In this document: positions 1 to 64,000 of the stretch, piece by piece
How positions within the stretch are numbered: the first letter of the stretch is position 1
Layout: the number at the start of each line of letters is the position of its first letter
Source: Candidatus Lustribacter sp.
GTDB lineage: Bacteria > Vulcanimicrobiota > Vulcanimicrobiia > Vulcanimicrobiales > Vulcanimicrobiaceae
Direction of reading: 5' to 3'
Assembly (NCBI GenBank): GCA_965277805.1
Contig: OZ255842.1
Location: 2,048,001-2,112,000 of the forward strand
DNA: 64,000 nucleotides
Translations under genes and position numbers: made by a program
The notes under the pieces: model-generated
Seen by the model: only the letters and a program-made list of their open reading frames with translations
Told to the model about the DNA's origin: nothing
Database searches by the model: none

Positions 1-92
1 ACGCTCGTAGAACGCCGCAGCCTCATCGAGGTGGGGACCATCAGGCTGAAGTGATCCAGGGAGTGCGCTCCGACCGCCCCTGCCCGGCGCAT
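1..92 (-). CDS. 5' end of a VOC-family (extradiol dioxygenase-like) gene running off the window, with an apparent 1-nt frameshift near nt 33
   Basis: ATG at 92 reads MRRAGAVGAHSLDHFSLMVP; adding one C to the CCCC run continues HLDEAAAFYER, matching the paralog at 51545 (HSLDHFSFAVPDVAAAAAFYER). Confidence 0.6.
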   Translation of the reverse strand, partial: MRRAGAVGAHSLDHFSLMVPTSMRLRRSTS

Positions 93-97
93 TGGAG

Positions 98-1132
98 CTA
101 CCGCCCAACTTTCGCGAGTTCACGCAACGGCCGCGCAGCGATCTCCTCGCGGATGCGCGTGACCATGATCGATGCGGCATCAGCTGCCATATTCATGAGC
201 GGCGCATCGCGATCGCGGTCCAAGCTGCGTTGCTGTGCTTCGAGGATGACCAGATCCTGATTGAACGTTTGCTGAGCGGCGGCGCGCAATTGCTCGGTTT
301 GTCCCGCGTCATCGAGCGCGAAGTTTCGCGCGTACACCCAAAAGTAGTGCGTCGTGGTTTCCGTTTCGGGCGTGAGCAGGTGCAACTGCGAAATCTCGAT
401 CCCGGCGGACCGGTCGCCCTCGGGCGCACCCGTTCCGGCAACCGCGCAGCCCACGTCCAGTGCCGTCGTCGTCGGCGCCAAAAACGTGGTGTGAAACCAG
501 CGGTCGACCGGTCCCGTGAAGTTTCCGGCTTTGGCAAAGTGCGGCGGAGCCGTCGTATTGAGGAGCCAATGCCGGCTCTCGACGTGATCGCCGATCCGCT
601 GCAAGTGCGACTCGGCATCGGCCATCCCCGCGGCGCCGATTTGCGGATGAACGAACGGCACGTGCGCATGATTGTTGAGGTTTTCCAGAACCAGCTCGTG
701 CCGGGCCTGGACGAGCATCCGGTCTCCCGCCGCAGCCCAGCCCGGATCGTCAGCGGTGTGCGCGTCGGGGATCAACCCGGGGTCGGCATAGGCGGCATCG
801 CCGAACCAGAGCCACACGAACCCATAGCGTTCGACGAGCGGATAGGGGCGTACGGGAAGGGCGGACTGCGGAACGCCCTGGCCGGGAATCTTCACGCAGG
901 TGCCCTGCGCATCGAAGCACACTCCGTGATAGCCGCACTGGAGGAGCCCATCCACTACGCTGCCGAGCGATAGGGGCACGCCTCGGTGCGCGCAGCGGTC
1001 GGCAAGGGCGACGGCTTGGCCGCGGGTGCGCCACATGACCACCGGTTCGCCGAGGAGCGTACGTCCTAAGAGCTGATTTTCGCCGATTTCGTGACACCAT
1101 GCGGCCACGTACCAAGCGTTGCGAAGGATCAT
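98..1132 (-). CDS. Rieske oxygenase alpha subunit, VanA/O-demethylase-like
   Basis: Starts MILRNAWYVAAW with GAGGA SD; Rieske CAHR...CGYH; Fe site ENLNNHAHVPFVH; VanA-type C-terminal domain. Confidence 0.9.
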   Translation of the reverse strand: MILRNAWYVAAWCHEIGENQLLGRTLLGEPVVMWRTRGQAVALADRCAHRGVPLSLGSVVDGLLQCGYHGVCFDAQGTCVKIPGQGVPQSALPVRPYPLVERYGFVWLWFGDAAYADPGLIPDAHTADDPGWAAAGDRMLVQARHELVLENLNNHAHVPFVHPQIGAAGMADAESHLQRIGDHVESRHWLLNTTAPPHFAKAGNFTGPVDRWFHTTFLAPTTTALDVGCAVAGTGAPEGDRSAGIEISQLHLLTPETETTTHYFWVYARNFALDDAGQTEQLRAAAQQTFNQDLVILEAQQRSLDRDRDAPLMNMAADAASIMVTRIREEIAARPLRELAKVGR

Positions 1133-1179
1133 GCGTTTCCTCACCGGACCCGGCCGAACATGCGTAATGCGTTTCATCA

Positions 1180-1208
1180 AGCGTAATGTCATATTACGTC
1201 GCGGTCAA
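1180..1208 (-). promoter_or_regulatory. Sigma70-type promoter for the Rieske gene overlapped by palindrome CGTAAT-N5-ATTACG (1182-1198)
   Basis: Minus strand TTGACC-17 nt-TACGCT; perfect 6-bp inverted half-sites. Confidence 0.55.
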
Positions 1209-1228
1209 GGGTGCCGTCCCGATCCGCC

Positions 1229-1258
1229 TTGACAGGGGGAAATTGCCAAGCTTACGAT
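1229..1258 (+). promoter_or_regulatory. Probable sigma70 promoter for the SBP / Mo-hydroxylase operon
   Basis: TTGACA (1229-1234)-18 nt-TACGAT (1253-1258). Confidence 0.45.
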
Positions 1259-1312
1259 AATAGCAAATCATTACGTAAAGAGTAATATCTGCGAACAGTA
1301 GGGGGAGCGTCC

Positions 1313-2527
1313 ATGATCAGCCGTCTCATAGCCGCCCACGCGGGCCGGGGCCGTATCCGTACGGCACTGGGGATCCTGGGCGTGGCAGCCCTCCTGGGCG
1401 CGGCCGCTCCTCCGTCGGGGGCTCCGGTCGTGATCAATGCCGTCATACCGCTCACCGGCGGGGCGGCGTTCCTCGGGACATCGTTTAACAGCGCCTTCCG
1501 AGCCGCCGAGATCCTCGTGAACGAGACGGGTGGCATCCAGGGCCGGCCGCTAAAAATCGTTGCTGCAGATTCGCAAACCTCGCCCGCCGTGGGCCTGCAA
1601 CTCGTGCAAGGCCTCGTCGCGCAACACGCCGACCTGTTTCTGGACGGCGGGCCGGCACCGATCTGCAACGCCTCACTGCCCCTAATTGCGAAGAGCGGCC
1701 CGGTCGATTACTGCCTATCGCCCGCATTTTCGCCGGGGCCGAATAGCTATGGATTTTCTACGAATCCATCAGCCAGCGATGTCTCGCATGTCGTCGTAAG
1801 GTACTTCCGGCTGCGCGGGTGGACCCGTATCGCGATGATCAGTGCGACGGACGCGGCGAGTCAAGTAAACGAAGCGGCAACGATTTCTGCGATCGGTCAG
1901 CCCGAGAATCGCGGCGTCACGTTAGTCGCCAAAGAGAATTTCGCCCCGAGCGACGTCAGCGTGAGCGCGCAAATCGCAGCGATCGTCGCGGCAAAGCCGC
2001 AAGCAATAACGGTTTGGGCAACCGGTACTCCGGTCGCAACGGTACTGCGTGCTCTCAACGATGCCGGCAATACCGCACCCGTTCAGATCTCCGGTTCCAA
2101 CATGATCTTTCCTGAGCTCCACAGCTTTGCTGCATTTCTTCCGAAGCAGCTGTTCTTTTCGACGCCCATCGCACTAACGCCCAAGGATAACCCGCCCGGG
2201 CCGGTACGCGACGCGCAACTTGCATATGTTGCGTCGATCAAGCGCGTCGGCGTTCGTGCGGACATTGCGACGGATCTGGCCTGGGACCCGATCATGATTT
2301 TCGTCAATGCCTTGCGTCATTTCGGACCGAATGCGACCGCCGAACAGGTTCACGACTACATCGAACATCTCCACGGTTATGCCGGCACAAACGGCATCTA
2401 TGACTTCAGTTCCGGCGACCAACGCGGGATCGGCCAAAACGGCCTCGAGATGGCGCAGTGGGATGCGAAAAAAGATGATTTCGTCCGGGTCAGCCGCGCT
2501 CGCGGATTCCTTTTGACCGGCCACTAA
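1313..2527 (+). CDS. ABC solute-binding protein, LivJ/Peripla_BP_6 type
   Basis: Signal peptide; PLTGGAAFLG, VNETGGIQGRP, GPVDYCLSP motifs; GGAG SD. Confidence 0.9.
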   Translation: MISRLIAAHAGRGRIRTALGILGVAALLGAAAPPSGAPVVINAVIPLTGGAAFLGTSFNSAFRAAEILVNETGGIQGRPLKIVAADSQTSPAVGLQLVQGLVAQHADLFLDGGPAPICNASLPLIAKSGPVDYCLSPAFSPGPNSYGFSTNPSASDVSHVVVRYFRLRGWTRIAMISATDAASQVNEAATISAIGQPENRGVTLVAKENFAPSDVSVSAQIAAIVAAKPQAITVWATGTPVATVLRALNDAGNTAPVQISGSNMIFPELHSFAAFLPKQLFFSTPIALTPKDNPPGPVRDAQLAYVASIKRVGVRADIATDLAWDPIMIFVNALRHFGPNATAEQVHDYIEHLHGYAGTNGIYDFSSGDQRGIGQNGLEMAQWDAKKDDFVRVSRARGFLLTGH

Positions 2528-2535
2528 ACATCTCG

Positions 2536-4689
2536 ATGACCGTCGTCGCTCCGAAAATCGGTACTATCCCGGCGCTGATCGGCCGTGATGAAGCGCGCAT
2601 CGATGGCCGCAGCAAAGTCTCGGGCGAGACGATGTACAGCGCGGACTTCAAACGCGAAGGCATGCTCTGGGCTGCCTTCGCGGCCTCGACCTACGCCCAT
2701 GCGCGCATCGTCAGCGTCGACACCACAGTCGCCAAAGCGATGCCCGGCGTGCGCGCCGTCATCACCGGTGCCGACATCGGTGAACGGTATTTCGGCTGCA
2801 TGCTGAAAGATTGGCCCATTCTTGCGCGCGGCGAAGTGCAGTTCGTCGGCGAATATCTCGCGGCTGTCGCGGCCGATACGCGCGACCAGGCTGAAGCCGC
2901 CGCCGCAGCCATTGACGTCCAGTACGAGGAGCTGCCCGCCGTCTTCGATCCGGAAGCCGCGATCGCACCCGGCGCACCGCCCTTCCACCCGAATGTCGCA
3001 CAATTCGCGCACCTCCTGGGCAAACGCCCACCTGTTCCGCACCCGAACATGCACGGCTACGACATCACGCGCAAGGGAGACGTCGAAGCCGGCTTCGCGC
3101 GCAGCGACTACATCTTCGAGCACACATTCACCACGCCGCGCACGCATGGCGGCTACCTCGAACCGCGCGCCACGCTAATCTGGATCGACGATGGCGGCAC
3201 GGTGCACCTGATCTGCACGAATTCGGGACCGTTCTTGCTGCGCGACAGGCTTGCGTCGGCGATCGACCTGCCGAAGGACAAGGTCGTCGTCCATCCGAGT
3301 TTCATCGGCGGAGATTTTGGCGGCAAGGCGCTGACCATCGAAGAGTTTCCGATGTATTATCTCGCCTTGGCGACGAACCGGCCGATCAAGCACGTTCGCA
3401 CGCTCGCCGATGACGTACGTTCCACCCACACGCGACACGCATCAAAGACGCGCGTACGCATGGGTCTCAAGAACGACGGCACGATCGAGGCGTTCGACGT
3501 GCGGGTGCTCTTTGACGGCGGGGCCTATGCAGCTGGTAAGCCCGTGCCCTGGCTGATGCCGGGCCTCGCACCGAAATTGCCCTACCGACTCGAAAACGCG
3601 CAAATGGAACGCATCGCGGCCTACACGAATACCGTGCCGGCCGGCTTCGTGCGCGCGCCAGGCGACATTCAAACGATCTTCGCGCTCGAATCGGCGATGG
3701 ACATGGCGGCCAATGCATTGGGCATCAGTCCATACGACATTCGCATGCGCAATGCGGTAACCGAGCATGATACGACCCTCGAGGGAAATCCGTTCGCACG
3801 TCCCCGCACGCGCGAAATGCTCGAACTTCTGCATCGCGAAATCGGCTGGGGCAAGCCGCTCCCGCCGGGACGCGGACTCGGACTTTCGCTCACCGCGCGC
3901 CACTTCGTCGGCGGAAAAACAAGCTTCACCGTAACCGCCCAAGAAGACGGAACCATCGCCGTCGACACCGGTGCTCCGGAGCAGGGCGTCGGCTCGCTAA
4001 CGGTCATTCAGCGCGTGCTGGCCGCCGAGCTGAATATCGACCCGGAGCGTATCACCGTGACGCGCGGTGCGACCGACGCCGTACCGTTCGACCCCGGAGT
4101 CGGCGGCAGCAAGGGCGCTCTACTGCTCGGTCGCGCGGCGCTCGACGCAGCGCAAAAGCTGCGCGCCGCGCTGGCGCTTCCGCATTCCGGCCCGGTGACG
4201 GTGACCGGCGAGGGCGCCTATATGCACCAGCGCGGTGAGCCCGTCTGGACGAATTTTGCCGCGTACGGCGTCGATCTTTCGGTCGACCGCGACACGGGCG
4301 AGATCACGATTCACGAGGTCGTGTTCGTCGCCGACGTCGGCACGATCATCAATCCGATCGCGCATCGCGGCCAAATCGACGGCGGCTTCATGATGGGTAT
4401 CGGCAGTGCGTTGACCGAGGAGCTGCACATTGAGGACGGGCGCCTCGTCAACATCGCCCTCTCCGATTACAAGTTACCGTGTCAGCGCGACATCCCGCCG
4501 TTTCGCGTGATCATGATGGAGCCTGACGACGGGCCCGGGGCCTTCGGGTCGCGCGCCGTCGGCGAATTCAACACCGCGGGCGTTGCGCCGGCAATCGCCA
4601 ACGCCATCGAAGCCGCCTGCGGGGTACGCCTGGATCGGCTCGGTCTAACGGCAGAACGGATTTACGCCGCGTTACAGACGCAATCCTGA
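2536..4689 (+). CDS. Xanthine dehydrogenase-family molybdopterin-binding (large) subunit
   Basis: KVSGETMYSAD, GGDFGGK, GQIDGGFMMGIG, GSRAVGE motifs; 717 aa. Confidence 0.92.
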   Translation: MTVVAPKIGTIPALIGRDEARIDGRSKVSGETMYSADFKREGMLWAAFAASTYAHARIVSVDTTVAKAMPGVRAVITGADIGERYFGCMLKDWPILARGEVQFVGEYLAAVAADTRDQAEAAAAAIDVQYEELPAVFDPEAAIAPGAPPFHPNVAQFAHLLGKRPPVPHPNMHGYDITRKGDVEAGFARSDYIFEHTFTTPRTHGGYLEPRATLIWIDDGGTVHLICTNSGPFLLRDRLASAIDLPKDKVVVHPSFIGGDFGGKALTIEEFPMYYLALATNRPIKHVRTLADDVRSTHTRHASKTRVRMGLKNDGTIEAFDVRVLFDGGAYAAGKPVPWLMPGLAPKLPYRLENAQMERIAAYTNTVPAGFVRAPGDIQTIFALESAMDMAANALGISPYDIRMRNAVTEHDTTLEGNPFARPRTREMLELLHREIGWGKPLPPGRGLGLSLTARHFVGGKTSFTVTAQEDGTIAVDTGAPEQGVGSLTVIQRVLAAELNIDPERITVTRGATDAVPFDPGVGGSKGALLLGRAALDAAQKLRAALALPHSGPVTVTGEGAYMHQRGEPVWTNFAAYGVDLSVDRDTGEITIHEVVFVADVGTIINPIAHRGQIDGGFMMGIGSALTEELHIEDGRLVNIALSDYKLPCQRDIPPFRVIMMEPDDGPGAFGSRAVGEFNTAGVAPAIANAIEAACGVRLDRLGLTAERIYAALQTQS

Positions 4690-4704
4690 CGTGATGAGGA
4701 TCGA

Positions 4705-5637
4705 ATGAATCGACACAGCTATTTGTCCGGCCTCGCCGCAGCTGCGGCTGCAATCGTTCCGAGCGGCGTTCGAGCCCAGGCGCGGGCCATTCGGATCGGT
4801 TCCGGCTCGAGCGATCAATATTCACTGTCGATGTTCGCCAAAGACGCGGGCTTCTTTGACCGAGCAGGACTCGACGTGGACGTCCAGCGGTTTACGCAAC
4901 TCCAGACGGCGGTGCAGGGCCTGGCGGCAGGCGAGCTCGACGTTGTCTGTGCCGATGTCGTGCAGATCGCGAATGCAATCAACAGCGGGATCCCGCTCGG
5001 CTACTTCGCGCCTGCGGCGATATATACGACCGCGGTGCCGACGGTGTTCGTCTGCGTTGCGAAGAACGGCACGGTGCGATCGGCAAAGGATCTGGAAAAC
5101 GGCTCCGTTGCCGTCGTCGCGCTCTCGACGCAGATAACCGTGGGGCTGCAGCAATGGCTAAAAGACAGCGGCGTCGATGCCACGAAGGTGAAGCTGGTTG
5201 AGTTGCCCTTTGCGGCGATGGCGCCGGCCGTTAGCCGCGGGACCGTCGCTGCGGCTGTTATTGCCGAGCCGTTCGTAACGCAGAGCATCGATAGCATTCG
5301 CCTCATCGGCGATCCGATGGCTGCGATCGCAAAGAACTACTTGCTGTGCGGCATGGCATCAACGCACGCGTGGATAACGGCGAATCGGGATCTCGCGAAG
5401 CGCCTAACTAAGATGTATGGCGAAGCGGCGACTTGGGCCAACGCTCATCCTGCCGACACGGCGAAGACGCTCGCGGCGTATTCGAACATTCCGTTAGCGA
5501 CGGTCCTCGCGATGAGAAGAGCAACCTTCACCGCAACGCTGTCGCCACCCCAGATCCAGCCGGCACTTGATATGGCATTCAAGTACGGACAATTGCAGAA
5601 ACCGCTGCGCGCTCAGTCCATGATCATCCCGCTCTAG
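4705..5637 (+). CDS. ABC solute-binding protein, NMT1/SsuA type
   Basis: Signal peptide; FAKDAGFFDRAGLDVDV, VELPFAAMAPAVSRG, EPF motifs. Confidence 0.88.
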   Translation: MNRHSYLSGLAAAAAAIVPSGVRAQARAIRIGSGSSDQYSLSMFAKDAGFFDRAGLDVDVQRFTQLQTAVQGLAAGELDVVCADVVQIANAINSGIPLGYFAPAAIYTTAVPTVFVCVAKNGTVRSAKDLENGSVAVVALSTQITVGLQQWLKDSGVDATKVKLVELPFAAMAPAVSRGTVAAAVIAEPFVTQSIDSIRLIGDPMAAIAKNYLLCGMASTHAWITANRDLAKRLTKMYGEAATWANAHPADTAKTLAAYSNIPLATVLAMRRATFTATLSPPQIQPALDMAFKYGQLQKPLRAQSMIIPL

Positions 5638-5646
5638 TCTGCCGCC

Positions 5647-6645
5647 TCAAGAACCCCTGGCCGCGGCCGGGAGCTTCAACATCCGCTCGGCATTGCGGTG
5701 GGCGATATCTTCTCTTTCTGATTCGCCGACGGGTAGCGTATCGAGAAAGTCGCGCGCCGCGCGATTGGTCGCGAATGGGTAGTCGACCGAGAAGAGAAGC
5801 CGATCCGTTCCGAACGTGAGCAAGGCCCCCATGAACGGCGGCAGGGTAAAGAAGCCGCTGGTCGTGACCGCGACCTGATCTAGAATCGTCTCGCCTACCG
5901 TGCGTTGCAAACCGGTATTGACGTGCGCAAACGCCTCATCGCTGCGCGCGAGCATGATTTGCAAACCTTCACCCATGTGGCCGATAATGAGCCGCAACTT
6001 TGGATGACGATCGAGCGCGCCGGAAAGCACCAGGCGCAAGACGTGCACCGCGGTATCAGCGTGCCATCCCCAGGCGGCGTTCGCGAACATGTACGACACT
6101 GCCGGATCGAAGCCGTCATAGTATCCGCGCCGCACGCTTGCCGGCGGAACTCCCGGATGCAGATAGAGCGCCACGCCGAGGGCTTCTGCGCGCTCCAGCA
6201 CGGGATCGAACATCGGGTGATCGAGAAATTTTTCGTCGGTGTGGCCGCTGATCATGGCGCCGCAAAAACCGTATTGCTGCACCGTGCGCTCGAGTTCGCC
6301 GGCCGCTGCTTCCGGCGCCGTCAACGGCAGATGTGCGAATGCCGCAAAGCGGTCTGGGTGCCGCTGCACCCTGGCAGCCAATTCATCGTTGTAACGGCGG
6401 GCAAAAGCGGGACCGGCGTCCGCCGGCAATAAGTCCGCTCCGGCACCAATGACGGAAAGAACTTGGACGTCGATGCCCGCCTCATCCATCAAACGAAGCC
6501 GCTTCTCATCCACCTCATCGAGATCGTCCGTGCGCGATTCGGGACCCAGAGCGGGGGCCATGCCGCGCCGCAGCTTCAGCCCCGGATCGATCTCGCTCGC
6601 AAAGCGCCGAAAAGAAACGTGCTCCTCGAGTGCGATAATGCGCAC
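5647..6645 (-). CDS. Amidohydrolase_2 family, aromatic acid decarboxylase-like
   Basis: IALEEH, YLHPG, GHMGE, FSVDYPF motifs (LigW/gamma-resorcylate decarboxylase-like). Confidence 0.88.
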   Translation of the reverse strand: MRIIALEEHVSFRRFASEIDPGLKLRRGMAPALGPESRTDDLDEVDEKRLRLMDEAGIDVQVLSVIGAGADLLPADAGPAFARRYNDELAARVQRHPDRFAAFAHLPLTAPEAAAGELERTVQQYGFCGAMISGHTDEKFLDHPMFDPVLERAEALGVALYLHPGVPPASVRRGYYDGFDPAVSYMFANAAWGWHADTAVHVLRLVLSGALDRHPKLRLIIGHMGEGLQIMLARSDEAFAHVNTGLQRTVGETILDQVAVTTSGFFTLPPFMGALLTFGTDRLLFSVDYPFATNRAARDFLDTLPVGESEREDIAHRNAERMLKLPAAARGS

Positions 6646-6688
6646 GGCGTTAACCCCTCAGTCCAAACGATACGTGATGTGAGAAAAA

Positions 6689-8290
6689 TTACGACTTGAT
6701 GAGATCGGCTGCCTTTTCAGCCACCATGTAGACGGCTGCGTTAATGTGCGCCGAGACGAGATCGGGAAAGACCGAGGCATCGACCACCCGCAATCCCTCG
6801 ATGCCGCGCACGCGCAGTTGCGGATCGAGCACGCTGTCTTCGCCGCTGCCCATCCGGCACGTGCCGGCGGCATGACTCACGCCGGTCGCGGTGCGGCGCA
6901 AGTGCTGATCGATATCTTCATCGCTCGTAACGCCGGCCCCGGGATCGAGTTCGTCACCGCGAAACGCATCGAGTTGCGTCGATTCGCCGATCGCGCGCGC
7001 CATGCGTAAACCCTCTCGCAGCTTCGCGATATCGGCCGGTGCGGAGAAATAATTAAAGTGAATGATTGCCGGGTCGGCGGGGTTTGCCGAGCGCAAGCGC
7101 ACCGTTCCGCGGCTTTCGGGGTGCAGCAGGACGGGATCGATGCCCCACGAGTCGGTATACGCCTTCTGAGCCACGGGCCAATAGGGTCCGACGACGGGCG
7201 GTGAACTGCGGAGCATGAACTCCAGATCGGGCACTTCGAGTTCCGGACTCGATTTGATGTACGCTTGCGTTTCGAGCGGCAGTTCCGTCGCCGGTCCGGT
7301 TCCAAACAGCAGCGCTTGCAGCATCGCAAGGCCCGCCCGGTCATAGCGCATGAGTTTGTTGAAGCTGCTACGCGGCCCGCGCCGCTTCCAGAGCACGAGC
7401 GCTCGTACGTGATCTTGAAGGTTGTTGCCGACCGGCAGCGCCGCGACAACGGGAATACCGAGTTCACGCAAATGCTCGGCCGGACCGATCCCTGAGTGCA
7501 TCAGTAACGCGGGCGAACTGAGCGCGCCGCCGCTCAGCACCACCTCGCGTTCGGCGCGCACGGTTTCGACGCCGCCTGCGCGAGCATACTCAACGCCGGC
7601 CGCGCGGGTGCCGTCCAGCAATATTCGGCGGGCCGTGGCACCGGTAACGACGGTCAAGTTATGTCGATTCATCGCGGGCAGCAGGTAGGCACGCGCAGCC
7701 GAGTCGCGCCGGCCGTTGTGCAAGTTGAACTGCGTGCGGCCGAAGCCGACGCTCTGGGCGTTATAGTCGCCGGTCAACGGATAGCCGCACGCTACGGCAG
7801 CCCGATCGACGGCGGTCGTGAGCGGATCGTTCGGCTTCGCCGCAACGACGTGCACCGGACCCGTTCCGCCGCGTAACGTTGAAGCGCCGCCTTCCCACGT
7901 CTCGATTCGACGGAAGTACGGCAACACGTCGTTCCACGACCATCCGCCGGCGCCGTTGCGCGCCCAACGATCGAAATCACCTGCGCTGCCCCGTGTGAAG
8001 GCCGTCATGTTTATCGAAGAGCCGCCGCCGAGCACTTTTCCGCGCAAGGCTCGCATCGGGCGGTTTGCCATGCCCGCTTCAGGAACCGAATTCTGGCCCC
8101 ACTCGAACATCCGCTTCATTTGCAGTTTGCCCATGCCGAGCGGAATGCGGATGTAGGGATGTCCATCGGCCCCGCCGGCCTCGAGCAAGAGGACGCGGGT
8201 AGCGGGATCTTCGCTCAGGCGGCCGGCTAAAACACAGCCGGCAGATCCCCCGCCGACGATGACGTAATCGTACGTCCGTGCGGCCGTCAC
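6689..8290 (-). CDS. GMC oxidoreductase (choline dehydrogenase-like)
   Basis: YDYVIVGGGSAGC, RGKVLGGGSSIN, NLQDH, HAAGTCRMG; GTG start overlaps the upstream TGA. Confidence 0.93.
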   Translation of the reverse strand: MTAARTYDYVIVGGGSAGCVLAGRLSEDPATRVLLLEAGGADGHPYIRIPLGMGKLQMKRMFEWGQNSVPEAGMANRPMRALRGKVLGGGSSINMTAFTRGSAGDFDRWARNGAGGWSWNDVLPYFRRIETWEGGASTLRGGTGPVHVVAAKPNDPLTTAVDRAAVACGYPLTGDYNAQSVGFGRTQFNLHNGRRDSAARAYLLPAMNRHNLTVVTGATARRILLDGTRAAGVEYARAGGVETVRAEREVVLSGGALSSPALLMHSGIGPAEHLRELGIPVVAALPVGNNLQDHVRALVLWKRRGPRSSFNKLMRYDRAGLAMLQALLFGTGPATELPLETQAYIKSSPELEVPDLEFMLRSSPPVVGPYWPVAQKAYTDSWGIDPVLLHPESRGTVRLRSANPADPAIIHFNYFSAPADIAKLREGLRMARAIGESTQLDAFRGDELDPGAGVTSDEDIDQHLRRTATGVSHAAGTCRMGSGEDSVLDPQLRVRGIEGLRVVDASVFPDLVSAHINAAVYMVAEKAADLIKS

Positions 8291-9483
8291 CCTTCCGCCG
8301 GCACGAGCGTTTCGCGATCCCATTCGGCGACCGGGTCGAAGCCCCACACGAAATCGATATTGAAGTGCGATCCGCCACGCCCAGCTTCGATCAACGCTTT
8401 TTGCGCCGCCGCGTCGTTCATATGCTTGAAACGGGCGGTCGATATCGCTAAGCGTTGCACTGCCTGCACGCGCGGAATCCGAACCCGGCGAAAATTGCTG
8501 AACGCTTCAACCCGATTGGTACGATCCGCATCGAGCCAACGTGCGAGGATATACGCATCTTCGAAGGCTTGGCACGCGCCTTGCCCGATGTTCGGCAGCA
8601 TCGCATGGGCTGCGTCACCGATCAACTGAATCCGGCCACGTCCCCAGTTACCGGTTAGCGGACGCGTGAAGAGGCCCCATTTCGAACAATCGTTTACCAG
8701 ATTCAGCAACGTCGCGAGCCGCGGTTCGGGGTTGGGGAAGCTGGCGCGCATCTCGTCGGGATCGCCGGCACTCGACCAGCCTTCGTCCACCCAGTCTTCC
8801 GTGTCTTGCTGCGTGACGATGTTGACGATTTCTTTGTGACGGATATAGTACGCGATGAAGTGACAGCCGGAACCCATCCACTGAATGCGCCCGTTCGGTT
8901 CCAAAATTTCGGCTGGAACGTCGCTCGCTTTCAACAAAGCCCGCCACGCCATTTGACCGGTGTAAGACGGATGGTCGTCACCGTAGAGCGCGTGACGGAT
9001 CGTCGAACGAACGCCGTCGGCACCGATGACGATATCGGCCTCAACGGTCGCACCGTTCGCGAACGTCAACGAAACCGCACTGCCGTGCTCTTCGATGCCG
9101 GTAAGACGGTGCCCCAAGTGGATCGTTTTCGGATCGATCCCGTCGGCCAGCGCGTCGAGCAGGTCGGCGCGATGAAAGGTATACGACGGCGCCCCGAAAC
9201 GGGCTTCAATATCTTTTGGGTCGCGAAACTCGAGAAACTCGCCGGTCTGCATGTTCCGCGTATACAAGCCCTGAAAACGGTCGCCGATCTTGGAGATCTT
9301 CTCGCCAAGTCCGATCGCCTGCAGTGCCTTGAACGCCTGCGGGCTGGTACCGACGGCAGCACCGATCTCGCCGAGTGCGGGCGCCGTTTCGAACACGTCT
9401 GCCTGCATTCCGAACTTCGCAAGTGCCTGCGCCGTCGCCAGTCCCCCGAGTCCGCCACCGACGATTGCAATCTTGCATTTCAT
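8287..9483 (-). CDS. Single-component FAD monooxygenase (salicylate / 3-hydroxybenzoate hydroxylase-like)
   Basis: GGGLGG, GADGVRS, GDAAHAMLPNIGQGACQAFED. Confidence 0.9.
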   Translation of the reverse strand: MKCKIAIVGGGLGGLATAQALAKFGMQADVFETAPALGEIGAAVGTSPQAFKALQAIGLGEKISKIGDRFQGLYTRNMQTGEFLEFRDPKDIEARFGAPSYTFHRADLLDALADGIDPKTIHLGHRLTGIEEHGSAVSLTFANGATVEADIVIGADGVRSTIRHALYGDDHPSYTGQMAWRALLKASDVPAEILEPNGRIQWMGSGCHFIAYYIRHKEIVNIVTQQDTEDWVDEGWSSAGDPDEMRASFPNPEPRLATLLNLVNDCSKWGLFTRPLTGNWGRGRIQLIGDAAHAMLPNIGQGACQAFEDAYILARWLDADRTNRVEAFSNFRRVRIPRVQAVQRLAISTARFKHMNDAAAQKALIEAGRGGSHFNIDFVWGFDPVAEWDRETLVPAEG

Positions 9484-9493
9484 GAGGCTTCTC

Positions 9494-10702
9494 CTAGTCT
9501 AGCGGGTACGTATCGCTCGGGAGCGGCGGTAGCCCAAGTTCGTCGCGGCCGGCAATTTGGAATGCCGGAGCCGTCCATGCGGCATGATGACCGATTGCGT
9601 GCATATCGCGCCAGTGGCGTTGGAGCGGTGAATCGCCGTGCAAGCCCCGTGCACCGCTCAGATCGAACAATCGGTCGACGGCCCGTTGCAGCAACTTGTG
9701 CGTCATGAGATAATCGCGCCGATGCCGTACGGCGTCGAGCCGCTTGATGTCTTTGCCTTCCATCACCGTCGCATTCAACTTCTCCGTGATGAGATAGGCC
9801 AGATCGATTTCGGCCTTCGATTCACCGATGGCAATCTGCATCTCGGGGCGATCGGCCGAGGCTCCGCCGAAGACATTACCGCGTTTCGCAGTGTATCCGA
9901 CGAACGATTCATACGCGCCGCGCGCGATGCCGTGCGTCGGCGACATGACGGGAAAGCCGGCGTTGACGATGAGCGGCGCGCGATACATTGGCCCCTCGTG
10001 CAAATTCTGACCGGGTGCGCGACCGACGAGCGCGTCTTCATGAGCGTAGGTAAACGCTTCCGGAACGAACGTGGGTTCCACGATGACGTCGTTGCTGCCC
10101 GACCCTCGCAGACCGGCGGAATTCCAAACGCGATCGATCTTGAACTGATCCGAGCGCAGCAAGAAATTCAGTTGCCGCCGAGTGCCGTCGACACCGGTTG
10201 CGAATCCGCCGAGGATCGCCCATTGGCAATAATCACCGCCGGACGCGAACGGCCAACGTCCCGTGAGCTCGTAACCGCCGTCGACAATCTTCACTTGGCC
10301 CGCCGGGTTGACGAACGAGGTCAAGATGACGGGATCGGGTTGGCGCTCGTAGACGAAGCACTGCGCTTCTTCGGGGAAGAGGCTGAGGAAGTATTGATGG
10401 GTCAAGAAAAATGCCATGACCCAACCGGTCGAACCGCAGAATCGGGCGACTTCGCTCACGCAATCGATGCCCGTCAGCCAATCGCCTTCGAAACCGCCGA
10501 ACCGCTTGGGCCGAAGCAGCGGCATCAGCCCCGAGTCGAGGATCGCCTGGACGTTTTCTTCCGGGAGACGGCGCAGCTCTTCCGCCGCGCCGGCGTTCTT
10601 TTCGGCAATCGGCGCAATCGTTTGAGCGCGCTCGATCGCCTCCTCGTGCGAGATCGTCATCCCATGGTAATTCGTGGCAACGCGCGGACCGGTTACAAAC
10701 AT
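9494..10702 (-). CDS. Acyl-CoA-dehydrogenase-fold two-component flavin monooxygenase (HsaA/C2-HpaH-like)
   Basis: GRWPFASG, WNSAGLRGSGSND, LQRHWRDMHAIGHH; GAAGGTGG SD. Confidence 0.88.
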   Translation of the reverse strand: MFVTGPRVATNYHGMTISHEEAIERAQTIAPIAEKNAGAAEELRRLPEENVQAILDSGLMPLLRPKRFGGFEGDWLTGIDCVSEVARFCGSTGWVMAFFLTHQYFLSLFPEEAQCFVYERQPDPVILTSFVNPAGQVKIVDGGYELTGRWPFASGGDYCQWAILGGFATGVDGTRRQLNFLLRSDQFKIDRVWNSAGLRGSGSNDVIVEPTFVPEAFTYAHEDALVGRAPGQNLHEGPMYRAPLIVNAGFPVMSPTHGIARGAYESFVGYTAKRGNVFGGASADRPEMQIAIGESKAEIDLAYLITEKLNATVMEGKDIKRLDAVRHRRDYLMTHKLLQRAVDRLFDLSGARGLHGDSPLQRHWRDMHAIGHHAAWTAPAFQIAGRDELGLPPLPSDTYPLD

Positions 10703-10740
10703 CAGACCACCTTCAGTGAGCCCTAAGGCATCATACCTTA

Positions 10741-10770
10741 CGTATATCGTAATCGATTACGTAGTGCAAG
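10741..10770 (-). promoter_or_regulatory. Promoter with operator palindrome CGTAATCGATTACG (10748-10761) in the -35/-10 spacer
   Basis: Minus strand TTGCAC-17 nt-TATACG; 29/30 identical to 12949-12978. Confidence 0.8.
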
Positions 10771-10831
10771 CCCTTTTTTTCCGGAATCTTCCCTATTGCG
10801 AAACTAATCGCTCTATGAGTAATATTAGACC

Positions 10832-12079
10832 GTGGCAACCAATACCGCCTCCGGCAAAGCGAAATTCCCCGTCGATGGGGTCCTCATGGACCGGCCGTTC
10901 AAAGTGCGCCGCCTCGGCCACTTCGGCTACAACTCCTATAAGATGGAAGAGGCGCTCCACTTTTACCGCGATTTGCTCGGGTACCGGATCACGGACGATC
11001 TCGACTTTTCGAAGACGATCCCGAAGCCTGGCCTCTTCGATGGCGTCCCCAGCGTCGGGTACTTCACGACCCACGGCACTGACCACCACTCGTTCGTCCT
11101 CTTCCCCCGCGCCGCGCTCGATCGGATGCAGACCGGAAGCGCCGGCGGCCACACGACCAACAGCGAGGTGACGACGAATCAGATCACGTGGCAGGTCGGT
11201 TCGTTAAGCGAAGTAAGCAATGGAATCGAATGGTTCCGCTCGCTCGGAATCGACCCTGGGCGCGTCGGCCGGGACGTGCCGGGCTCCAACTGGCACAGCT
11301 ATCCCTCCGATCCTGAAGGCCACACCAACGAGATCTACTACGGCATCGAGCAAATCGGCTGGAACCTTCGCTCGAAGCCGCGCGAAAATCGCCAGCGTGG
11401 ATTTCGCGTCAAGCCTGACTTACCGCAGATTTCCGAGTATCAAGAACTCGAGGCGTTTAAAGCAGACGGCGTCGACCTCGACAGCGGCTACACGCACGTC
11501 GAAAAGGGCCCGTTCACCTACGACGTCGGCGGCGTGTTACTCGCGCGGCCATTCAAGACGATCAAGATCGGCCCGGTGCGTCTCTTTATCGCCGATATGG
11601 AGAAGGCGCTCGACTTCTACACGCATGCTTTCGGCTTGCGAATCACCGAAGAGGTCGTCTACAACGGGCATCGTTGCGTTTTCTTGCGCTGCAACACCGA
11701 GCATCACTCGCTCGCACTCTACCCGATCGCGCTGCGCGAAGAACTCGGCCTCTCGCCGCACACGACGTGCATGAGCTTCGGCAATCAAGTCGGCGGTTAC
11801 GGCCAGCTGCGCAATGCGATCGACTATCTCAAAAGCAACAGCGTAACGATAAAATACTTACCGCCGGAACTCTTCCCGGGCATCGATTACAGCGCGTTTG
11901 CCGTAGATCCCGACAATCATCTCGTGCAGCTCTACTATTACATGGAGCAGGTCGGTTGGGACGGCCGAGTCCGTTCGAGCTCCGAGCGGCCGAAAGTCGA
12001 CAACGCGAACTGGCCGAATGCCGTCTCCGCGATGTCCGACACCTACGATGGCGAGACGCTGTTAGGCCCCCTCGGCTGA
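10832..12079 (+). CDS. Two-domain VOC-family protein (extradiol dioxygenase-like, atypical)
   Basis: Internal duplication (RPFKVRRLGH / RPFKTIKIGP; DHHSF / EHHSL; DPEGH..EIYY / DPDNH..QLYY). Confidence 0.8.
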   Translation: MATNTASGKAKFPVDGVLMDRPFKVRRLGHFGYNSYKMEEALHFYRDLLGYRITDDLDFSKTIPKPGLFDGVPSVGYFTTHGTDHHSFVLFPRAALDRMQTGSAGGHTTNSEVTTNQITWQVGSLSEVSNGIEWFRSLGIDPGRVGRDVPGSNWHSYPSDPEGHTNEIYYGIEQIGWNLRSKPRENRQRGFRVKPDLPQISEYQELEAFKADGVDLDSGYTHVEKGPFTYDVGGVLLARPFKTIKIGPVRLFIADMEKALDFYTHAFGLRITEEVVYNGHRCVFLRCNTEHHSLALYPIALREELGLSPHTTCMSFGNQVGGYGQLRNAIDYLKSNSVTIKYLPPELFPGIDYSAFAVDPDNHLVQLYYYMEQVGWDGRVRSSSERPKVDNANWPNAVSAMSDTYDGETLLGPLG

Positions 12080-12892
12080 ACGCGGCTTAAACCCCAAACG
12101 CTGCGAAAGCTCGGCCGCCTTCGCCATCGCCTGTTCTGCCAAAGCCCCGCCGATCTTGAAATCATGCTGGTCCGTTTGGCCCGTCATCGTAATCGTGTAA
12201 ACGATGTTGCCGGTGTGGTCGAACACCGGCACGGCGAGACCGCTCATACCCGACACCACGAGATTGTAGGCCGTGCTTATGCCGTCACGCCGCGTGTCGC
12301 TGATGATTTTTTCGACGTCGTCGTTCGAGAGCGTGTCGTACGACAATTCGGCGGCCAGAGTGCGGGCGGTGCGTTCGCGCGGCAGGTAGGCGAGGAACAC
12401 GCGCCCGGACGCCGAGCGCAGTAGCGTCAGGCGCGATGCCAGCCGTACGCCCGTAAAGATAACGCCGATGCCGAATTCCACTGCCGTCACGACGACGGTT
12501 TCGTTGACCCAGGCCGCCGTGCAACACGTGACGCCCGTTTGCAGCGCCAGGTCGGTCACCGCTTGCCGGGCCGTGCCGTCCTGGTCGACCATGCCGAGCG
12601 CGGCCAATCCGAGTTCCACTGCCAAAGGTCCGAGGACGTAATAGCGCGACCCGGAAACGCGCTCGATCAGCCCCGCTCGAATTAGGCTTACAAGGTAACG
12701 GTGCGCTTTGGGCGGGGCGAGTCCCGCGGCTTGGGCGATCGCCTTGAGCGGCAACGGCCGGCCCGCGTTGACGAGCGGCCGGATCAGGGCCAAGCCGACC
12801 TCAACGGACTGAACGCCGGCGCTTTCGGTCTTACTTTCCGGGATCAACTCAGTCGGCGCTCCCTTGTCCCGAAGCGCGGCGCGCGGTGGCAT
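12062..12892 (-). CDS. IclR-family transcriptional regulator
   Basis: GVQSVEVG HTH, KAHRYLVSL, SASGRVFLA, LAVPVFD. Confidence 0.92.
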   Translation of the reverse strand: MPPRAALRDKGAPTELIPESKTESAGVQSVEVGLALIRPLVNAGRPLPLKAIAQAAGLAPPKAHRYLVSLIRAGLIERVSGSRYYVLGPLAVELGLAALGMVDQDGTARQAVTDLALQTGVTCCTAAWVNETVVVTAVEFGIGVIFTGVRLASRLTLLRSASGRVFLAYLPRERTARTLAAELSYDTLSNDDVEKIISDTRRDGISTAYNLVVSGMSGLAVPVFDHTGNIVYTITMTGQTDQHDFKIGGALAEQAMAKAAELSQRLGFKPRSAEGA

Positions 12893-12948
12893 GCGCAACA
12901 AATTGCACGATAACGACCCGGTTCCCCGCGCGACTGACGGACAAAGCA

Positions 12949-12978
12949 CTTGCAATACGTAATCGATTACGATATACG
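12949..12978 (+). promoter_or_regulatory. Promoter with operator palindrome CGTAATCGATTACG (12958-12971); probably drives a leaderless mRNA
   Basis: TTGCAA (12950-55)-17 nt-TATACG (12973-78); GTG start follows at 12985 with no SD. Confidence 0.8.
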
Positions 12979-12984
12979 ATATAC

Positions 12985-13860
12985 GTGGGTTATCGCTCCA
13001 TGCTGTTTGTTCCCGGTGATCGCCCCGAGCGAATGGATCGAGCCATGCAATCCGGTGCCGACGCCGTCGTCTTCGACCTCGAGGACTCCGTAACGCCGGA
13101 ACGGCACGCCGCAGCGCGCGAAACGGTCCAGTCCAAGATCGGCGGCACGGGCGTGGACCGCTGGGTACGCATCCTCGCCTTCGGTTCGGAGGACGCCGAC
13201 CTCGATCTGCGCGCCGCCGTCCGGCCGGGCCTCACCGGCGTCATCCTGCCGGGCGTCCGCGATCCCGGCACCGTGCGGTCTGCGGCTGCGCGGATCGCCG
13301 AACTTGAATCAGCCGGCGGGGTCGACGCTGATTCTATTCGTCTCCTTCCGCTGATCGAGAGCGCTCTCGGTCTGCATCGAGCCTTCGATATTTTCGCGGC
13401 CAGTTCGCGCGTCAGCGTCGGTGCCTTCGCTGGCGCACCCGGCGGCGATTTATGTGCCGACCTAGGGGCGCAGCCGGTGCCCGGCGGTGTCGAGTTACTT
13501 CACGCGCGTTCGCACCTCGTGCTCGAAGCGCGCGCAGCCGGAATGGAATCTGTGATCGACAGCGTGTGGGTCGATATGGAAGACGGCGCCGGACTGGAAG
13601 CCGACAGCCGCCTCGGACGCCGGCTCGGATTTACCGGCCGATTTGCCATCCACCCCAAACAAATTGCTGCGCTTCACGCTGCGTATAGCCCGACCGAGGC
13701 GGAGATCGACGATGCGCATGCCGTTGTATCGGCCTACGAAGCCGGCCGCGCGGAAGGTCGCGGTGCGATCCGGCACCGCGGCCGCCTCGTCGATCGCGCG
13801 ATGGCAATTGCCGCAGAACGCTTACTCGCCTCAATTCGCACGGAGTCTACGCAGCGATGA
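12985..13860 (+). CDS. CitE/malyl-CoA-lyase-like CoA-ester lyase (HpcH/HpaI family)
   Basis: RSMLFVPGDRP, FDLEDSV, LIESALG, AIHPKQ. Confidence 0.9.
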   Translation: MGYRSMLFVPGDRPERMDRAMQSGADAVVFDLEDSVTPERHAAARETVQSKIGGTGVDRWVRILAFGSEDADLDLRAAVRPGLTGVILPGVRDPGTVRSAAARIAELESAGGVDADSIRLLPLIESALGLHRAFDIFAASSRVSVGAFAGAPGGDLCADLGAQPVPGGVELLHARSHLVLEARAAGMESVIDSVWVDMEDGAGLEADSRLGRRLGFTGRFAIHPKQIAALHAAYSPTEAEIDDAHAVVSAYEAGRAEGRGAIRHRGRLVDRAMAIAAERLLASIRTESTQR

Positions 13861-15059
13861 AACCCTCACAGTCGCTGAGCGGCATTCGCGTCCTGGATGC
13901 GGGGCAAGTCGTCTCAGGTCCGTTCATCGGCCAGTTGCTCGGCGACTTCGGCGCCGATGTGATCAAGATCGAGCACCCCGAGGGCGGCGATCCCTATCGT
14001 CGCTTCGGGCCAAGCCGTGACGGCGTGCCCCTTGGCTGGCTCTCGATGGCCCGCAATAAGCGATCGCTTTCGCTGGATCTGGCTAAACCCGAGGGAGCCG
14101 GCATTTTCCGCGAACTGGTTGCGACCGCAGACGTCGTGATCATGAGCTTTCGCCCGTCGACGCTCGAGCGGTATGGTCTGCGTTACGAGGATCTCTGCGC
14201 GATCAACCCGCGCATCGTGCTCGTGCTCGTTTCCGGCTTCGGACAGACGGGGCCGTACCGCGATCGCGCCGGCTTCGGCACGTTGGCGGAAGCGATGAGC
14301 GGTTATGCCGCGATGAACGGCGAGGCCGACGGGCCGCCGATTCTGCCCCAGTTCGCGCTTGCCGACAGCGTCGCCGCACTGTACGGCGCTTTTGGGGTGC
14401 TGAATGCGCTCTACTGGCGTGACGCGCTCGGATCGGGCGTCGGGCAGCTGGTCGACGTCAGCTTGATCGAACCGCTGTTCTCGCTGCTCGGCCCGATCGC
14501 GACCTACTACGACCAGCTCGGCGAAGTCCCGCAGCGGCTCGGCAGCCGTAACATCTTCAACGCACCGCGCAACGTGTACCGCGCCAAAGACGGCGGCTAT
14601 GTCGCCATCGCCGCATCCGTCCAGGAGATCGCGCGCCGTTGTTTTGCGGCCATTGGGCAGCCCGAGCTCATCGACGACGAGCGTTTCTCGACCGCTCGCG
14701 CACGCGTCGCAAATGTCGATGCGGTCGATGCGATCGTCGGCGCATGGGTCGGCGAGCGAACGCGCGATGAAGCCATTCAGATCTTGCTCGACGCGCAAGT
14801 TGCGGCCGCTCCCGTAATGGATATCGCCGACTTGGCGCGCGATCCGCACGTAGCTGCGCGCAACATGATCGCTGAAGTTCCGAATGCGCGCCTGGGTCCG
14901 GTGCGCATGCACGGCGTCGTGCCGGTGCTCTCGCGGACGCCGGGCGCAATTCGTTCCGGCGGTCCTGAAATCGGCGAACACACCGATGACATTCTGCGCG
15001 AGCTTCTCGACGTCAGCGACGAGCGGCTCGCCGCGCTGCGGGCAGCCAAGGTTATCTAG
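13857..15059 (+). CDS. Family III CoA transferase (CaiB/BaiF)
   Basis: LSGIRVLD, GADVIKIEHP, RNKRSLSLDL, SGFGQTGPY, ALADSVAA. Confidence 0.93.
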   Translation: MKPSQSLSGIRVLDAGQVVSGPFIGQLLGDFGADVIKIEHPEGGDPYRRFGPSRDGVPLGWLSMARNKRSLSLDLAKPEGAGIFRELVATADVVIMSFRPSTLERYGLRYEDLCAINPRIVLVLVSGFGQTGPYRDRAGFGTLAEAMSGYAAMNGEADGPPILPQFALADSVAALYGAFGVLNALYWRDALGSGVGQLVDVSLIEPLFSLLGPIATYYDQLGEVPQRLGSRNIFNAPRNVYRAKDGGYVAIAASVQEIARRCFAAIGQPELIDDERFSTARARVANVDAVDAIVGAWVGERTRDEAIQILLDAQVAAAPVMDIADLARDPHVAARNMIAEVPNARLGPVRMHGVVPVLSRTPGAIRSGGPEIGEHTDDILRELLDVSDERLAALRAAKVI

Positions 15060-15061
15060 TA

Positions 15062-16642
15062 ATGGAAGGAAACCAGATGGAGCCCTATGACGTTGCAATC
15101 GTCGGCTACGGCCCGGTCGGTCAAAGCCTCGCGCTAGCGCTCGGCCGGCGTGGATACCGCGTCGTCGTTTTCGAACGTCACAAAGCGCTTTACGGTCAAG
15201 CCCGCGCCGGACACATCGACGGCGAGGTGATGCGCATTTTCCAGGGGCTCGGCGTCGCAGGCGAACTCGAACCGCTGATTTCCCCCGTAAACCGCTATGA
15301 AATGGTCGGTGCGAATTGGGAAGTGCTGCAACGCATCAACGCCGGCATCGCGACCGCCGGTTGGCGCAACAACTACCTGTTCTACCAGCCGGACGTTGAA
15401 GACATCCTCGACCGGGCCATCCGCGCACTGCCCGTGGTTACGGTCCGTCAAGGCTGCGAAGTGACCGCAATTGCGACCGAAGACGCCTCGGTCTCGATTT
15501 CAACGGTCGACCGTACGTCCGGTTCGCTCGAACACCACATTGCACGGTATCTGGTTGGAGCCGACGGAGCGCGCAGCCTCGTGCGCGAAGCGATGAACTT
15601 CACGACGACCGACCTCGGTCTCGCCCCAATCAATTTCTTGGTCGTCGACATCAAACAACACGACCCGACCGCGTCGATTCCCCGTATGGGCGAGCTGCGC
15701 CAAGTGCTCGATCCGAAGCGCCCTCGCCATGCATCGCGTTGGAACGGCCCGCTGCATTCGCGCACGGAGTTCATGCTCTTGCCAGGTGAAACGCCGGAGG
15801 AAATGTCGACTCCGGAGCGCTGCTGGGAACTGCTCAAGCAGTATTGGGACATCGACGCCGACAGCGGGGAACTGGTTCGCCACGCGGTCTACACATTCGA
15901 GACGAAGCTGGCCGACCAGTGGCGCCGCGGACCCGTCTTTCTAGCCGGCGACGCGGCGCATATCATGCCGCCGTTTCTCGGGCAAGGCATGTGTTCGGGC
16001 TTGCGCGACGTCGTGAACCTGGCGTGGCGGCTCGATCTGGTCTTGCGCGGACAGTGTCGCGAGAACGTGCTGGAAGCGTATGAGACGGAACGCCGGCCGC
16101 ACGTAAAAGGCATCATCGAAGGCTCGGCGGTCATCGCCGAGGAGTGCAACGTCCTCGATCCTGAAGCGGCCCGTTGGCGCGACGACGCGTTGCGCGCCCG
16201 GCCGGCCGACCACTCGTTCGAGCGCAGACTCATCGCAGGCACTCTTTCCTCCGCGTCGCCGCTCGCCGGACAACCCTTCCTTCAGGGCCGCGTCCACGAT
16301 GACGGCCGCACGGCATTACTCGACGATATTCTCGGTCACGGGTGGCGGCTGATAACGCAACGCCAGATTCCTGATGATGCGCTCGACGCGGGTGCTCGGC
16401 GCGTGCTCGATGCACTCGACGCGAAGGTCGTGCTGATCAGCCGCGGACGCGTTCCGGGCGGCTACCTCGATCTCGATGCGACCTACGACCAGTGGTTCTA
16501 TGCCACCGGAATGCAGTTCGCGCTTGAACGTCCCGACCATTACCTCTTCGGAGCGGGATCTTTTGCGCAACTAGCGGAGATGCTTGACGACCTTGGCCGC
16601 CAGACATTTGCGTTACCGAGGCATGCCGAAACCGTAAGCTAA
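15062..16642 (+). CDS. MhpA-like FAD-dependent aromatic hydroxylase
   Basis: VGYGPVG, FYQPDVE, GADGARS, GDAAHIMPPFLGQGMCSGLRD, RPDHY. Confidence 0.9.
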   Translation: MEGNQMEPYDVAIVGYGPVGQSLALALGRRGYRVVVFERHKALYGQARAGHIDGEVMRIFQGLGVAGELEPLISPVNRYEMVGANWEVLQRINAGIATAGWRNNYLFYQPDVEDILDRAIRALPVVTVRQGCEVTAIATEDASVSISTVDRTSGSLEHHIARYLVGADGARSLVREAMNFTTTDLGLAPINFLVVDIKQHDPTASIPRMGELRQVLDPKRPRHASRWNGPLHSRTEFMLLPGETPEEMSTPERCWELLKQYWDIDADSGELVRHAVYTFETKLADQWRRGPVFLAGDAAHIMPPFLGQGMCSGLRDVVNLAWRLDLVLRGQCRENVLEAYETERRPHVKGIIEGSAVIAEECNVLDPEAARWRDDALRARPADHSFERRLIAGTLSSASPLAGQPFLQGRVHDDGRTALLDDILGHGWRLITQRQIPDDALDAGARRVLDALDAKVVLISRGRVPGGYLDLDATYDQWFYATGMQFALERPDHYLFGAGSFAQLAEMLDDLGRQTFALPRHAETVS

Positions 16643-16649
16643 AAGCTCG

Positions 16650-17645
16650 ATGAACATGAACGCGCCGCACGCCGTCGATTGCCATCATCATTTCGTTCCG
16701 GCCGAGCTCTTCGCGAATCTCGAACGATACACCGCGCCTGGTATCACCATATCGAGAGGTTCGGACTATATCGATTTCGGCTACGGCGACCAAATCACGC
16801 GGATGTCGAACGTTTTTTCCGACTTGCCCGCCCAAGTACGCGACCTCGACGCGGCCGGAATAAAAACCGCCATTTTATCGGCAAGCATCCTGCAGTCGTG
16901 GCTCAATCTCGATGGCGCAAAACTCTATAATTTAGAGCTCGCCGCGGCGCAACAACGATATCCGCAACGCTTTCTCGGGCTCGCGCACGTTCCACCGTTC
17001 GGCGAGCCGGGGAATCTTGCCGAACTCGAGCGAGCCATCAAAGATTACAAGCTGGCCGGCGTTTGTATCACATCGTCGTTCCGCGGGCGTTATCCCGATG
17101 ATGAATTATACGAGCCGTTCTACGCGACCGTAAATCGGCTGAACGTCCCCATTTTCGTTCATGCCGCACTCTGCCCGATCGATGCGCCGCAGCTCGAGTC
17201 CTACAAGCTTGGCGAGACCCTTGGCCGCGCATTGGATCACACGCTGGTCACGGCGCGAGTGCTCTACAGCGGCGTGCTGGAACGCCATCCAAATGTGCAG
17301 TTCCTCATGGGACATTTGGGTGGAATGTTCTACGGAATGACCGACCGGTTGATGGTCCAAGCGCCGAACCGCCCGGGTGGTGCGGTTCCAAGACGGGATT
17401 ACGCCGCCCAAATGAAACGCATTTGGTACGACACCGCGCCTTCCGTTTGGAACGGCGCTTATGAAATCGAACACGCGACAAAAACGCTCGGGGTGAATCA
17501 ACTCTGTTTCGGATCAGATTATCCGATCGGCGAGCCGAAGATGGCGATGATCAACGCGTTAGGAGCACTCCGAAGAGTTCCCCTAACGTATTCAGATCTC
17601 CGCAAGATTGAGTCGGGAAACGCCGCGCAGCTCTTCCGCATGTAA
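16650..17645 (+). CDS. Amidohydrolase_2 family (ACMSD-like decarboxylase/hydratase)
   Basis: DCHHH, FVHA, GHLGG, GSDYP. Confidence 0.88.
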   Translation: MNMNAPHAVDCHHHFVPAELFANLERYTAPGITISRGSDYIDFGYGDQITRMSNVFSDLPAQVRDLDAAGIKTAILSASILQSWLNLDGAKLYNLELAAAQQRYPQRFLGLAHVPPFGEPGNLAELERAIKDYKLAGVCITSSFRGRYPDDELYEPFYATVNRLNVPIFVHAALCPIDAPQLESYKLGETLGRALDHTLVTARVLYSGVLERHPNVQFLMGHLGGMFYGMTDRLMVQAPNRPGGAVPRRDYAAQMKRIWYDTAPSVWNGAYEIEHATKTLGVNQLCFGSDYPIGEPKMAMINALGALRRVPLTYSDLRKIESGNAAQLFRM

Positions 17646-17649
17646 GGGA

Positions 17650-18453
17650 TCACGCCGGCTTCCGTTTTTCAAGTTCCTTTAGGATCGGACGGATCTCGGC
17701 AGCGAACGTCGCCGGATCGGTCGTGTACGCGATATGGTTGCCGGACAACGTATAGACCGGACAACCAACGCCCGCGGCTACGGCGTCCGCCGAACGCGCG
17801 TAAAAGGCCCCTTCGCTGAGCTTACCCTTACTCGCGACGAGGTTGATGCCGTTGCGCTTGATCCGATCGAAGTCCGGCCAATAGTAACAGAGGCTCATAT
17901 GTTCGTTCGCGAGGAAGAAGTCTGCGTCATCGCCCTGCGGCCGCGGAGGGCCGCTGCCAGCGGCCATGCCGACCATATTACTCGCGAGCAATTTGCCGGC
18001 GGCACCGGCTCCCTCACGGCAATAGAGGTCGTCAACCTTGCGGTTGAACTGCATTAGGGCATCGCGATCGTCGAGAGCGCAGATCGTTATCGGTTCGTGA
18101 ACGATCATGCCGAGCACGACTTCCGGGTAACGTTCGGCGACTTTCAGCGCGATCGCGGCGCCCGCGCTATTGCCAAGAATGTAGGCTTGGCGCGCCCCTA
18201 AGTCGCGAAGTACGGCGACGGCGTCGGAAGCCTGTTGCGTTAGATCCATCGGCCGGCTGTTGTCGCCGGTGCTGCGTCCACAACACCTGCGATCGTAGCG
18301 CACCACGGTATAGTCGGTTTTGAGGATGTCAGAAAGGCCGGCATATCGCCCGCCCGTCCCGCCGCGAGCGGCAATGGTGAGCAATACTGCCCCGGCGCCT
18401 TCGTAGTCGTAGACGATATCGGCGCCGTCGGTGGTTACCGTGCTGGTTTGCAT
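17650..18453 (-). CDS. Alpha/beta hydrolase
   Basis: YDRRCCGRS, GNSAG nucleophile elbow, C-terminal GNH. Confidence 0.85.
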   Translation of the reverse strand: MQTSTVTTDGADIVYDYEGAGAVLLTIAARGGTGGRYAGLSDILKTDYTVVRYDRRCCGRSTGDNSRPMDLTQQASDAVAVLRDLGARQAYILGNSAGAAIALKVAERYPEVVLGMIVHEPITICALDDRDALMQFNRKVDDLYCREGAGAAGKLLASNMVGMAAGSGPPRPQGDDADFFLANEHMSLCYYWPDFDRIKRNGINLVASKGKLSEGAFYARSADAVAAGVGCPVYTLSGNHIAYTTDPATFAAEIRPILKELEKRKPA

Positions 18454-19382
18454 TACGAAGCGATCGTGTACGCGGCGGCCGCGTCGGCGACGATCGGATT
18501 GCGAAGAATTCCGAGGCCCGTGATCTCGACTTCGCAGATATCTCCGGCGCGCATGTGAACTGCACCCGGAACGCCGAGCGGGCCGTGACCGGTGCCGGCG
18601 GGAGCAGCCGCCGGTGCGGCATCCTCACTTGGCAGAGCACCGGGAGTTCCCATGAAGATGAGATCTCCCGGGAGAACGGTCGACCCTTCGGAGATGTAAC
18701 TGATCACCTGCTCCACTCCGAACCGCATGTCGGATAGCGACGAGCGCTGTCGCGTCTTGCCGTTCAAGCGCGTCTGAACGTCGGCTTTTGCGACGTCGCC
18801 GAACTCCTCCGGCGTCATCAGCCACGGACCGTAACTGCCGGAGCGCTCGAAGTTTTTCCCGAGGCCAAACTGCCGGTTATGCGTCTGATACTCACGCACG
18901 GAGCCTTCGTTTCCGACCGTAAAGCCGGCGACATGGTCGAGCGCCCTCTCCGGTGGTATATGCCGGCCGGCGCGGCCGATAACGACAACCAGCTCGCCTT
19001 CGTAATCGAAGCGCCGCGATATGCTCTCGGGCGGGGCGAGGAGGGCCCGGCCCGCACCGACGAGCGAGAGCGGCGTGCGGAGGAAGAGATGCGGATAGCG
19101 ATCTGATGTCGTGAGTCCCGTCTCCGCGATGTGCGCCTCAAAGTTTAGCGCGAGGGCCCAAATGGCGTTCGGCCGGCGCACCAGAGGTACCATTTCTATG
19201 TCTGTTATACGTCCGGTCGGTTGCCGGCCTCGGATGGATCGTTCGAGCGAAGCCAGCCCGGAAGTGTCCGCGAGGATGCTCTGGAGATCCGATACGCCGT
19301 GCGCTACTTCGATGAATTCTTCGTCGGAGGTCATGACGCCGAGCCGCTCGGCGCCTCCAGCTGTGAAGGCAATGACTCTCAT
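18453..19382 (-). CDS. Fumarylacetoacetate hydrolase-family protein
   Basis: LNFEAH, DYEGELVVVIG, NEGSVR, GKNF, PGDLIFMGTP. Confidence 0.92.
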   Translation of the reverse strand: MRVIAFTAGGAERLGVMTSDEEFIEVAHGVSDLQSILADTSGLASLERSIRGRQPTGRITDIEMVPLVRRPNAIWALALNFEAHIAETGLTTSDRYPHLFLRTPLSLVGAGRALLAPPESISRRFDYEGELVVVIGRAGRHIPPERALDHVAGFTVGNEGSVREYQTHNRQFGLGKNFERSGSYGPWLMTPEEFGDVAKADVQTRLNGKTRQRSSLSDMRFGVEQVISYISEGSTVLPGDLIFMGTPGALPSEDAAPAAAPAGTGHGPLGVPGAVHMRAGDICEVEITGLGILRNPIVADAAAAYTIAS

Positions 19383-19529
19383 GATGATTCCGTCCGCTTC
19401 CCATTACGTCATAACCCAGCCGTCACGACAAACCGCAACGCTGGAGGACAGTTATTCCTCTATACGTAACGAAGCATGAAATACGTAATCAACCAGAAAT
19501 TGCCCTGCCGCCGACTGGAGTCTCGTTTC

Positions 19530-20297
19530 ATGACACAGCTTGCGTTCCAAAAATTCGGAACCGGACCCAAGGTGGTTTTGGGGCTGCACGGCTGGCATGG
19601 CGGCCGTTGGAGTTTCGAACCGCTTCTGCCGTCACTCGACCTCGAGAATTTCACCTGGATCTGCCCCGAGTTCCGAGGATATGGCCAGTCCTCACATCTC
19701 AGCGGGCAATTCACCATGGCCGAAGCCGCGCGTGACTGCGCTGAGATCCTCAGGGCCGAAGGCATCGAGCATTGCTATTTACTCGGTCACTCGATGGGCG
19801 CAAAGATCGCACAGTTGATCGCTCTTGACGGCGGCATCGTCGTCGATGGGCTGCTGGCGGTTACGCCCGTCCCGGCCAACGGCGTACCTTTCGATCAGGC
19901 GACGTTCAATTTTTTCTCCGAATCGACGCGCTCCTCCGACGGCGTAAAACGTGTGCTCGAGAATGCAACGGCTGGACGTCTTGGCAACGCCTGGCTCCAA
20001 CGACAAGCCGAACTCACGTTTGCGAACAGCAGTCCCGACGTGCTCCTCACGTATTTCAAGGACTGGGCGAACGACGACTTCAGCCATCGAGTGAAAGGCC
20101 TAGCCGTCAAGACCCTGGTGATCATCGGCCAACACGATCAGTCGATCTCCCAACCGGTTATGGAGCACACCTACCTCGCTTGGCTACCGAATTGTGCGCT
20201 TGAGACGGTTGATGGCGCCGGACACTATCCGATGGACGAGGCTCCGCTGAGGCTCGGCGCTCTGATCGACCGATTTCTTTCGAGCGCGAGCGTTTGA
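19530..20297 (+). CDS. Alpha/beta hydrolase
   Basis: LHGW, RGYGQS, GHSMG, AGHYP; GGAG SD before ATG 19530. Confidence 0.88.
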   Translation: MTQLAFQKFGTGPKVVLGLHGWHGGRWSFEPLLPSLDLENFTWICPEFRGYGQSSHLSGQFTMAEAARDCAEILRAEGIEHCYLLGHSMGAKIAQLIALDGGIVVDGLLAVTPVPANGVPFDQATFNFFSESTRSSDGVKRVLENATAGRLGNAWLQRQAELTFANSSPDVLLTYFKDWANDDFSHRVKGLAVKTLVIIGQHDQSISQPVMEHTYLAWLPNCALETVDGAGHYPMDEAPLRLGALIDRFLSSASV

Positions 20298-20332
20298 GGG
20301 GATAGAGCCCAGCCCATCGGAGGATTTCACTG

Positions 20333-21301
20333 ATGCTCACTGTCAAGAACCCCGTGCGCGTTCCACCGGCGATGCGCTCGCGCCTCATGCTGGAAGCGGT
20401 GTCCGAGTTAGTCGCCGCTGATGAATGGCCGCAGAGGCAGGTTATGATTCTCATGCGCGCGCAGGGTGATTCGCAGTGGCGAACCCGCTTTTTTGCGAGC
20501 GATTCGCCGCAATCCGTAGACGCGGTTATCAACGGCGAGGCGGATATCGCGATCTGCAATCCCGGCGGCGTGCTCGGCATGGCTTTGCGCGGCAGCGGTC
20601 CCTTCAAAAAGGCGTACCCGCTCCGCTCGATCATGGTTATCCCGCAATTCGATCAGCTCGCATTTGCGCTAAGCGCAAAAACGCCGATCACATCGTTCGG
20701 CGAGCTCAAACGTACTCGATATCCGCTTAAGGTTTCACTGCGGGGACAGCCCGATCACTCGGTGCACTTCGTCTGCAATCACGTGCTCAGCGTGTACGGG
20801 ATTTCCCTAAGCGACATCGAGTCCTGGGGCGGTAAGGTTCTGTATACCGAAGGGCTACCATTCGTTGACGAACGGCTTGGTGCCGTGGAGCGCGGCGAGA
20901 TCGATGCGGTCTTTGATGAAGCCCTGCCGCTCTGGGGTCCACGGGCGATCGATATGGGCATGCGCTTCCTGCCGGTCGACGAGCCGGAACTTGCGACGCT
21001 TGAAGCGGACGGGCTCAAGCGCGCGGCGATTACTGATGAAGAATATCCCGGCCTCGGGAAAACGGTGTGGACGGTCGATTTCAGCGGCTGGCCCGTATTC
21101 TGTCTCGATACAGCGCCTGACGAGATGATCTACAATTTTTGTGCGGCGCTTGAAGCGCGGAAAGACCGGATACCTTGGTTCGGCTCGGGTCCGCTGCCGC
21201 TCGAGAAACTGTGCCGGGACAGCAAAGAAGGCTCGCTTTTCCTGCCGCTTCATCCGGGGGCCGAACGCTTCTGGCGCGAGCGCGGCTATCTGACGAAATG
21301 A
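20333..21301 (+). CDS. TAXI-like solute-binding-fold protein lacking a signal peptide
   Basis: GEADIAICNP, YGISLSDIESWGG, GEIDAVFD, C-terminal PLHPGAERFWRERGYL typical of TAXI proteins. Confidence 0.7.
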   Translation: MLTVKNPVRVPPAMRSRLMLEAVSELVAADEWPQRQVMILMRAQGDSQWRTRFFASDSPQSVDAVINGEADIAICNPGGVLGMALRGSGPFKKAYPLRSIMVIPQFDQLAFALSAKTPITSFGELKRTRYPLKVSLRGQPDHSVHFVCNHVLSVYGISLSDIESWGGKVLYTEGLPFVDERLGAVERGEIDAVFDEALPLWGPRAIDMGMRFLPVDEPELATLEADGLKRAAITDEEYPGLGKTVWTVDFSGWPVFCLDTAPDEMIYNFCAALEARKDRIPWFGSGPLPLEKLCRDSKEGSLFLPLHPGAERFWRERGYLTK

Positions 21302-22254
21302 CGCCATCGCGCACAATCGACGTCCATGCGCATGCTTTTAGTGCGACCTACGTCGATCTACTCGAAAAGTTCGGCGCTGCGAAAGAAGCCGTCTTCTCTG
21401 CCCGTCACGTACTCGCCGCGGCCTCCGACGCGGGCTTGACAGAGCGGCTCGCGAGAATGGACCAAGGCGGCGTCAAACGCCAAATCCTCTCGATGGCAGC
21501 GGCCACGCCGTACTTCGACGATGTCGCAGCGGGCGTTCACGCTTCCCGCTTCCTGAACGACGAGCTGGCGGGACTGTGCCGTAAGCATCCTTCACGGTTC
21601 TCTTTTTTCGCGACGCTGCCCATGCCGCACGTTGATGCCTCCCTGAAGGAGCTCGACCGCGCGCTCGCCGGGCCGGGAGCCGTCGGCGTGACCTTCACGA
21701 CCAACATTCGCGGCCGTTCGCTAACCGATCCCGCATTCTCGGACGTGTTCGCCGAACTCGACCGCCGCGGTTCGGTCGTCTTTCTTCATCCGCCCGGATA
21801 CGGGTGCGCGTCAGCTCTCATCCGTGAAAGCAACCTTTCTTGGGCACTCGGCGCGCCGGTTGAAGATGCTTTATGCGCATTGCAGCTCATGCAAGCCGAC
21901 TTCCCGCGCCGCTATCCGAATGTGAAGATCATCTTGCCGCACTTGGCGGGATTTCTTGCGCATCTGCGCTTTCGTTTTGATCGCAGCCCGGAGCTGCTTG
22001 GGCCCGGCGGGGAATTGCCGAGCACGCAAATGCGAAAATTCTGGTACGATAGCAGCAACGGCGAGCCCGAATCGCTAAAGCACGCTGTAACCGCGTTCGG
22101 CGTCGACCGCATCCTGTTGGGCACGGATTACCCCTATTGGATCGGGCCGGATTACGATCACTCGGTCACGTACCCGGCCTTGGCCGGCCTCGAGGACGGC
22201 GAAGTTGCTGCAATCCAATACGGCAATGCGCGTTCGTTACTGGGCGTTACGTGA
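21298..22254 (+). CDS. Amidohydrolase_2 family protein
   Basis: IDVHAH, FLHP, PHLAG, GTDYP; ATGA coupling to the upstream gene. Confidence 0.88.
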   Translation: MTPSRTIDVHAHAFSATYVDLLEKFGAAKEAVFSARHVLAAASDAGLTERLARMDQGGVKRQILSMAAATPYFDDVAAGVHASRFLNDELAGLCRKHPSRFSFFATLPMPHVDASLKELDRALAGPGAVGVTFTTNIRGRSLTDPAFSDVFAELDRRGSVVFLHPPGYGCASALIRESNLSWALGAPVEDALCALQLMQADFPRRYPNVKIILPHLAGFLAHLRFRFDRSPELLGPGGELPSTQMRKFWYDSSNGEPESLKHAVTAFGVDRILLGTDYPYWIGPDYDHSVTYPALAGLEDGEVAAIQYGNARSLLGVT

Positions 22255-22279
22255 CGCCAGGTCTGCCGGCCTAAAAGCG

Positions 22280-23491
22280 TTAGTGTCCGGCGAGCGGAAT
22301 TCCGCGCGGACGGCTCGCCCGAACGAAGTCATCTTTCTTCGCGTCCCACTCGGCCATCTCGAGGCCGTTTTCACCGATTCCGCGCTGGTCCCCCGAACTG
22401 AAATCATAGATTCCGTTGATTCCGACCCAGCCGTGCAGGTGCACGATGTAGTCGTGAATCTGGTTCGCCGTTGCGTCCGGTCCAAGATGCCGCAAGGCGC
22501 CCACGAAGATCATAATGGGGTCCCACGCTAGGTCCGTGGCGACGTCAGCGCGCACTCCCACGCGTTTCATCGAAGTGATGTGCACACGTTGCGCATCGCG
22601 AACGGGGCCCGGCGGAGTCTCGTTCGGCGTCATGGCGGTTGGCGCCGAAAAGAATAGTCGTTTGGGAAGAAACGCGCCCATGCCGTGCAACTGACCGTAG
22701 ACCATATTTGATCCGGAGATTTGCACCGGCACGGTATTACCCGCATCATTGAGCGCGCGCAACACGGTCGCAACCGGCGTACCGGTAGCCCACACAAGAA
22801 TCGCGTCGGGTTTTGCAGCTTCAATGGTTGCGATTTGTGCGGTGACGCTGACGTCGGACGGCGCAAAATTCTGGTGAGCGACGATAGTGACGCCGCGATT
22901 TTCAGGTTCTGCCACCGCGGCGATCGTTTGCACGTCTTGCTGCTGACTGGATGCGTCTGTCGCGGCGATCAAGGCGAGTCGCGTCCAACTGCGGAGCCGG
23001 AAGTATCGAATAACGACGTGCACGACCGAATTGGTGTTCGCATTCGTCGAAAACCCGTAGCTAAAGGGCGGCGGGCTAAAGGCCGGTGACAGGCAGTAAT
23101 CGACCGGCCCTCCCTTCGCGATTAGCGGCAACGAGGCGTTACAGACGGGTGCGGGCCCGCCATCAAAAAACAACGTTGCGTGGCGATCGATAAAGCCTTG
23201 TACGATTTGCAGCGCAACCGGCCCCGATGTTTGCGAATCAGCTGTCGTGATCTTGAGCGGGCGACCGCGAATGCCACCGGTCTCATTGACGAGAAGTTCA
23301 GCAGCGCGAAATGCGTTGGCGAATGACGCCCCGATGAAAGCGCCGCCGCCCGTTAGCGGAATCACGGCATTGATCTCGACCGGAGCTACGCTCGTCGGAG
23401 CTGCTGCCCCAAGCATCGTCGCCAGACCAAATAACGCGAGCGCCATGCGCACGTGAAGCGCTTTGCAGATCATGAACGCACGGGTCTGCAT
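22280..23491 (-). CDS. ABC solute-binding protein, LivJ type; close paralog of 1313..2527
   Basis: Long shared blocks such as FRAAE.LVNETGGI.GRPLKI and GIYDFSSGDQRGIG.NGLEMA.WDAKKDDFVR. Confidence 0.9.
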   Translation of the reverse strand: MQTRAFMICKALHVRMALALFGLATMLGAAAPTSVAPVEINAVIPLTGGGAFIGASFANAFRAAELLVNETGGIRGRPLKITTADSQTSGPVALQIVQGFIDRHATLFFDGGPAPVCNASLPLIAKGGPVDYCLSPAFSPPPFSYGFSTNANTNSVVHVVIRYFRLRSWTRLALIAATDASSQQQDVQTIAAVAEPENRGVTIVAHQNFAPSDVSVTAQIATIEAAKPDAILVWATGTPVATVLRALNDAGNTVPVQISGSNMVYGQLHGMGAFLPKRLFFSAPTAMTPNETPPGPVRDAQRVHITSMKRVGVRADVATDLAWDPIMIFVGALRHLGPDATANQIHDYIVHLHGWVGINGIYDFSSGDQRGIGENGLEMAEWDAKKDDFVRASRPRGIPLAGH

Positions 23492-23495
23492 CGAA

Positions 23496-24542
23496 CTACA
23501 CCAGTACGTTCTCGGGTTGCTGTTCATTTTTCAGCATTGCATCGATCGTTCGGCGCATGCTGACGCGTGCGCCATCCGTGTGAGTGTTCACTAACCCTTC
23601 TTCCTCACCGAGCTCGGTATAGCGGAGCTGCTGCTCTTCGATCATGACCTTATCTTCGGCGATGACCGCTCGCGTCGTCTCTAGAGCGCGTTCGGCGGTG
23701 TGAGGATCGTCGTGCCCGAATCCCGTGGCGATTGACAAAAAGTACGTGCAGGTCGTCGCGGTTTCCGGAGTTATTCCATGGAAAACCCGTATGTTAAATC
23801 CGCCGTCGCGGTGCCCTCGATCGTAGGCGCCCGTGTTGGCATCGACCGCGCCGGCCCAGTGCTTGACCACGCTAGGTGCGATCAACTCGAACTCTTGCCA
23901 GCGGTCGACGTTGCCGGAGAACGGGACCTGCATTTGAATCATCGGTGATGGCGGCCCGTCGAGAATCCAACGCGTAAACTTGAGGCCGCGCGGCGTCAGT
24001 TCGGTCGCCGTTTTGGCATCAGCATGGGCGCTTGGTACGCCACCGATCGTCGGATGATGCACGTAACCGACGTGCGTAAGATCCATGAGGTTGTCGATCA
24101 GGAGAATCCAACTCGCCTTGATCGGTACGGCCATTTTTCGATACGGCCAGTTCGCCGGGTCGCTGTGGAACGGATAGTCGACGATCAAGCTCGGATCGGC
24201 GACGGCATCTCCCATCCAAATCCAGATGATCGCGTTCTTTTCGACTACGGGAAAACTTCGCACCGCAGTCGCCGGCGGAATGTGCGTTTGTCCGGGGATA
24301 GCCACGCATTTGCCTGCGCCGTTAAAGACGAGACCATGGTAGCCGCATTCCAATCCACCCGCCGTGACCTGGCCACGACTCAACGGAGCCGCCCGATGAC
24401 AGCACCGGTCGAGTAGGGCCGCCGGCGCACCGTCAGCACTCCGAAATAAAACCACCGGAACGTCGCAGATTCGTCGAGCGATCGGATTTTCACCGAGTTC
24501 GTCAGCCCAGGTCGCAACGTACCATGCATTTTTTACGAGCAT
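23496..24542 (-). CDS. Rieske oxygenase alpha subunit, VanA-like
   Basis: MLVKNAWYVATW, CCHR...CGYH, DNLMDLTHVGYVH; GGAG SD. Confidence 0.9.
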   Translation of the reverse strand: MLVKNAWYVATWADELGENPIARRICDVPVVLFRSADGAPAALLDRCCHRAAPLSRGQVTAGGLECGYHGLVFNGAGKCVAIPGQTHIPPATAVRSFPVVEKNAIIWIWMGDAVADPSLIVDYPFHSDPANWPYRKMAVPIKASWILLIDNLMDLTHVGYVHHPTIGGVPSAHADAKTATELTPRGLKFTRWILDGPPSPMIQMQVPFSGNVDRWQEFELIAPSVVKHWAGAVDANTGAYDRGHRDGGFNIRVFHGITPETATTCTYFLSIATGFGHDDPHTAERALETTRAVIAEDKVMIEEQQLRYTELGEEEGLVNTHTDGARVSMRRTIDAMLKNEQQPENVLV

Positions 24543-24580
24543 GTTCATCTCCAGCGTGGCGCAGATAGGGGCGCTTCGTG

Positions 24581-25489
24581 CTAGTGTTTCAGCCGACCGG
24601 ATGCCGCGAAGGGGAAAATGCCCGGACGTCCGTCTGCTCCCGATTTGGGTCGTGCCAGGATATCCTCGCGCAACGCGTTCCGATCGTATGCGTGCACGCG
24701 CTCGACCGATGTCGCGTCGAGCCCCGGCAACGCTGCCCAGTCGATCTCGGCATGCGAGCGGGTCGCGCGTGACGCGATCCATTGCTCGAAGGCGAGGTAT
24801 GTTGGACGCACGTTTGCGAGGTAGTCGTCCGCTTCGGCGCGATCGACACCGAGTTCTTGAAGAATGCGTGTGTCCAGATCCTCGGACGCAAGCTCGTATG
24901 TTTGCGGCAATGCGTTCGCGGCCCGCAGGGTGGCCTTGAGCCAAAGGCGCGGCAAATGTGGAATCCCAAGTGTACCGGTGTCCAGCGGACTGATGCCGGG
25001 GACGAGTCGCTCGTCGAATCCTTCGGCGAACACTTGATGGTGAATCGCGTGCCAGTCGTCGTAATTGTTCAACATAATGGAGTTTTGCACCGACGCGTCG
25101 AGATGCAGAAACGCTTGAAATTGTTCGTTTAGCCCCGATGGCAGCGGAACGGTGAGCAGCACGGCGTTGGATCGCGCGATCGATTCGGCATGGAGGTCGC
25201 TCGCATTCGCAACGATCCATGCTTCAGCGCCGGCATAGGTGGGGAGCTCACGCGTCAGCCAATCCATACAGGAGACCTTGTCGACGCCGATGTGATCCAT
25301 CATTCGCTTGTCCAGACCTTGGGCGCCGCAGCCCCAATCGTCGGCCAAGGCGTCCTTGGCGTGCAGCAGCGCCTTCAGCCACATACGCGGCAAATGAAGC
25401 AACCCCAATGGCCCCGTCGTGTACGAGCTGATAACGGGCACTCGCTTGCCTGCCGCTACCGTACTCCCCCGGTAGGGAGGCTGAGACAT
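24581..25489 (-). CDS. Tandem DUF5069-like domain protein
   Basis: Two copies of VP.IS...G.LG..HLPR.WLKA ... PTY...E.WI. Confidence 0.65.
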   Translation of the reverse strand: MSQPPYRGSTVAAGKRVPVISSYTTGPLGLLHLPRMWLKALLHAKDALADDWGCGAQGLDKRMMDHIGVDKVSCMDWLTRELPTYAGAEAWIVANASDLHAESIARSNAVLLTVPLPSGLNEQFQAFLHLDASVQNSIMLNNYDDWHAIHHQVFAEGFDERLVPGISPLDTGTLGIPHLPRLWLKATLRAANALPQTYELASEDLDTRILQELGVDRAEADDYLANVRPTYLAFEQWIASRATRSHAEIDWAALPGLDATSVERVHAYDRNALREDILARPKSGADGRPGIFPFAASGRLKH

Positions 25490-25540
25490 ATCGACCACTT
25501 CGAACCTCCAGCCACTTGATCTGGCCAGAAGGTTTTTTAT

Positions 25541-25556
25541 TACGTAATCGATTATC
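25541..25556. promoter_or_regulatory. Third, degenerate copy of the CGTAATCGATTACG operator
   Basis: TACGTAATCGATTATC in a divergent intergenic region; 12/14 match. Confidence 0.65.
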
Positions 25557-25567
25557 CTTTGCGTAAC

Positions 25568-26752
25568 ATGTTGCAAAAACGCAAATTCCTGGCCAGCTTT
25601 GCCCTCGCGCTCGCCGTCATCGGGGGCCTATCTGCCCAGGCCCCGCCGGCTGCACCCTACGATTTGCACGTCATTTTGCCGTTGACCGGCGGCGGAGCGT
25701 TTAACGGCCAGGCCGACCGCGATACCTTCGAAATCCTGGCGCAAATGGTCAACGCGTCAGGGGGGATCAAGGGCCGCCCGGTTCACTTCGTGTACCACGA
25801 CGATCAGACGAGTCCGCAGGTCGCCGTGCAACTGACGAACGACATTCTCGCGCTGCATCCGGCTGCAATCTTAGGATCGAGCCTCGTCGGGATGTGCGCC
25901 GCAATGGCGCCGCTGTTGAAAAGCGGTCCCGTTGACTACTGCCTATCGCCCGCGCTCCCAAATACGGAAAAGTTCACCTTTTCGGCGGGAACCTCGCCGA
26001 ACGACGACACCTGGGCCAACCTCCGCTACTTCCGGGCGAAAGGCTGGACGAAGATCGCAACGATAAGCAGCACCGACGCTTCAGGACAGGGATTCGATCG
26101 CTCTCTGCCCCCGATACTCGCGCTCCCGGAAAACAAGGACGTTACCGTCGTCGATCGTGAGACGTTCAATCCCAGCGATATCAGTGTCGCGGCCCAAAGT
26201 GCACATCTGAAGGCATCCGGCGCTCAGGCCATCCTGGTCGGTGCGACCGGGGCGCCGGTTGCGACGGTGCTGCGAAGCCTCTACGAAGCGGGAATCGACA
26301 AGCCGATTGCAATCACCGCGGGCAACGAGCTGTTCGCGCTCATGCGTCAATGGAAGGACTTTCTGCCCAAGAACCTCGTGCTGGAGTCATCCGCGTTTCC
26401 CGAACATCAGGGGCTCTGGAAATTCGACGCTCGAGTCGAGGCGGCCCAACACGCGATGTACGCGGAGCTTGCGAAGCATGGTATGAAAGCCGACAACGGC
26501 ATAGCGACTTCGTGGGACGCGGGTCTTATCGTTATCGACGCCCTCAAAGCCTTAGGACCTGACGCCACCGCCGATCAAGTTCGGAGTTACATCCTCAACC
26601 TCGCGGATTTTCCCGGCATCGACGGCATGTATAACTTCAAGGCCCACCCGGACCGAGGTCTCGGAGTCGAGAGCGCGATCATGGTGCGTTATGACGCCAA
26701 AACTAACGCCTGGATATGGCTCACGCAACCGGGCGGCGCTCCGCTAAAATAG
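25568..26752 (+). CDS. ABC solute-binding protein, LivJ type
   Basis: Signal peptide; LPLTGGGAF, VNASGGIKGRP, GPVDYCLSP. Confidence 0.9.
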   Translation: MLQKRKFLASFALALAVIGGLSAQAPPAAPYDLHVILPLTGGGAFNGQADRDTFEILAQMVNASGGIKGRPVHFVYHDDQTSPQVAVQLTNDILALHPAAILGSSLVGMCAAMAPLLKSGPVDYCLSPALPNTEKFTFSAGTSPNDDTWANLRYFRAKGWTKIATISSTDASGQGFDRSLPPILALPENKDVTVVDRETFNPSDISVAAQSAHLKASGAQAILVGATGAPVATVLRSLYEAGIDKPIAITAGNELFALMRQWKDFLPKNLVLESSAFPEHQGLWKFDARVEAAQHAMYAELAKHGMKADNGIATSWDAGLIVIDALKALGPDATADQVRSYILNLADFPGIDGMYNFKAHPDRGLGVESAIMVRYDAKTNAWIWLTQPGGAPLK

Positions 26753-26840
26753 CACGCCGCGCGCGAACGTCACAGACCAGAATCGCGACAGCCGCCCTTA
26801 GCCGGCGATCTCCGAACTAGCAGCGATCGGCACCGGCCCG

Positions 26841-26865
26841 CGTCATTCCGAGCTTGTCGAGGAAC
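26841..26865 (+). repeat. Single CGTC-tagged REP-like palindrome
   Basis: CGTC-ATTCC-GAGCTTGTCGA-GGAAC hairpin; only one copy seen in the window. Confidence 0.45.
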
Positions 26866-26949
26866 CGCAACCATCGGCGGCGCGCAATTCGCACGTCGCC
26901 AAGACCGAACACCGAGATCGGTCGCCTGCGCAGCCTTCGGTAGGATCCC

Positions 26950-27456
26950 GAACTTGCGCAACATCCAGTGCCGGCTGAATATCGGCGACGCGCAGTTGGT
27001 CTGCGAAGGGGCATCGTACCATCCCGCGGATGATATCGACGTCCGTCTTTGCATATTTCGCGAGGATTAGGGCCGACTCGTCGTGGTGCGCACTCGCCCA
27101 GGCCTGCGCTTCTGCGATCGCGCTTTGGAATCGCTTGACGATACCAGGGTTCTGCTGCAGAAAGGGCCGGGGTTGAGAACCAAATCGCCGACAGAATTTG
27201 CGGCGCGATCGCTTGGGTAGGGTCAGCGAGGAGACGGAGATTGCCACTAAGGCTGAATATCGACCTCTAAACCAGCCTTTGCAAAGAACCCCATGTCCTT
27301 TGCGTAGAAAACCTGAGCGCTGTTTTTGAGCGGGATCGCGCCGATACGCAGAACGGGGATTGTCTGCGCGTGAAGCGGGGCCGTGCTTCCGAGCCCGATG
27401 ACTACCGCGAGCGTGGCTGCAAGTTTTCGGACATGATCGAGCATAATGAACCTCAT
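26950..27456 (-). pseudogene. Degraded NMT1/SsuA-type solute-binding protein
   Basis: Intact N-terminus (VFYAKDMGFFAKAGLEVDIQP) jumps directly to C-terminal sequence (LRLLADPTQAIAP...WFST, frameshift, FLQQNPGIVKRF...IQPALDVA); centre deleted. Confidence 0.8.
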
Positions 27457-28423
27457 GGTGACCCTTTCGCCCCGACCATAATCATCTGGGCCGGGAAATC
27501 CGGGAACGGCATGTACTTCGCAGCGACATCGATTTGTGGTTGGACGTCTCGGCGGTCATCGTGTCGGCAAAATGGACGCGAACCATGGTTGCGACTGCCG
27601 CCGGGTCAGCGAGCAAATACTTGACGAGAATGCCCGCCGAGGCCGCACGATTGGAAGGATCGTTCGCCCATATGGCCGTCCGCCGCATGACGGCTGCAAA
27701 GCGTTGGACGAGGGCGGGGTGATCGCGCGCCCAGTCCGACGTAGAGAACCAGCCGGCAATAAGAAACCTACTCGCTAATGCGTCATCCTGATAACCCAAA
27801 AATCGTCCGACTTTTTTCCCTTCGCTGAGGAATGGTTCGTTCAGGGACGCCGCATCGATCCGGCCGCCTCGCAGCGCTTCAACCATCGCCGGATACGGCA
27901 GCTCTACAAACTTGACCGTTGTTGCATCGCCACCGTTGCGATCGATCCAGGCTCGGACGGCGTAGTCACCCAGTGTTCCAAGACCGGCGATCCCGACGGT
28001 CTTTCCGTTGAGATCCTTACCCGTCCGAATGGTCGACCTCGCCGCAACGTAGAGAGCACTGTTGCGCGCTTCCGGAGTCCACTCGCCGCCTGGGGCGACC
28101 AGCACGAACGGGAAGTGTTTTGTGTGCGCGATTGCTAACGGAACGATGCTCGCGAAGCCGATATCTGCTGCGCCCGATGTGACGGCGGAGGAAATCGCGC
28201 TTCCGCTCTGCACGGATTGAACGTCCACATCGAGGCCGGCCTGCGCGAAGAAGCCGAGTTCCTTGGCGTAATACACCTCCGCTCCGTTTTCAATGGGCGT
28301 CGTCATCACCCGAAGCGAGATAAGTCCCTCGCCCCGGACGCTGTAGCCGGTGAACCCTAGGTCGGTAATCAACACGAGCACGGCAGCACATACCGTCATG
28401 AAATGACGACGCATAGTGTTCAC
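27453..28423 (-). CDS. NMT1/SsuA-type solute-binding protein with an apparent 1-nt frameshift near 27549
   Basis: The shifted frame gives DVQPQIDVAAKYMPFPDFPA..., matching the C-terminus of paralog 52791, and stops in an ATGA overlap at 27453-27456. Confidence 0.8.
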
Positions 28424-29601
28424 TTTTCGAGCGGATCGCGTACTTGCGGATAGGTGGCAATTTCGGTGTTGACGTAGCCGCTACCGGCTTTGTCCGTGCG
28501 TTCGATATAGATATTCTGTGTGCAATCGCGCGTCTGCGAATCGATTTGAATCGGGCCGCGCGGGCTCTGGAGTTTGAGGCCCTTCAGGAGCGCCATCGTT
28601 TTGTCGGGATCGACGCTGCCGTTTTGTTTGGCGGTGACCGCATAGATGGCTTGCATCACGTCGTAGGTCGCAACGGTGAAGAAGTCGGCCACGCCGGCGT
28701 TCGGGTCCGCCGCGTGCATGTCGCGCTTGAACGCGTCGTTGACCGGCGACTTATGATCGAGCACATAGTTGGTCGCGGCCACGATCCCGACCGCGGCGTC
28801 GCCGAGGGCCGGCAAGCTGCTTTCCTTCACCAAATCGCCGGTGGCGAGGATCTTGATCCCGGTCTGCGGACCGCCACCCGAGTACCATGCCTTCATGAAC
28901 GGCACGCCGGACACGGTGAGAAACGCGAATACCGCTTGTGGTTTTGCATCGCGGATGCGCTGGATGTAGGCCGCAAAGTCCTTCGAGCCAACCGGCACGT
29001 GCTCTTCACCCACGACCTTGCCGCCCTTAGCTTCGAACGCGGAGCGGAACGTATTGGCCGCGTCGATGCCGGAGCTGAAGTCCGTGACGATGACGTACAC
29101 GCTCTTGATCTTCCGTTTGGCGGCCCAATCGGCGAGCGGATAGGTTTCCTGGCCCGTCGTGAAGCTGAAGCGCGCAAAGTACGGGTTGGGTTCAAGCACG
29201 CCATAGGCACCGGCGTTGACGAGCAGCGTTGGCTTTTTGGCTTGGGTCGAGATTTGGCCCGCCGCCATGGCGTTGGGCGAAAGCGTCAATCCCATTAGGT
29301 AGTCGATGCGGTCGCTCACGATCAGATCCTGCGCCAGGCGCCGGGCATTCTCGGGCGAGAGGCCGCCGTCGTCGCGTTTGATGATCTGCACCTTACGGCC
29401 GGCGACCAAATCCCCGTGCTCCTTGAAGAACGCGGCGATCGCGGCGTCGGTGTCGCGGTTCTGATCCGCATACGGTCCCGAAAACGACGCCAGGAAGCCG
29501 ATCTTGAGCGGCGGCTGGTCGGCCGAAACCGTATTCTGGACTAGACAACCGGCCAGGCCCATGGCGAGCGCGGCGCAGCGGGCAACGGGGGCAATACGCA
29601 T
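28420..29601 (-). CDS. ABC solute-binding protein, LivJ type (aromatic-acid-binding-like)
   Basis: SFSGPYAD, VAGRKVQIIKRDD, ARRLAQDLIV, SPRGPIQID...QNIYI. Confidence 0.9.
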   Translation of the reverse strand: MRIAPVARCAALAMGLAGCLVQNTVSADQPPLKIGFLASFSGPYADQNRDTDAAIAAFFKEHGDLVAGRKVQIIKRDDGGLSPENARRLAQDLIVSDRIDYLMGLTLSPNAMAAGQISTQAKKPTLLVNAGAYGVLEPNPYFARFSFTTGQETYPLADWAAKRKIKSVYVIVTDFSSGIDAANTFRSAFEAKGGKVVGEEHVPVGSKDFAAYIQRIRDAKPQAVFAFLTVSGVPFMKAWYSGGGPQTGIKILATGDLVKESSLPALGDAAVGIVAATNYVLDHKSPVNDAFKRDMHAADPNAGVADFFTVATYDVMQAIYAVTAKQNGSVDPDKTMALLKGLKLQSPRGPIQIDSQTRDCTQNIYIERTDKAGSGYVNTEIATYPQVRDPLEK

Positions 29602-29677
29602 AGTCTCTCCATCAACTCAAAGTCGAAAAATTTGACGTTGAGTAGGAATTGCTGCCGGTGGCTCGAAGTTTCCTCCC

Positions 29678-30895
29678 ATGCAATCCCAGGTGACGGCCGG
29701 ATTTCGCAACGCCGAGTGGACGTTGCAGGCGCTCCCCTCGGGCACGATCGTCGGAGTTTATCCGCTTCGCACCGCCGACGGAGCAGCCACCAATGGCTTC
29801 CTTTACCGCCGCGGCGACCCGCGGGCGGTCGTTTGCATCATGCATCCGCGGGAGTTCCTGGCAACGCATTACATGATTCCGCCGTTGATCGAGGCCGGCT
29901 ACGGCGTCTTCACGCAAACGCCGCGAGCGGTCGGCACCGATCTGCGGCTCGAACATGAAGTAGCGCTGCTGGACGTCGCCGCGGGCCTGACGTTTTTGCG
30001 TGACTCCGGCTTCGAGCGCATCGCGCTGTTGGGGAATTCCGGCGGTTCGGGCCTGTACTGCCTCTACAACCAGCAGTCACTGCTCGCGCCCAACGACCGC
30101 CTCACGCGCACCCCCGGCGGAAGGCCCATCGACGTAACCGCGCTGGACATGCCGGTGGCCGATGCAATCGTACTGCTCTCGCCGCACCCGGGCCAGGGCA
30201 CACTTTTGATGAACGCCATCGACCCGTCGGTGGCCGACGAGCAGGACCCGTTTTCGGTCGACCCAACGCTCGACCCGTTTGCCGAACGCAACGGCTTCCA
30301 AGAAGAAGAGACGCGCTACGCGCCAGACTTCGTCGAGCGCTACCGCGTCGCGCAGCGCGAACGCGTGCGCGCCCTGGACGTGCTCGCCTTCACACGCATG
30401 GCGGAACGAGTCGACGCCAAACGCCGCGGCGACCGGGCCCGCGCCGCCTTCCAGAGCATCATGACGGTTTGGCGCACGGATGCCGACCTGCGCTGTTGGG
30501 ATCTCTCGCTCGATTCCTCGGAGCGCGCGTACGGCTCGCTGTGGGGACGCGATCCGTATAAATCGAATTACGGCGCAATCGGCTTCGCGCGGCTGTGCAC
30601 ACCGGAAAGCTGGCTCTCGACGTGGTCGGGGCTTAGTTCGAACGCTGCCCTCAGCAAAACCGCGCCGTCGATCACGCAACCGACGCTGATGGTCACCTAC
30701 ACCGGCGACCAAACGCTGTTCCCGAGCGACGCCGAAGCGATCTTCACCGCGATCGGTGCGAGCGACAAGTCACGCGCGTCGTTCCGCGGCGACCACCATG
30801 GGCGGCCGATTCACAAGGGCGATGCCAACGACGGCCGCCAACGCGCCGGCGAACACATCGGCGCGTGGCTGCACGCCCACTGTGCGGTATCATGA
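29678..30895 (+). CDS. Large alpha/beta-hydrolase-fold protein
   Basis: GNSGG elbow, ESWLSTWSG, late TGD and GDHH candidate triad residues. Confidence 0.75.
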   Translation: MQSQVTAGFRNAEWTLQALPSGTIVGVYPLRTADGAATNGFLYRRGDPRAVVCIMHPREFLATHYMIPPLIEAGYGVFTQTPRAVGTDLRLEHEVALLDVAAGLTFLRDSGFERIALLGNSGGSGLYCLYNQQSLLAPNDRLTRTPGGRPIDVTALDMPVADAIVLLSPHPGQGTLLMNAIDPSVADEQDPFSVDPTLDPFAERNGFQEEETRYAPDFVERYRVAQRERVRALDVLAFTRMAERVDAKRRGDRARAAFQSIMTVWRTDADLRCWDLSLDSSERAYGSLWGRDPYKSNYGAIGFARLCTPESWLSTWSGLSSNAALSKTAPSITQPTLMVTYTGDQTLFPSDAEAIFTAIGASDKSRASFRGDHHGRPIHKGDANDGRQRAGEHIGAWLHAHCAVS

Positions 30896-32046
30896 ACGGC
30901 CCGATGAAGATCCGCATCCTTGGCGCCGGCCCGGCCGGCTTGTGGCTGGCGCGCTCGCTCAAACGCATCTCGCCCGCGTTCGACGTGGCGATTTACGAGC
31001 AGAACGCGGCCAATGCGACCTACGGCTTCGGCGTCGTATTCTCATCGACGGCGCTCGACTTTCTGCAACAAAGCGATCCCGATGCGCTCGCAGTACTGAA
31101 GGCACCGATGCAGATCTGGGACGGCATGACGATCACGCACCGCGACGTAGCCGTGCCGATCGATGGCGGTGGCTTCGCCGGGATCGAACGCATCGCGCTC
31201 TTGCAGACGCTGCAGCGGCTGTGTGAAGCCTCCGGCGTGCGCATCACGTACGAGCGGCGCATCGAGCGGCTCGACGAATTCGACGGCGCCGACCTGGTCG
31301 TTGCCGCGGACGGAACGAACTCCGTCGTGCGGGCCGCTCTGGGCGCCTTCGACACCCATCGCTCCGAACTGGGCAACCGCTTCTGCTGGTACGGGACGAA
31401 AACGCCGTTCGCGACCCATGCGCTGACGTTCAAAAGCGCGCACGGCGGCCACTTCGTTGCGCACCACTACCGCTTTCGGCCAGATAAGAGTACCTTTCTC
31501 GTGGAGTGCGATGAAGCGACCTGGGAGCGCGTTCTCGCACCGATGGATGACGCCGAGCGCAAGTCGCTTTCCGAGCGCGTGTTCGCCGGCGAACTCGACG
31601 GTAGACCGCTGATCGAGAACAACTCGGTCTGGCGACGCTTTCCGGTCGTCTTTTCCGACCGCTGGTCGGTCGGAAAATACGTGCTCGTCGGGGACGCCCT
31701 GCGCAGTGCGCACTACTCAATCGGCTCCGGTACACGGCTTGCGATTGACGACGCCATTGCGCTGGCCGGCGCCATCGCCGAGGCGCCCGACGTTCCCGCC
31801 GCGCTCGCGCTCTATGAAGCGCGCCGCCGGCCCGCCGTCGCTCGTTTCAGCGACGCAGCGCGGCGCAGCTATCAATGGTACGAGCGTTTCCCCGAAAAGA
31901 TGGCGCTCGCGCCGATAGAGCTGGTGCACGACTTCATGATGCGCACAGGCCGGGTTGACGAGACGCGCTTGCGCAACGAATCGCCGCAATTCATGCACGG
32001 CTACGACGCCTACCGCGCAGCGCAGCTGAAAGCGGGCGTCACGTGA
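30892..32046 (+). CDS. FAD monooxygenase, salicylyl-CoA 5-hydroxylase / anthraniloyl-CoA monooxygenase N-domain type
   Basis: GAGPAGL, TYGFGVVFS, GDALRSAHYSIGSGTRLAIDDA. Confidence 0.88.
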   Translation: MNGPMKIRILGAGPAGLWLARSLKRISPAFDVAIYEQNAANATYGFGVVFSSTALDFLQQSDPDALAVLKAPMQIWDGMTITHRDVAVPIDGGGFAGIERIALLQTLQRLCEASGVRITYERRIERLDEFDGADLVVAADGTNSVVRAALGAFDTHRSELGNRFCWYGTKTPFATHALTFKSAHGGHFVAHHYRFRPDKSTFLVECDEATWERVLAPMDDAERKSLSERVFAGELDGRPLIENNSVWRRFPVVFSDRWSVGKYVLVGDALRSAHYSIGSGTRLAIDDAIALAGAIAEAPDVPAALALYEARRRPAVARFSDAARRSYQWYERFPEKMALAPIELVHDFMMRTGRVDETRLRNESPQFMHGYDAYRAAQLKAGVT

Positions 32047-32510
32047 TCGTCACCGAGCAAGTCATCGCGATAGAACCGCTGACCGTGCGCCGGCGCGTGC
32101 GGTTCGGTGAGTGCGATCCGGCCGGCGTCGCATACACCGCGCGCTTTTCGGAGTACGTCGTCTCGGCGATGGACCTATTCTTTCAAGAACTGGTCGGCGG
32201 CCCGTTCCCCGACCGCTTCCCCGGCATCGACACGCCGATCAAAGCGCTGGCGTTCGTGTTCGCGGCACCGCTGCGCCCCAACGACGAGTTCGACATGGTT
32301 GTCACGGCCGGAGACATTCGAGAGCACAGCTTCGACCTGCACATCACGGCCACGCGCAGCGACGGCATCCTCGCGTTCACCGCCTCGGTGACGCCGATCT
32401 GCATCGACCCAGCCGACCGCCGCCGTGTCGGCATCCCCGCTCCCGTGCGCGCCGCGCTCGAGAGCCACCAACGAACAGGAACGGCGAATGGCTCCTCGCT
32501 TCCCCATTGA
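32043..32510 (+). CDS. Hotdog acyl-CoA thioesterase (4HBT-like)
   Basis: RVRFGECDPAGVAY motif. Confidence 0.88.
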   Translation: MIVTEQVIAIEPLTVRRRVRFGECDPAGVAYTARFSEYVVSAMDLFFQELVGGPFPDRFPGIDTPIKALAFVFAAPLRPNDEFDMVVTAGDIREHSFDLHITATRSDGILAFTASVTPICIDPADRRRVGIPAPVRAALESHQRTGTANGSSLPH

Positions 32511-34161
32511 CGGTGTCCGCTTTCGGCCGAGCACCGAGGTCGAAACGTACTTCGCGAACGGCTCTTGGGTGCGCGCGACCGCCGGCGACTTACTGCGCGC
32601 CGCTGGGCATGACGTGCCCGAGAAAACCGCCGTCATCGGCGACGACGGCACGCTGAGCTTCGGCGAGCTCGATCGCCGATCGGAATCGGTCGCTGCGGCG
32701 CTGATCGAAAGCGGGTTGCGCCCCGGCGATCGGGCACTCTTTCAGGTCGGCTCTAACAGCGCGATCTTCATTGCCCTCTACGGCTGCTTCAAGGCCGGCG
32801 TGGTGCCGGTTTGCTCGCTGCCGCAATTTCGCGAGATCGAGATCGGCCAACTCGCCGAGCGCACGCGACCGGCGGCATACGTCGTTCAAGCCGACGTGCA
32901 CCCGTCGTTCGATCAAGCGGCGTTTGCGCGGCGCATGCAAGCGGCGCACGGCATCAGGCAACTCATCATCGTCAACGGCCTCGCGCAACCGGGTGAGTAC
33001 GAGCTCGATGCGATGTCCGAACGCTTCGACGTCGCGGCCGCGCGCGCGATCGTCGCGCCATGGGACCCAAATCCCGAAGATCTGATTCAGCTTCAGCTTT
33101 CGGGCGGCTCGACCGGTTTGCCGAAAGTCATACCGAAATTCCACGGAGAGTATCTCGCCTCGACCAAGGCCCTCGGCGACCGCTTCGGCGTGGGCGAGGA
33201 CGATGTCATGCTGTGGGCCCTGCCGCTCATTCACAACGCCGGCATGCTTTATGTCATCATGCCGGCCTGCGTCTTTCGCCGCACGGCGGTCGTCCAGTCG
33301 CGTTTCGAGATTCGCAGCTTCCTCGCGGCGATCGGCACGCATCGCGTGACCTTCAGCGGCAGCATCGGCCCGATCGCCGCGCGCATACTCGAGATCGACG
33401 ACATCGCGAACTACGACCTCTCGAGTCTGCGTCAGTTTTTCGCGCTCAATCAAGCCGACGCGGTCCAAGCGCACACCGGCGTTCCGGCCAGCAACATGTT
33501 CGGGATCACCGAAGGGATGTATTGCGTGTCCGCGTTGACCGATCCGATCTCGGCACGCCACGACACCGTCGGCTACCCGATCGACGCGGCCAACGAGATT
33601 CGCCTCGTCTCCGAGAACGGCGAAGAGGTACCGACGGGCGCCGTCGGCGAGCTGACGTTCCGCGGCCCGCATATTCTGACCGGGTACTTCAACGATCCCG
33701 CAGCGGACGCGGCGTGCTTCACGCCCGACGGCTGGTTCAAGACCGGTGACCTCATGTTCGCAACGGAACTCGAAGGCACACTGCGCTACGCGTTCGCCGG
33801 CCGGCTCAAGGACAACATCAACCGCGGTGGCGAGAAATTCGGCGCCGAGGAAGTGGAGACGCTGATCGCCCGCCATCCGGCGATTGCCGATGCTCGCGTC
33901 GTCGCGATGCCGGACAAGCACCTCGGCGAGCGCGCGTGCGCGTACCTGATCCTCCTGCCGGGCAAGAGCGCGCCTAAGCTGGGCGAGCTAGGCGAGTTTC
34001 TTCTGGCCTTCGGGTTAGCCAAATACAAGCTTCCCGAACGTCTCGAGATCATGGATGAGTTTCCGCTCACTCGCGTCGGCAAAGTCGACAAGGCGGCGCT
34101 GCGAGCGATGATCGCCGGGAAGCTCGCCTCAGAAACACCATGCGAAGGAGCACTTTCGTGA
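32488..34161 (+). CDS. Aryl-acid adenylation enzyme / CoA ligase (DhbE/salicylate-AMP ligase-like)
   Basis: QLSGGSTGLPKVIP, FGITEG, KTGD, INRGGEK, YKLPERL, VGKVDK. Confidence 0.92.
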   Translation: MAPRFPIDGVRFRPSTEVETYFANGSWVRATAGDLLRAAGHDVPEKTAVIGDDGTLSFGELDRRSESVAAALIESGLRPGDRALFQVGSNSAIFIALYGCFKAGVVPVCSLPQFREIEIGQLAERTRPAAYVVQADVHPSFDQAAFARRMQAAHGIRQLIIVNGLAQPGEYELDAMSERFDVAAARAIVAPWDPNPEDLIQLQLSGGSTGLPKVIPKFHGEYLASTKALGDRFGVGEDDVMLWALPLIHNAGMLYVIMPACVFRRTAVVQSRFEIRSFLAAIGTHRVTFSGSIGPIAARILEIDDIANYDLSSLRQFFALNQADAVQAHTGVPASNMFGITEGMYCVSALTDPISARHDTVGYPIDAANEIRLVSENGEEVPTGAVGELTFRGPHILTGYFNDPAADAACFTPDGWFKTGDLMFATELEGTLRYAFAGRLKDNINRGGEKFGAEEVETLIARHPAIADARVVAMPDKHLGERACAYLILLPGKSAPKLGELGEFLLAFGLAKYKLPERLEIMDEFPLTRVGKVDKAALRAMIAGKLASETPCEGALS

Positions 34162-34757
34162 ACGCCACCGATCGCTTGACGCTACACGGCGTCCACCACA
34201 CCGCGTTTCCGACCTGGAAGCCAAAGACGACAGTCGAGTTCTACCGCGATACGCTCGGCTTGCCGATCAGGCACGCGATTACGGCCAAAGGCTGGGGCCG
34301 CAAGAATGAAACGCATCCCGATTTCCTGCACTTTTTCTTCGAGACCGGCGAGGAAAACATGCTCGCGTTCTTTTACTACATCGGAACCGAGCCCAATCCG
34401 GCGCTGACCGCGTTGCGCGGCTACCTTGCGCTCTCACGCCACACGGCGTGGGCTGCCAAAGACGTCGACGAGCTGCACCGCTGGCGCGACCGCATCGCGG
34501 CGGCCGGCGTGCGCGTTAGCGAAGCGATCGAACACGAGATTCTCCACTCGATCTATTTCCGCGATCCCAACGGCTACGACATGGAAATCACGATCCAGCT
34601 GCGGCCGCTCACCGCGCGTGACACGCGCGACGCGGAGTTGAGCGTGCAGGCGATGCTCGAAGTTTTCGGCGACGACAACCCGAGCGGGGCGACGATCAAC
34701 GACTTCTGGCAGCGTAAAGGACAGCTCGTCCGCGCACAGAGCGGGCTCGCACAATGA
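34158..34757 (+). CDS. VOC/glyoxalase-family protein
   Basis: GVHHTAF, RHTAW, SIYFRDPNGYDMEI (H-H-E ligands). Confidence 0.85.
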   Translation: MNATDRLTLHGVHHTAFPTWKPKTTVEFYRDTLGLPIRHAITAKGWGRKNETHPDFLHFFFETGEENMLAFFYYIGTEPNPALTALRGYLALSRHTAWAAKDVDELHRWRDRIAAAGVRVSEAIEHEILHSIYFRDPNGYDMEITIQLRPLTARDTRDAELSVQAMLEVFGDDNPSGATINDFWQRKGQLVRAQSGLAQ

Positions 34758-35908
34758 GGCGCTTCGCTGCGCTCCTGGGGCTGTTTGCGCTCGTCGCCGC
34801 CGGACCGCAAACGCCGTACGAGATCAATGTGCTCGTCCCCGTCACCGGTGCGGGGGCGTTTCTCGGCAGCTCGTACGAGCAGTCGCTGCAGGCGCTGGAG
34901 AGCACGGTCAATGCCAGTGGCGGCCTGCGCGGCCGCCCGGTGAAGTTCGTGGTCAACGACTCGGCAACGACCGGTCAAGTCGGTTTGCAAATCGTCAACG
35001 GACTGATCGGCAAACATGTTACGCTTTTCATCGACGGTGGCCCGAGCCCGGTCTGCAATGCGACGATTCCGATCGTGCAAGCGGCCGGTCCGCTCGACTA
35101 TTGCCTCTCGCCAGTCATTGCGCCAACGCCGCACAGCTACGTGTTCTCCGCCGGCGCTTCGGCCAACGACCTCGCCGCGGTGGCCGTACGCTACCTGCGC
35201 GCGAAGGGTCTTAAGCGCTTGGCGATGCTGACGACGACCGACTCCACCGGGCAGGCGTACGAACGCGCGATCGGGACGGCACTTGCGTTGCATGAGAACC
35301 GGGACGTCCACCTTCTCGTAAGCGAACATTTCAATCCGGCGGACCTTTCGGTAGCGGCGCAACTCGCGCGCATTCAAGCCGCGAAGCCGTCGGCACTGAT
35401 GCTGTGGGCAACGGGAACGCCGCTGGGCACGGCACTCCACGGGTTCAAAGACACCGGACTCGAGATTCCGGTCCTCACGAGCAACTCGAACATGACCTAC
35501 GCCCAGATGAAGAGCTACGCCGGCGAGTTGCCGCGCGACTTCTGGTTCACGTCGCTGCGCGGTTTGTTGCCGGAAGACACGGCGGCCGGCCCGTTGCGCA
35601 GCGCACAAACCGTCTACGTCCACGCCTTTGAGAAACTGCACGTACGACCGGACATCGGCCATAGCCTGATCTGGGATCCGGCCATGGTGTTCGTTGACGC
35701 GCTACGCCACGTCGGCACTGACGCAACGGCCGCGCAACTGCATGACTACATCGAAAGCCTGCACTCATGGGTCGGCACCAACGGCGTGTACGATTTCGCT
35801 GCCGGCGATCAGCGCGGACTCGGCGATGGGTCGATCGTCGTGGCGCGCTGGGATGTGGCCAAAGACACCTGGGTGCAGATCAGCGCACCGAAGGGCGCCC
35901 TTCGTTGA
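34754..35908 (+). CDS. ABC solute-binding protein, LivJ type
   Basis: Signal peptide; VNASGGLRGRP, GPLDYCLSP, GDQRGLG. Confidence 0.9.
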   Translation: MRRFAALLGLFALVAAGPQTPYEINVLVPVTGAGAFLGSSYEQSLQALESTVNASGGLRGRPVKFVVNDSATTGQVGLQIVNGLIGKHVTLFIDGGPSPVCNATIPIVQAAGPLDYCLSPVIAPTPHSYVFSAGASANDLAAVAVRYLRAKGLKRLAMLTTTDSTGQAYERAIGTALALHENRDVHLLVSEHFNPADLSVAAQLARIQAAKPSALMLWATGTPLGTALHGFKDTGLEIPVLTSNSNMTYAQMKSYAGELPRDFWFTSLRGLLPEDTAAGPLRSAQTVYVHAFEKLHVRPDIGHSLIWDPAMVFVDALRHVGTDATAAQLHDYIESLHSWVGTNGVYDFAAGDQRGLGDGSIVVARWDVAKDTWVQISAPKGALR

Positions 35909-36597
35909 ACCGGCCGCGCAAGATGCGCCGGGAGCTCGTGGAGAACGAGCTTCTCGAGCGTGCGGCCGAACTCTTCGGCACGCGCGGCTTCAACGGCACG
36001 ACGCTGCAAGACGTCGCCGACACGGTCGGCCTCACACGTGCGACGTTCTATCACTACTTCGACAGTAAGGAAGCGCTCCTGGCGGCACTGGTCGAGGACA
36101 TTGCGGTCGCGCGGGCCACGGAGATCAAAGGGATCCGCTCAAATCCCTCGCTTTCTGCGGCCATCAAACTGGCTGCGGTGACGCGCATGATGGTGCTCAA
36201 CGTGACGAGCCAAGCAGCCCGCTTCCGGTTGCTGTTGCAAACGGAGAACGAGCTTCCGCCCGACCTGGCAACGAAGTACGCGCGTGGGCGGCGCGAAACG
36301 CTTAAGGAACTGGTCGCGCTCTTCGAAGAGGGCTTCCGCTCGGGCGATTTGCGCCCGATGGAGCCGCACCTCGCGGCGTTCGCACTGCTGGGTATGTGCA
36401 ATTGGACCGCGTGGTGGTTCAACCCCGAACACCAATCGGCCGAGGCGGTCGCCGATCAGTTCAGCGAAACGGCGTTGGCCGCCTATGCTCTGCCGCAGGG
36501 CGCGGCGCGACAGGGCGGCGGTATAGGCGATTCGATTCAACGCATGCGCGATGAGCTCGCCCAGCTCGAGCGTTTGACTCAAACGGAGAAGTCCTGA
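35905..36597 (+). CDS. TetR-family regulator
   Basis: AAELFGTRGFNGTTLQDVA...TFYHYFDSKEALL; GMCNWTAWWF; start uncertain (TTG 35905 or ATG 35923). Confidence 0.92.
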   Translation: MNRPRKMRRELVENELLERAAELFGTRGFNGTTLQDVADTVGLTRATFYHYFDSKEALLAALVEDIAVARATEIKGIRSNPSLSAAIKLAAVTRMMVLNVTSQAARFRLLLQTENELPPDLATKYARGRRETLKELVALFEEGFRSGDLRPMEPHLAAFALLGMCNWTAWWFNPEHQSAEAVADQFSETALAAYALPQGAARQGGGIGDSIQRMRDELAQLERLTQTEKS

Positions 36598-36842
36598 TGA
36601 CGTGTTCCATTTGCGTATTGCGCGTGCCCGAATTCGACGCGATAGCGCGGGAACTCGCGAAGCTTGGCGGCGTGTCTCTGGCCGAACGCGGCGATTACCT
36701 GATCGCCGAAGCCCACGGCGAGATCGCACTCGAGCGCTCCGCGACCGGTGTCGGCCAGGCGGTATGGTTCGGCGCCCTGACCGGGGGCATGAGCGGCACG
36801 GTGCTGGAGTTCAGCGCAGAGCTCTTGCGCGTCGCGCCATGA
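36597..36842 (+). CDS. Small hypothetical protein (81 aa)
   Basis: GGAG SD; overlaps both neighbours' stop/start codons; exactly fills the gap. Confidence 0.7.
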   Translation: MTCSICVLRVPEFDAIARELAKLGGVSLAERGDYLIAEAHGEIALERSATGVGQAVWFGALTGGMSGTVLEFSAELLRVAP

Positions 36843-37762
36843 TTGACGTTCACCACCATTTCGAGCCAAGCGGCCGCAACGTCGACGGCACGCCCTGGTC
36901 GATTACCGCGGCGGTCGACGAGTTGGACCGTAACGGCATCGCCACGGCCATCGCATACGCCGGGCCGGTCTTTGAAGAGGGCACAAAAGGCGCCGAGGAT
37001 GCGCGCGCGATGAACGAGTGGGCCACCGCCCTGTGCCGCGCGCATCCGGGACGCTTCGGTCTCTTCGCGTCGATTCCGATGAACGATGCCGACCGTGCGC
37101 TCGGAGAGATCACCTACGCACTCGACGTCTTGCACGCCGACGGCATCGGCATCTCGACGCACTATGGCGAGCAGGGTTTGGGTGAAGCGCGCTTTCAGCC
37201 GATTTTCGAAGAGCTCGATCGCCGTGGCGCCGTCGTGTACGTTCACCCGGCCGGTGCGCCGTGCGAATCGCCCGTGACGCCGGTCTACGAAAATCCGCTT
37301 ATCTCGGCGCCCTGGATCGAGTTTCCAGCCAACACCGCGCGAACAATGTTGAGCCTGTGGTCGACGCAGACGACGCGCCGGCTGCGGAGCGTGAAGTTCA
37401 TCTTCTGCCATGGCGGGGGCGTCATGCCGATCTTGCTCGGCCGCATCGCCGGTTTCCAGAATTGGGCTAACGTCGGCGAGGCGAAACTGCACGAGCTTTT
37501 TCCCGACGGTATCTACGCCGAGTACGCAAAGTTTTACCTCGACTGCGCGCAAGCCTATGCACCTGAAACCTTCGCGCTGCTCCGCTCGATCGTCCCCGCG
37601 ACCCGTCTGCTGTACGGCTCCGACTATAGCTACTTCCCGATCGCGCATAGCGTGGAGCAATTCATGCGACTAGACCTACCCGACGCCGACCGGCACCTGG
37701 TGCGCGGCGGGAACGCCTCGACGCTCTTTTCTCGCTTTGCTCCGCCTGCGGAGGCACCGTGA
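36839..37762 (+). CDS. Amidohydrolase_2 family (6-methylsalicylate decarboxylase-like)
   Basis: IDVHHH, YVHP, CHGGG, GSDY. Confidence 0.88.
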   Translation: MIDVHHHFEPSGRNVDGTPWSITAAVDELDRNGIATAIAYAGPVFEEGTKGAEDARAMNEWATALCRAHPGRFGLFASIPMNDADRALGEITYALDVLHADGIGISTHYGEQGLGEARFQPIFEELDRRGAVVYVHPAGAPCESPVTPVYENPLISAPWIEFPANTARTMLSLWSTQTTRRLRSVKFIFCHGGGVMPILLGRIAGFQNWANVGEAKLHELFPDGIYAEYAKFYLDCAQAYAPETFALLRSIVPATRLLYGSDYSYFPIAHSVEQFMRLDLPDADRHLVRGGNASTLFSRFAPPAEAP

Positions 37763-37813
37763 ATGGTTCACCCGACCGCGGGCGCCGGCCACCGGATCGA
37801 TCGGTCTAGCCCA

Positions 37814-38430
37814 ATGACTGAGTCGCGGCCGCAGCCAATTGGCGCCGGCGAACGCCTCGCGTTCCTAGGCGTGACCATCGTGAATACAACCGATGGTACC
37901 TCGCAGAACGACATGCTCGTGTCCGTTGAAAACGGGAAGATCGATGCCATTACACCGGCGCCCAGGTTTGTGGCGGACCGTTCGACCCGGGTCATCGACG
38001 CACGCGGCAAATTTATGATTCCTGGCTACAACGATCTGCATGCCCACCCGCTGGGCTCGAGTGACCCCGAAGGCAGTCTTACGCTCTTGCTGGCCAACGG
38101 CGTCACGGGCTTTCGTGAGATGGGCGCGTGGAATGATATGCTTGAGCGGCGCCGCGCGGGGACGTTAATATCATGCACGGCGCCGGAACTGCTCGAGCTC
38201 GCCGGCGAGGGCATCAATCCCGGCAGTGTTTCAACGCCCGAAGCCGCTGCGGCAGCCGTCCAGAGCCAAATTCGCCGCGGCGCTGATTTAATTAAGCTCC
38301 TCGACTATACTCCGGCCATTTTCGACGCCATCGTTGCCGAGTGCAAGCATGTCAACATGCGCTTTATGGTCATCTCTCGCCGACGGTTGACGTGCGCAAA
38401 GCGGCGCGCATGGGTATGTCCACCATACGG
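37814..38430 (+). pseudogene. Truncated amidohydrolase_1-family gene
   Basis: IDARGKFMIPGYNDLHAH, LLANGVTGFREMG, GADLIK; frameshift near 38367 to GHLSPTVDVRKAARMGMSTI, then homology ends where EH is expected; start uncertain (37763 or 37814). Confidence 0.75.
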
Positions 38431-38495
38431 GACGCACGTAATTGTCAGCCGCCCGCCGGGATCGCATCGATGATTGACCGAAACCCACAGCGGCG

Positions 38496-39092
38496 ATGAA
38501 AGCAGTGCGTGATAGCGAACTCCTCATCCCGGATGGGGTTGTTTCTTACTACGAGCAAGTCAAAGGCAAACCGTACGATGCCACGTCCGTACGGCTCTTA
38601 TTTTTGGTGCGTGCCCTCGCTCAGCGGATCAATGACATTTCGGCAATCTGGCTTGAGCCGTTCGGACTGACGCCGTTATCTTACAATGTGCTCGCACGGT
38701 TGCTCGCGACGCCCGGGAATGCGATAACGCTCAGCACGCTTAGCCGCTCGCTTCACACGCGAGCAGCGACAATTACGTCTCTGATCAATGCACTCGAGCG
38801 AGAGAGTCTCGTGCGCCGGGTCGCGCACTCGACCGACGGACGCGCGACCCTCGCCAAGTTGACCGCAGCAGGTCGGCGCGTCGCCGAAAAGGCTACTGAC
38901 ACGCAGCACCGCCACATACTCGAAGCACTTCAAACTCTGCGCCCCCGCCACCGCGAGTTTGCGCTCGAGATACTCCTTGAGATTGGCAATGCATTAGGAA
39001 CCGAACAGAAGCGCCTGCGCGGCGATCGGCGACCGCCTTCGAGCCGCAAGGCTCTCACTGGTCGCCGTGGTGCCAAAGCCAACGACTTTTGA
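38496..39092 (+). CDS. MarR-family regulator
   Basis: ATITSLINALERESLVRR...DGRATLAKLTAAG. Confidence 0.9.
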   Translation: MKAVRDSELLIPDGVVSYYEQVKGKPYDATSVRLLFLVRALAQRINDISAIWLEPFGLTPLSYNVLARLLATPGNAITLSTLSRSLHTRAATITSLINALERESLVRRVAHSTDGRATLAKLTAAGRRVAEKATDTQHRHILEALQTLRPRHREFALEILLEIGNALGTEQKRLRGDRRPPSSRKALTGRRGAKANDF

Positions 39093-39117
39093 CGCACGCC
39101 GCTCCCGCAACCGGGCG

Positions 39118-40038
39118 CTATTTCGGGGGCTTCGTGCTACTCAGAAAGGCTTCGATCTTGGCCGTCACAATTTCGGGCTTCTCGAGGTTAGTATAATGGC
39201 CGGCATCCGCGACCCATTCCAAGCGCGCATCCGCAAAGAGCGCGACTCCGGGGTTAACCGGATCGTCGTAATAGAACCGCGGCTGGCCATCATCTTTATC
39301 GCCTTGCAGCAGCAACACGGGAAACTTCATGCGCGGAATGAGCCGGCTCGTGCGATCCAGTCGCTCCTTCTCGAAGGACGAAGATTGAAAGTAGCGGATT
39401 ACGGCGTGCTCAAGACCTGGATAGCTCATCTCCATCTTGAAACGCTCGAGTTGCTCCGGTGGCACGGGATTCTTCAGCATCTTCAGTAGGCGGTATTCGA
39501 AGTAAAAATCCGGATCACCATAAATTGCCGGGCCGAAAATAGGATCAGCAAAATACGTCGCTTGCGGCGAGTTGTCCGCGCGCCAGATGTGCAGGATCTG
39601 TTGCATGCGCACATATCGTAAGACGCGCTCAGGGTGATTGCCGCTAAGGTAATCCGCAAGCACCGCACCACGATCATGCGCGACGATGTTGAAGCGTTTC
39701 AAGCCGAGCGTGTCGAGCAGCGCCAGCATCTCTTCCGCGACATTCTCCCAGCGCCAATCGCCGGGGCGCTTGTCACCTTGGCCATAGCCCTTCAGATCGA
39801 CGGCAATAATGTGAAACCGATTGGCGAACGCTTCGATCTGCCGATGCCAGGAATACCAACTCTCCGGATTGCCGTGCAAAAAGAGGATCGTTTCGTTCTT
39901 TCGGTCTCCGGCCTCGACATAGTGCCAGCGGATTGGAATCACGGCACCCGGCGCTTCAATGAAGTGGTGAACTACCGCAACGTCATTACTAACTTGTTCG
40001 ACTTGGCCTTCGACGTTCGGAACGACGCTACGCTTCAA
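39118..40038 (-). CDS. Alpha/beta hydrolase, epoxide hydrolase / haloacetate dehalogenase type
   Basis: LHGNPESWYSW, DLKGYG, AHDRG (Asp nucleophile), AGHY; start uncertain (TTG 40038, or ATG 40049 with a 1-nt indel). Confidence 0.85.
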   Translation of the reverse strand: MKRSVVPNVEGQVEQVSNDVAVVHHFIEAPGAVIPIRWHYVEAGDRKNETILFLHGNPESWYSWHRQIEAFANRFHIIAVDLKGYGQGDKRPGDWRWENVAEEMLALLDTLGLKRFNIVAHDRGAVLADYLSGNHPERVLRYVRMQQILHIWRADNSPQATYFADPIFGPAIYGDPDFYFEYRLLKMLKNPVPPEQLERFKMEMSYPGLEHAVIRYFQSSSFEKERLDRTSRLIPRMKFPVLLLQGDKDDGQPRFYYDDPVNPGVALFADARLEWVADAGHYTNLEKPEIVTAKIEAFLSSTKPPK

Positions 40039-40054
40039 TCGGGATCCATGCTTC

Positions 40055-40942
40055 CTAGTTGACGGCAGCGGCCGGTTCGACGACCGGGGCGACGGCCTTT
40101 GCGTGCACGCGCATTGTGCCGATACGCTCGATCGTTGCGACGATCGTATCGCCCGGTTCAACGGGGCCGACGCCCGCCGGCGTTCCTGTCATGATCACGT
40201 CACCAGGATACAGCGTGTGGAACTCCGAGGCCCAGGCGATGAGTTCCTGGACGTTCATAATCAGATGCCGCGTGTTCGATTGCTGGCGGCACTCGCCATT
40301 CACAAAAAGTTCGATAGCTAACGCGTTCGGATCAACGATTTCATCGGCGGTTACGAGCCAGGGTCCAAGGACGCCGTAGCCGTCGACGGACTTGCGGAAG
40401 CTTCGATCTTCCTTGCCGCGCGGAGTCATATCGAGCGCCACGGCATACCCGGCTACATAATCCAATGCGGATTCAACGCGCACACGGTCCGCGGTCTTCC
40501 CGATAACGACCCCGAGCTCGAGTTCGTGGTCCGTCCGGCGATCAGGAAAGCGCAGCGAGACACCGTCACCAGGGCCGACCAACGATGATGACGCTTTCAG
40601 GAACAATCCGGCCTGCTGGATGCGCGCTAAAGCGTGCGGAAAAGCCGCAAGATTACTTTGCGCCTCATCGAGATGTGACTCGTAGTTGACGGGCGCACCG
40701 ATGATCTTCGTCGGATTTGCGACCACGCTCGCGAACGAAGCGGCGTCGGCCGGCCCAATTTCGCTCAACGTCGGCGTCGCGTCGATCGCTCTGACTACTG
40801 TATCGAGCTGCGCGATGAGCTGATCGGCCCGCGGATACGGCCACGATTGCGACTCGAGAACCGCGAGCGCTTCGCTTGCATCGTAGCATTTGCCGTCGCG
40901 AACGACAACGAGTTCCCCCGAGGTCAAGCGCCCGATGCGCAT
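40055..40942 (-). CDS. Fumarylacetoacetate hydrolase-family protein
   Basis: VNYESH, DHELELGVVIG, LDMT, PGDVIMTGTPAGVG; GGAGG SD. Confidence 0.92.
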   Translation of the reverse strand: MRIGRLTSGELVVVRDGKCYDASEALAVLESQSWPYPRADQLIAQLDTVVRAIDATPTLSEIGPADAASFASVVANPTKIIGAPVNYESHLDEAQSNLAAFPHALARIQQAGLFLKASSSLVGPGDGVSLRFPDRRTDHELELGVVIGKTADRVRVESALDYVAGYAVALDMTPRGKEDRSFRKSVDGYGVLGPWLVTADEIVDPNALAIELFVNGECRQQSNTRHLIMNVQELIAWASEFHTLYPGDVIMTGTPAGVGPVEPGDTIVATIERIGTMRVHAKAVAPVVEPAAAVN

Positions 40943-40943
40943 A

Positions 40944-41894
40944 TTAGGTTGGCTCCTCCGTGCGATAGACATCGAGCGCACGCATGAGCGGCACATCGTC
41001 GTAGCGCATGAGGTAGGCGGTCTCAGCGCCGGCGTTAACATGCGAAAACGAATGCCATGACGGGACGACGAACGTGTCGCGCGCTTTCCATTCGATCGTC
41101 TGATCGCCGATCGTCGACGAGCCCGACCCCTTGACCACGTGATAGATCGAACTTGCGGTTTCGCGCCGGACGGGCGAAGCGTGCCCCACGGCGGCTCGCT
41201 CGGCTTGCGCGCCCATCGTGCGTGATACCGACGCCCCCGTCTCGCGATGACGGTATTCGCGGGTGGCAAAAGCGGCAGGATCCGAATCGAGTTCACGCTG
41301 CATCTCGGCCCAAGGATAGATGAGTGCAGACTCCGCGGCGCGCGGTACTGACGGGTATTGCTCAGCCGAGAAAAAACGGGTGAAGTGGACTGGCAACCAC
41401 TGATAGAGGGGAACATCCAGTCCGTCGAGCCATACCATCGGCGTTTCGGACTCGTTACCGTGATCGTGGAATTGCATCGACGGCGTGAGGACGAGGTCGC
41501 CGGGCCGCATATCGAAGCGTTCTCCCCCGACGCCGGTGTATGCAACGTCACCTTCAATGATGAAACGCATAGCGAAGGCCGTATGCTTGTGGGCGCGCGC
41601 GATCTCACCGGGCAGGATAAGTTGCAACCCGGCGTAGATCGTGTCGGTGGTAAACGGCAGCCGGTTGATTCCGGGATTCAGCAGCATCGCCACTCGTCGC
41701 TCGGCGTCCGCCGTGCTCACGAGCTCCCCGGATCGTTCGAGGAGCGGGCGCATGTCCGTATACTTCCACAGGCACGGTACGGCAACGGCGGCGGGTTCGC
41801 GGCGATTCACTTGATTGATATTGGTCCAAAGCGCGCCGGAGTTGTGGAGGCGCAGGTCCTCGTACAGAGACTCGAGGCCATCGGTTGTGATCAT
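40944..41894 (-). CDS. Cupin ring-cleaving dioxygenase, gentisate 1,2-dioxygenase family
   Basis: AERRVAMLLNPG, AGLQLILPGEIARAHKH, HDHGN, WLDGLDVP, VPSW. Confidence 0.9.
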   Translation of the reverse strand: MITTDGLESLYEDLRLHNSGALWTNINQVNRREPAAVAVPCLWKYTDMRPLLERSGELVSTADAERRVAMLLNPGINRLPFTTDTIYAGLQLILPGEIARAHKHTAFAMRFIIEGDVAYTGVGGERFDMRPGDLVLTPSMQFHDHGNESETPMVWLDGLDVPLYQWLPVHFTRFFSAEQYPSVPRAAESALIYPWAEMQRELDSDPAAFATREYRHRETGASVSRTMGAQAERAAVGHASPVRRETASSIYHVVKGSGSSTIGDQTIEWKARDTFVVPSWHSFSHVNAGAETAYLMRYDDVPLMRALDVYRTEEPT

Positions 41895-41998
41895 GTCGCG
41901 CTCCCGTGCTGAAGGAAAATATTTACGCTTCGTACCAATTACCATCATAATGCCCGGTAAAAGGCTCGTCAAGCCCATGTTGTCAGGGGGATAATGCC

Positions 41999-42991
41999 TT
42001 GGACACCCGACTGCGTTTGACACTCGCCGTTTGCGACTACGACCACGTACGCGATCTCACGTCGGGTTTCGTTCAGCCGGAAGGCATCGACATTCTTCCG
42101 TTCGATTTGCCGATCGAAGAGATCTTCTGGCGCCAACTCAAGTACAGCGAGTTCGACGTTACGGAACTGTCTTTTGGCATGTATACCTCGCTCGTTTCGC
42201 GTGGTAACCACGATTTTGTCGGCATACCGGTCTTCCCCTCACGCGTTTTTCGGCACGGAGCGATCTTTGTCAGGAAAGATTCCGGCCTCTCGACCCCGAG
42301 TGATTTTCGCGGCAAGCGCGTCGGGCTTGCGCAGTGGTCGCAAACGGCGGCAACGTTCGTACGAGGCATTTTTGTCGACCGCTACGATGTTCGCCTGTCA
42401 GACATCGAATGGGTGCAAGCGGGTGTGAACGATGCGGGTCGTGAGGATCCGGCGACTTTAAAACTGCCGGCCGGCATCCGGCTGACGTCCTATCCGCACC
42501 GTTCCCTCGACGAGATGATCGTCGCCGGCGATATCGACGCTATCATCAGTGCCAGGGCACCAAAAAGCGCGCTCGGGCCGAATCCAAACATCGTGCGCTT
42601 ATTCGAAAACTACGTTGAGATTGAACAGCGCTACTTCGAGGAGACCGGGATCTTCCCAATCATGCATCTTATCGCGATCAAACGTGCGACGTATGAAGCG
42701 AACCCCTGGATCGCGCGCAGCTTATATAAGGCGTTTGATCGAGCGCGTGCACGAAGCCGGGAGAGGTTGATCGATAGCACCGCCTCGCGCATCCCCGTTC
42801 CGTGGCTGCCGGACTTCGTCGGTCGCTCGGCAGCGCTACTTGGTCCGGATCCCTTCGCCTACGGCATCGAGCCGAATCGCACGACCCTCGAAGCATTCAC
42901 GCGATATGCGCACGAGCAGGGCGTAGCCCATCGTCTCCTGGCCGTCGAAGAACTCTTCGCCCCGGAAATGCAAACCGAATATCGCGTTTGA
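41999..42991 (+). CDS. 4,5-dihydroxyphthalate decarboxylase-like protein (periplasmic-binding fold)
   Basis: LTLAVCDYDH, EFDVTELS, IPVFPSRVFRH, GIFPIMH, YGIEPNRTTLE. Confidence 0.85.
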   Translation: MDTRLRLTLAVCDYDHVRDLTSGFVQPEGIDILPFDLPIEEIFWRQLKYSEFDVTELSFGMYTSLVSRGNHDFVGIPVFPSRVFRHGAIFVRKDSGLSTPSDFRGKRVGLAQWSQTAATFVRGIFVDRYDVRLSDIEWVQAGVNDAGREDPATLKLPAGIRLTSYPHRSLDEMIVAGDIDAIISARAPKSALGPNPNIVRLFENYVEIEQRYFEETGIFPIMHLIAIKRATYEANPWIARSLYKAFDRARARSRERLIDSTASRIPVPWLPDFVGRSAALLGPDPFAYGIEPNRTTLEAFTRYAHEQGVAHRLLAVEELFAPEMQTEYRV

Positions 42992-42997
42992 CGGGAG

Positions 42998-44170
42998 TCA
43001 TTTAAGCTTACCACCCGGTTGACTCGCGGGAACGACCGTTCCGGTCGCCGGGGAATACTTCACGACGATCACGGAGTCCGGCCCCAGCCCGTGCTGGTCC
43101 CCGCTCCGAAAGTCGTACAGTCCGTTCACGCTGGCGAAGTCGTGCAGATTCTCGATATAGCTGTGAACCTGGTCGGCGGTTGCATCCGGCCCGAGTTGGT
43201 TGAAGGCCGAGACGACGATGCTGGCTGCACCCCAGACGCTAGCGATTGCCGCGGTTGGAGCCACCCCAGCCGTCTTGAGCGCGTCGGTGAAGGTCGCAAT
43301 CGCTTTTCTGACTGCCGGTGAGCCCTGCGACCCGGCGCCTTGGTAGAGGTCGCCGTCGAAGTACAGCTCTTTGGGGAGAAATGCCGCGGACTGCTCGAGC
43401 AGGGAATTGATGTTGCTGTTATTCCCGAACACCGGAACATTCAGGCCCGCATCGTGTAAGGAGCGCAGAACCGTCCCGAACGCCGGTCCGAGCGCGATGG
43501 TATACACGATTTGCGGGTTGAAGGTTTTCAACTTCTCAATTTGCGCGGAGATCGTCAAGTCAGCCGGGCTGAATCTCTCCACGTCGACGATCTGCAACGC
43601 GGGATACATCTTCAGGGTGTTGAGGATGGCAGCCGAGCCGAATTGGCCCGATGCATCCGTGGTGACCAAGAGTGCCACCCGATGGTAGCCCTTGTCGGTC
43701 ATGAATCGTCCCTGAGTGACCGCCATGACGTCGGCCGATTGCGCTGCTGAGAAGGCAAACCCGCCCTTCGGCGTCTGCAGTCCGGGCGTAAAGCAGTATT
43801 CGACCGGGCCCACGTTGCGCACCAGCGCCTCGGCCGCGGCGCACGGTCCGGTGGTGACGGGACCAAGAAACACGGGAGCGTGTTTTGCAACGATCGCGTT
43901 CACTAATTGCACGGCGACTTGCGGCGAGCTCGCATCGTCCAGGAACTCAAAATGTACGGGCCGGCCGCGGACTCCGCCGGACCGATTGACGACGGTTTCG
44001 TAGACTTGCAAGCCGGCTTTTTCTTGGGCTCCGACGTACGCGGCGGGACCCGTAAGCGACACGATCGCGTCGATCGTGAGAGCTTCATCGCTCGATGCGC
44101 TCGTCGGGGAAAGTCCCATGAGGAGCGCGAGACAGACGAGCAGCCGCAGACACTTGGAAGGCCAGTGCAT
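42998..44170 (-). CDS. ABC solute-binding protein, LivJ type
   Basis: Signal peptide; SLTGPAA, VNRSGGVRGRP, GPVEYCFTP, GDQHGLG. Confidence 0.9.
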   Translation of the reverse strand: MHWPSKCLRLLVCLALLMGLSPTSASSDEALTIDAIVSLTGPAAYVGAQEKAGLQVYETVVNRSGGVRGRPVHFEFLDDASSPQVAVQLVNAIVAKHAPVFLGPVTTGPCAAAEALVRNVGPVEYCFTPGLQTPKGGFAFSAAQSADVMAVTQGRFMTDKGYHRVALLVTTDASGQFGSAAILNTLKMYPALQIVDVERFSPADLTISAQIEKLKTFNPQIVYTIALGPAFGTVLRSLHDAGLNVPVFGNNSNINSLLEQSAAFLPKELYFDGDLYQGAGSQGSPAVRKAIATFTDALKTAGVAPTAAIASVWGAASIVVSAFNQLGPDATADQVHSYIENLHDFASVNGLYDFRSGDQHGLGPDSVIVVKYSPATGTVVPASQPGGKLK

Positions 44171-44197
44171 ATTGTTAAAATCTCCGTCAGCGTGTTG

Positions 44198-44567
44198 CTA
44201 CGTCTTTGGTACGAGCGTAAAGTCGAACGGCATCGTAAGGAACGGCAAGGGCATGGAGAAGCGCTGAGCATCGATTTCCGTCGCCTCAATGTATGGCGCG
44301 ATCAGACCCTCTCGGACGCCGAACCCGGCATCTTTGCCGAGGAGCGGATCGCCCGCCGGGTAAATCGCGGATACGACCGTCTCGTAACCGTCTGCCCGGA
44401 GCATGGCGTGAATATGCGCCGGTCGCCCGGCCTTACGTCCCATCGCCCGAAGCATCTCACCGACGGTTTCTGTCGCTTGGCGCGTTTTCAACCGTCGCCA
44501 GCACGAGCCTCAGGGCGCTCTCTTCATTGAAATCGACGATGCCGGCGCTCGTTGTGGAAGCACTCAT
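44198..44567 (-). pseudogene. Internally deleted intradiol dioxygenase (hydroxyquinol 1,2-dioxygenase-like)
   Basis: ATG 44567 gives MSASTTSAGIVDFNEESALRLVLATVENAPSDR, fused out of frame near 44468 to TVGEMLRAMGR..RPAHIH...D..FGV...LI...FDFTL. Confidence 0.8.
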
Positions 44568-44570
44568 TTT

Positions 44571-45590
44571 TTATCCCTTAGAAGCTTCTGCGTACACGCG
44601 TAAGTAGTCGAGCACGACCTCTTTCGTGCGCGTGCGCGCGATACCGCACTCGGTGGAGATGCCGAAGCGTCCGACGTACTGCCGGGCGGCTTGCATGCGA
44701 GCCTTCGTGCCAGAAATGCCGTCGCTCGCGTGAACGAGCCCGAGAAACAATTCGGTCTCGGCCGGTAGGGCGAGATCGCGGAGCGGCGCAAAATAGGCAT
44801 CGTCCGTGCGGCCAGCCGGAACGGGCATGTGGATGTAGCTGATCGGGCGTGGCACCGCGCGCAGCAACAGCCCGGCCATCGACGCGAGCCGTTCGGTATC
44901 GCGCGGTTCGATGAAATGCTTGCCTTTATGATCGCCGTAGCACAAATGAAAGCCGAGACCAACGTCAGTTGGAACCGCCCCGCCGAGTCTTCCGAATGCT
45001 GCCGTTAGGCGATCTTCCAAATCGGGCGTCGCCGGCATGCGTGCCCAACCGCCGTCCCACATCAGCATCTCCATGCACACATCCCACTGAATCAACAGAT
45101 CCTCGTGCGGAATGGCCGCGCAGATCGTCTCGACTTCGCGTAGCATTGCGCGTTCGTATGCCGGCAAGATCACCGGCACCGCTTCACGCGCACAGTAGAC
45201 GACGACCACCGCCGTGGGCGTCGGCAGCGACACTTGAAAGCGGATCGACGGCGCTATGAGGCCTGCCGAGCGGGCTTTGAGAAAATCGACGTACGAGGTG
45301 CGCGCTTCGCGCGCGTACCCGAGTTCACCGAACCGGACGTCTTCGGGCGCGACATCCGGCGCAAGCGAAACGGCAGGGAACGCGCTTACCTGTTCGACCG
45401 GCGCGTCGTTCCTCAAGTACGGGTTTGAGGCGAGAACGGGATATTGCCAGAGGATCCAATGCCGCCGGCCACCCGGTTCGCCGTCCGGGATACTGCGCAA
45501 GTTCGAGCCGAGCATCGAGCCGATCGTCGCGAAGACGTCGTCGACCGTATCCAAGCCCACGCTGCCGACGAAGTGCACCGGATACGCCAT
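44571..45590 (-). CDS. MetE catalytic-domain-like (UROD/MetE fold) Zn protein
   Basis: HFVGSVGL, IPDGEPGGR, FQVSLPTP, IQWDVC, HLCYGD and TECG candidate Zn ligands; AAGGAG SD. Confidence 0.75.
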   Translation of the reverse strand: MAYPVHFVGSVGLDTVDDVFATIGSMLGSNLRSIPDGEPGGRRHWILWQYPVLASNPYLRNDAPVEQVSAFPAVSLAPDVAPEDVRFGELGYAREARTSYVDFLKARSAGLIAPSIRFQVSLPTPTAVVVVYCAREAVPVILPAYERAMLREVETICAAIPHEDLLIQWDVCMEMLMWDGGWARMPATPDLEDRLTAAFGRLGGAVPTDVGLGFHLCYGDHKGKHFIEPRDTERLASMAGLLLRAVPRPISYIHMPVPAGRTDDAYFAPLRDLALPAETELFLGLVHASDGISGTKARMQAARQYVGRFGISTECGIARTRTKEVVLDYLRVYAEASKG

Positions 45591-45600
45591 GTTGTACTCC

Positions 45601-46809
45601 TTAATCCGTGCCGGTAATCGGCAGCAGGCCTTCGGGTCGAACGAACGACCGCAGCGGACGCCCTTCCGCCAGGGCCTTGAGCTCCGTGCTCCACAGCTTA
45701 CGCATCGCGATGATAGCGACGTCGGAACGTCCGAGGTGCTCGACGCCTTTGCGCCGGTCAGCGATGCGCCCCTGACCGGTTTGACAGACGTCGTCTTGCG
45801 CCATCGCAACATGGTGACAGAGCTGCGCCATGTCGTCGTAGCCGATGTCGCCGCGCAACACGGCCTGAGCTGCGACATGCGCCTCTTCCTCCGCGTTCGC
45901 AAACTGTTTCCAGCGCTCGGCGTATGCCGGATCGACCGTATCGCCATGAAGATGAACATTAATGAGACGCAATTCGAGGGTGCTTTCGTCGTCGATCGGC
46001 ACGCGATAGGCTAGGAAATCTTGCCAGGCAACCTCCGCCCGGTTCACTTTCTCCTCACCAGGCTTTTGAATATTGTCGGGATGGACAGTGAAGAGGCCGA
46101 TATTCGGCATGCCGAAAAGCACCTCGCGTTTGTGGCCATGGCGCGTGGCGATGCATTTCATGCCCCACGGGGTTTCCTCGGCCGCGATCTCGGGCAGCTG
46201 ATCGAAGTAGACTTTGGTGAACACCGATGTCCGGTGCGTGAACGCGAGATGGCCCTCGTCCATGAAGTTTTCCACGCACTGAAAGAAATTGCAAGCGCGC
46301 ACGCTCATGAGCGGCATGACGAGCTTTCCCCGCTCCCATTCGGGATACCGCGGAAACTCGGGCGGGTCGCCGCCGCCGAAGTACGCATAGATCAAACCGA
46401 GGTAATCGCGCGCGGGATAGCCGCCGATCTTGACGCGCTGCGCGTAGGTGCTGTCGGGCCCCTCGAGCGGCTGCTCGACGCATTGACCGTTCGCTTCGAA
46501 TTTCCAGCCATGGTACGGACATCGAATGCAGTCGCCTTCCACCCAGCCGGCGTTGAGTTGCGTTCCACGATGCGCGCAGGCTTGGTCGACACAGTGAATG
46601 TCGCCCGACTCGCCGCGGTAGAGCGCGTAGTTCTCACCCATGATGCGCAACGGACGCGCGCGCCCGGGCGCTACGCTCTCACTCAAAGCCACCGGATGCC
46701 AGAACGTGCGCATGTAGCGTCCCGCGATCGTACCGGGGCCGGTGTGGGCGAAATCGACGCCCTCGCCGGCGTCATTTACGGAGGCAGTTCCGGAGAGAGT
46801 GGTCGTCAT
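45601..46809 (-). CDS. Rieske oxygenase alpha subunit, phthalate 4,5-dioxygenase/LigX type
   Basis: TGPGT..GRYMRTFWHP, CAHR...CPYHGW, ENFMDEGHLAFTH, HLGRSD. Confidence 0.9.
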   Translation of the reverse strand: MTTTLSGTASVNDAGEGVDFAHTGPGTIAGRYMRTFWHPVALSESVAPGRARPLRIMGENYALYRGESGDIHCVDQACAHRGTQLNAGWVEGDCIRCPYHGWKFEANGQCVEQPLEGPDSTYAQRVKIGGYPARDYLGLIYAYFGGGDPPEFPRYPEWERGKLVMPLMSVRACNFFQCVENFMDEGHLAFTHRTSVFTKVYFDQLPEIAAEETPWGMKCIATRHGHKREVLFGMPNIGLFTVHPDNIQKPGEEKVNRAEVAWQDFLAYRVPIDDESTLELRLINVHLHGDTVDPAYAERWKQFANAEEEAHVAAQAVLRGDIGYDDMAQLCHHVAMAQDDVCQTGQGRIADRRKGVEHLGRSDVAIIAMRKLWSTELKALAEGRPLRSFVRPEGLLPITGTD

Positions 46810-47810
46810 GAATACTCCTTACTTCGCGATTGAGCCAACGCGGCGCGTGCGATCTCTTCGTCTTCTTCGGCCGAGCGCGCTCCGGCGATCCCGAGCGCTC
46901 CCGCGACGCAACCAATTGCGTCAATGGTCGGCAGACCACCGGCAACGGCTAGAAAGGGAAAGCGAGCGAGACGCCCATACCCGGCTGCGTCCGCCGTCCA
47001 TGGACCTTCCGCGCCGCTGGGCGCTTGCAGGTTCACCGCTGTTGCCGCTTTGGCTTCTGCCAGATCCACCGTGATCGGCGCGGCGGAATCCATCCGGTCG
47101 AGCTGCACCAGATCGCCGTTACGGTCCGCGACCGCAGCACTGATGCGAACGCCTCGGCGCTGCGCTTCCGAAAACGCGGCGTCGACGACGGCCAGTGCCC
47201 AGGTCAGACGCTGCTGCTCGCGCGCCGGCGGCGGAGCGCTCAGACCCGTTCCGGAAGGCAGTGGATCGTACCGATTACCGTACGCCTTGCGCCAGCGCTC
47301 GAGATCGTCGCCGTGCTGTGGCGCATAATGATCCAGGCCGATCGCGTAGGAGATGATGAGGTCGATTGCATTCGCGGGCCGGCCTTCGACCAGAAACTTC
47401 TCCGGATCGACGCCGGGGGAACTGACCTCGGGCGGGATATCCGCTGCGGACGACATCGCTCCCACGTGCGCACCGTTGCGCGTGATCGGCATCGCGCCCG
47501 GTCCGGGGAAGCAGCGGTCGCGCAAGATGTCTTGATAGGCGGCGAAAACGCTCGGCGGCCGGCCGTAGATCCGTGCGGCGAAGCGGGCCGATGTTTCGCG
47601 GTTGGCCGCCGCCTCGTACGCCTTCGCGCGCGAGATGCCCATGCTGATCGATCCGGCGCCATCCATCCGCGACGCCGAAATGACGATGCCGCCCTCGTTG
47701 ACCACGACGAATGCGCCGCGCTGTCCGACGTCCTCGGCCTTGTCGACGGCACGCCGGAGCAGTTCACGCGCGTCGGCGAGCGAGAGCAGTGGAGCTTCGA
47801 ACCCCGTCAT
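46806..47810 (-). CDS. Tandem GlcG/HbpS (heme-binding, DUF336) domain protein
   Basis: Two copies of RMD.A.....A.AKA..A plus GG.P....G...GA.G..G; ATGA coupling on both sides. Confidence 0.82.
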   Translation of the reverse strand: MTGFEAPLLSLADARELLRRAVDKAEDVGQRGAFVVVNEGGIVISASRMDGAGSISMGISRAKAYEAAANRETSARFAARIYGRPPSVFAAYQDILRDRCFPGPGAMPITRNGAHVGAMSSAADIPPEVSSPGVDPEKFLVEGRPANAIDLIISYAIGLDHYAPQHGDDLERWRKAYGNRYDPLPSGTGLSAPPPAREQQRLTWALAVVDAAFSEAQRRGVRISAAVADRNGDLVQLDRMDSAAPITVDLAEAKAATAVNLQAPSGAEGPWTADAAGYGRLARFPFLAVAGGLPTIDAIGCVAGALGIAGARSAEEDEEIARAALAQSRSKEYS

Positions 47811-48412
47811 ACAAACGAACACGAGTCTTGGAATTCCAACCGAGGTAGCCGTCCGAACAACATATCCGGGTTACCGAATCCGACCGAACACAAGAAGTTC
47901 GAGCGATACGACGTGCCGGCCAAGAATGCTCGGTCGACGGCCTCGTGGTCGAATCCCGAGAGCGGCCCGCAATCGAGCCCCAGCGCACGCGCAGCGACGA
48001 TGAAATATGCACCCTGCAGGGTGGAATTGCGAAATGCCGTCGCTTCCGCGTACCCAGTGTCGTCCGCGTAATGGCCGCGCATGTCTTTGTGTGGAAAGAG
48101 CCGCGGCAGATGGTCGAAGAATCGCTCGTCGTAGGCGACGATCGCCGTTACAGGGGCGGACAGCACTTTCGGCTTGTTACCGGGGCTGACAGCCTCGGCC
48201 AGTTGCGCCTTCGCTTGAGCACTGCGCACAAAGATGAAGCGCGCCGGCTGCGAGTTCGTACTCGTGGGTCCGAGCTGGGCCAACCCGATCACCGCTCGGA
48301 GCAGCGCCTCGTCGACCTCCTTCGGCAACCAGCCGTTGTGGCTGCGCGCGGCCCGGAAGATCAAATCGAGACCCTGGTCGTCCAGGGCCCGACGATCGCA
48401 TTCGATATCCAT
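47807..48412 (-). CDS. RutE/HadB-type nitroreductase-family flavoprotein
   Basis: ARSHNGW, GPTSTNSQPARF, RNSTLQGAY, GLDCGPLSGFD, RLPRL. Confidence 0.9.
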   Translation of the reverse strand: MDIECDRRALDDQGLDLIFRAARSHNGWLPKEVDEALLRAVIGLAQLGPTSTNSQPARFIFVRSAQAKAQLAEAVSPGNKPKVLSAPVTAIVAYDERFFDHLPRLFPHKDMRGHYADDTGYAEATAFRNSTLQGAYFIVAARALGLDCGPLSGFDHEAVDRAFLAGTSYRSNFLCSVGFGNPDMLFGRLPRLEFQDSCSFV

Positions 48413-48436
48413 TAGCGCCTTCGCAGGTTCCTTTGT

Positions 48437-48471
48437 TTGAAGAATTTGTCTTTCAAGAATGTGTGTTTGAA
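48437..48471. promoter_or_regulatory. Probable MarR operator array
   Basis: TTGAA (48437) / TTCAA (48452) / TTGAA (48467) at exact 15-bp spacing in the divergent intergenic region. Confidence 0.55.
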
Positions 48472-48525
48472 GGTACTATGCATCTCGCGAGCCGAAACGT
48501 CAACCCTTCTCTAGGGGGTTATGCA

Positions 48526-49110
48526 GTGAAACCGCGGGACCACATCGACCTTGTGCGTAGGGCGGCGGGCATGCCGTCGTCCGACACGACGACGGTCGAA
48601 ATTACCAGCCGCCTTTTCCGGTTGTGCGCGCACTACGATCAACTCGTGTCGCCGCTCTACGCACGCCGCGGGCTGACGCGCGTCGAGCTGGATCTGCTTT
48701 GGGCGCTCGAACGCGCAGGCGATACGCCGCTGACGCCGACCAAGCTGGCGGCGCGGCAAATGTGCGCCTCGGGCACCCTCAGCAATCGCCTCGAAAAATT
48801 GGAGCGGCTGGGCCTGCTCACGCGTCAGGCGGATCCATCCGACCGGCGCGGCGTCCTGCTTGAGATCACCGAGCACGGCCGCACGATCGTCAACGAACTC
48901 AACGCGGCGCGCGAACGTATCGATGCACTTCTAATCCCCGGCCTGACCGTCGCGCAACGGCGCGCATTGGTGGACCTGCTGCGGACATCGCTCATTGCGG
49001 CCGAACAGATCGCGCAGCTGGAAACGGCGAGCGAGACGCCACCGTCCTCCGATGAAGAATCATCTGCACCGCAGCCAGCGCCGCTGCGCCGGACGCGTGC
49101 GGCCCGCTAA
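48526..49110 (+). CDS. MarR-family regulator
   Basis: LTPTKLA...SGTLSNRLEKLERLGLLTR..DPSDRRGVLLEITEHG; AGGGGG SD before GTG. Confidence 0.9.
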   Translation: MKPRDHIDLVRRAAGMPSSDTTTVEITSRLFRLCAHYDQLVSPLYARRGLTRVELDLLWALERAGDTPLTPTKLAARQMCASGTLSNRLEKLERLGLLTRQADPSDRRGVLLEITEHGRTIVNELNAARERIDALLIPGLTVAQRRALVDLLRTSLIAAEQIAQLETASETPPSSDEESSAPQPAPLRRTRAAR

Positions 49111-49143
49111 CATTTCTGCAAACCGCTGTAAGGAAAGGCCCTG

Positions 49144-49527
49144 ATGCAGGTTACCAAAGACGATGTCATGCAAGCCAGCAAAGGCATGCTACAGAAGCAA
49201 TTCTACGTCGTGTTCAGTACGCCGACGAATGGGATTGGTCCCGTGATGGAAAACCTCGAGGCACACCTCGCGCACCAATGCAAGATCGAGGCGGACGGAA
49301 TCATGGTGGCGGCCGGCCCGTACTGGACCGATGACGAGAAGCAATGGGAAGGCGAGGGCATGTTCGTCATTCGTGCGCGATCCCTCGCGCATGCGAAGGA
49401 ACTTGCGGCGAGCGACCCGATGCACAAATGCGGAGCGCGGTCGTTCGTCGTCCGGCCATGGATGGTGAATGAAGGCGGCCTCACTATCCGGCTCACGTTC
49501 TCGGACGGGAAATTCGTTCTTGAGTAA
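49144..49527 (+). CDS. YciI-family protein (copy 1)
   Basis: AHLAHQ, AAGP, GMFVIRA, DPMH...RPW. Confidence 0.85.
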   Translation: MQVTKDDVMQASKGMLQKQFYVVFSTPTNGIGPVMENLEAHLAHQCKIEADGIMVAAGPYWTDDEKQWEGEGMFVIRARSLAHAKELAASDPMHKCGARSFVVRPWMVNEGGLTIRLTFSDGKFVLE

Positions 49528-49573
49528 CGACGTTCCTGAACGGTCTTCTCGCAGCGCCTCGGAGTTCTACTGA

Positions 49574-50764
49574 ATGCCGTCACTAGCGAAGCTCTCGGAG
49601 TCCACTCGCAACTCCGTTTTGACCCTGCCGGTCGACCTCCACGAGTCGAGCCCGTTCACGCGGCCCAAGAAGCCACTCAGCCAATCGCGGGTCGCGATCG
49701 TCACGACGGCCGGATTACACCGCCGCGACGACCGGCCGTTTACCGGCGGGGATCCGACCTTCCGAGCCATACCCTCAGGAACGCCGGCGTCAGAGATCGT
49801 GCAAAGCCACACCAGCATCGGGTTCGACCGGACCGCCGTGCTCGAGGACATCAACGTCGTTTTTCCGATCGAGCGGTTGCGCGAGATGCTTTCGGCGGGT
49901 CGCATCGGGGAGTTGGCGCCGACCTTCTATTCGTTCATGGGCGCGCAGCGTGACTGGTCACCGATCAGGGAGCGAACGGGACCCGAAGTTGCGAACCTGT
50001 TGGTCGGCGATGGTGTCGACGTCGTCTTACTTACACCAACTTGACCACTTTGCACGAACACGGTCAGTGTTCTCTCACGGGTCTTGGAAGAAAACGGGCT
50101 CACGACGGTCGCTTTGAGTCTGATCCGCGAACACACGGAAAAAGTGAAGCCTCCGCGCGCCGTGTACGTTCCCTTTCCGTTGGGTCTGCCGGTCGGTCAT
50201 CCCGGAAACGTTTCCGAACAGGAGGCCGTCTTGGACTTGGCATTTTCCACTCTCGATGCCGCCAGCGGCCCCGTGCTGCTCGACTATCGCGATGACTCGG
50301 CAGCCGAGGAGGCCGGCTCGCCGCTTCAGGCCTCCGACGTCGATGCGGACGAGCAGGCTCGGACGGCTGACTTCGCTACGGAAGTGACGTTGATGCGGCG
50401 CTATTGGGAGCAGCACGTCGCGGCGACCGGCCGCACCGGCGTCGGCTTATCGAACGTCCCGCCGCAGCGGTTCCGCGGCGTCGTGCGGTTTCTCGAAGCT
50501 CTTCTCACCGATCAAACGGCCGACTCGGACGAACGGCCGGCGGAGGTGCCGAGACCGCTGTTCATCCGGACGTGCCTCGAGGACCTACGCGTGATGTACA
50601 GTGAAGCGCGCTTGCAAACGCATCCACATGAGTCAAGTCAAGACCGGCAACGTTGGTTGCTCGGCTCGACCGCGCTCGGGCTCATGCTGCGCAGCCTGCG
50701 CGATACCTTCGACGCCTCGACCGATCCGCAGTTCAAAGCGCTCGCCTTCGGTATCGCGCGCTGA
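49574..50764 (+). CDS. PrdB/GrdB-family selenoprotein (396 aa, Sec157, UxxC) with a C-terminal extension
   Basis: Two same-frame ORFs joined by TGA 50042-50044: VLLTPT-U-PLCTNTVSVLSRVLEENGLTT; family motifs on both sides (KPLSQSRVAIVTTAG, DINVVFPIERL; KPPRAVYVPFPLG); the in-window paralog has Cys here. Confidence 0.85.
50045..50072 (+). promoter_or_regulatory. Candidate bacterial SECIS element
   Basis: Stem GAACAC/GTGTTC (50056-61/50067-72) with GGTCA loop starting 17 nt after the UGA. Confidence 0.65.
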
Positions 50765-50768
50765 TTCG

Positions 50769-51152
50769 ATGGAAGAACAGGAGCGGTTCTCATCCTTACA
50801 CACATGGGCACGGCGCGCGGGAGACGTCGTGACGGTCGGTATCAGCGCCTACGCCGAACATCAATTGGGTGAGCTGCAATACGTCGGTCTACCGCGCGTC
50901 GGCTCTGCCGTTGTGAAAGACCAGTGCTTCGGTGAGGCTGAATCGACGAAGACCGTTTCCGACCTCTACGCTCCGTGCAGCGGCACCGTCGTTGCGGTCA
51001 ACTCCGAACTCATTGCCGATCCTGCGCTGGTCAATCGCGATCCGTATGGCGCGGGGTGGATAATACTGGTTGAGCCGTCGCAGCCCGGGGAATTCCACGA
51101 ATTGCTCGACCAGCCGGCGTACGACGCGTTCGTCGCCACGCAGGAGCATTGA
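50769..51152 (+). CDS. gcvH: Glycine-cleavage H-protein-like lipoyl carrier
   Basis: HTWAR, VGISAYA..QLG, lipoyl-Lys motif ESTKTVSDLYAP, VNRDPYGAGW. Confidence 0.9.
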   Translation: MEEQERFSSLHTWARRAGDVVTVGISAYAEHQLGELQYVGLPRVGSAVVKDQCFGEAESTKTVSDLYAPCSGTVVAVNSELIADPALVNRDPYGAGWIILVEPSQPGEFHELLDQPAYDAFVATQEH

Positions 51153-51206
51153 GGCATCCAAGCTATGCTTTCAACCTAAGATGATAAGCGAGGGGGCTTG
51201 TACCAC

Positions 51207-51400
51207 GTGCTAAGATCCACATTCGTCTCTTCCAGTCTGAGCCTAACGGCAGCGGCGGAATTGCCGCTGCCGGTAGGCGCCCAATCTGTCGCGTTCGCTC
51301 CAGATGCCACCCGAAGCCGTCGGGCAGAGGTGGTTACGACAATGAACCTTGCGCGCCCGGGCGTTTCGCAGGCGTGGATCCCCTTGCCGTCAGTGAGCGC
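51207..51400 (+). pseudogene. Possible N-terminal remnant of a secreted (transglutaminase-like) protein
   Basis: Degenerate signal peptide, then EVVTT...SQAWIPLPSV, then no continuation. Confidence 0.3.
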
Positions 51401-51544
51401 CCTAGCCGTTCTTGATGTATCCTCAAGCCGTGAACGCGGGCATCGCCTGCGACTGCCTCGATCCAAAGGCTGTCGCTTATTCGATCACGGTAACGGCCTA
51501 GTTTCTCTCTTCGAAGGCGACGCGACGTTCCCGAGGTACTCAAC

Positions 51545-52516
51545 ATGTCCGCTGCAATCCATTCGCTCGATCACTTTAGCTTCGCCGTCCCTGACGTAGC
51601 CGCCGCGGCTGCGTTCTACGAACGCTTCGGCCTCGATGTCCGCTCGGAAGGTACGGGTTTCACGCTGCGCGCGAGCGGCAGCGATCACGTTTGGGGTCGC
51701 ATTTACGAAGGCCCGCGAAAAGCCATCGGTTACCTCTCGTTCGGCGCGTACGAGCACGATATGCCGCAACTGCGCAAGCAAGTCGCCGGATGCGGAGTGG
51801 CGTTACTGCCGGCTCCGAAACGTGCCGTCGACGATGGCGGGGTGTGGTTCGAGGATCCGGACGGGACACTAATAGAGATTCGCGTCGGTCCGAAGGTCTC
51901 GCCTGACGTAAAAGCTGCGCTGAGCGCGACGTTTGCCCCGCCCGATGTCGCTGGTGCGCCCATGCGCTCCGACGCCAAGACGGTGCGGCCCGACCGTCTT
52001 TCGCACGTGCTCGTGTTCACGAGCGATGTCTCGCGCGCGATCGACTTTTATCGCGAGACCGTTGGCATGCAGCTCTCCGATCGGGCTCGGGACGGCATCG
52101 GGTTCATGCACGGCGCACACGGCAGCGACCATCACCTCGTCGCATTCGCGAAATCTGACGCTCGCGGATTTCATCATTGCAGTTGGAACGTAGCTTCGGT
52201 GAGCGATGTCGGCCTAGGTGCGATGCAAATGGCCGATGCGGGATACACTCGCGGGTGGGGAATGGGGCGGCACGTACTCGGGTCAAACTATTTTGACTAC
52301 ATCCGCGACCCGTGGGGAAGCTACTCCGAATATTCCTACGATATCGATTTCGTCACTCCGGGAGCGGTTGCGAAAGGCACGTGGAAAGCGACCGACGCAT
52401 CGCCCGAAAATGGCTTCTACTTGTGGGGGCCGTTGCCACCTGACGATTTCGCCTTTAATTACGAGTCGCCGTCGGCCGAATTACAACGGGACCTCGTCGC
52501 AAGCGAACCGCGGTAA
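51545..52516 (+). CDS. Two-domain VOC extradiol dioxygenase-like protein
   Basis: C-domain ligands LSHVL, HHCSW, GRHVLGSNYFDYIRDPWGSYSEY; GAGG SD. Confidence 0.88.
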   Translation: MSAAIHSLDHFSFAVPDVAAAAAFYERFGLDVRSEGTGFTLRASGSDHVWGRIYEGPRKAIGYLSFGAYEHDMPQLRKQVAGCGVALLPAPKRAVDDGGVWFEDPDGTLIEIRVGPKVSPDVKAALSATFAPPDVAGAPMRSDAKTVRPDRLSHVLVFTSDVSRAIDFYRETVGMQLSDRARDGIGFMHGAHGSDHHLVAFAKSDARGFHHCSWNVASVSDVGLGAMQMADAGYTRGWGMGRHVLGSNYFDYIRDPWGSYSEYSYDIDFVTPGAVAKGTWKATDASPENGFYLWGPLPPDDFAFNYESPSAELQRDLVASEPR

Positions 52517-52734
52517 GCGTGCGTCAAAAATGTAACGATGCGGCGATTTAGCGGTGCCAGCAGAACAATGAGCGGAATCATCGCTAACCAGGCAAAGAGC
52601 CATGCGCGGACCCATAGCAAGAACGTTGACTGCAAATGCAATAAGAGTCCTGTTGCGATCGCGGCTGTGACCGCTGTTGTTGCGCCGGACTGAATGGTTC
52701 CAAAAAGTAAATCAGCGTAACGCTTGTTGATCAT
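52459..52734 (-). CDS. Small membrane protein, DUF2798-like
   Basis: Two hydrophobic helices; QSG.T...A...W..AWL.AW..M.P......AP..RR pattern. Confidence 0.6.
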   Translation of the reverse strand: MINKRYADLLFGTIQSGATTAVTAAIATGLLLHLQSTFLLWVRAWLFAWLAMIPLIVLLAPLNRRIVTFLTHAYRGSLATRSRCNSADGDS

Positions 52735-52790
52735 GCGCTCGTTCCAAGTCGCCAGCTGGCGTAAATTTTGTCTGCCCAATCGTACTGGCC

Positions 52791-53738
52791 TCAACCCGGA
52801 AAAATGAGCTCGGACGCTGGGAAGGCCGGAAATTTTTGGTACTTGGCGGCTAGATCGATCGACGGTTGAAGCTGCCCGGTCGCGAGCTTTTCGGCGAATG
52901 TCGCGCGGTGGACGTGGGCGACGAATTCCGGATCTTGCTTGAGCTTGCTGGCCACGATTGGTACGACTTTATCGGGATTTGCCTTCGCCCAGGCGGCCGA
53001 TTCGACCATGACGCGCGCAAATCGCGCGACGAGATCGGTATGCGCCTTCGCCCAGGTAGCTGTCGCGCACCATGCCGTTACTAGGTAGGGCGGTGCGAGA
53101 ACTTCGTCTCCTGACGTGAGCAACTTCGCTTGCCCCTTCTGGATTGCGATCGTGAAGAATGGCTCATTGAGCCACCCCGCATCGGCGCGTCCCGCAGCAA
53201 GGGTATCACCAATTGCGGGAAACGGGACCTCGAGAAACTTGATCGTGGCCGAATCACCGCCATTCTTGTCCATCCAAGCTCGCGGTATGAACTCGGCTAG
53301 CGATCCGAGTCCCGGAATCGCGATCGTCTTGCCCTGGAGGTCTCCTGGGCCCTTGATCGCCGAGTTCGGTGGCACGACGATCCCGCCCTGAACGAGGCCC
53401 TTTTCGACATCTCCTTGCGGCCCGACGATCACGAACGGCAGTCCCTTGGCATGGGCCAGTGCAAGATTCGTGATCGTCGCGTTCCCGATGTCGAACGTTC
53501 CAGCGAGTATCGCCGGCAAGATAGCCGCTCCGGTTGATAGCTGACCTATCTCCGCGCTGATCCCGGCCTTCGCAAAAAAGCCGTTCGCCTCGGCGTAATA
53601 CGGCTGGCACCCGGGCTCGATCGGGACAACTGCGACCTTCACCAACGGAAGGTCGACGGCGCGAGCGACGCCCCTGACACTTGGAAGAGCGAACGCTCCG
53701 GCTATAGCTTGTGCGGCTCGGTGGCGGGTGATGTTCAC
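52791..53738 (-). CDS. ABC solute-binding protein, NMT1/SsuA type
   Basis: YYAEANGFFAKAGI, DLQGKTIA, WMDKNGGD, NEPF. Confidence 0.88.
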   Translation of the reverse strand: MNITRHRAAQAIAGAFALPSVRGVARAVDLPLVKVAVVPIEPGCQPYYAEANGFFAKAGISAEIGQLSTGAAILPAILAGTFDIGNATITNLALAHAKGLPFVIVGPQGDVEKGLVQGGIVVPPNSAIKGPGDLQGKTIAIPGLGSLAEFIPRAWMDKNGGDSATIKFLEVPFPAIGDTLAAGRADAGWLNEPFFTIAIQKGQAKLLTSGDEVLAPPYLVTAWCATATWAKAHTDLVARFARVMVESAAWAKANPDKVVPIVASKLKQDPEFVAHVHRATFAEKLATGQLQPSIDLAAKYQKFPAFPASELIFPG

Positions 53739-54634
53739 GGTGTGAATGCGCTCGGAAAGATATGAAGCATGACGATTTTCCGAGCGGCTTCAGAACTTCT
53801 TTGGTAGCACGTCTGCAGCGTTACTTTCATGCCGTCACCTTTGGCGTTGCAACATGAGGCTTGGCTAAGATAATTGCCCGGACCGTTCACTGTTGGAGAA
53901 AGTACCATCCGCGCGTTTGTAGCATAGGAATCTCGACAATATGAAGTGGAGTGGAAGTCCTAGTAGTCCCACTACCCCTCGCATAAGCCAGCTTGATCGC
54001 GCAACGTCAGCACGATGCGTTGAGCGCTCGGGCTCACATTCAGTCGGATGGGATGATCGTCGAGTGGGTGGCGACGGCTGCGCAGGTGACCGACGGACGG
54101 CGGCCGTTGCGGTCGCGTCGCGCGGACGTGCGCGCGAAGGGATGCAGGACGGCCTGTGCTTAAAGCGCGCTCGAAGGTCGAACTATTCCAGCTCGCGCAG
54201 TGTTGCCACGAACGCTTGAGCCGCTTGCAGAGTCATACCATGAAGCATCAGAATGACGACATTCAGTTCATCGTCTTGCACCGAAGACGCATGTGCGATG
54301 TTCTCTGAGCCGCCCATAATGTTGCCAAGAGCCCGCCCAAATGCAGAGCTCCAACCATTGTTGATTGCGGTTTGGCGGACTAGCCGCTTATACCATTTAA
54401 GCATGGAGGCCGCGCAGGACCAGTCCGAACAGTCGCTGCGTTTTAACTTGAGTCAAGATTTACGCCTTTGCGCGATGTTGCGCGACTACTTCGCTTGGGA
54501 ACGAATCGAACCTCGGTCTGCCTCACCAACACGGTGAGGTTTCGCCTCGGGCCGTGGCGCTAAATTCAAGAACAGCGTGACTACTCCGGATCCACGCTCA
54601 TCACGGGCAATGCGGTCCGAAATGGCGCGATGCC

Positions 54635-55492
54635 CTAATCGCCTTCTGACACTTCCCCGCGACGATCGCGAAGCCGCACTAGTCGCTGAAGCGCGCTGCT
54701 GCTTTCCTCATCAACGGGCGTCTGCAGGAACACCATGACCCCCGGAAGTGCGGGCGGCTCCAGCGTCATGGACCTCACCGCGATCGGTCCGGCGGCCGTT
54801 TCGAAAGTGATCGGCGTCGCCGGACCACGGCCCACGATCTTTTCCGACCACGCGCGCGTGAAGTCGGGTGAATCGGCGAGCGCGTCTAGCAGCTCGTCGA
54901 TACGCGCATCCGCACCGTGACGCGCGTACAATGAGCGAAAGATGGCCACCGGACCGAGCGACATCTCGTCCCAGCTCCGCACGATATGGCGGAGCGCCGG
55001 ATCCTTGAACATGCGCCAGATGTGATTGTTGGCTTTCCAATCGGTTGCGTCGCTGAACTCGTAGAGGGCCGCCGTGCGCCGATTCCAGGCAAGGTGATCC
55101 ATGCGGGCGTTGACCGCGAACGCGCTGCCGGTGAACGCGTGCAGCATCGCCTGGACATCGGCCGGAACCGCGGTGACCAGCTCGCCCCACGGCACGATCT
55201 GCCGTTCGGCCAGGCCGAAGACATAGCCCGACTCTTCCGGCGAAAGGCGCAGCACGCGAGAAATCCGCGTAAGGACTTCGGACGAGGGGCGTACTGGGCG
55301 CCCTTGCTCGAGCCAGGTGTACCAAACGACGCCAATGTGCGCCAGGCTGGCCACCTCCTCGCGACGCAAGCCACGCGCGATCCGGCGCGCACCTCGCTCT
55401 AAGCCGGCAGCCTCTGGCGCGATCGCCTGGCGCCGCGAGCGCAAGAACATGCCGAGCTCTTTGCGACGTGCGGCCGGGTCATCAGAATTCAT
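54635..55492 (-). CDS. XRE-family (HTH_31 + MmyB ligand-binding) regulator
   Basis: RRKELGMFLRSRR, GLRREEVASLA.IGVVWYTWLEQGR...PS, AWN. Confidence 0.92.
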   Translation of the reverse strand: MNSDDPAARRKELGMFLRSRRQAIAPEAAGLERGARRIARGLRREEVASLAHIGVVWYTWLEQGRPVRPSSEVLTRISRVLRLSPEESGYVFGLAERQIVPWGELVTAVPADVQAMLHAFTGSAFAVNARMDHLAWNRRTAALYEFSDATDWKANNHIWRMFKDPALRHIVRSWDEMSLGPVAIFRSLYARHGADARIDELLDALADSPDFTRAWSEKIVGRGPATPITFETAAGPIAVRSMTLEPPALPGVMVFLQTPVDEESSSALQRLVRLRDRRGEVSEGD

Positions 55493-55506
55493 GACAGCTC
55501 TTTGAG

Positions 55507-55529
55507 GAGTACTCGCAGTACTAGTACTG
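55507..55529. promoter_or_regulatory. Probable operator of the XRE/MmyB regulator
   Basis: Perfect palindrome CAGTACTAGTACTG (55516-55529) plus GAGTACTC (55507-55514) between divergent genes. Confidence 0.6.
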
Positions 55530-55599
55530 TTTCTTGCCTTTGTGGCGGCCGCACTCCTGTGCTACAAAGCCTCGGACGGTACTTGCGGGGGATGCGCTC

Positions 55600-56607
55600 A
55601 TGACTGATTCCGGCACATTTTCGCTTGCCAAAGCCCGCGCATTGCTTTCGCGCGCCGTAGCAAAATGCGAGGCCTTTGGGCAATCCGGCACCTTCGTCGT
55701 CGTCGACGCCTCGGGCGCTCCGGTGAGCGTGGCGCGTATGGACGGCTGCGCCCCCTCGGCGCTGCCGCTGGTTCGTGCGAAGGCGTTCGCCACCGCCGCG
55801 AACGGCGAGCCGAGCGCGCTCTTCGCCGCACGCATGGAGAAGTTCGGTCCCCACACGTTTGCGAGCTATCAGGCCGTTCTGCGCGACCAGCCGTTTCCGG
55901 GCGCCGGCGGTGTACCGGTGCGGGAGAACGGGAGGATCGTCGGAGCGATTGCGACCGGCCTGCGCATCGGGCCGTTCGTCAAGTTGCCCGGCATCTCGCC
56001 GTCGCAACTGATCGCCGACGGCAAGCCGGGCAATCTCGAGGATACGATCATCAGCTACGCGCTCGGCGTACCGTACAATCCGCAGCACGGCGATGACGCT
56101 GCGCGCTGGACCGAAGCCTATGGCGCGCCGCCGGACCCGGCGGAAAAAGGAACGGCCATGGACCCGGTTCCGGAAGCGAGCGCGCAACCCGAACTCGCGC
56201 GCGCGCGCGCAATTGCCGATCGCGTGATCGCGCGCGCCACGGAAAAGGGCGCGCGCGTGGCCGTTGCGGTTGTCGATGCGGCCGGCGATGCCGTCACGCT
56301 CGATCGCATGGACGGCGCGCCGCCGATGGGGGTCGACGTCGCCGCAGCCACCGCGACCGCCGCCGTCAATTTTGGCATGGCGTCGGGGGCGATCGCAGCC
56401 GACCGCCACTATTCGAGCGTTCTCGACAGCGTGCTCACAACCGTCCCATACCGGATGCTGACGTTGCCCGGCGGATGTCCGATTCGCAGCGGAACGGCGG
56501 TGCTCGCTGCCATCGGTGTGTATTGTCATGATCTCGACCTCGCCGCCGAGCTTGCGCAGAGTGCGGCGGATTGGGTCTTACCGCAATTCGAAGGAAGTGG
56601 TCAATGA
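55600..56607 (+). CDS. Tandem GlcG/HbpS domain protein (paralog of 46806..47810)
   Basis: RMDGC..AKAFATA and RMDGAPP; shared IISYA.G..Y.PQHGDD..RW..AYG linker. Confidence 0.82.
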   Translation: MTDSGTFSLAKARALLSRAVAKCEAFGQSGTFVVVDASGAPVSVARMDGCAPSALPLVRAKAFATAANGEPSALFAARMEKFGPHTFASYQAVLRDQPFPGAGGVPVRENGRIVGAIATGLRIGPFVKLPGISPSQLIADGKPGNLEDTIISYALGVPYNPQHGDDAARWTEAYGAPPDPAEKGTAMDPVPEASAQPELARARAIADRVIARATEKGARVAVAVVDAAGDAVTLDRMDGAPPMGVDVAAATATAAVNFGMASGAIAADRHYSSVLDSVLTTVPYRMLTLPGGCPIRSGTAVLAAIGVYCHDLDLAAELAQSAADWVLPQFEGSGQ

Positions 56608-57809
56608 TAGAACAGGATCGCATCGACATCGACATCGCTCCGCTCACCGATCCTGGCACGGTCGACTATGTCCACACCGGCCCCGGCACCTTGGCCGGCA
56701 CCTACTTACGGCGCTTTTGGCACCCCGTCTATTGCAGCCGTAACCTCGAGCCCGGCTTCGCTAAGCCGCTGACGATCATGAGCCAGAAATTGGCGCTGTA
56801 CCGCAGCCAGGAAGGCCAGGTCCACTGCGTCGACAACCGCTGTGCGCATCGCGGCGCGATGCTCAGCACGGGCTGGGTCGAGGGCGACGTCATCCGCTGC
56901 CCCTATCATGGCTGGGCGTACGGGGCCGATGGCAGGTGCGTGGAGCAGCCGATGGAACGAGCGACATTCGCCAAGCATATTCGCATCGGCGGCTACCCGA
57001 CGCAAGAATATCTCGGCTTCATCTGGCTCTATCTCGGCAACGGCGAACCGCCCCCGTTTATACGCTATCCCGAATGGGAGAATGCGCCCTTCGTTTCCGC
57101 TCAGATCGACACGCGGCCATGCAATTGGTTTCAGAACATCGAGAACTATCAAGACGAAGCTCACGTTTGGTTCACGCACAAGCGCTCCGCGCTCGAAGGC
57201 CTCGATCTGAACCATCTGCCGCAGCTCTCGTGTGAGAAAACGCCCTGGGGCTTGCGTATGATCGCAAAGAAACAGGACGGCAACGACCGCATCGTGCAGT
57301 TCGGTATGCCCAACATCTGCATGTTCGCCGTGCATCCGGACAACATTAAACGCCAGGGCGAAGAACGCAACGCCGACGAGACAGCGTGGCAGATGTTCCT
57401 CGACTACCGGGTGCCGGTGGACGATTTCTCGCATCTGCAAGTGCACTGTATCGCGACGTTCATGAACGGGACGCCCAGCGAAGAGTACAAGAAGCGCTGG
57501 AAAGACTTCGCGAACGCCGAAGCCGAGGCCCACGAGGTCGCGCAGAAAGTGCTGCGCGGCGAACTCCAGTACGATAGGATCGCCGAAATATGCCACCACG
57601 TGCCACTTGCGCAAGACGAAGTTGTGCAAGTGGGCCAGGGCGTCATTGCGGATCGCCGGCGCGGCATCGAAAATCTGGGCTCGACGGACGTCGGCGTCGT
57701 CGCGATCCGGCGACTGTATACGCAGGAGCTCACGGCGCTGGCCGAAGGCCGGCCGCTCGGGAATTTCGAGCGGCCGGAGGGACTGTTGCCCAAAGGCGGC
57801 GGCGACTAA
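56604..57809 (+). CDS. Rieske oxygenase alpha subunit (paralog of 45601..46809)
   Basis: HTGPGTLAG.YLRRFWHP, CAHR...CPYHGW, ENYQDEAHVWFTH; shared FGMPNI..F.VHPDNI and CHHV..AQD. Confidence 0.9.
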   Translation: MIEQDRIDIDIAPLTDPGTVDYVHTGPGTLAGTYLRRFWHPVYCSRNLEPGFAKPLTIMSQKLALYRSQEGQVHCVDNRCAHRGAMLSTGWVEGDVIRCPYHGWAYGADGRCVEQPMERATFAKHIRIGGYPTQEYLGFIWLYLGNGEPPPFIRYPEWENAPFVSAQIDTRPCNWFQNIENYQDEAHVWFTHKRSALEGLDLNHLPQLSCEKTPWGLRMIAKKQDGNDRIVQFGMPNICMFAVHPDNIKRQGEERNADETAWQMFLDYRVPVDDFSHLQVHCIATFMNGTPSEEYKKRWKDFANAEAEAHEVAQKVLRGELQYDRIAEICHHVPLAQDEVVQVGQGVIADRRRGIENLGSTDVGVVAIRRLYTQELTALAEGRPLGNFERPEGLLPKGGGD

Positions 57810-58192
57810 TGCCGGTTTCCAAAGAGGACATCCTTGAAGCCGGTAAAGGCATGCTGCAAAAGCAGTATTACGTCGTCTTCAGCACGCCGACGAACGGTAT
57901 CGGTCCCGTGATGGAAAATCTCGAGGCGCACCTCGCGCATCAATGTAAGATCGAGGCCGACGGCATTATGGTGGCGGCCGGACCGCACTGGACGGATGAC
58001 GAGACGCAGTGGGAGGGCGACGGGATGTTCGTCATCCGCGCACGGGACCTCGTGCACGCAAAGGAGCTTGCGGCGAGCGATCCGATGCACAAATGCGGAG
58101 CGCGGTCGTTCAAAGTCCGCCCGTGGCTGGTGTGCGAAGGCGGCTTTACCATACGGATCACGTTTTCGGACGGCAAATTCGCACTCGAGTAA
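57809..58192 (+). CDS. YciI-family protein (copy 2)
   Basis: 108/127 aa identical to 49144..49527 by manual alignment; TAATG coupling. Confidence 0.88.
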   Translation: MPVSKEDILEAGKGMLQKQYYVVFSTPTNGIGPVMENLEAHLAHQCKIEADGIMVAAGPHWTDDETQWEGDGMFVIRARDLVHAKELAASDPMHKCGARSFKVRPWLVCEGGFTIRITFSDGKFALE

Positions 58193-58223
58193 CGTCGCGC
58201 TCATCGGCGGAAAGTGAAGGCTC

Positions 58224-58577
58224 ATGCTCTACCTCAGAATGTGTTTTGACAGTCCCGGTAAGGAACAGCTCCGCGATGCCACGCGGTCGGAGCACCGCGC
58301 CTACCTCGTCCCATTTCTGGCCCCCGGCGGGGACGTCCACATCGTTCAGGCCGGTCCCATGTGCGGCAGCGATGAGAGCGATCAGAACGTGGGCAGCTTT
58401 TTCGTCGTCGAAGCCACGTCGATAAAGGCGGTCGAGGCCTTTCACGCCGGCGATCCGTTCACGCAAAAAGGCGTGTTCGGAAACGCGACGGTCGTGCGGT
58501 GGGATCGGCACATCGACAGTAGCAGCGAATCGCACGCGACGTTCGCCGCACAAAACGCCCGGCCGGCTGTCGGATAA
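58224..58577 (+). CDS. YciI-family protein, canonical type
   Basis: D.PG..QLR..TR.EHRAYL, AGP, GSFFVVEA, DPFT..GVF. Confidence 0.85.
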   Translation: MLYLRMCFDSPGKEQLRDATRSEHRAYLVPFLAPGGDVHIVQAGPMCGSDESDQNVGSFFVVEATSIKAVEAFHAGDPFTQKGVFGNATVVRWDRHIDSSSESHATFAAQNARPAVG

Positions 58578-58579
58578 CG

Positions 58580-59458
58580 ATGCCGTACAGCTTCTCCCGC
58601 TTTCTGGCCGAACTGGGGCGATCGATTCCGATGCCCGAATTCGATCCGCCCACGCTCGTGCCGTTGCGCAAGCCCATCGCCGAGTCGACAATCGGGATGT
58701 TCGTCAGCTGCGGCGCGCAACTGCCCGAAGACCCGCCGCTGCTCGAGACGGAAGACATCACGTTCCGGTTGTTGCCACGCGACGTCCCGACCGATCGACT
58801 AGTCATTTCGCATCAAACGCTGGTACGGAAGTGGGCGGTAGAAGACCTGAACGTCGCATACCCGATCGACCGCATGAAGGAGCTGGAACGTGAGGGAACG
58901 TTCAAGCGGCTCGCGCACACAAACGTCTCAATGGTCGGTTCGATCGAGCGCTATACCGAATTGATGGAACAGACAGTGCCGCGGATGAAGGCCGTCTTTG
59001 ACTCGCAAGGTGTCGACCTCGTCTTGTTGCTGCCGTTCTGCCCCGCATGTCATCGGGCGACGGGCCTCGTCGCTCGGGCGTTGGAGGCCCGCGGGCTGCC
59101 GACCATTAGCACGAGCGTGCTGTGGGAAATGAGCGCTGCCGTCAAGCCGCCGCGCACGTGCTTCCTAGATTTTCCGCTAGGTTGCCCGGCCGGCAAGCCG
59201 CACGAAGTAGCGCAGCAGCGCGACATTCTCCGTCAAACGCTGCAACTCGCACCGGAGTTCGACGCCGACAGCTGGGCGATGAAGTCGCTGCCGTTTCAAT
59301 GGGATGCCGACGGAAGTCGCGACTGGGAGCGCGCGACAGAAGACCTCTACCGAAACGGTGGAATCAAGATTACCGATCGGCACATGGCGGCGCACGCAAA
59401 CGTCGGCGAGTCGTTACTTGGCAACGAGCGCGCCTTCGCAGTCAAATGTAACTGTTAA
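58580..59458 (+). CDS. PrdB/GrdB-family Cys homolog (CxxC) with a C-terminal CxC
   Basis: KPIAESTIG, EDLNVAYPIDRM, VLLLPFCPACHRATGLVARALEARGLPT, KPPR...DFPLG; ends KCNC-stop. Confidence 0.85.
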   Translation: MPYSFSRFLAELGRSIPMPEFDPPTLVPLRKPIAESTIGMFVSCGAQLPEDPPLLETEDITFRLLPRDVPTDRLVISHQTLVRKWAVEDLNVAYPIDRMKELEREGTFKRLAHTNVSMVGSIERYTELMEQTVPRMKAVFDSQGVDLVLLLPFCPACHRATGLVARALEARGLPTISTSVLWEMSAAVKPPRTCFLDFPLGCPAGKPHEVAQQRDILRQTLQLAPEFDADSWAMKSLPFQWDADGSRDWERATEDLYRNGGIKITDRHMAAHANVGESLLGNERAFAVKCNC

Positions 59459-60003
59459 TACGAACGGCCTATGTACCGTGCGCCATGCGCGAGCAGGCAT
59501 GTTAAAGTGATTCTTGCTTCGCACACCCGATCCACTTTAGCCACTGCGTGCTATGTGCGTCAGGTCATTGCTGGCGCTTGGCCGGTGTTCTGCGTGATGG
59601 GCTTACAACTGCGCACTCGAAAGGGTTACTTCTCTTTCGACGGATAGTGGACCGGGTCCAGAATTGCCCGGTCCGGTGCGCCACCTGCGGCAAACAACGG
59701 AAAATGAACCGAACAGTACTCGACGGTCAGCGCTTCAGAATCGCTTCCACAAGCGCTGCAACCGCAAGGCCACCAATGCGTACTAACGAGTCGACGGTTC
59801 GAATCGAAATCGACTGTTGTGGAAACGTGTCCGGACAAAGCCAGCCTAAGAATATGTAAGCCCTTCGTCATCTGCCAGCCCTCCCGCCGATGTGACGACG
59901 TTCCACTTGGTGGAGAGAAAACACGATTCCTAGCGGTGGTCCGGGCGGCGACCGGTCGGACACATTTCGATCTTGGCGAACCGGCACACGACAATCGTAT
60001 CTA

Positions 60004-60311
60004 CTAGTGAACCAGTTTTAGGATCGGGCCAGGAACGGACGCCATATAACGCCAGCCAACCTTCTCGACCATGCTCTCGATCGTGAACGGCTTTTCGAGC
60101 GGCTGCATGACCAACGTGGAAAGCCCGGGCTGGGTGATCCGGAGATGAGCATGGCCGCGCGCACTCCGCTGCGAAACATGGCAACGGCGACGAGCCGGGC
60201 GCTTTCGGTGGCCTCCTGAGCCGACGTTCCCAGCGAGCAGATGCGTGGCTCCGTACTCGTCGCAACAAAGCGTTCCCCGCGCGGTGCGACAATCAAATGA
60301 AGCGAGTCCAT
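60004..60311 (-). CDS. Hypothetical protein with an apparent 1-nt frameshift near 60143; weakly HicB-like N-terminus
   Basis: GGAGG upstream; MDSLHLIVAPRGERFVAT...GTSAQEATESAR...AMLI joins LRITQPGL...LEKPF in the next frame. Confidence 0.35.
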
Positions 60312-60451
60312 GTGCTGCACACACCTCCGAGCAACGAACGAAAAGATGGGGGGACTCATCCTAGCAGGCGGAGCGACTGCCTGTCCGTACGACAGCGCGC
60401 CCTAGACTGTGTGTCTACTTGACAAGCAACACTCTCGACGATGCGCCACAA

Positions 60452-60886
60452 TTAATCCCCGCTATGTAGTTTAATAGCGGCAGACCGCCAACGTTGCAAG
60501 CGGATCGGAAGCACGGCGGTTACTTCGCATCTCAGGGGGTTGGCGACAACGTCGAGATTGCGGGCGAGTTGGTTCACGATGTACAAGCCTCGGCCGCCTT
60601 GAGCGTAGAGTGGTTGAGGACGGAGAGTCGAGAGATCGAAACAATCGCCGTCGTCGGTGACGCGCAGCGTCGCCCATTCATCCTCGATCAACTCGACCTT
60701 CACGCTCGTTCGCGCGCACTTCACCGCGTTCGCAACGAGTTCACCAAAAATCAACGCGCCATCGTAGCGGGCTAGTTCGCCGGTGGGATTCGTTTTCACC
60801 ATGCGTGAGAACTCGTGCCGAGCTGAAACGGCCCCTCTGAGATCGCCGCCCTTGATCCACCATTCCCGTGCCGTCCGTTTCGTCAC
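60452..60886 (-). CDS. RsbW-like HATPase_c (anti-sigma factor) protein
   Basis: GELVANAVK, LRVTDDG, GGRGLYIVNQLA; GAGG SD. Confidence 0.85.
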   Translation of the reverse strand: MTKRTAREWWIKGGDLRGAVSARHEFSRMVKTNPTGELARYDGALIFGELVANAVKCARTSVKVELIEDEWATLRVTDDGDCFDLSTLRPQPLYAQGGRGLYIVNQLARNLDVVANPLRCEVTAVLPIRLQRWRSAAIKLHSGD

Positions 60887-61020
60887 ATCGCGTACCTCAC
60901 CGGTCTCATACCCAAATCAATGGCTCACTGCAAGCGGTTGCTGGTTTCCGTCCGGCTGTCTTATGCTCGTTGTTTCGAGCAATGCTTGCCTTGGCCTCAA
61001 ATGGGTACATTGGCACCCTT

Positions 61021-61758
61021 GTGATAAAATCGCAGCCGTCTCTGAACGACCTTTTAGCACATCTTCCTGACCGCGAATGGCACCTTCTGGCACCCCACGC
61101 GACGATCGTAAATCTTCATCACGCTGAGCAGATTTTTGATGACCATGATCCGGGAACGCTGACGTATTTTCCGCTCACGTCAATCGTTTCGATGATCGCC
61201 CAAATGGCCAACGGCGACGAATGCGAGTACGGGTGCATTGGTCGCGAAGGCATGCTGGGTTTGCACGTGGCCTTAGGAGCGCAACCCCTTCGGGGCCAAG
61301 GATTGTGCCAGCTGGAGGGAGCGGCAGTTCGTTTGGACGGAAAGATTCTGCAGAAACTTACGCACAACGGCGAAGCCCCCGAACTGCATCGCCTTTTGTT
61401 GCGCTATGCTCAGGCATCGATCAACGTGCTAGCGCAATCGGCGGCCTGCAATGCATTGCACAGTGTTTCAGCGCGGACAGCTCGGTGGCTGCTGCAAAGC
61501 CAAGACCGAGCGGGTGCAGATGAGTTTTCCTTGACACAAGAATTCTTGGCGCGAATGCTCGGCGTGCGCCGTGCGACGGTGACCGAAGTGGCTTTGGAAC
61601 TTCAGAAGCTCGGTATCATTACGTATACGCGCGGCCACATCACGGTTTTGGATCACGGCGCGCTCTTAGCAGTAAGCTGCGAATGCTACGAACTGATGAA
61701 GAATGAGTACGAACTTGTTTTCCAGGGTAGCGCGAATCACGCAAACCGGCGGACATAA
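61021..61758 (+). CDS. Crp/Fnr-family regulator
   Basis: IGREGMLG, QSAACNALHSV..RTARWLL, LTQEFLARMLGVRRATVT, SCECY. Confidence 0.92.
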   Translation: MIKSQPSLNDLLAHLPDREWHLLAPHATIVNLHHAEQIFDDHDPGTLTYFPLTSIVSMIAQMANGDECEYGCIGREGMLGLHVALGAQPLRGQGLCQLEGAAVRLDGKILQKLTHNGEAPELHRLLLRYAQASINVLAQSAACNALHSVSARTARWLLQSQDRAGADEFSLTQEFLARMLGVRRATVTEVALELQKLGIITYTRGHITVLDHGALLAVSCECYELMKNEYELVFQGSANHANRRT

Positions 61759-61854
61759 TTGCCCTAGTTTTCGGACTGGCCATAAGGTGACTGGCGAAGC
61801 TTCTTCGAGTCGCCTACGTGGTACACGTTCCTGCGACGCCCTCGCCGAAGCGCC

Positions 61855-62037
61855 TTACGTCCTTTCAGAATCATAAATCGATGGGCCCGGACGCCGTACT
61901 TCGGCGATGGCCGCATCCAACGCCAGCCACGCGCTTAATTTACACGAGCAGTTGTTTGCGAACTGGTCGCCTCCACAACCCTGCATCTCGTGTTGGCTGA
62001 GTGTGTGGCCGCAGGGGCATTTGACCAGATTTGTCAC
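61855..62037 (-). CDS. Cys/His-rich microprotein (60 aa)
   Basis: CPCGH-x4-H-x3-GC-x8-CSC...ALDAAI; GTGA coupling to the upstream paralog. Confidence 0.65.
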   Translation of the reverse strand: MTNLVKCPCGHTLSQHEMQGCGGDQFANNCSCKLSAWLALDAAIAEVRRPGPSIYDSERT

Positions 62038-62336
62038 GAGCGACGGTCTACGCGCCGCACGGTCATAGACGCTAGAACGTTGCGCCGCAGTCGCGCGTGC
62101 GATCCGTCGAACGATTTGATCCCGGCGTCGAGCGCCGCGACGTCCGAGCGCTTGCAATCACACGGGCCGCCACGCATCGCGACCCCACCACATCCCTGCG
62201 AATCGTGAAACGCTATGGTATGCCCGCATGCGCAATGAAGCGATTTCCTAAGACCTCGGCGATCAACGCCTTGATAACTATCCCTGCTGATATGCAACCT
62301 AGATACTCCGCTATCCGTTAGATGATTCCGGTCCAA
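62034..62336 (-). CDS. Cys/His-rich microprotein, paralog of the downstream gene; start uncertain
   Basis: CACGH-x4-H-x3-GC-x9-CDC...ALDAGI. Confidence 0.55.
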   Translation of the reverse strand: MDRNHLTDSGVSRLHISRDSYQGVDRRGLRKSLHCACGHTIAFHDSQGCGGVAMRGGPCDCKRSDVAALDAGIKSFDGSHARLRRNVLASMTVRRVDRRS

Positions 62337-62529
62337 GAGGCCCGGTCAAGAGTCTAACGCAGCCGGCATCGGGGTCGATGTGCTTGGGAGCACACGCGCC
62401 ATGAAACTTTGGTTAAGGGTGTCTGGCATTGCGCCGCGTTGCGCGAGCCTGCCGAAGTTGCGAAGAATTGTTGCGTGTCCATCTCGCCCGCGCGAGGCAG
62501 TTTCCACATCGGGCGCCAAGCACTCCCGC

Positions 62530-64000
62530 ATGAGCGGTCCCGCGCGCAACGTGCTCTTCATCATGGCCGATCAGTTACGCTGGGACTATCTCTCGTGCGC
62601 GATGCCGGGCCGCGTGGCGACGCCGAACATCGACGCCCTCGCCAAGCGCGGCGTGCGCTTCGACCGCGCCTACGTGCAATCGCCGATCTGCGGCCCCTCG
62701 CGCATGTCGACGTACACCGGCACCTACATGCGCACGCACGGCACGACCTGGAACGACGTGCCGCTGCGCCTCGATGAATGGACGCTCGGCGACTACCTGC
62801 GCCCGCTCGGCATGCGCACGCAACTGGTCGGCAAGACGCACATGCGCGCCGACATCGACGCAATCGAGCGCCTCGGCATCGACCGCAACTCCGAGTGCGG
62901 CAAGCTCCTGATCGAATGCGGCTTCGAAGCCTTCGAACGCGACGACGGCCTCCATCCCGAATCGCCCGCCATCCCGCCCGAGCGCCATGCCCAACTCCGC
63001 TACAACCAATACCTCAACGCGCTCGGCTACGACGGCCCCAACCCCTGGCACACGTGGGCCAACTCGTGGGAAGACGCGGACGGCACGATCCGCTCGGGCT
63101 GGCTGCTCGACGCCGGCCCGCATCCCGCGCGCGTCGCGGCCGAACATTCCGAAACGCCGTACATGACGCGCCGCGCAATCGAGTGCATCGAACGGTCCGT
63201 CGGCGCGCCGTGGTGCATCCACCTTTCGTTTATCAAGCCGCACTGGCCGTACATCGCGCCCGCACCGTATCACGCGCTCTACGGACCGGACGCTGTCCCG
63301 CCGGCCGTGCGCGGCGGAGGCGAGCGCCGAGCGCACCCGGTCCTCGACGCGTTCCAGCAACTGCACTACTCGCGAAGCTTCCAGCGCGACGACGTACGCC
63401 GCGCCGTCATCCCCGCCTACATGGGCCTGATCAAACAGATCGACGACGAGCTCGGCAAACTCTTCGCCTACCTCGAATCACACGCGTTGCTCGATTCGAC
63501 GATGATCGTCTTCACGAGCGATCACGGCGACTTTCTCGGCGATCACTGGCTCGGTGAAAAGGACTTCTTCCACGAACCCTCCGCCCGCGTTCCGCTGATC
63601 ATCGCCGATCCGCGCAAGGAAGCCGACGTCACGCGCGGCACGGCCAGCACGGCCCTCGTCGAGCAGATCGATCTCGCGCCGACGTTCATCGAATTCGCCG
63701 GCGGCACGCCCGCCTACCACCGCCTGCAAGGCCGCGCCCTCACGCCGCTGCTCCACGGAGCGGTGCCGCCCGATTGGCGCAGCGCCGCCTTCAGCGAGTT
63801 CGACTACGCGATCAACGGCGTGCGCCAAATCCTCGACACGCCGATCGATCGCTCGAAGATGCAGATGGTCGTCACCGATCGCTGGAAGCTGATGGCGTTC
63901 GACGGCTATCCGCCGATGGCGTTCGATCTGCACGACGACCCGCACGAACTCCACGACCGCGGCACCGATCCCGGCGCAGCGCACGCCGTCGCCGATCTGC
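62530..64000 (+). CDS. Sulfatase-family hydrolase (phosphonate monoester hydrolase-like), running off the window
   Basis: MSGPARNVLFIMADQLRWD, formylglycine motif CGPSR, KPHWPY, SDHGD; missing from the ORF track because no stop lies in the window. Confidence 0.92.
   Translation, partial: MSGPARNVLFIMADQLRWDYLSCAMPGRVATPNIDALAKRGVRFDRAYVQSPICGPSRMSTYTGTYMRTHGTTWNDVPLRLDEWTLGDYLRPLGMRTQLVGKTHMRADIDAIERLGIDRNSECGKLLIECGFEAFERDDGLHPESPAIPPERHAQLRYNQYLNALGYDGPNPWHTWANSWEDADGTIRSGWLLDAGPHPARVAAEHSETPYMTRRAIECIERSVGAPWCIHLSFIKPHWPYIAPAPYHALYGPDAVPPAVRGGGERRAHPVLDAFQQLHYSRSFQRDDVRRAVIPAYMGLIKQIDDELGKLFAYLESHALLDSTMIVFTSDHGDFLGDHWLGEKDFFHEPSARVPLIIADPRKEADVTRGTASTALVEQIDLAPTFIEFAGGTPAYHRLQGRALTPLLHGAVPPDWRSAAFSEFDYAINGVRQILDTPIDRSKMQMVVTDRWKLMAFDGYPPMAFDLHDDPHELHDRGTDPGAAHAVADL

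Follow-up and report, generated by a model that had tools for sequence, protein, structure and literature searches.

Two diverged gene cassettes pair LigXa-like Rieske oxygenases with stand-alone PrdB-like proteins in a probable Vulcanimicrobiota genome

What are relatives of the proline and glycine reductase proteins PrdB and GrdB doing, twice over, among genes for oxygen-dependent enzymes? In the 64,000-nucleotide stretch of DNA analysed here (the window), profile searches locate two cassettes at positions 44571–59458, each with the same four Pfam families: a tandem DUF336/GlcG protein (GlcG2), a Rieske oxygenase, a YciI protein and a PrdB/GrdB-family protein (hereafter PrdB-like). Pfam and NCBIfam matches bear out the gene content of the initial annotation, whose gene calls are real at their coordinates with one exception of naming, a 'MetE-like' protein. 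Outside the cassettes the window encodes aromatic catabolism—two VanA-type Rieske proteins, five Amidohydro_2 proteins, FAA hydrolases, a cupin, FAD hydroxylases and VOC dioxygenases—and this content, with that of related loci, agrees with the catabolic setting proposed earlier. Our best reading places both cassettes within an extensive island for aromatic degradation, in the genome of a soil bacterium that is probably a member of Vulcanimicrobiota (Eremiobacterota).

Copy 1 is split into two operons, a Rieske/GlcG half and a YciI/PrdB half, that diverge around the gene for a MarR-family regulator (48433–49110, plus strand; PF12802, PF01047). This gene, given as its longest open reading frame with a true start that may be further downstream, diverges from the operon led by a RutE-type nitroreductase-family reductase (47807–48412, minus strand; NF003768, 272.1 bits against a cut-off of 152; PF00881), and the intergenic DNA there carries the inverted repeats TTTGAAGA / TCTTTCAA. 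The tandem DUF336 (GlcG/HbpS-like) gene that follows (46806–47822, minus; PF03928 in two stretches, 126.7 bits) has a likely ATG at 47810 and is bounded by ATGA overlaps on both sides, with the RutE stop and with the gene for an alpha-only, LigXa-like Rieske non-haem-iron oxygenase (45601–46809, minus; PF00355, 78.6 bits) that retains the CxH...CxxH and DxxHxxxxH metal motifs. Last in the operon, with an AAGGAG ribosome-binding site 10 nt past the Rieske stop, comes the gene for a 339-residue protein (44571–45590, minus), the one formerly called MetE-like. That name could not be confirmed: the protein has no Pfam or NCBIfam match even at E ≤ 10 and no PDB sequence match, its single-sequence AF2 model is unusable (pLDDT 42.6), and its protein-atlas neighbours are unnamed clusters or bear the automatic name 'methionine synthase family', with Pfam-labelled clusters scoring just 0.79–0.80, which makes them a lead only; we leave its family unassigned.

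The plus-strand half of copy 1 encodes a 127-residue YciI protein, YciI-A (49144–49527; PF03795, 33 bits against a cut-off of 24), a 396-residue PrdB-like protein with an in-frame TGA (49574–50764; PF07355, 43 bits) and, 4 nt further on, a GcvH lipoyl-carrier (50769–51152; PF01597, 117.9 bits; NF002270, 133.2 with a cut-off of 117; TIGR00527, 115.0 with a cut-off of 115.85) that has the ESTKTVSDLYAP lipoyl-lysine-type motif. A two-domain VOC/extradiol-type ring-cleavage dioxygenase (51545–52516, plus; PF00903 in two stretches) begins 392 nt past GcvH and is an uncertain member of the cassette; homologues with 30% identity stand in operons with YciI and PrdB-like genes at loci L037 and L045 of the survey described below, and it is 27% identical to the product of a VOC gene beside YciI on a Streptomyces plasmid.

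Copy 2 is a single, tightly overlapping plus-strand operon of five genes, divergent from the gene for an MmyB-type XRE regulator (54635–55492, minus; PF17765, 106 bits; PF13560). Its tandem DUF336 (GlcG/HbpS-like) gene (55534–56607, likely ATG 55600; PF03928 in two stretches, 130.3 bits) is joined by an ATGA overlap, as in copy 1, to a LigXa-like Rieske gene (56571–57809, likely ATG 56604; PF00355, 82.7 bits), which in turn shares a TAATG overlap with YciI-A (57809–58192; PF03795). There follow YciI-B (58224–58577; PF03795, 51.7 bits), an ordinary YciI present in copy 2 only and weakly matched to YciI-A (32% over 44 residues), and the Cys form of the PrdB-like protein (58580–59458; PF07355, 22.4 bits with a cut-off of 22).

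Identity between the copies ranges from 35% for the PrdB-like proteins through 47% for GlcG2 and 55% for Rieske to 85% for YciI, and at the DNA level only the YciI reading frames (82.9%) and the Rieske genes (64%) align, with nothing else alignable, flanks included. The two PrdB-like genes belong to separate clades of a large family in a FastTree tree without support values. Because the identities are so unequal and the PrdB-like genes fall in different clades, a simple block duplication is disfavoured, in keeping with the earlier argument against a recent one. The two copies are best read from their sequences as anciently diverged; their occurrences are paralogous and hence not independent events.

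That copy 1 carries selenocysteine where copy 2 carries cysteine, as had been proposed, is supported by several lines of evidence. The copy-1 protein, with the motif T-U-P-L-C and a C-terminal extension of roughly 170 residues, matches a Cys homologue (P0122) from end to end at 52% identity, and its TGA (50042–50044) falls at a position that is Cys in aligned homologues; database matches stop at query residues 155/156 and restart at 165–167. Across 22 copy-1-type loci the site is TGA in 21 and TGC in one, and never TAA or TAG. Finally, a SECIS-like hairpin, GAACAC-GGUCA-GUGUUC (50056–50072), starts 14 nt past the U of the UGA: in 23 sequences, 78.8% of cells are paired versus 61.8% in shuffles (0 of 500 shuffles attain 78.8%) and 18–56% in slid controls, compensatory changes occur at all six pairs and the loop residue G22 is invariant. 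RNAalifold retained just the top three pairs (−1.09 kcal/mol). Since the TGA aligns with Cys, is kept in 21 of 22 related loci and is followed by a covarying hairpin, the sequence evidence identifies the PrdB-like gene of copy 1 as a real selenoprotein gene.

The copy-2 protein (66–70% identical to Acidobacteriota homologues) has the motif F-C-P-A-C and a C-terminal C-N-C tail, and its AF2 model is confident (pLDDT 92.8) with the last three residues disordered. Its clade conserves six cysteines in 35 sequences, C154, C157, C202, C290 and C292 being invariant and C44 nearly so; C154 aligns with the Sec of copy 1, and the same site is TGA in L047. For the copy-1 clade, the U/CxxC pair is the sole conserved Cys/Sec feature.

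We surveyed the neighbourhoods of 70 loci from other species, anchored on the PrdB-like gene. None holds all four families: GlcG2 occurs in 0, GcvH in 1 and YciI-A-like genes in 3, while six loci carry some Rieske-domain gene, always a distant one and never adjacent. The initial annotation had named a lack of co-occurrence in other genomes as its refuting outcome, and beyond close relatives that is the result across the 70 PrdB-anchored loci. Six Vulcanimicrobiota loci with PrdB-like proteins 49–91% identical (L001–L005, L031) lack the partners within the examined flanks. In relatives, metagenome proteins about 75–94% identical appear linked, their co-location being judged from source contigs of equal size in base pairs: a 31,099-bp contig would carry Rieske (P0419) and YciI proteins 91% and 90% identical to those of copy 1, contigs of 7,285, 29,404, 7,910 and 1,441 bp PrdB-like with YciI, and one of 3,506 bp Rieske with YciI. 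The partners being rare among the 70 loci, their double co-occurrence here is not a background property of PrdB-like loci. This distribution marks the four-gene module as a lineage-confined rather than widely conserved unit, and suggests that it recurs in close relatives only, probably within Vulcanimicrobiota.

Outside the lineage, YciI and PrdB-like genes are associated at three of the 70 loci, with both PrdB clades represented: YciI lies directly upstream in L045 (Amycolatopsis), shares an operon with PrdB-like, FAH, VOC, lactonase, FAD mono-oxygenase and SDR genes in L037 (Streptomyces), and is 2.3 kb away in L066. The YciI-A family is highly conserved (63–87% identity across phyla), and some homologues come with neither PrdB-like nor Rieske genes. 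L053 (Umezawaea) repeats the order PrdB-like then GcvH, and the operon there also encodes dienelactone hydrolase, muconate cycloisomerase and an intradiol dioxygenase.

Which reaction might such cassettes serve? The best solved relative of the copy-2 Rieske protein is 7fhr, a 'putative phthalate 4,5-dioxygenase alpha' (E 1.6e-33); its homologues are source-named 5,5'-dehydrodivanillate O-demethylase, that of Sphingobium jiangsuense being 76% identical. Both Rieske proteins look like LigXa-type O-demethylases by sequence, which points away from chloro-aromatics and towards lignin-derived, methoxylated aromatics as the likely substrates. The reading we favour, at a probability of roughly 40%, is that these are lineage-specific cassettes whose thiol/selenol reductase is supplied by lipoyl-GcvH and acts on an electrophilic ring intermediate; substrate class, step order and electron donor are what we infer. 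The first half, the translationally coupled tandem DUF336/GlcG and alpha-only Rieske mono-oxygenase, would most likely O-demethylate or hydroxylate a methoxylated, lignin- or peat-derived aromatic, giving a catechol or hydroquinone-type compound and formaldehyde; it speaks for this reading that EfgA, the nearest DUF336 protein of solved structure, binds formaldehyde. In the second, the very conserved 127-residue YciI, encoded just upstream of the stand-alone PrdB/GrdB-family protein with its U/CxxC centre, might generate a quinone or enone-type electrophile by elimination or tautomerisation in the manner of TftG, a YciI-family dehydrochlorinase. The PrdB-like selenolate or thiolate would add to this electrophile, and attack of the resolving Cys on Se or S would free a two-electron-reduced or de-substituted product and leave an Se–S or S–S bond; the reductive C–X, C–S or C–N cleavage proposed initially is a chemically reasonable putative reaction. 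In copy 1 the co-translated GcvH could re-reduce the Se–S bond through its dihydrolipoyl arm, dihydrolipoate being the donor that the EC entry for D-proline reductase (dithiol) specifies, and the conserved, flexible C-terminal CxC tail may re-reduce the S–S bond in copy 2. LbpA (PMC6067878) sets a precedent for lipoyl proteins of GcvH type with a role other than glycine cleavage.

Alternatively, though we think it somewhat doubtful, each cassette may hold two independent pairs, thrown together in a crowded catabolic island and sharing no pathway: GlcG2 with Rieske, and YciI with PrdB-like as a general electrophile or redox defence unit controlled by a MarR- or MmyB-type regulator, for instance one that detoxifies quinones or aldehydes or reduces protein disulfides. 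The pairs do occupy divergent operons around MarR in copy 1, the full set is missing from the surveyed loci, and the grouping of MarR, nitroreductase and VOC dioxygenase is reminiscent of quinone-stress regulons. Elsewhere PrdB-like genes stand alone in varied contexts, with GST genes beside them at L047, L059 and L066, AhpC at L047 and, on a Roseomonas plasmid, SelO. For copy-1-type Sec proteins the contexts are heterogeneous and often housekeeping, which is more in line with a general role in redox than with a step dedicated to one pathway. Against independent pairs, however, copy 2 places all five genes in one overlapping operon, the same combination was built with PrdB-like genes of two clades, and it appears to be kept in relatives, judging by the equal-size contigs.

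It is unlikely that the cassettes handle formaldehyde or C1 units, with DUF336 binding formaldehyde from Rieske O-demethylation and PrdB-like plus lipoyl-GcvH capturing or reducing the C1 adduct, much as in glycine cleavage or glycine reductase. The LigXa-like Rieske is of the O-demethylase type, the usual cargo of GcvH is an aminomethyl C1 unit, and GcvT-, PurU- and MTHFR-type genes lie 2–5 kb from the YciI–PrdB-like pair in L045; but copy 2 lacks GcvH, the window cassettes contain no GcvT or folate genes, and we know of no chemistry that connects C1 adducts with PrdB-type centres. EfgA (6bws), which is the best PDB sequence match for the C-terminal DUF336 domain of copy 2, is described as a formaldehyde sensor that binds formaldehyde directly (PMC8153426), yet the match is modest (E 4.3e-10, one domain) and the EfgA clade is, by the same account, almost exclusive to methylotrophs.

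Slightly less probable again is a metal or iron–sulphur site formed by the six conserved copy-2-clade cysteines, so that the protein would serve in electron transfer or as a structural partner, perhaps of the Rieske enzymes, and not as a thiol-disulfide reductase. For the Rieske enzymes, no ferredoxin or reductase gene was found among the 64 window ORFs scanned. Near-complete conservation of these residues would suit such a site, but the position of C154 is Sec in copy 1 and TGA in L047, a feature usual in redox or nucleophilic centres but not in cluster ligands, and the copy-1 clade keeps the U/CxxC pair alone.

It is highly improbable that the genes specify a true D-proline or glycine/betaine reductase of the Stickland type, working anaerobically with partners encoded elsewhere in the genome: TIGR04483 PrdB is the best NCBIfam model and identity to an annotated PrdB is 29–37%, but the scores (146.8 bits for copy 1, 134.4 for copy 2) are far under the 300-bit cut-off, the neighbouring enzymes are oxygen-dependent, and PrdA, PrdD, a PrdE-like protein and proline racemase, adjacent in a real prd operon, gave no tblastn match in the window or the 70 loci, in a search whose control, a true PrdB query, matched both window PrdB-like genes. 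The absence of PrdA noted initially thus extends to all these loci, and the PrdB/GrdB-family proteins here are best read as not being D-proline or glycine reductase subunits.

The module had been called undescribed. Stand-alone 'PrdB' selenoproteins of aerobes and aerobic communities have been listed since 2005, which qualifies that description, although the entries concerned assign them no function (PMC1088965, PMC2398784). The two cassettes hint at a new aerobic job for the selenium chemistry of anaerobic proline reduction.

Between positions 44571 and 59458 of the window, four protein families occur twice: a tandem DUF336/GlcG protein (GlcG2), a Rieske oxygenase, a YciI protein and a member of the PrdB/GrdB family (PrdB-like). 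The gene map of the initial annotation was matched almost gene for gene by our ORF listing and family scans. Copy 1 diverges around a MarR gene (48433–49110). Its minus strand carries, in order, a RutE-type nitroreductase (47807–48412; NF003768, 272 bits against a cut-off of 152), the tandem DUF336/GlcG gene (46806–47810/47822; PF03928, in two stretches), the Rieske gene (45601–46809; PF00355, 78.6 bits) and, last, a gene for a 339-residue protein (44571–45590); its plus strand carries YciI-A, a 127-residue YciI present in both copies (49144–49527; PF03795), a PrdB-like gene with an in-frame TGA at 50042–50044 (49574–50764) and, 4 nt further on, a GcvH gene (50769–51152), with a two-domain VOC/extradiol dioxygenase gene (51545–52516) following after 392 nt. 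The genes of copy 2 are packed into one operon, divergent from an MmyB-type XRE regulator (54635–55492) and running from GlcG2 (55600–56607) through the Rieske gene (56604–57809; PF00355, 82.7 bits), YciI-A (57809–58192) and the ordinary YciI that we call YciI-B (58224–58577) to a Cys-form PrdB-like gene (58580–59458). The gene junctions of both cassettes, with an ATGA overlap between GlcG2 and Rieske in each copy and between RutE and GlcG2 in copy 1, a TAATG overlap between Rieske and YciI-A in copy 2, and the 4-nt spacing of the PrdB-like and GcvH genes in copy 1, point to translational coupling.

The exception to this agreement is the 339-residue protein, for which the label 'MetE-like' did not hold up: it matched no Pfam or NCBIfam model even at E ≤ 10, Meth_synt_2/URO-D-type models included, and no PDB sequence, so that a protein-atlas lead is the label's single source; a single-sequence AF2 model (pLDDT 42.6) was unusable. 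Short inverted repeats (TTTGAAGA / TCTTTCAA) lie in the divergent promoter region on the MarR side (48413–48480) and AGTACT-type palindromes in that on the MmyB side (55493–55599), and these repeats could be candidate operator sites; a promoter and terminator scan gave results no better than shuffles. The preceding part of the window (1–44000) is a dense aromatic-catabolism island, with two VanA-type Rieske O-demethylases (98–1192 and about 23496–24600), five Amidohydro_2 proteins, two FAA hydrolases, a bicupin, FAD hydroxylases, a CoA transferase and a CoA ligase, a molybdenum hydroxylase, and about a dozen solute-binding proteins (Peripla_BP_6, NMT1) beside which no adjoining permease genes were seen.

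The two cassettes are unequally diverged, with protein identities of 85% for YciI-A, 55% for Rieske, 47% for GlcG2 and 35% for the PrdB-like proteins. At the DNA level similarity is limited to the YciI ORF (82.9%, with the match stopping at its borders) and the Rieske gene (64%), and we therefore reject a recent block duplication, as had been argued from the sequence alone. The PrdB-like proteins of the two copies also fall into separate clades of a large family in a FastTree phylogeny (60 sequences, 287 columns, rooted on true PrdB and printed without support values). Members of the copy-1 clade have a C-terminal extension of roughly 170 residues and, in most cases, Sec; those of the copy-2 clade are short and end in C-x-C, with C154, C157, C202, C290 and C292 invariant and C44 nearly so across 35 sequences. 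The copy-2 Rieske protein, for its part, is 76% identical to a Sphingobium jiangsuense protein as against 55% to its counterpart in copy 1. The four families were therefore brought together from different family members; no other internal evidence speaks as strongly for a meaningful combination.

Both PrdB-like proteins belong to the PrdB/GrdB family without being Stickland reductases. Their best NCBIfam model is the PrdB equivalog TIGR04483, on which copy 1 (146.8 bits) and copy 2 (134.4 bits) both stay below the cut-off of 300; the GRDB model PF07355 is passed at its gathering cut-off of 22 bits by copy 1 (43.0) and marginally by copy 2 (22.4). With PrdB and GrdB they share a homologous core of about 200 residues in which the Sec/Cys-x-x-Cys centre is aligned (T-U-P-L-C in copy 1, F-C-P-A-C in copy 2), a column conserved in a 14-sequence alignment and across 70 PrdB-like loci of other species; copy 1 further shares the use of Sec with a downstream SECIS-type hairpin, and a dithiol donor is plausible for the window proteins too. 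They differ in their partners. In a true prd operon, carried by a plasmid of Ligilactobacillus salivarius (L078), the consecutive genes are prdA, a small gene, prdB, prdD, a prdE-like gene and a proline racemase gene. The PrdB of this operon matched both window genes by tblastn (37% and 29% identity), while its PrdA, PrdD, PrdE-like and racemase proteins matched nothing at E ≤ 0.01, neither in the window nor at the 70 loci, which bears out the earlier observation that the window lacks PrdA; GrdA- and GrdE-type families were likewise absent from the 64 window ORFs scanned. Sub-threshold scores and missing partners, including the pyruvoyl subunit PrdA/GrdE, thus argue strongly against proline or glycine reductase as the identity of these proteins. 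The window genes also differ in lying among O2-dependent enzymes of an aerobe-type catabolic island, and in the proteins' own additions: the C-terminal extension of copy 1, and the CxC tail and extra conserved Cys of copy 2. A model of the copy-2 protein is predicted with high confidence (pLDDT 92.8) apart from its last three residues, C-N-C; Foldseek against the PDB returned no match at E ≤ 0.001 (best TM 0.33), and phmmer against PDB sequences none either, and we accordingly draw no function from the fold. On a Peptoclostridium acidaminophilum megaplasmid (L077:4965–5678), an annotated prdB has no prdA beside it in a plasmid gene table that is incomplete; some prdB copies may stand alone even in an anaerobe.

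Selenocysteine decoding of the copy-1 PrdB-like gene is well supported by comparative evidence. Read through the TGA, the protein can be aligned from end to end with Cys homologues (P0122, for one, at 52% over residues 1–396), so that the in-frame TGA stands opposite the Cys of homologues and the frame is kept beyond it. An exhaustive representative search gave 2,376 matches at E ≤ 0.001, and among the 150 listed many stop at query residue 155/156 or start at 165–167, which is the signature of gene callers halting at a Sec codon. At the active-site codon, 21 of 22 copy-1-type loci have TGA and one (L053) has TGC, with neither TAA nor TAG in any; copy-2-type loci have TGY in 47 of 48 cases and TGA in one. 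That one (L047:10001–10879, F-U-P-Q-C) is the sole Sec form in an otherwise all-Cys clade; it belongs to a deltaproteobacterial MAG and has GST and AhpC genes in its neighbourhood. A Rhodospirillaceae MAG (L058:8729–11107) has a tandem pair of Sec-type PrdB-like genes with an active-site TGA in both.

The RNA downstream of the codon was compared with the bacterial SECIS consensus: a stem-loop begins 14 nt past the U of the UGA, and its apical loop has a conserved G (position 22, invariant). Across a gap-free alignment of 23 sequences, columns 15–20 and 26–31 are paired in 78.8% of cells, compared with 61.8% for shuffles, 0 of 500 of which reached the observed value, whereas sliding the partners leaves 18–56% of cells paired; compensatory changes occur in all six pairs. 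Against the hairpin, RNAalifold retains only the three upper pairs (−1.09 kcal/mol), the 60-nt fold after the TGA is no stabler than shuffles (z 0.52), no Rfam family matched anywhere in the window, and the stem overlaps conserved codons; we count as RNA evidence the local hairpin with its covariation, and not the whole 60-nt fold. The window contains no tRNA, and no Sel genes are among the ORFs scanned.

Both Rieske proteins have intact CxH...CxxH and DxxHxxxxH (2-His-1-carboxylate iron) motifs and the alpha-only architecture of LigXa/phthalate-family oxygenases, with a phthalate-dioxygenase-type structure (7fhr, E 1.6e-33) as best solved relative; among the 120 homologues listed of 4,182, one source gives many the name 5,5'-dehydrodivanillate O-demethylase (LigXa), and many carry PF19301 (LigXa_C). 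The window proteins depart from LigXa in that their own LigXa_C matches (16.6 and 21.8 bits) stay below the cut-off of 27, in that each gene is joined to a tandem DUF336 gene through an overlap, and in that no LigXc/LigXd-type ferredoxin or reductase gene lies nearby, none being found among the 64 window ORFs scanned; it is possibly encoded elsewhere in the genome. Plasmid neighbourhoods of distant Rieske homologues were unrelated contexts, and a plasmid search with GlcG2 gave no match. The GlcG2 proteins have two DUF336 domains (PF03928) per chain in both copies, and an atlas cluster of 353-residue HbpS-like proteins scores 0.95; the best PDB match of the C-terminal domain, over one domain, is EfgA (6bws, E 4.3e-10; see also 6c0z). 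In the accessible text of its description, EfgA binds formaldehyde directly, and DUF336 genes are noted in aldehyde-making pathways (PMC8153426). This kinship, modest in similarity, fits an O-demethylase as neighbour, that is, a putative aldehyde-producing enzyme encoded next door; the window proteins differ from EfgA in being two-domain proteins, and EfgA acts on translation in methylotrophs and is not known to have an oxygenase partner.

YciI-A (33.0 and 32.6 bits) and YciI-B (51.7 bits) pass the PF03795 cut-off of 24. A possible functional analogue is TftG, a YciI-family 5-chlorohydroxyquinol dehydrochlorinase working with a quinone reductase in chlorophenol pathways: there, as here, YciI stands beside a nitroreductase-family reductase and ring-cleavage dioxygenases, and elimination followed by reduction is the logic that we borrow for the mechanism proposed below. 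The analogy differs in that no halogen-specific genes are seen in the window and that the reductant proposed here would be the PrdB-like protein, not a flavoprotein or glutathione. GcvH passes NF002270 (133.2 against 117 bits), falls just under TIGR00527 (115.0 against 115.85) and has the lipoyl-lysine-type motif ESTKTVSDLYAP.

By analogy with these systems, the Rieske, YciI and PrdB-like proteins may act as one catabolic pathway, a reading to which we give a probability of roughly 40%. The Rieske enzyme with its DUF336 accessory would oxygenate or demethylate an aromatic substrate; YciI, by TftG-like elimination or by tautomerisation, would convert the product to a quinone or enone; the selenolate or thiolate of the PrdB-like protein would add to it; and the resolving Cys would drive off a product now reduced or de-substituted, as happens in the second half-reaction of the proline and glycine reductases. 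This would leave an Se–S or S–S bond, to be reduced by dihydrolipoyl-GcvH in copy 1 and perhaps through the CxC tail in copy 2. The EC reaction of D-proline reductase has dihydrolipoate as its donor. In sulfur oxidation a lipoyl protein resembling GcvH is at work, according to the part of that report available (PMC6067878).

How far the four families travel together was assessed by a genome scan anchored on the PrdB-like family (a 7-sequence alignment), in which 94 pattern matches gave 70 loci, some of them on contigs too short for the full 10 kb on either side; the loci were probed with 16 window proteins (tblastn, E ≤ 0.01). No locus had all four families, including the six from the window's probable phylum (L001–L005, L031); judged by the initial annotation's own refuting condition, that the families do not occur together in other genomes, the module fails as a unit of wide distribution. 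GlcG2, RutE and the 339-residue protein were each found in 0 of the 70; Rieske-domain matches in six (L002, L009, L031, L062, L063, L068) were all distant and none adjacent; YciI-A-like matches occurred in three (L037, L045, L066) and GcvH in one (L053). The main rival to a single pathway is that YciI and the PrdB-like protein form a separate electrophile- or redox-defence unit and simply share an island with the oxygenase pair, a reading that we regard as rather unlikely, though a serious one. Some contigs of relatives pair YciI-A with a PrdB-like gene and others pair it with the Rieske gene, linkage in each case being deduced from equal contig sizes in three independent hit tables and not from the contigs' sequences: PrdB-like (89–94%) with YciI-A (74–87%) on contigs of 7,285, 29,404, 7,910 and 1,441 bp; Rieske (91%) with YciI (90% to copy 1, as for Rieske) on one of 31,099 bp; and Rieske (93%) with YciI-A (83%) on one of 3,506 bp.

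The five best loci of the scan (77–91% identity) are all from Vulcanimicrobiota/Eremiobacterota. Judged again by equal contig size, the 5,533,281-bp contig of the window itself appears to carry a second Rieske protein (P0393, 91% to copy 2), a third YciI-A (P0276, 86%) and two further copy-2-type PrdB-like proteins (P0005, 92%; P0007, 91%). There is indirect evidence, from these shared contig sizes, that the module persists in close relatives and has multiplied in this genome. A third or fourth cassette may lie outside the window on the same contig.

Across the wider family, copy-2-type PrdB-like genes usually stand among aromatic-catabolism genes. In 20 of the 70 loci an Amidohydro_2 gene stands no more than 6 kb away, according to a rough calling and clustering of ORFs, and 13 loci from Acidobacteriota and Verrucomicrobiia MAGs (L006, L008, L010, L012, L013, L017–L020, L023, L024, L026, L028; around 9,100–15,500 in most) have a conserved string of a protein of about 210 residues without a Pfam match, the copy-2-type PrdB-like protein, Amidohydro_2, a dihaem cytochrome c and a PQQ dehydrogenase, often with a molybdenum aldehyde-oxidase-type gene nearby. 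This string is conserved more widely than the PrdB-like neighbourhood of the window. A corresponding Amidohydro_2–PrdB pairing is rejected for this genome because the best window counterpart of the acidobacterial Amidohydro_2 partner is only 31% identical. FAD aromatic hydroxylases occur at L001 and L036. A Streptomyces locus (L037) has, in one operon, PrdB-like, FAA hydrolase, VOC dioxygenase, lactonase, YciI, FAD mono-oxygenase and SDR genes; in Amycolatopsis (L045) YciI is directly upstream of the PrdB-like gene, beside VOC, lactonase and SDR genes and 2–5 kb from GcvT, PurU and MTHFR genes. Plasmids of Martelella and Streptomyces have YciI-A homologues (about 50%) next to ring-cleavage dioxygenase genes, with no PrdB-like gene, and aerobe PrdB-like genes on plasmids stand alone, for example beside SelO in Roseomonas.

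The closest full-length relative of the copy-1 protein outside the lineage is a Cys form from Umezawaea (L053, 46%), where a PrdB-like gene is followed by GcvH. The locus (L053:4638–13298) is a chlorocatechol-like operon of intradiol dioxygenase, LysR, dienelactone hydrolase, muconate cycloisomerase, DUF1330, PrdB-like and GcvH genes, the hydrolase, cycloisomerase and DUF1330 genes lying upstream of the pair. No maleylacetate reductase was found among its ORFs scanned, and on gene content the PrdB-like and GcvH pair might replace that enzyme there. Other Sec-type members, from marine and soil Proteobacteria, Chloroflexota and Gemmatimonadota, have mixed, often housekeeping contexts (glycosyltransferases, tRNA synthetases, transporters), and GST genes are adjacent at L047, L059 and L066.

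The family itself is not new. Under the name 'proline reductase PrdB', proteins with a UxxC motif ranked third in abundance among the selenoprotein families of the Sargasso Sea data set, at 42 genes (Zhang et al. 2005, PMC1088965), and GOS data gave 235 Sec and 110 Cys forms (Zhang & Gladyshev 2008, PMC2398784); in the accessible text of these surveys the family is listed without function or gene context, and 'PrdA' does not appear in that of the GOS selenoproteome paper. The marine proteins resemble ours as stand-alone UxxC proteins, abundant in oxic communities and with Cys homologues, and our copy-1-type loci include marine Alpha- and Gammaproteobacteria and SAR324; the difference is that a YciI, GcvH, Rieske, DUF336 or aromatic-catabolism context is not mentioned in those portions of the two surveys. 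A 2026 review, in the sections available, describes the clostridial enzyme only (PMC13188914). Our literature search, which covered few subscription journals and no supplements, found no link of the PrdB family to Rieske, YciI, DUF336, GcvH or aromatic catabolism, and on PrdB-like or GrdB-like proteins it found only the fluoroacetate work: FarB and FarE, GrdB and GrdE homologues, are proposed in the text available to carry out reductive defluorination of fluoroacetate (PMC10838667). They are a precedent for protein-B-type selenol chemistry on a C–X bond other than C–N, and differ in being anaerobic, in retaining the GrdE-type partner and in feeding the glycine reductase system. The module had been called undescribed; this stands for its gene context, as far as the search reached, and does not stand for the selenoprotein family, which those surveys had catalogued. 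What we describe is a known, function-less selenoprotein family in a catabolic setting that is new, testable and specific to this lineage, and that includes a lipoyl carrier of its own.

A more far-reaching proposal, which we consider improbable, is that aerobic aromatic catabolism has recruited selenol chemistry of the Stickland type, with a PrdA-independent selenoenzyme, recharged by GcvH-dihydrolipoate, carrying out a two-electron reduction through a selenoether on a quinone or enone made by the LigXa-like enzyme and YciI. The reaction could then remove a methoxy, hydroxy or halogen group reductively, or could be a reduction of the ene or maleylacetate type. PrdB-type proteins are among the commonest selenoproteins of oxic seawater, yet are named after an anaerobic enzyme whose partner they lack; if such recruitment were true, it would give a first biochemical role to the abundant, function-less 'PrdB' selenoproteins of oxic soils and oceans. 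The two cassettes offer clean, testable contexts, copy 2 as a compact five-gene operon whose Cys PrdB-like protein can be expressed without selenium machinery, and copy 1 as a Sec protein coupled to its own GcvH. Should the link to the Rieske enzyme fail, the annotation would still be corrected, 'D-proline reductase' being wrong here, and a well-supported Sec call would be gained in a phylum with few of them. Should it hold, it would mean a new reductive step in the breakdown of lignin and peat aromatics by little-known soil phyla (Vulcanimicrobiota, Acidobacteriota), a second non-canonical use of the lipoyl carrier, and a reason why aerobes retain a costly selenoprotein.

Follow-up and report, generated by a model that had tools for sequence, protein, structure and literature searches.

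UxxC selenoproteins named PrdB have been reported since 2005 from aerobic marine metagenomes: 42 Sec-containing genes of this family (pfam07355) were found in the Sargasso Sea (Zhang, Fomenko & Gladyshev 2005, PMC1088965), and the GOS selenoproteome contains 235 Sec forms versus 110 Cys homologs (Zhang & Gladyshev 2008, PMC2398784). As characterized in the sections of these two papers that deal with the family, its members share the Pfam domain and a UxxC motif with Sec in the first position, have Cys homologs, come from oxygenated habitats and are usually missed by gene callers; beyond the name, those sections give nothing on architecture, partner or function. The same position of the motif is occupied by Sec in PrdB of the clostridial D-proline reductase and in GrdB, GrdF and GrdH of the glycine, sarcosine and betaine reductases. 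For the decoding of UGA, the rule given for Escherichia coli calls for a stem-loop of 17 nt that occupies nt 15-31, lies 11 nt from the UGA and has a conserved G23 and U24 in its loop (as outlined in PMC8659212). Our literature search returned nothing relevant on Sec use in Eremiobacterota/Vulcanimicrobiota, on the long-form branch of the family that is described below, or on a link between the family and GcvH.

In the 64-kb stretch of DNA analyzed here in full (hereafter, the window), the region 49574..50764 of the plus strand is currently seen as two open reading frames (ORFs), 49574..50044 and 50084..50764. The two ORFs share a frame and are separated only by the TGA at 50042-50044 and 13 sense codons (50045-50083), after which the frame stays open from the TTG at 50084 to the true stop, the TGA at 50762-50764; they are a single gene broken by a UGA codon. 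The gene starts with the ATG at 49574, 9 nt downstream of a GGAG ribosome-binding site (49561..49564, plus strand) that was read from the sequence; inspection of the sequence ahead of the TTG at 50084 revealed nothing comparable. Translated with TGA as U, the joined frame yields a protein of 396 amino acids (aa) with the motif VVLLTPT-U157-PLC160-TNT, in which codon 157 (50042..50044) is very probably read as selenocysteine on the strength of the aligned codon column and the ends of database fragments (see below), and Cys160, encoded by the TGC at 50051..50053 and invariant in all 27 aligned family members, is the proposed resolving cysteine. A conserved stretch of full-length homologs aligns with the 13 intervening codons, and the full-length Cys homologs are collinear with the joined protein. 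In the AF2 model, the latter is a single compact protein (pLDDT 90.7, pTM 0.89) with a PrdB/GrdB-type alpha/beta core (residues about 26-224; 49649..50245, plus strand), the U157-P-L-C160 motif flanked by a beta-strand and the beginning of a helix, and a C-terminal helical domain (residues about 260-396; 50351..50761, plus strand; helices at 260-395) that is found only in the long-form subfamily. The original prediction of a hidden UxxC PrdB-like selenoprotein gene, with TPT-U-PLC linking the two ORFs, agrees with the sequence and is supported by four lines of evidence that we count as independent, namely, the profile match across the UGA, the TGA/Cys codon column, the covarying hairpin and the split gene calls in public databases. 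We consider it very likely that one gene encoding a selenoprotein of 396 residues, together with the proposals on decoding, product, chemistry, partner and substrate that are graded separately below, best explains the region as a whole.

The NCBIfam model TIGR04483 (PrdB) matches residues 26-224 of the joined protein with a score of 146.8 bits, and the alignment runs unbroken across the UGA. This score lies below the equivalog cutoff of the model (300 bits), as do the scores of 19 of the 20 other relatives scanned; P0295, an NCBIfam-validated PrdB, scores 453.2 bits. Pairwise alignment with P0295 (37% identity over 194 residues) places U157 and C160 on the two cysteines of its redox motif. The Pfam model GRDB (PF07355) is matched above its gathering cutoff (43 bits versus 22) by residues 22-156 of the joined protein and with 47.3 bits by the first ORF alone; the match ends at position 347 of 347 of the profile, at residue 156, and the Pfam model itself stops one residue before Sec. 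With the pfam07355 domain and a UxxC motif that has Sec first, which is how Table 2 of PMC2398784 defines the environmental PrdB family, the gene adds a member to that family. The models for protein B of glycine, sarcosine and betaine reductases (TIGR01917, TIGR01918, NF040794 and NF040795) yield scores below their cutoffs (42.2 vs 602.2, 50.5 vs 65.45, 60.5 vs 800 and 59.1 vs 775 bits, respectively). The GrdB, GrdF and GrdH profiles are matched only from position about 205 onward and align with residues about 20-208: the superfamily and the position of Sec are shared with these proteins, but the protein lacks the N-terminal half of the GrdB type (profile positions 1 to about 200), the architecture is not the two-domain one of about 430 aa, and, unlike in the GrdB systems, grdA, grdC, grdD and grdE are absent from the window. 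When the family profile was searched against PDB sequences, the only matches were to glutaredoxins at the motif; the CPxC site of glutaredoxins and thioltransferases shows the same local pattern (beta-strand, (T)-C/U-P-x-C, helix), but these matches are not significant (E 0.065-0.18), extend over about 30 residues, and the overall fold has no counterpart in the PDB.

A scan of genome contigs identified 26 related loci. The codon aligned with UGA-157 is TGA in 20 of these and TGC or TGT in six (L001-L003, L011, L015 and L016); no other residue occurs in this column, which is the outcome that the original prediction required of an alignment of homologs. The Sec loci come from Acidimicrobiia, Alpha- and Gammaproteobacteria, SAR324, Chloroflexota and Acidobacteriota. 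Of the genome-resolved relatives, the three nearest (46-48% identity) all have the Cys form, with TGC at this codon, and a switch from Sec to TGC or TGT occurred at least four times on the tree. Cys is verified in the six loci named above, whereas some of the apparent Cys residues in full-length metagenome homologs may be Sec given that U is displayed as C in these sequences. Public gene calls split dozens of homologs at the same residue, as anticipated for standard annotation. Among the best 120 matches of the shorter class in the protein database, 84 are N-terminal fragments (58-93% identity), all of which stop one residue before the Sec column and end in TP[TSV], with 78 being exactly 156 aa long; among the best 120 matches of the near class, 104 are C-terminal fragments that lack the motif, although the fragments of both kinds are phylogenetically non-independent. 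The gene and these homologs are deposited as a 156-aa 'PrdB' followed by a roughly 226-aa 'hypothetical protein', and merging the ORFs corrects this annotation and implies that the organism, for which the nearest named relatives are Vulcanimicrobiota metagenome-assembled genomes (MAGs), uses the Sec pathway. There is no global reassignment of TGA in the window, where it is the commonest stop (27 of the 52 called genes), and among the 19 in-frame TGA candidates in the window, a redox motif or conserved context is present only at 50042. The nearest relatives of the gene come from soil and peat-type Vulcanimicrobiota MAGs and from actinomycetes, not from marine plankton.

Within the coding sequence downstream of the UGA, a bacterial SECIS-type hairpin of 17 nt is predicted at 50056..50072 of the plus strand, with a 6-bp stem formed by GAACAC (50056-50061) and GTGTTC (50067-50072; GUGUUC in the mRNA) and the loop GGTCA (50062-50066; GGUCA). 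Numbered from the U of the UGA, it spans nt 15-31, leaving 11 nt to the stem and 17 nt to the loop, the latter distance as given originally. The fdhF-type SECIS of E. coli, as described in PMC8659212, has the same length, the same nt 15-31 placement 11 nt after the UGA, an apical G-U and a location inside the coding sequence; the hairpin in the window differs in the absence of a bulged U from the 5' arm and in the position of the G-U, one loop position earlier. Taken from this single sequence, the hairpin alone is weak evidence and is not significant: folding of the surrounding 65 nt (50036-50100) gives a z-score of -0.21, with 84 of 200 shuffles folding at least as well, and a 6-bp hairpin at that spacing is found after 6.4-7.1% of the positions in the window, a share that drops to about 1% when an early-loop G-T is required as well. 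The case for selenocysteine is strong by virtue of the comparative data rather than of such single-sequence statistics. In 11 long-form Sec-type sequences, the covariation set consisting of relatives at 34-40% protein identity, 65 of the 66 stem cells are paired, compensatory changes are found in four of the six stem pairs, and the covariation score of 0.461, against 0.198 +/- 0.042 in shuffles, is reached by none of 500 shuffles. The G and U of the loop are invariant in the Sec-type sequences. When the register is slid by +/-2, 73-74% of the cells still pair, which we attribute to a stem rich in alternating G/C, but only 0-1 compensatory pairs remain. In the same register, six Cys-type orthologs have 17 of 36 cells paired; the predicted hairpin is kept in the Sec forms and lost in the Cys-type orthologs. 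Among the short-form Sec loci, nine of 10 have a downstream hairpin of 6-8 bp. Rfam yielded no matches at the gathering threshold in the whole window, so that no curated SECIS family applies here. The competing pairing of TGACC with the GGTCA loop that had been raised as a caveat does exist in the window sequence but is not conserved, since among the 10 further long-form Sec loci only L007 (loop GGTCG) retains partial complementarity, and such a pseudoknot was rejected.

In all likelihood, judging from the comparative data, UGA-157 is decoded as selenocysteine, with the hairpin at 50056-50072 serving as a bacterial SECIS element. A ribosome that arrives at this codon would encounter the hairpin in the mRNA, which would act as a SECIS element and recruit SelB with Sec-tRNA(Sec); selenocysteine would be inserted, and translation would proceed to the TGA at 50762. 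No part of the machinery was found in the window: as noted originally, none of the 63 ORFs belongs to a Sel family (selA, selB and selD), and ARAGORN detects no tRNAs, and hence no tRNA-Sec, within the 64 kb.

Several other readings of the interrupted frame have to be considered. The lack of Sec machinery in the window and the TGC at this codon in the closest genome-resolved relatives are compatible with a Cys-type gene that was hit by a nonsense mutation or contains a miscalled base, such that only fragments, or nothing, would be made. However, such damage does not account for the recurrence of TGA at the same codon across several phyla (20 of the 26 loci), the common end of all 84 N-terminal fragments, the coding-type composition and conserved residues that are retained in both halves of the gene, or the covarying hairpin that goes with TGA only, and a pseudogene or sequencing error appears extremely unlikely. 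Full-length protein could also arise, in low yield, by selenium-free read-through, either through insertion of Trp or Cys by a near-cognate tRNA at UGA-C or following the loss of the Sec pathway. No Sec genes were found in the 64-kb window, and in all loci the base after UGA is C, a context that is leaky in E. coli. This C, however, is dictated by the invariant Pro codon, and lineages without Sec switched to TGC or TGT on the multiple occasions mentioned above; furthermore, without SelB there is no explanation for compensatory substitutions that change amino acids yet maintain a SECIS-type hairpin and its invariant G-U loop, which makes selenium-free decoding highly improbable. Gene callers annotate the gene and its homologs as two genes, and a 156-aa GRDB-domain protein might accordingly be followed by a 226-aa protein started independently at the TTG at 50084. 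We give this arrangement hardly any credence because there is no ribosome-binding site ahead of 50084, conservation at the protein level extends over the 13 intervening codons, among them that for the invariant Cys160, the Cys-type homologs are single collinear proteins of 394 aa, and the predicted beta-strand/helix pair at the motif spans the break.

If the region is thus a single selenoprotein gene, the product could still be a genuine B subunit of D-proline (or glycine/betaine) reductase that functions in Stickland-type amino acid reduction. This assignment would fit with PrdB being the top NCBIfam match, with the JGI label 'D-proline reductase (dithiol) PrdB' on homologs and with the selenoproteome surveys which, where they treat the family, class such genes as PrdB (PMC1088965, PMC2398784). 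Clostridial PrdB has a homologous alpha/beta core, with Sec at the identical position of U/C-x-x-C. Nevertheless, the protein falls short of the cutoffs of the PrdB, GrdB, GrdF and GrdH models, and it is 396 aa long, compared to 238 model positions for PrdB, with an extra C-terminal domain. Its motif reads UPLC, in which the Pro is invariant, as opposed to C/U-G-T-C in P0295. Neither prdA nor prdC-F is located nearby, and no member of the PrdA/GrdE-type family was found among the 63 window ORFs or in the flanks of 13 related loci (110 ORFs). Finally, unlike clostridial PrdB, the gene is surrounded by aerobic catabolic genes, including oxygenases, which suggest an aerobic setting. A true amino acid reductase subunit is therefore very remote as an interpretation, and 'PrdB-like' should not be read as D-proline reductase given the failed cutoff, the missing prdA and the different architecture. 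By these sequence comparisons, the long-form protein is very probably not a D-proline reductase, so that the name 'proline reductase', given to an abundant family of environmental selenoproteins, is very probably wrong for this branch.

The single selenoprotein gene is part of a run on the plus strand that begins with a MarR-family regulator (48433..49110; Pfam MarR and MarR_2) and includes, directly upstream of the selenoprotein gene, a YCII-family gene (49144..49527, plus strand; Pfam YCII, 33 bits); a promoter and terminator scan of 48200-51700 yielded nothing useful. A gene for a GcvH-type lipoyl carrier (50769..51152, plus strand; Pfam GCV_H, 119.4 bits) starts 4 nt after the selenoprotein stop. 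Its product scores 116.4 bits with the NCBIfam gcvH model TIGR00527 (cutoff 115.85), which identifies it as an H-protein, and contains the lipoyl-lysine motif ESTK; neither gcvT nor gcvP is found beside it. GcvH also directly follows the Cys orthologs in L001 and L003, that is, in two of the three closest genome loci, where the YCII position is held by a DUF1330 gene; in 23 of the 26 loci, there is no GcvH nearby. One Cys ortholog with its own GcvH comes from Umezawaea, and the gene order MR_MLE-DUF1330-prdB-like-gcvH-dioxygenase occurs in actinomycetes. The Cys-type short paralog predicted at 58580 (58580..59458, plus strand; 292 aa; TIGR04483, 134.4 bits) indeed carries LPF-C-PAC at the aligned site, reading LLLPF-C-PAC with the TGC at 59039. 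It is directly preceded by another YCII gene (58224-58577), and its Rieske and HbpS-like neighbors share 55% and 47% identity with the corresponding neighbors of the Sec gene; by this similarity, the paralog sits in a duplicated module. The window contains Rieske oxygenase and extradiol dioxygenase genes, and the closest genome loci, two of the three with GcvH, encode muconate cycloisomerase-type, intradiol dioxygenase and FAD monooxygenase proteins. Neither the GcvH gene that starts 4 nt downstream nor the setting of aromatic catabolism seems to have been described for this family.

By analogy with the Grd and Prd enzymes, the selenolate of U157 would attack the substrate, Cys160 would resolve the adduct as an Se-S bond, and a dithiol would then re-reduce this bond. 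The lipoyl-GcvH encoded immediately downstream is a possible, if tentative, candidate for the reductant or partner. The enzyme would work without a pyruvoyl subunit PrdA, and its substrate might be an intermediate of aerobic aromatic catabolism, with quinone reduction or the reductive breaking of a C-X bond adjacent to a carbonyl as candidate reactions, but any named class of substrate is a speculative choice that is unlikely to be correct. An equally conjectural, and improbable, proposal is that the long forms are distinct PrdA-independent seleno/thiol reductases of aerobes that would employ a dedicated lipoyl-GcvH as the dithiol donor and perform a reductive step, such as quinone reduction or the reductive loss of a substituent adjacent to a carbonyl, in oxygenase-initiated aromatic catabolism. 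If so, selenocysteine and the H-protein would each acquire a new role, beyond anaerobic Stickland chemistry and glycine cleavage. The extra domain, the GcvH neighbor and the oxygenase-rich surroundings jointly provide a testable lead to the function of a family to which none has been assigned since 2005.

The extra C-terminal helical domain comprises about 140 residues. The original prediction correctly described this extension as absent from the Cys paralog, but it is not Sec-specific, being present in all long-form orthologs, including those of the Cys type. No Pfam or NCBIfam family covers the domain, and a Foldseek search of the AF2 model against the PDB gave no matches at E <= 0.001 (best TM 0.24), so that there is no solved relative and no clue to the domain from this source. 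Residues 75-226 of the second ORF retrieved only unnamed 'hypothetical' clusters from the ESM Atlas, with scores (0.86-0.88) below the meaningful level, and longer, fused forms of the protein were sought and not found, which is weak evidence. Within the domain, E270 and D337 are invariant, and Y342, E344 and W361 are nearly so.

The reading frame that begins with ATG at 49574 on the forward strand (GGAG 9 nt upstream) meets an in-frame TGA at codon 157 (50042-50044), followed by 13 sense codons up to TTG at 50084, from which the frame is open to the terminal TGA at 50762-50764; reading of the sequence verifies the claim of the original prediction that two same-frame ORFs are parted by TGA and 13 sense codons. 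With this TGA translated as U, the frame encodes 396 residues (...VVLLTPT-U157-P-L-C160-TNT...). The curated PrdB profile TIGR04483 aligns in one stretch spanning the UGA (residues 26-224 to profile positions 18-215), and homologs of 393-399 aa are collinear with the entire protein, including the 13 codons between the two ORFs and the last 150 residues. Based on an alignment of 27 sequences, the AlphaFold2 model of the joined protein is of high confidence (mean pLDDT 90.7, pTM 0.89) and consists of an alpha/beta core followed by a helical domain (residues 260-395), with the predicted strand 150-154 and helix 158-173 flanking the U-x-x-C motif.

Phylogenetically broad comparison indicates that UGA 157 is very probably decoded as selenocysteine (Sec). 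Among 26 related loci identified by a scan over species-representative genomes, 20 have TGA and 6 have TGC/TGT at the aligned codon, with no other residue at this column; these codons, together with the covarying hairpin described below, support the main claim of UGA read-through within a single UxxC selenoprotein gene. The Sec loci belong to Acidimicrobiia, Alpha- and Gammaproteobacteria, SAR324, Chloroflexota and Acidobacteriota MAGs. All three nearest genome-resolved relatives, the actinomycetes L001-L003 (46-48% identity), have the Cys form. Public gene calls break the family precisely at the Sec column: the best 120 'shorter' database matches include 84 N-terminal pieces, all ending in TP[T/S/V] and 78 of them exactly 156 aa long (58-93% identity to the window protein), and the best 120 'near' matches comprise 104 C-terminal pieces without the motif and 16 full-length proteins, some of which may contain Sec because U is printed as C. 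Genome-wide reassignment of TGA is ruled out since TGA is the most frequent ordinary stop in the window, terminating 27 of 52 genes. Neither sel genes nor tRNA-Sec were found within the 64-kb window.

The predicted hairpin downstream of the UGA is present on the forward strand (GAACAC 50056-61, GGTCA 50062-66, GTGTTC 50067-72), occupying nt 15-31 from the U of UGA. This geometry agrees with the E. coli SECIS rule as given in PMC8659212, namely, a 17-nt stem-loop spanning nt 15-31, separated from the UGA by 11 nt and carrying G23/U24 in its loop. Judged from the window sequence by itself, the hairpin does not stand out (fold z = -0.21), similar hairpins following 6.4-7.1% of window positions and about 1% when a loop G-T is required. 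Across 11 long-form Sec sequences (the window, L004-L010 and L012-L014), 65 of 66 stem cells are paired, the G and U of the loop never vary, and four of the six pairs show changes on both sides (GAACAC/GUGUUC, GCGCGC/GCGCGC, GCGUAC/GUACGC, GCGCUC/GAGCGC and GCGCAC/GUGUGC). Covariation in the stem scores 0.461, compared with 0.198 +/- 0.042 in shuffles, and none of 500 shuffles reached this value. Several stem changes alter the amino acids encoded by both arms and, therefore, it is the RNA rather than the protein that is conserved. Registers slid by +/-2 still pair in 73-74% of cells because the stem is an alternating G/C sequence, yet yield only 0-1 compensatory pairs; in the six Cys orthologs, 17 of 36 cells pair in the same register. 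Short-form Sec loci possess their own downstream hairpin of 6-8 bp in 9 of 10 cases, the exception being L025, where no clear hairpin was found.

In L025 (10403-10420, a Thermoanaerobaculia MAG), the TGA of the Sec column is followed five codons later by an in-frame TAG (UPTCN*); this homolog may be decaying or may reflect misassembly. The Sec-type homolog L026 (10001-10690, a Gammaproteobacteria MAG) reads VPA-U-PLDH, without a Cys three residues past Sec, so that its resolving cysteine is absent or placed elsewhere; the downstream hairpin (8 bp, GUG loop) is still present.

The 'PrdB-like' assignment holds as family resemblance but not as identification of PrdB proper, and the label should be understood only in the former sense. 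The protein scores 146.8 bits against the curated PrdB cutoff of 300, and fails each curated cutoff for GrdB, GrdF, GrdH and the selenoprotein-B subfamily. P0295, a database PrdB above the cutoff (453 bits), shares 37% identity with it over 194 residues, and its redox motif aligns exactly onto U157..C160; the other 19 of 20 relatives scanned also fail the PrdB cutoff. Neither the 63 window ORFs nor the 110 ORFs flanking 13 related loci include a PrdA/GrdE-type protein. In a maximum-likelihood tree, the long forms cluster (support 88/87), the window protein forms a clade with three actinomycete Cys forms (100/99), and at least four changes of Sec/Cys state are required. The N-terminal half has its nearest named relatives in MAG proteins labeled Candidatus Aquilonibacter (81%) and Candidatus Lustribacter (67%); Lustribacter is a member of Vulcanimicrobiota. 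No Pfam or NCBIfam family covers the C-terminal helical domain, no PDB structure matches its fold (best E 0.014, TM <= 0.24), and no fused variants were found, which is weak evidence; the invariant or near-invariant residues of this domain are E270, D337, Y342, E344 and W361. The Pfam GRDB match covers residues 22-156 and reaches the final profile position. This model, PF07355, terminates (347 of 347) one residue before Sec, which suggests that ORFs cut short at the UGA were used to build it; domain scans, therefore, never flag the part of such genes that lies downstream.

Sec use is expected for this family because UxxC 'proline reductase PrdB' selenoproteins (pfam07355) have already been reported among the most abundant selenoprotein families in aerobic ocean metagenomes (PMC1088965, PMC2398784). 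The Sargasso Sea data contained 42 Sec genes (PMC1088965), and the GOS data 235 Sec versus 110 Cys homologs (PMC2398784). Recent reviews name the family solely as D-proline reductase (PMC9312934, PMC13188914), and nothing was found in the literature searched on the long-form architecture, the GcvH neighbor or the aromatic-catabolism setting, although supplements of the family papers may say more.

The gene lies in a forward-strand run of MarR (48433-49110), YCII (49144-49527), the selenoprotein and a GcvH-type lipoyl carrier with an ESTK lipoyl-lysine motif (50769-51152), which begins 4 nt past the selenoprotein stop and is followed by an extradiol dioxygenase (51545-52516); a RutE-like nitroreductase, a tandem HbpS-like protein and a Rieske oxygenase are divergent from this run. 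Cys orthologs in L001 and L003 are preceded by a DUF1330 protein with GcvH next downstream, GcvH being absent near the gene in the other 23 loci. Both are flanked by a muconate-cycloisomerase-type gene and, in L001 and L002, by an intradiol dioxygenase, and FAD monooxygenases are close by. TftG, a YciI-family member, is described in PMC7641849 as a dehydrochlorinase of a chlorohydroxyquinol pathway. From the neighboring genes and this precedent, we infer that the protein could be a selenolate/thiol reductase that acts without a pyruvoyl subunit, would be re-reduced by dihydrolipoyl-GcvH and might use an oxygenase-derived aromatic intermediate as substrate.

All three long-form-linked GcvH proteins (window 50769-51152; L001 11210-11611; L003 11222-11623) share a Y-A-P-C-S-G motif with a Cys shortly past the lipoyl-lysine. 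Canonical GcvH has a hydrophobic residue at this position; the additional thiol by the lipoyl arm could be relevant to a redox role. The 'nitroreductase' adjoining the HbpS-like gene (47807-48412, reverse strand) scores above the NCBIfam cutoff for RutE-type malonic semialdehyde reductase (272 vs 152 bits), an unexpected companion to a Rieske oxygenase cluster. Window positions 1-45000 are dense in aerobic aromatic-catabolism genes, including VanA-like and other Rieske oxygenases, at least three vicinal-oxygen-chelate dioxygenases, FAD monooxygenases, a gentisate/cupin-type protein, FAA hydrolase, amidohydrolase_2 decarboxylase-like proteins, CoA transferases and HpcH aldolase, with unusually many solute-binding proteins (seven Peripla_BP_6, five NMT1-type). 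Glutathione S-transferases recur beside proteobacterial Sec-type loci (flanks of L004, L007 and L009), L009 encoding a 343-aa protein with GST_N_2 and GST_C_2 domains as well as a YCII gene; this is consistent with a role of the wider family in thiol-dependent detoxification or in an aromatic pathway.

A duplicated module lies 6 kb away, centered on the Cys paralog (58580..59458, forward strand, 292 aa), which, as predicted, carries Cys at the aligned site (LLLPF-C-PAC, TGC at 59039). The four-gene set of Rieske oxygenase, tandem HbpS-like/GlcG, YCII and PrdB-like protein occurs twice within 13 kb (45601-48412, reverse strand; 55534-59458, forward strand), with between-copy identities of 55%, 47%, 32% and about 32-44%, respectively; one copy has the Sec long form and GcvH, the other the Cys short form without GcvH. 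Neither copy shows a neighboring reductase or ferredoxin for the Rieske oxygenases. The paralog also has a 7-bp hairpin (59039-59075; GGCGACG/GGCCT/CGTCGCT, -10.6 kcal/mol) without the loop G-U, whose distance from the Cys codon exceeds that of the SECIS stem from the UGA by 3 nt; this structure could be the remnant of an earlier SECIS or a chance occurrence in G+C-rich DNA.

Follow-up and report, generated by a model that had tools for sequence, protein, structure and literature searches.

Why does a gene for a lipoyl carrier of the glycine cleavage type stand directly behind a selenoprotein gene, with neither gcvT nor gcvP around it? The locus belongs to Candidatus Lustribacter sp. (GCA_965277805.1), and the window considered here is the whole 64,000 nt stretch from 2,048,001 to 2,112,000 on the forward strand of contig OZ255842.1. 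A sequence-only reading of this DNA had taken the carrier for an orphan H-like protein, possibly dedicated to the selenoenzyme. We argue from sequence comparison that the pairing is more than chance, since the carrier belongs to a subfamily with a shared signature and the pairing recurs in another phylum. The GcvH-like carrier probably serves the PrdB-like selenoprotein rather than glycine breakdown. The features are listed below by their positions in the window.

45601..46809, minus strand: Rieske oxygenase, divergent neighbour (Pfam Rieske 78.6 bits)
46806..47822, minus strand: double GlcG/HbpS-like protein, divergent neighbour (Pfam HbpS-like 126.7 bits, 2 stretches)
47807..48412, minus strand: nitroreductase, divergent neighbour (Pfam Nitroreductase 45.2 bits)
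48433..49110, plus strand: MarR-family regulator, which opens the same-strand run (Pfam MarR_2 44.6 bits, MarR 43.8 bits)
49144..49527, plus strand: YciI-like protein of the dimeric alpha/beta-barrel family, 127 aa (Pfam YCII 33 bits, cut-off 24)
49574..50764, plus strand: PrdB-like selenoprotein, 396 aa, with U157-P-L-C160 (translated with TGA as U; GRDB and TIGR04483 scores)
50042..50044, plus strand: Sec codon U157, an in-frame TGA (open frame; tRNA-Sec, SelA and SelB in the genome)
50056..50072, plus strand: SECIS-like hairpin, 6-bp stem GAACAC/GUGUUC with loop GGUCA, 11 nt past the UGA
50769..51152, plus strand: GcvH-like lipoyl carrier of the Cys70 subfamily, 127 aa (Pfam GCV_H, clade, signature)
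50949..50951, plus strand: codon of the lipoyl-lysine K61 in E58-S59-T60-K61 (frame translation)
50976..50978, plus strand: codon of Cys70, the subfamily-specific cysteine nine residues past K61
51545..52516, plus strand: two-domain extradiol (VOC-type) ring-cleavage dioxygenase (Pfam Glyoxalase 84.1 bits, 2 stretches)

The MarR-family gene ends 33 nt before the YciI-like gene. To stay open, the selenoprotein frame needs selenocysteine at the TGA at 50042-50044 (motif TPTUPLCT), and it stops at the TGA at 50762-50764. Four nucleotides (ttcg) separate this stop from the ATG at 50769, which starts the 127-aa frame that stops at the TGA at 51150-51152. This short gap couples the two genes closely at the level of translation. 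The frames and coordinates agree with the earlier claim of an H-protein gene 4 nt past the selenoprotein stop (50764 to 50769). The extradiol dioxygenase gene lies 392 nt downstream of the GcvH-like gene and is probably a separate transcription unit. A promoter and terminator scan of 48200-51700 was uninformative: nothing like a terminator turned up, and the one promoter-like site is weak and lies on the minus strand. The locus DNA is present in three sequencing runs of one sample; there is no RNA run among them.

It is worth considering the upstream partner first. Its residues 26-224 are PrdB-like and match nearly the entire PrdB (TIGR04483 model positions 18-215 of 238), while residues 225-396 are a helical domain without a known family. 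The TIGR04483 score is 146.9 bits, under the cut-off of 300, so the equivalog level is not reached. Pfam GRDB (PF07355) scores 43 bits against 22 and spans no more of the model than its C-terminal positions 210-347. A single in-frame TGA is present in each of the eight matches that span query residues 1-396; a ninth match, which is weaker (G020, residues 10-379), has one too. The genome encodes tRNA-Sec, selA and selB. When 98 loci were sorted by regular expression, the codon at the Sec position was TGA in 69 and Cys in 2, and 27 did not match the expression. Of 40 Sec loci displayed, most have the SECIS-like hairpin in the same register, and the stem variants are paired on both sides (GAACAC/GTGTTC, TCACAC/GTGTGA, GCACAC/GTGTGC, GCACGC/GCGTGC). 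It must be noted that the folding energy of this hairpin is not significant alone (z 0.68) and that the same stretch is also coding. No Rfam family reached its gathering score in the window.

The AF2 model of a homologue with 68% identity places the UxxC motif behind a beta-strand, at the start of a helix (pLDDT 94). The TPTCPxC version has weak glutaredoxin-like sequence similarity (E 0.056). The best TM that Foldseek reached in the PDB with the AF2 model was 0.28, and a wide VIA-align search with this model gave generic Rossmann-like matches only (Z<=8.6, residues 33-246), with the C-terminal domain barely covered; neither search turned up a solved relative. In the ESM Atlas the C-terminal 157 residues of the selenoprotein had only low-recognition helical-repeat matches. 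A co-fold of the 68%-identical homologue with the GcvH-like protein of the window scored 0.21 and 0.29, where the mark is 0.32, and so weighs on neither side of the question of binding. The genome also carries a second Sec paralogue of the PrdB-like gene, which has no GcvH-like neighbour. The lone BPL_LplA_LipB match in the genome is 4 kb from this paralogue; it is on the other strand with unrelated genes between, and its position is probably chance.

The carrier itself looks at first like an ordinary H protein. It matches Pfam GCV_H (PF01597) over residues 7-123 with 119.4 bits (cut-off 22.2). It passes the GcvH equivalog TIGR00527 marginally (116.4 vs 115.85) and passes NF002270 as well (134.1 vs 117). 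It does not reach TIGR03077 'not_gcvH' (50.7 vs 144.05) or NF045810 'GcvH_rel_desulf' (31.1 vs 150). The lipoyl-lysine motif ESTKTVSD was described as intact before, and it is: it occupies residues 58-65, and E58, S59 and K61 are invariant across 49 subfamily sequences. The whole-protein pI, which is not a surface value, is 4.45 for the carrier, with medians of 4.59 for the subfamily (n=55) and 4.21 for canonical GcvH (n=61).

About 60 close database relatives share a common signature with the carrier. The conserved residues of this subfamily are Q37, G40, D51, E56, T62 and Cys70. Between 61 subfamily and 61 canonical rows the frequencies are 100% vs 0% for Q37, 98% vs 0% for G40, 97% vs 0% for C70 and 100% vs 8% for E56. 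Position 70 is V, L, A or T in the canonical rows. Cysteines near the termini are rare in the subfamily, with 2/61 rows having one within the first 12 residues and 0/61 within the last 12. P0165 and P0182 are subfamily members without Cys70, though they are on contigs matched to PrdB-like fragments. In a tree, 55 subfamily rows are set apart from 26 canonical rows (UFBoot 99/SH-aLRT 93). Among the latter are the canonical GcvH of this genome, five more from its phylum and genome G406's second GcvH. A quick tree of 121 rows gives the same split (SH-aLRT 91). A weak search for fused PrdB-GcvH forms found none, and its sole longer match was a 235-aa GcvH. A 521-aa open frame in genome G444 looked like a fusion, but the long frame is spurious and contains a canonical GcvH.

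The genome has its glycine cleavage genes elsewhere. There are two GCV_H matches, and the canonical gcvH is directly behind gcvT (GCV_T 300.9 bits) at C1:5.219 Mb, 3.1 Mb from the window copy. The sole genome match for gcvP (GDC-P) is at C1:5225163, about 5 kb downstream of gcvT-gcvH. The two H proteins are 42% identical over 117 aligned residues. A separate canonical set therefore exists, and the window copy is neither the only gcvH nor grouped with the canonical ones. The earlier observation that the window is without gcvT, gcvP, an Lpd-type gene and thioredoxin also stands. Local tblastn of the window, and of L048, an Actinomycetota locus described below, gave no gcvT-like match. The three Pyr_redox_dim/Lpd-type matches of the genome are at 0.05, 1.77 and 5.28 Mb and none is in the window; none of the six thioredoxin family matches falls within 2,048,001-2,112,000. 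The claimed absence of grdA is less firm. GRDA has no match anywhere in the genome, but the profile matched no control genome either, so this is a weak absence. PrdA/GrdE (PF09338) likewise has 0 matches in this genome, which is 95% complete, and matched no control genome.

The adjacency is not unique to this genome. In L048, an Actinomycetota MAG, a Cys-type PrdB-like gene (TPTCPVCT) is followed after 24 nt by a GcvH-like gene that carries ...KTSSEVYAPCSG. This genome has a second GcvH besides, with the canonical motif. Both DNA-level pairs fall within one 16-row clade of the PrdB-like tree (SH-aLRT 95). There are also 13 of 60 subfamily proteins that have the same exact 'longest contig' size and source as PrdB-like C-terminal fragments, matches that are between protein records rather than DNA and of which four were re-checked. 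These fragments are 65-86% identical to the selenoprotein of the window, and six of the contigs are shorter than 5 kb. The 13 matched pairs point indirectly to further PrdB-like/GcvH-like adjacency. As a control, canonical-type GcvH loci were examined: a PrdB-like gene is found at 0/94, the PC[ST]G motif at 0/94, and gcvT in the flank at 53/94.

The idea of a conserved adjacency holds for L048 and probably for the matched pairs, but it does not extend much further. A GcvH-like match at E<=1e-36 is found in 0/347 other genomes of the same family, all 7 genus mates included. Neither 400 genomes of the phylum, where the best other match is 52% identical, nor 300 genomes of L048's order yielded a further member of the subfamily. 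Only 1/80 PrdB-like loci in other genomes has a GcvH-like gene and 79/80 are without. A metagenome scan with the GcvH-like protein gave mostly canonical GcvH (best 54% identity) and a PrdB-like gene at 0/80 loci; the close relatives known from protein records were not among these loci. A Streptomyces cluster that is syntenic with L048 has no GcvH-like gene, and the single GcvH of that genome has the canonical motif. This implies that the carrier is an accessory. Taken with the 1/80 loci and the 0/347 family genomes, it is optional in one clade and not the universal reductant of the family. Since the pairing is rare and both the second paralogue and the Streptomyces cluster are without a carrier, the PrdB-like enzyme can use another reductant.

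What reaction could the pair serve? The three-gene module has the order small alpha/beta-barrel protein (YciI here, DUF1330 in Actinomycetota), PrdB-like, GcvH-like. The L048 pair is inside a catechol/hydroxyquinol-type ortho-cleavage cluster, and in L048 and L068 the module has a cycloisomerase on one side and an intradiol dioxygenase, dienelactone hydrolase and Fe-ADH on the other. Both DNA-level pairs are surrounded by ring-hydroxylating and ring-cleaving genes. In the window the extradiol dioxygenase has PDB sequence matches to 3b59 (1.1e-16) and BphC (1.6e-10). Given the genes for ring oxygenases and ring cleavage around the module, the reaction that it serves is most likely reductive and acts on an intermediate of aromatic origin. 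This context comes from two independent lineages only, and the flanks of other PrdB-like loci are heterogeneous. The top PDB sequence match of the YciI-like protein is HI0828 (E 9.5e-4), and its 'AHLAH' and 'SDPMH' may be the His-Asp dyad of TftG-type YciI enzymes. TftG, a YciI-family enzyme, yields a benzoquinone that must subsequently be reduced, according to the accessible text of PMC7641849 and PMC3975901. The accessible part of PMC10838667 has a GrdB-family Sec protein proposed to break a C-F bond.

We argue that the GcvH-like protein could be a dedicated lipoyl dithiol partner, which recycles the Sec/Cys centre and works with the YciI/DUF1330-type protein in aromatic catabolism. Going by the sequence evidence, we would put the chances of this at about even. 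The lipoyl-lysine would be lipoylated by the housekeeping machinery, because the E-S-x-K motif and the acidic GcvH-like pI are kept. An Lpd-type flavoprotein encoded elsewhere in the genome would reduce the carrier with NADH. The dihydrolipoyl arm, possibly aided by Cys70, would then re-reduce the U157-C160 selenenyl-sulfide that forms at each turnover of the PrdB-like enzyme. The reaction could be, for example, a quinone reduction or the reductive removal of a substituent from an aromatic-derived intermediate. DTT in vitro has this same re-reducing role for proline reductase, as thioredoxin has for glycine reductase. PrdB/GrdB-type enzymes require an external dithiol or a small carrier protein, as stated in the portion of PMC13188914 that was available.

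One can also imagine a broader lipoate-based thiol system, in which electrons would pass from NADH through Lpd and the GcvH-like carrier to a standalone PrdB-like Sec/Cys enzyme that acts on the product of the YciI/DUF1330-type protein. This enzyme might reduce a quinone, remove a halogen or an amino group reductively, or cleave an adduct of a thiol and a quinone. We regard this broader system as rather unlikely. If it were true, a protein-bound dithiol would here do the work that glutathione-dependent enzymes have in the proteobacterial chlorophenol pathways, and the abundant environmental 'PrdB' selenoprotein family would have its first physiological role.

Other scenarios need to be weighed against the dedicated dithiol partner. 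One is that the carrier is an ordinary second GcvH paralogue for glycine cleavage or lipoate relay, which is near the selenoprotein by accident or hitch-hiked on a transferred fragment. The equivalog thresholds are passed, the pI is acidic and all residues around the lipoyl-lysine are kept. The pair is also missing in all family relatives, so it could have come together by transfer. However, this scenario has to account for a separate clade (99/93) with four subfamily-fixed positions that are essentially absent from canonical GcvH. It also does not explain the recurrence across phyla, the 13 matched contigs or the control loci, where gcvT is common and PrdB-like genes do not occur. Both genomes with the pair keep a canonical copy as well. 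We therefore consider an ordinary paralogue very improbable, and the dedicated carrier proposed by the sequence-only reading is upheld by the clade and by the recurrence in L048.

A carrier that works for the selenoprotein need not be its reductant. GcvH carries the aminomethyl group in glycine cleavage, and holding an intermediate in covalent linkage is its original role. The carrier of the window could be an analogue of GrdA: Sec would attack a substrate carbon, as it does in GrdB and PrdB, and the fragment would pass to the lipoyl arm or Cys70 of this small acidic protein for reductive release. With Cys70 the subfamily has acquired an additional, nearly invariant thiol, and the genome has no GrdA or PrdA/GrdE match, for what those profiles are worth. 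In glycine reductase the Sec of GrdB hands its adduct to the small carrier GrdA, as far as the accessible text of PMC13188914 goes. Against this, the genome gave no match to a pyruvoyl subunit that would activate an amine substrate, though with a profile that matched no control genome, and P0165 and P0182 do without the cysteine on PrdB-matched contigs. That the Streptomyces cluster is without a carrier is easier to reconcile with a reductant that can be exchanged than with an obligatory carrier of an intermediate. We find the GrdA analogy doubtful for these reasons. Another scenario is thiol-adduct formation and repair: the dihydrolipoyl carrier would trap electrophilic quinones that arise in aromatic breakdown, and the PrdB-like enzyme would cleave the thioether or mixed disulfide and restore the carrier. 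The glutathionyl-hydroquinone lyases of glutathione-using bacteria would be the analogue. The ring-hydroxylating and ring-cleaving genes around both DNA-level pairs are consistent with it, as are the benzoquinone of TftG and the proposed C-F bond cleavage. But the scenario is entirely inferential, and the YciI protein of the window is like TftG only at the superfamily level; TftG was not seen in the PDB search at E<=1. By analogy it may be conceivable, and we give it little credence.

The reading that we favour is still the dedicated dithiol partner, and it can be compared with known systems. Canonical GcvH (PF01597, TIGR00527) shares the fold family, the length, E-S-x-K and the acidic pI. The carrier of the window differs in its separate clade, in having no adjoining gcvT or gcvP and in having a PrdB-like partner. 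Canonical GcvH has E/D at position 40 and V/L/A at 70, while Q37, G40, D51 and Cys70 are fixed in the subfamily. GcvH-L, which goes with SirTM/macrodomain, is another GcvH-like protein acting outside glycine cleavage. No sirtuin or macrodomain gene is among the scanned neighbours here, and the partner is a Sec/Cys UxxC protein. LbpA of the sHdr system is also a GcvH homologue outside glycine cleavage, with its gene beside the redox enzyme it serves and with family-specific cysteines; these traits are from the accessible portions of PMC6067878 and bioRxiv 10.64898/2026.10.01.755906. The subfamily differs in having a single internal Cys70 and no terminal Cys pair. LbpA has a basic surface and a higher pI than GcvH; the carrier is acidic by its whole-protein pI (4.45). 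LbpA is encoded with sHdr genes and an sLpl(AB) ligase, and none of these is among the Pfam-scanned neighbours here.

The upstream partner is homologous to D-proline reductase PrdB and to GrdB/F/H, and it has the UxxC motif. It differs from them in its score (146.9 vs 300) and in its extra 170-residue helical domain. The organism of the window is an Eremiobacterota with a soil-type genome and no Stickland fermenter. No lipoyl-protein partner for the PrdB/GrdB family is described in the literature searched. The environmental 'proline reductase PrdB' (UxxC) of the Sargasso Sea/GOS is of the same Pfam family and has the same motif. Since 2005 it has been listed as one of the selenoprotein families that are most abundant in ocean metagenomes, and it was named after proline reductase; the accessible text of PMC1088965 and PMC2398784 gives the standalone form no stated partner or context. 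We found no paper in the literature searched on a partner or pathway for these standalone 'PrdB' selenoproteins. The pathway from a TftG-type dehydrochlorinase through hydroxybenzoquinone reduction to hydroxyquinol cleavage is similar in that a YciI-family gene lies directly upstream of the pair, but this YciI likeness is at the superfamily level only.

A GcvH-like carrier outside glycine cleavage is a known theme. The lipoyl partner and the aromatic context for 'PrdB' are new leads. With LbpA and GcvH-L as the first two, the dedicated carrier would be a third case in which the H-protein scaffold was independently recruited for work other than glycine cleavage. A cultured Streptomyces (sp. CA-111067) has the same cluster with an enzyme that naturally carries Cys, which makes the question testable at the bench. 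For the 'PrdB' selenoproteins the locus gives a candidate physiological partner, a Cys70 signature by which to recognize it and a ring-cleavage context.

Four close-set genes run along the forward strand of the window, and the last two form the pair considered here.

48433..49110, + strand: MarR regulator
49144..49527, + strand: YciI-like protein
49574..50764, + strand: PrdB-like frame of 396 residues, which stays open only with the TGA at 50042-50044 read as selenocysteine
50769..51152, + strand: GcvH-like frame of 127 residues, beginning 4 nt past the TGA stop of the PrdB-like frame

The 127-residue protein is a GCV_H domain over its full length (Pfam, 119.4 bits), and it barely passes the NCBI GcvH equivalog cut-off (116.4 v 115.85). 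ESTKTVSD stands at residues 58-65, with K61 as the lipoyl-lysine. The sequence-only reading had described an H-type gene 4 nt after the selenoprotein stop with this motif intact, and the frames bear it out. It also saw no gcvT, gcvP, Lpd or thioredoxin in the window; searches of the window for gcvT-like sequence, GDC-P, Lpd-type flavoproteins and the thioredoxin family were all empty. For the grdA it reported missing there is no GRDA hit genome-wide, though the GRDA profile was silent in every control genome too.

It is worth considering whether this is simply an ordinary GcvH paralogue. The 5.53-Mb single-contig genome has two GCV_H matches. The other, at C1:5219401 (C1 is the genome's contig), comes immediately after a GCV_T gene (300.9 bits) and has GDC-P about 5 kb downstream. 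This canonical GcvH is 42% identical to the window protein over 117 aligned residues. A word-indexed search found about 60 proteins at 52-89% identity to the window protein, and canonical GcvH rank beneath them at 53% or less. All of the close set are metagenomic or MAG-derived, one being named by NCBI from a 'Candidatus Aquilonibacter' MAG. The surroundings of their lipoyl-lysine read FGE-VES-x-KT-xS-x-LYAPC(S/T)G, versus FGVVESVKA-SD-F-APVSG in canonical proteins.

Table. Residues of the window protein in the subfamily (61 rows) and in canonical GcvH (61 rows).
Q37: subfamily 100%, canonical 0%
G40: subfamily 98%, canonical 0% (E/D there)
D51: subfamily 90%, canonical 2%
E56: subfamily 100%, canonical 8%
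Cys70: subfamily 97%, canonical 0% (V/L/A/T there)

A careful tree of 81 rows and about 130 alignment columns splits 55 subfamily from 26 canonical rows (UFBoot 99/SH-aLRT 93, the bootstrap being not fully settled). Among the 26 are this genome's own copy and five canonical GcvH from its phylum; another genome, G406, contributes its second GcvH. A quick tree of 121 rows gives the identical split (SH-aLRT 91). The subfamily is acidic, with a median pI of 4.59 vs 4.21 for canonical proteins. The sequence-only reading had left two doubts, that this might be the sole gcvH and that it might group with canonical H proteins. Neither holds, since a separate gcv set is present and the window copy falls in its own clade. 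An ordinary paralogue is therefore improbable. What the data show is a specialised H-type carrier, closely coupled to the selenoprotein gene and distinct from the glycine-cleavage one.

GcvH-L is one GcvH-like carrier that acts outside glycine cleavage. LbpA, with sHdr, is another, according to the portions available of PMC6067878 and bioRxiv 10.64898/2026.10.01.755906. In the bioRxiv text LbpA is defined by an N- and C-terminal cysteine pair, whereas the Cys70 subfamily lacks that pair. The window protein scores far under the cut-offs of two other named GcvH-like families. Searches of the main texts of open-access papers turned up none that describes the Cys70 subfamily or that connects standalone PrdB-like proteins with a GcvH-like one.

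The partner is a real Sec UxxC protein. The genome has tRNA-Sec, SelA (411 bits) and a SelB winged-helix domain. Some 240 nt ahead of selA is the genome's best thioredoxin match (113 bits), and selB comes right after selA (C1:4921087-4924590); this may be a trx-selA-selB cluster. A 6-bp hairpin with the loop GGUCA lies 11 nt 3' of the UGA in the PrdB-like gene. Its energy by itself is ordinary (z 0.68), and the same register recurs in the majority of the 40 homologous Sec-type loci listed. Stem variants pair on both sides (GAACAC/GTGTTC, TCACAC/GTGTGA, GCACAC/GTGTGC, GCACGC/GCGTGC), which is suggestive but not proof because this stretch is also coding. Under a strict regex over 98 homologous loci, the Sec codon position is TGA in 69 and Cys in 2, with no regex match in 27. 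Eight matches spanning query residues 1-396 hold one in-frame TGA each, as does a ninth, weaker match (genome G020, residues 10-379).

PrdB-type UxxC selenoproteins are an abundant environmental family in what is accessible of PMC1088965 and PMC2398784, and an exhaustive search at E<=1e-3 returned 2376 representative clusters. Many are fragments that stop at residue 155/156 or begin at 165-167. Gene callers take the Sec codon as a stop and cut the gene in two there, so mis-annotation of the family is systematic. Most of its database entries are halves, and the C-terminal pieces are labelled 'hypothetical protein'. The window protein matches positions 18-215 of the 238 in the PrdB model, yet scores far under the cut-off (146.9 v 300), and profile scans gave no family match for residues 225-396. 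For a database homologue with 68% identity, AF2 gives a confident model (pLDDT 94, pTM 0.93). The model has an alpha/beta domain, with C/U-x-x-C where strand 150-154 ends and helix 160-173 starts, and then a helical domain. Sequence and fold searches found no solved structural relative. By sequence there is only a weak resemblance to glutaredoxins, at TPTCPxC (E 0.056).

The adjacency that the sequence-only reading proposed to follow across genomes recurs, but most loci lack it. The recurrence at DNA level is L048, an Actinomycetota MAG locus. There a Cys-type PrdB-like gene (TPTCPVCT, 6001-7185) is followed after 24 nt by a GcvH-like gene (7210-7611) whose protein carries the subfamily cysteine and branches basally in the subfamily clade. 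A further GcvH in that genome has the canonical motif. In database records rather than DNA, 13 of 60 subfamily proteins have the exact 'longest contig' size and source of PrdB-like C-terminal fragments 65-86% identical to the window's. These contigs measure 1480, 1797, 2653, 2844, 3493, 4973, 11817, 13439, 31099, 53970, 255084, 378558 and 3864772 nt. Six are under 5 kb, so there co-residence is adjacency or nearly so. Four of the 13 pairs were re-checked and are single-member clusters. No PrdB-like fragment under about 62% identity has such a counterpart in the lists. As a control, among 94 canonical-type GcvH loci none has a PrdB-like gene or a PC[ST]G motif, and 53 have gcvT in the flank.

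The negatives are many. No GcvH-like gene lies within +-1500 nt of the PrdB-like loci in 7 genus mates, and 79 of 80 PrdB-like loci from other species' genomes lack one. These two screens and the tally of one in-frame TGA per full-span match include two genomes flagged as unpublished (G015, G026), on which no other claim rests. The window GcvH-like protein has no match at E<=1e-36 in any of 347 other family members, its best other match among 400 other members of the phylum is only 52% identical, and the sole other match in 300 other genomes of L048's order is a canonical GcvH. When 86 PrdB-like proteins are put in one tree, the window and L048 copies share a 16-row Eremiobacterota and Actinomycetota clade (SH-aLRT 95) whose remaining 14 rows lack the carrier. 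The pairing is therefore real and recurrent, yet narrow and patchy; its conservation is indicated by two DNA-level loci plus indirect contig-size matches.

The genome has a second Sec-type PrdB-like paralogue (C1:3856659-3857819, loci L025 and L219; 396 residues, 58% identical). Its surroundings look housekeeping (NAD(P)HX repair, MFS transporter, enolase), with no GcvH-like gene nearby. It groups with genus mates and therefore looks vertically inherited, and the window pair looks like an acquired extra copy beside it. The sole BPL_LplA_LipB-family match reported in the genome (C1:3852444-3852755; L219 4289-5086) is 4 kb away on the opposite strand, probably by chance.

In L048 the pair sits in a one-strand cluster, behind two LysR regulators on the opposite strand: CoA-transferase A and B, MR/MLE cycloisomerase, DUF1330, PrdB-like, GcvH-like, intradiol dioxygenase, dienelactone hydrolase, Fe-ADH. 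Read from its Pfam families, this would be a modified ortho-cleavage (chlorocatechol/hydroxyquinol-type) make-up. The same cluster occurs at 70-82% protein identity in Streptomyces sp. CA-111067 (L068, NZ_CP192103.1:29553-42728), with LysR, CoA-transferase, cycloisomerase, intradiol dioxygenase, dienelactone hydrolase, Fe-ADH, DUF1330 and a Cys-type PrdB-like gene. It has no GcvH-like gene, the dioxygenase match starting about 40 nt after the PrdB-like stop, and the one GcvH of that genome has the canonical motif. This syntenic cluster shows the carrier to be dispensable there.

In the window a YciI-like gene precedes the module, and YCII and DUF1330 are both small dimeric alpha/beta-barrel families by clan assignment. 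A divergent nitroreductase, a double GlcG/HbpS-like protein and a Rieske oxygenase flank one side and a two-domain extradiol dioxygenase the other. The two lineages with DNA seen, few as independent lineages go, show an aromatic-catabolism setting. A paralogous cassette at 54635-59458 mirrors these genes without an H-like carrier.

54635..55492, - strand: MmyB-like regulator
55534..56607: double GlcG/HbpS-like protein
56571..57809: Rieske oxygenase
57800..58192: YciI-like protein
58580..59458: short Cys-type PrdB-like protein, motif CPAC, terminus KCNC

Short Cys-type copies occur twice more, at C1:1.531 Mb and C1:2.202 Mb, and the second of these is also behind a YciI-like gene. At E<=0.001 Pfam matches nothing in a 339-residue frame at 44571-45590 (- strand), whose neighbours are the Rieske oxygenase on the pair's flank and a periplasmic binding protein. 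Elsewhere PrdB-like neighbours are heterogeneous and lineage-specific, with SDRs, MFS transporters and thiamine enzymes in some loci. In 12 Dehalococcoidia/SAR202 loci (L062, L077, L079, L091, L100-L102, L107, L109, L111, L113, L115) a small gene stands behind the Sec PrdB-like one (median gap 40 nt) and encodes a protein of 127-141 residues. By our own reading of its sequence this protein is putatively glyoxalase/VOC-like, which would make it another lineage-specific small partner.

Our confidence in a mechanism is evenly balanced. The GcvH-like carrier would be lipoylated, one of the genome's three candidate Lpd-type enzymes would reduce it, and the reduced carrier would re-reduce the Se-S bond of the PrdB-like enzyme. 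It is rather unlikely that the protein instead carries a covalent intermediate as GrdA does, a role which the extra conserved thiol favours. A thiol-adduct or repair cycle is more doubtful still. As for the substrate, the available parts of PMC7641849 and PMC3975901 have the YciI-family TftG produce a hydroxybenzoquinone that a reductase must reduce before ring cleavage, and those of PMC10838667 propose, from transcriptomics, that a GrdB-like Sec protein breaks a C-F bond. Because of these precedents, neither of which is evidence on this locus, reductive chemistry on a quinone or on a substituted ring is plausible by analogy. The Streptomyces strain is cultured and has a natural Cys-type PrdB-like gene, which makes it a convenient organism in which to test what the family does. 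The pairing itself gives experiments a starting point for working out the role of this long-orphaned selenoprotein family.
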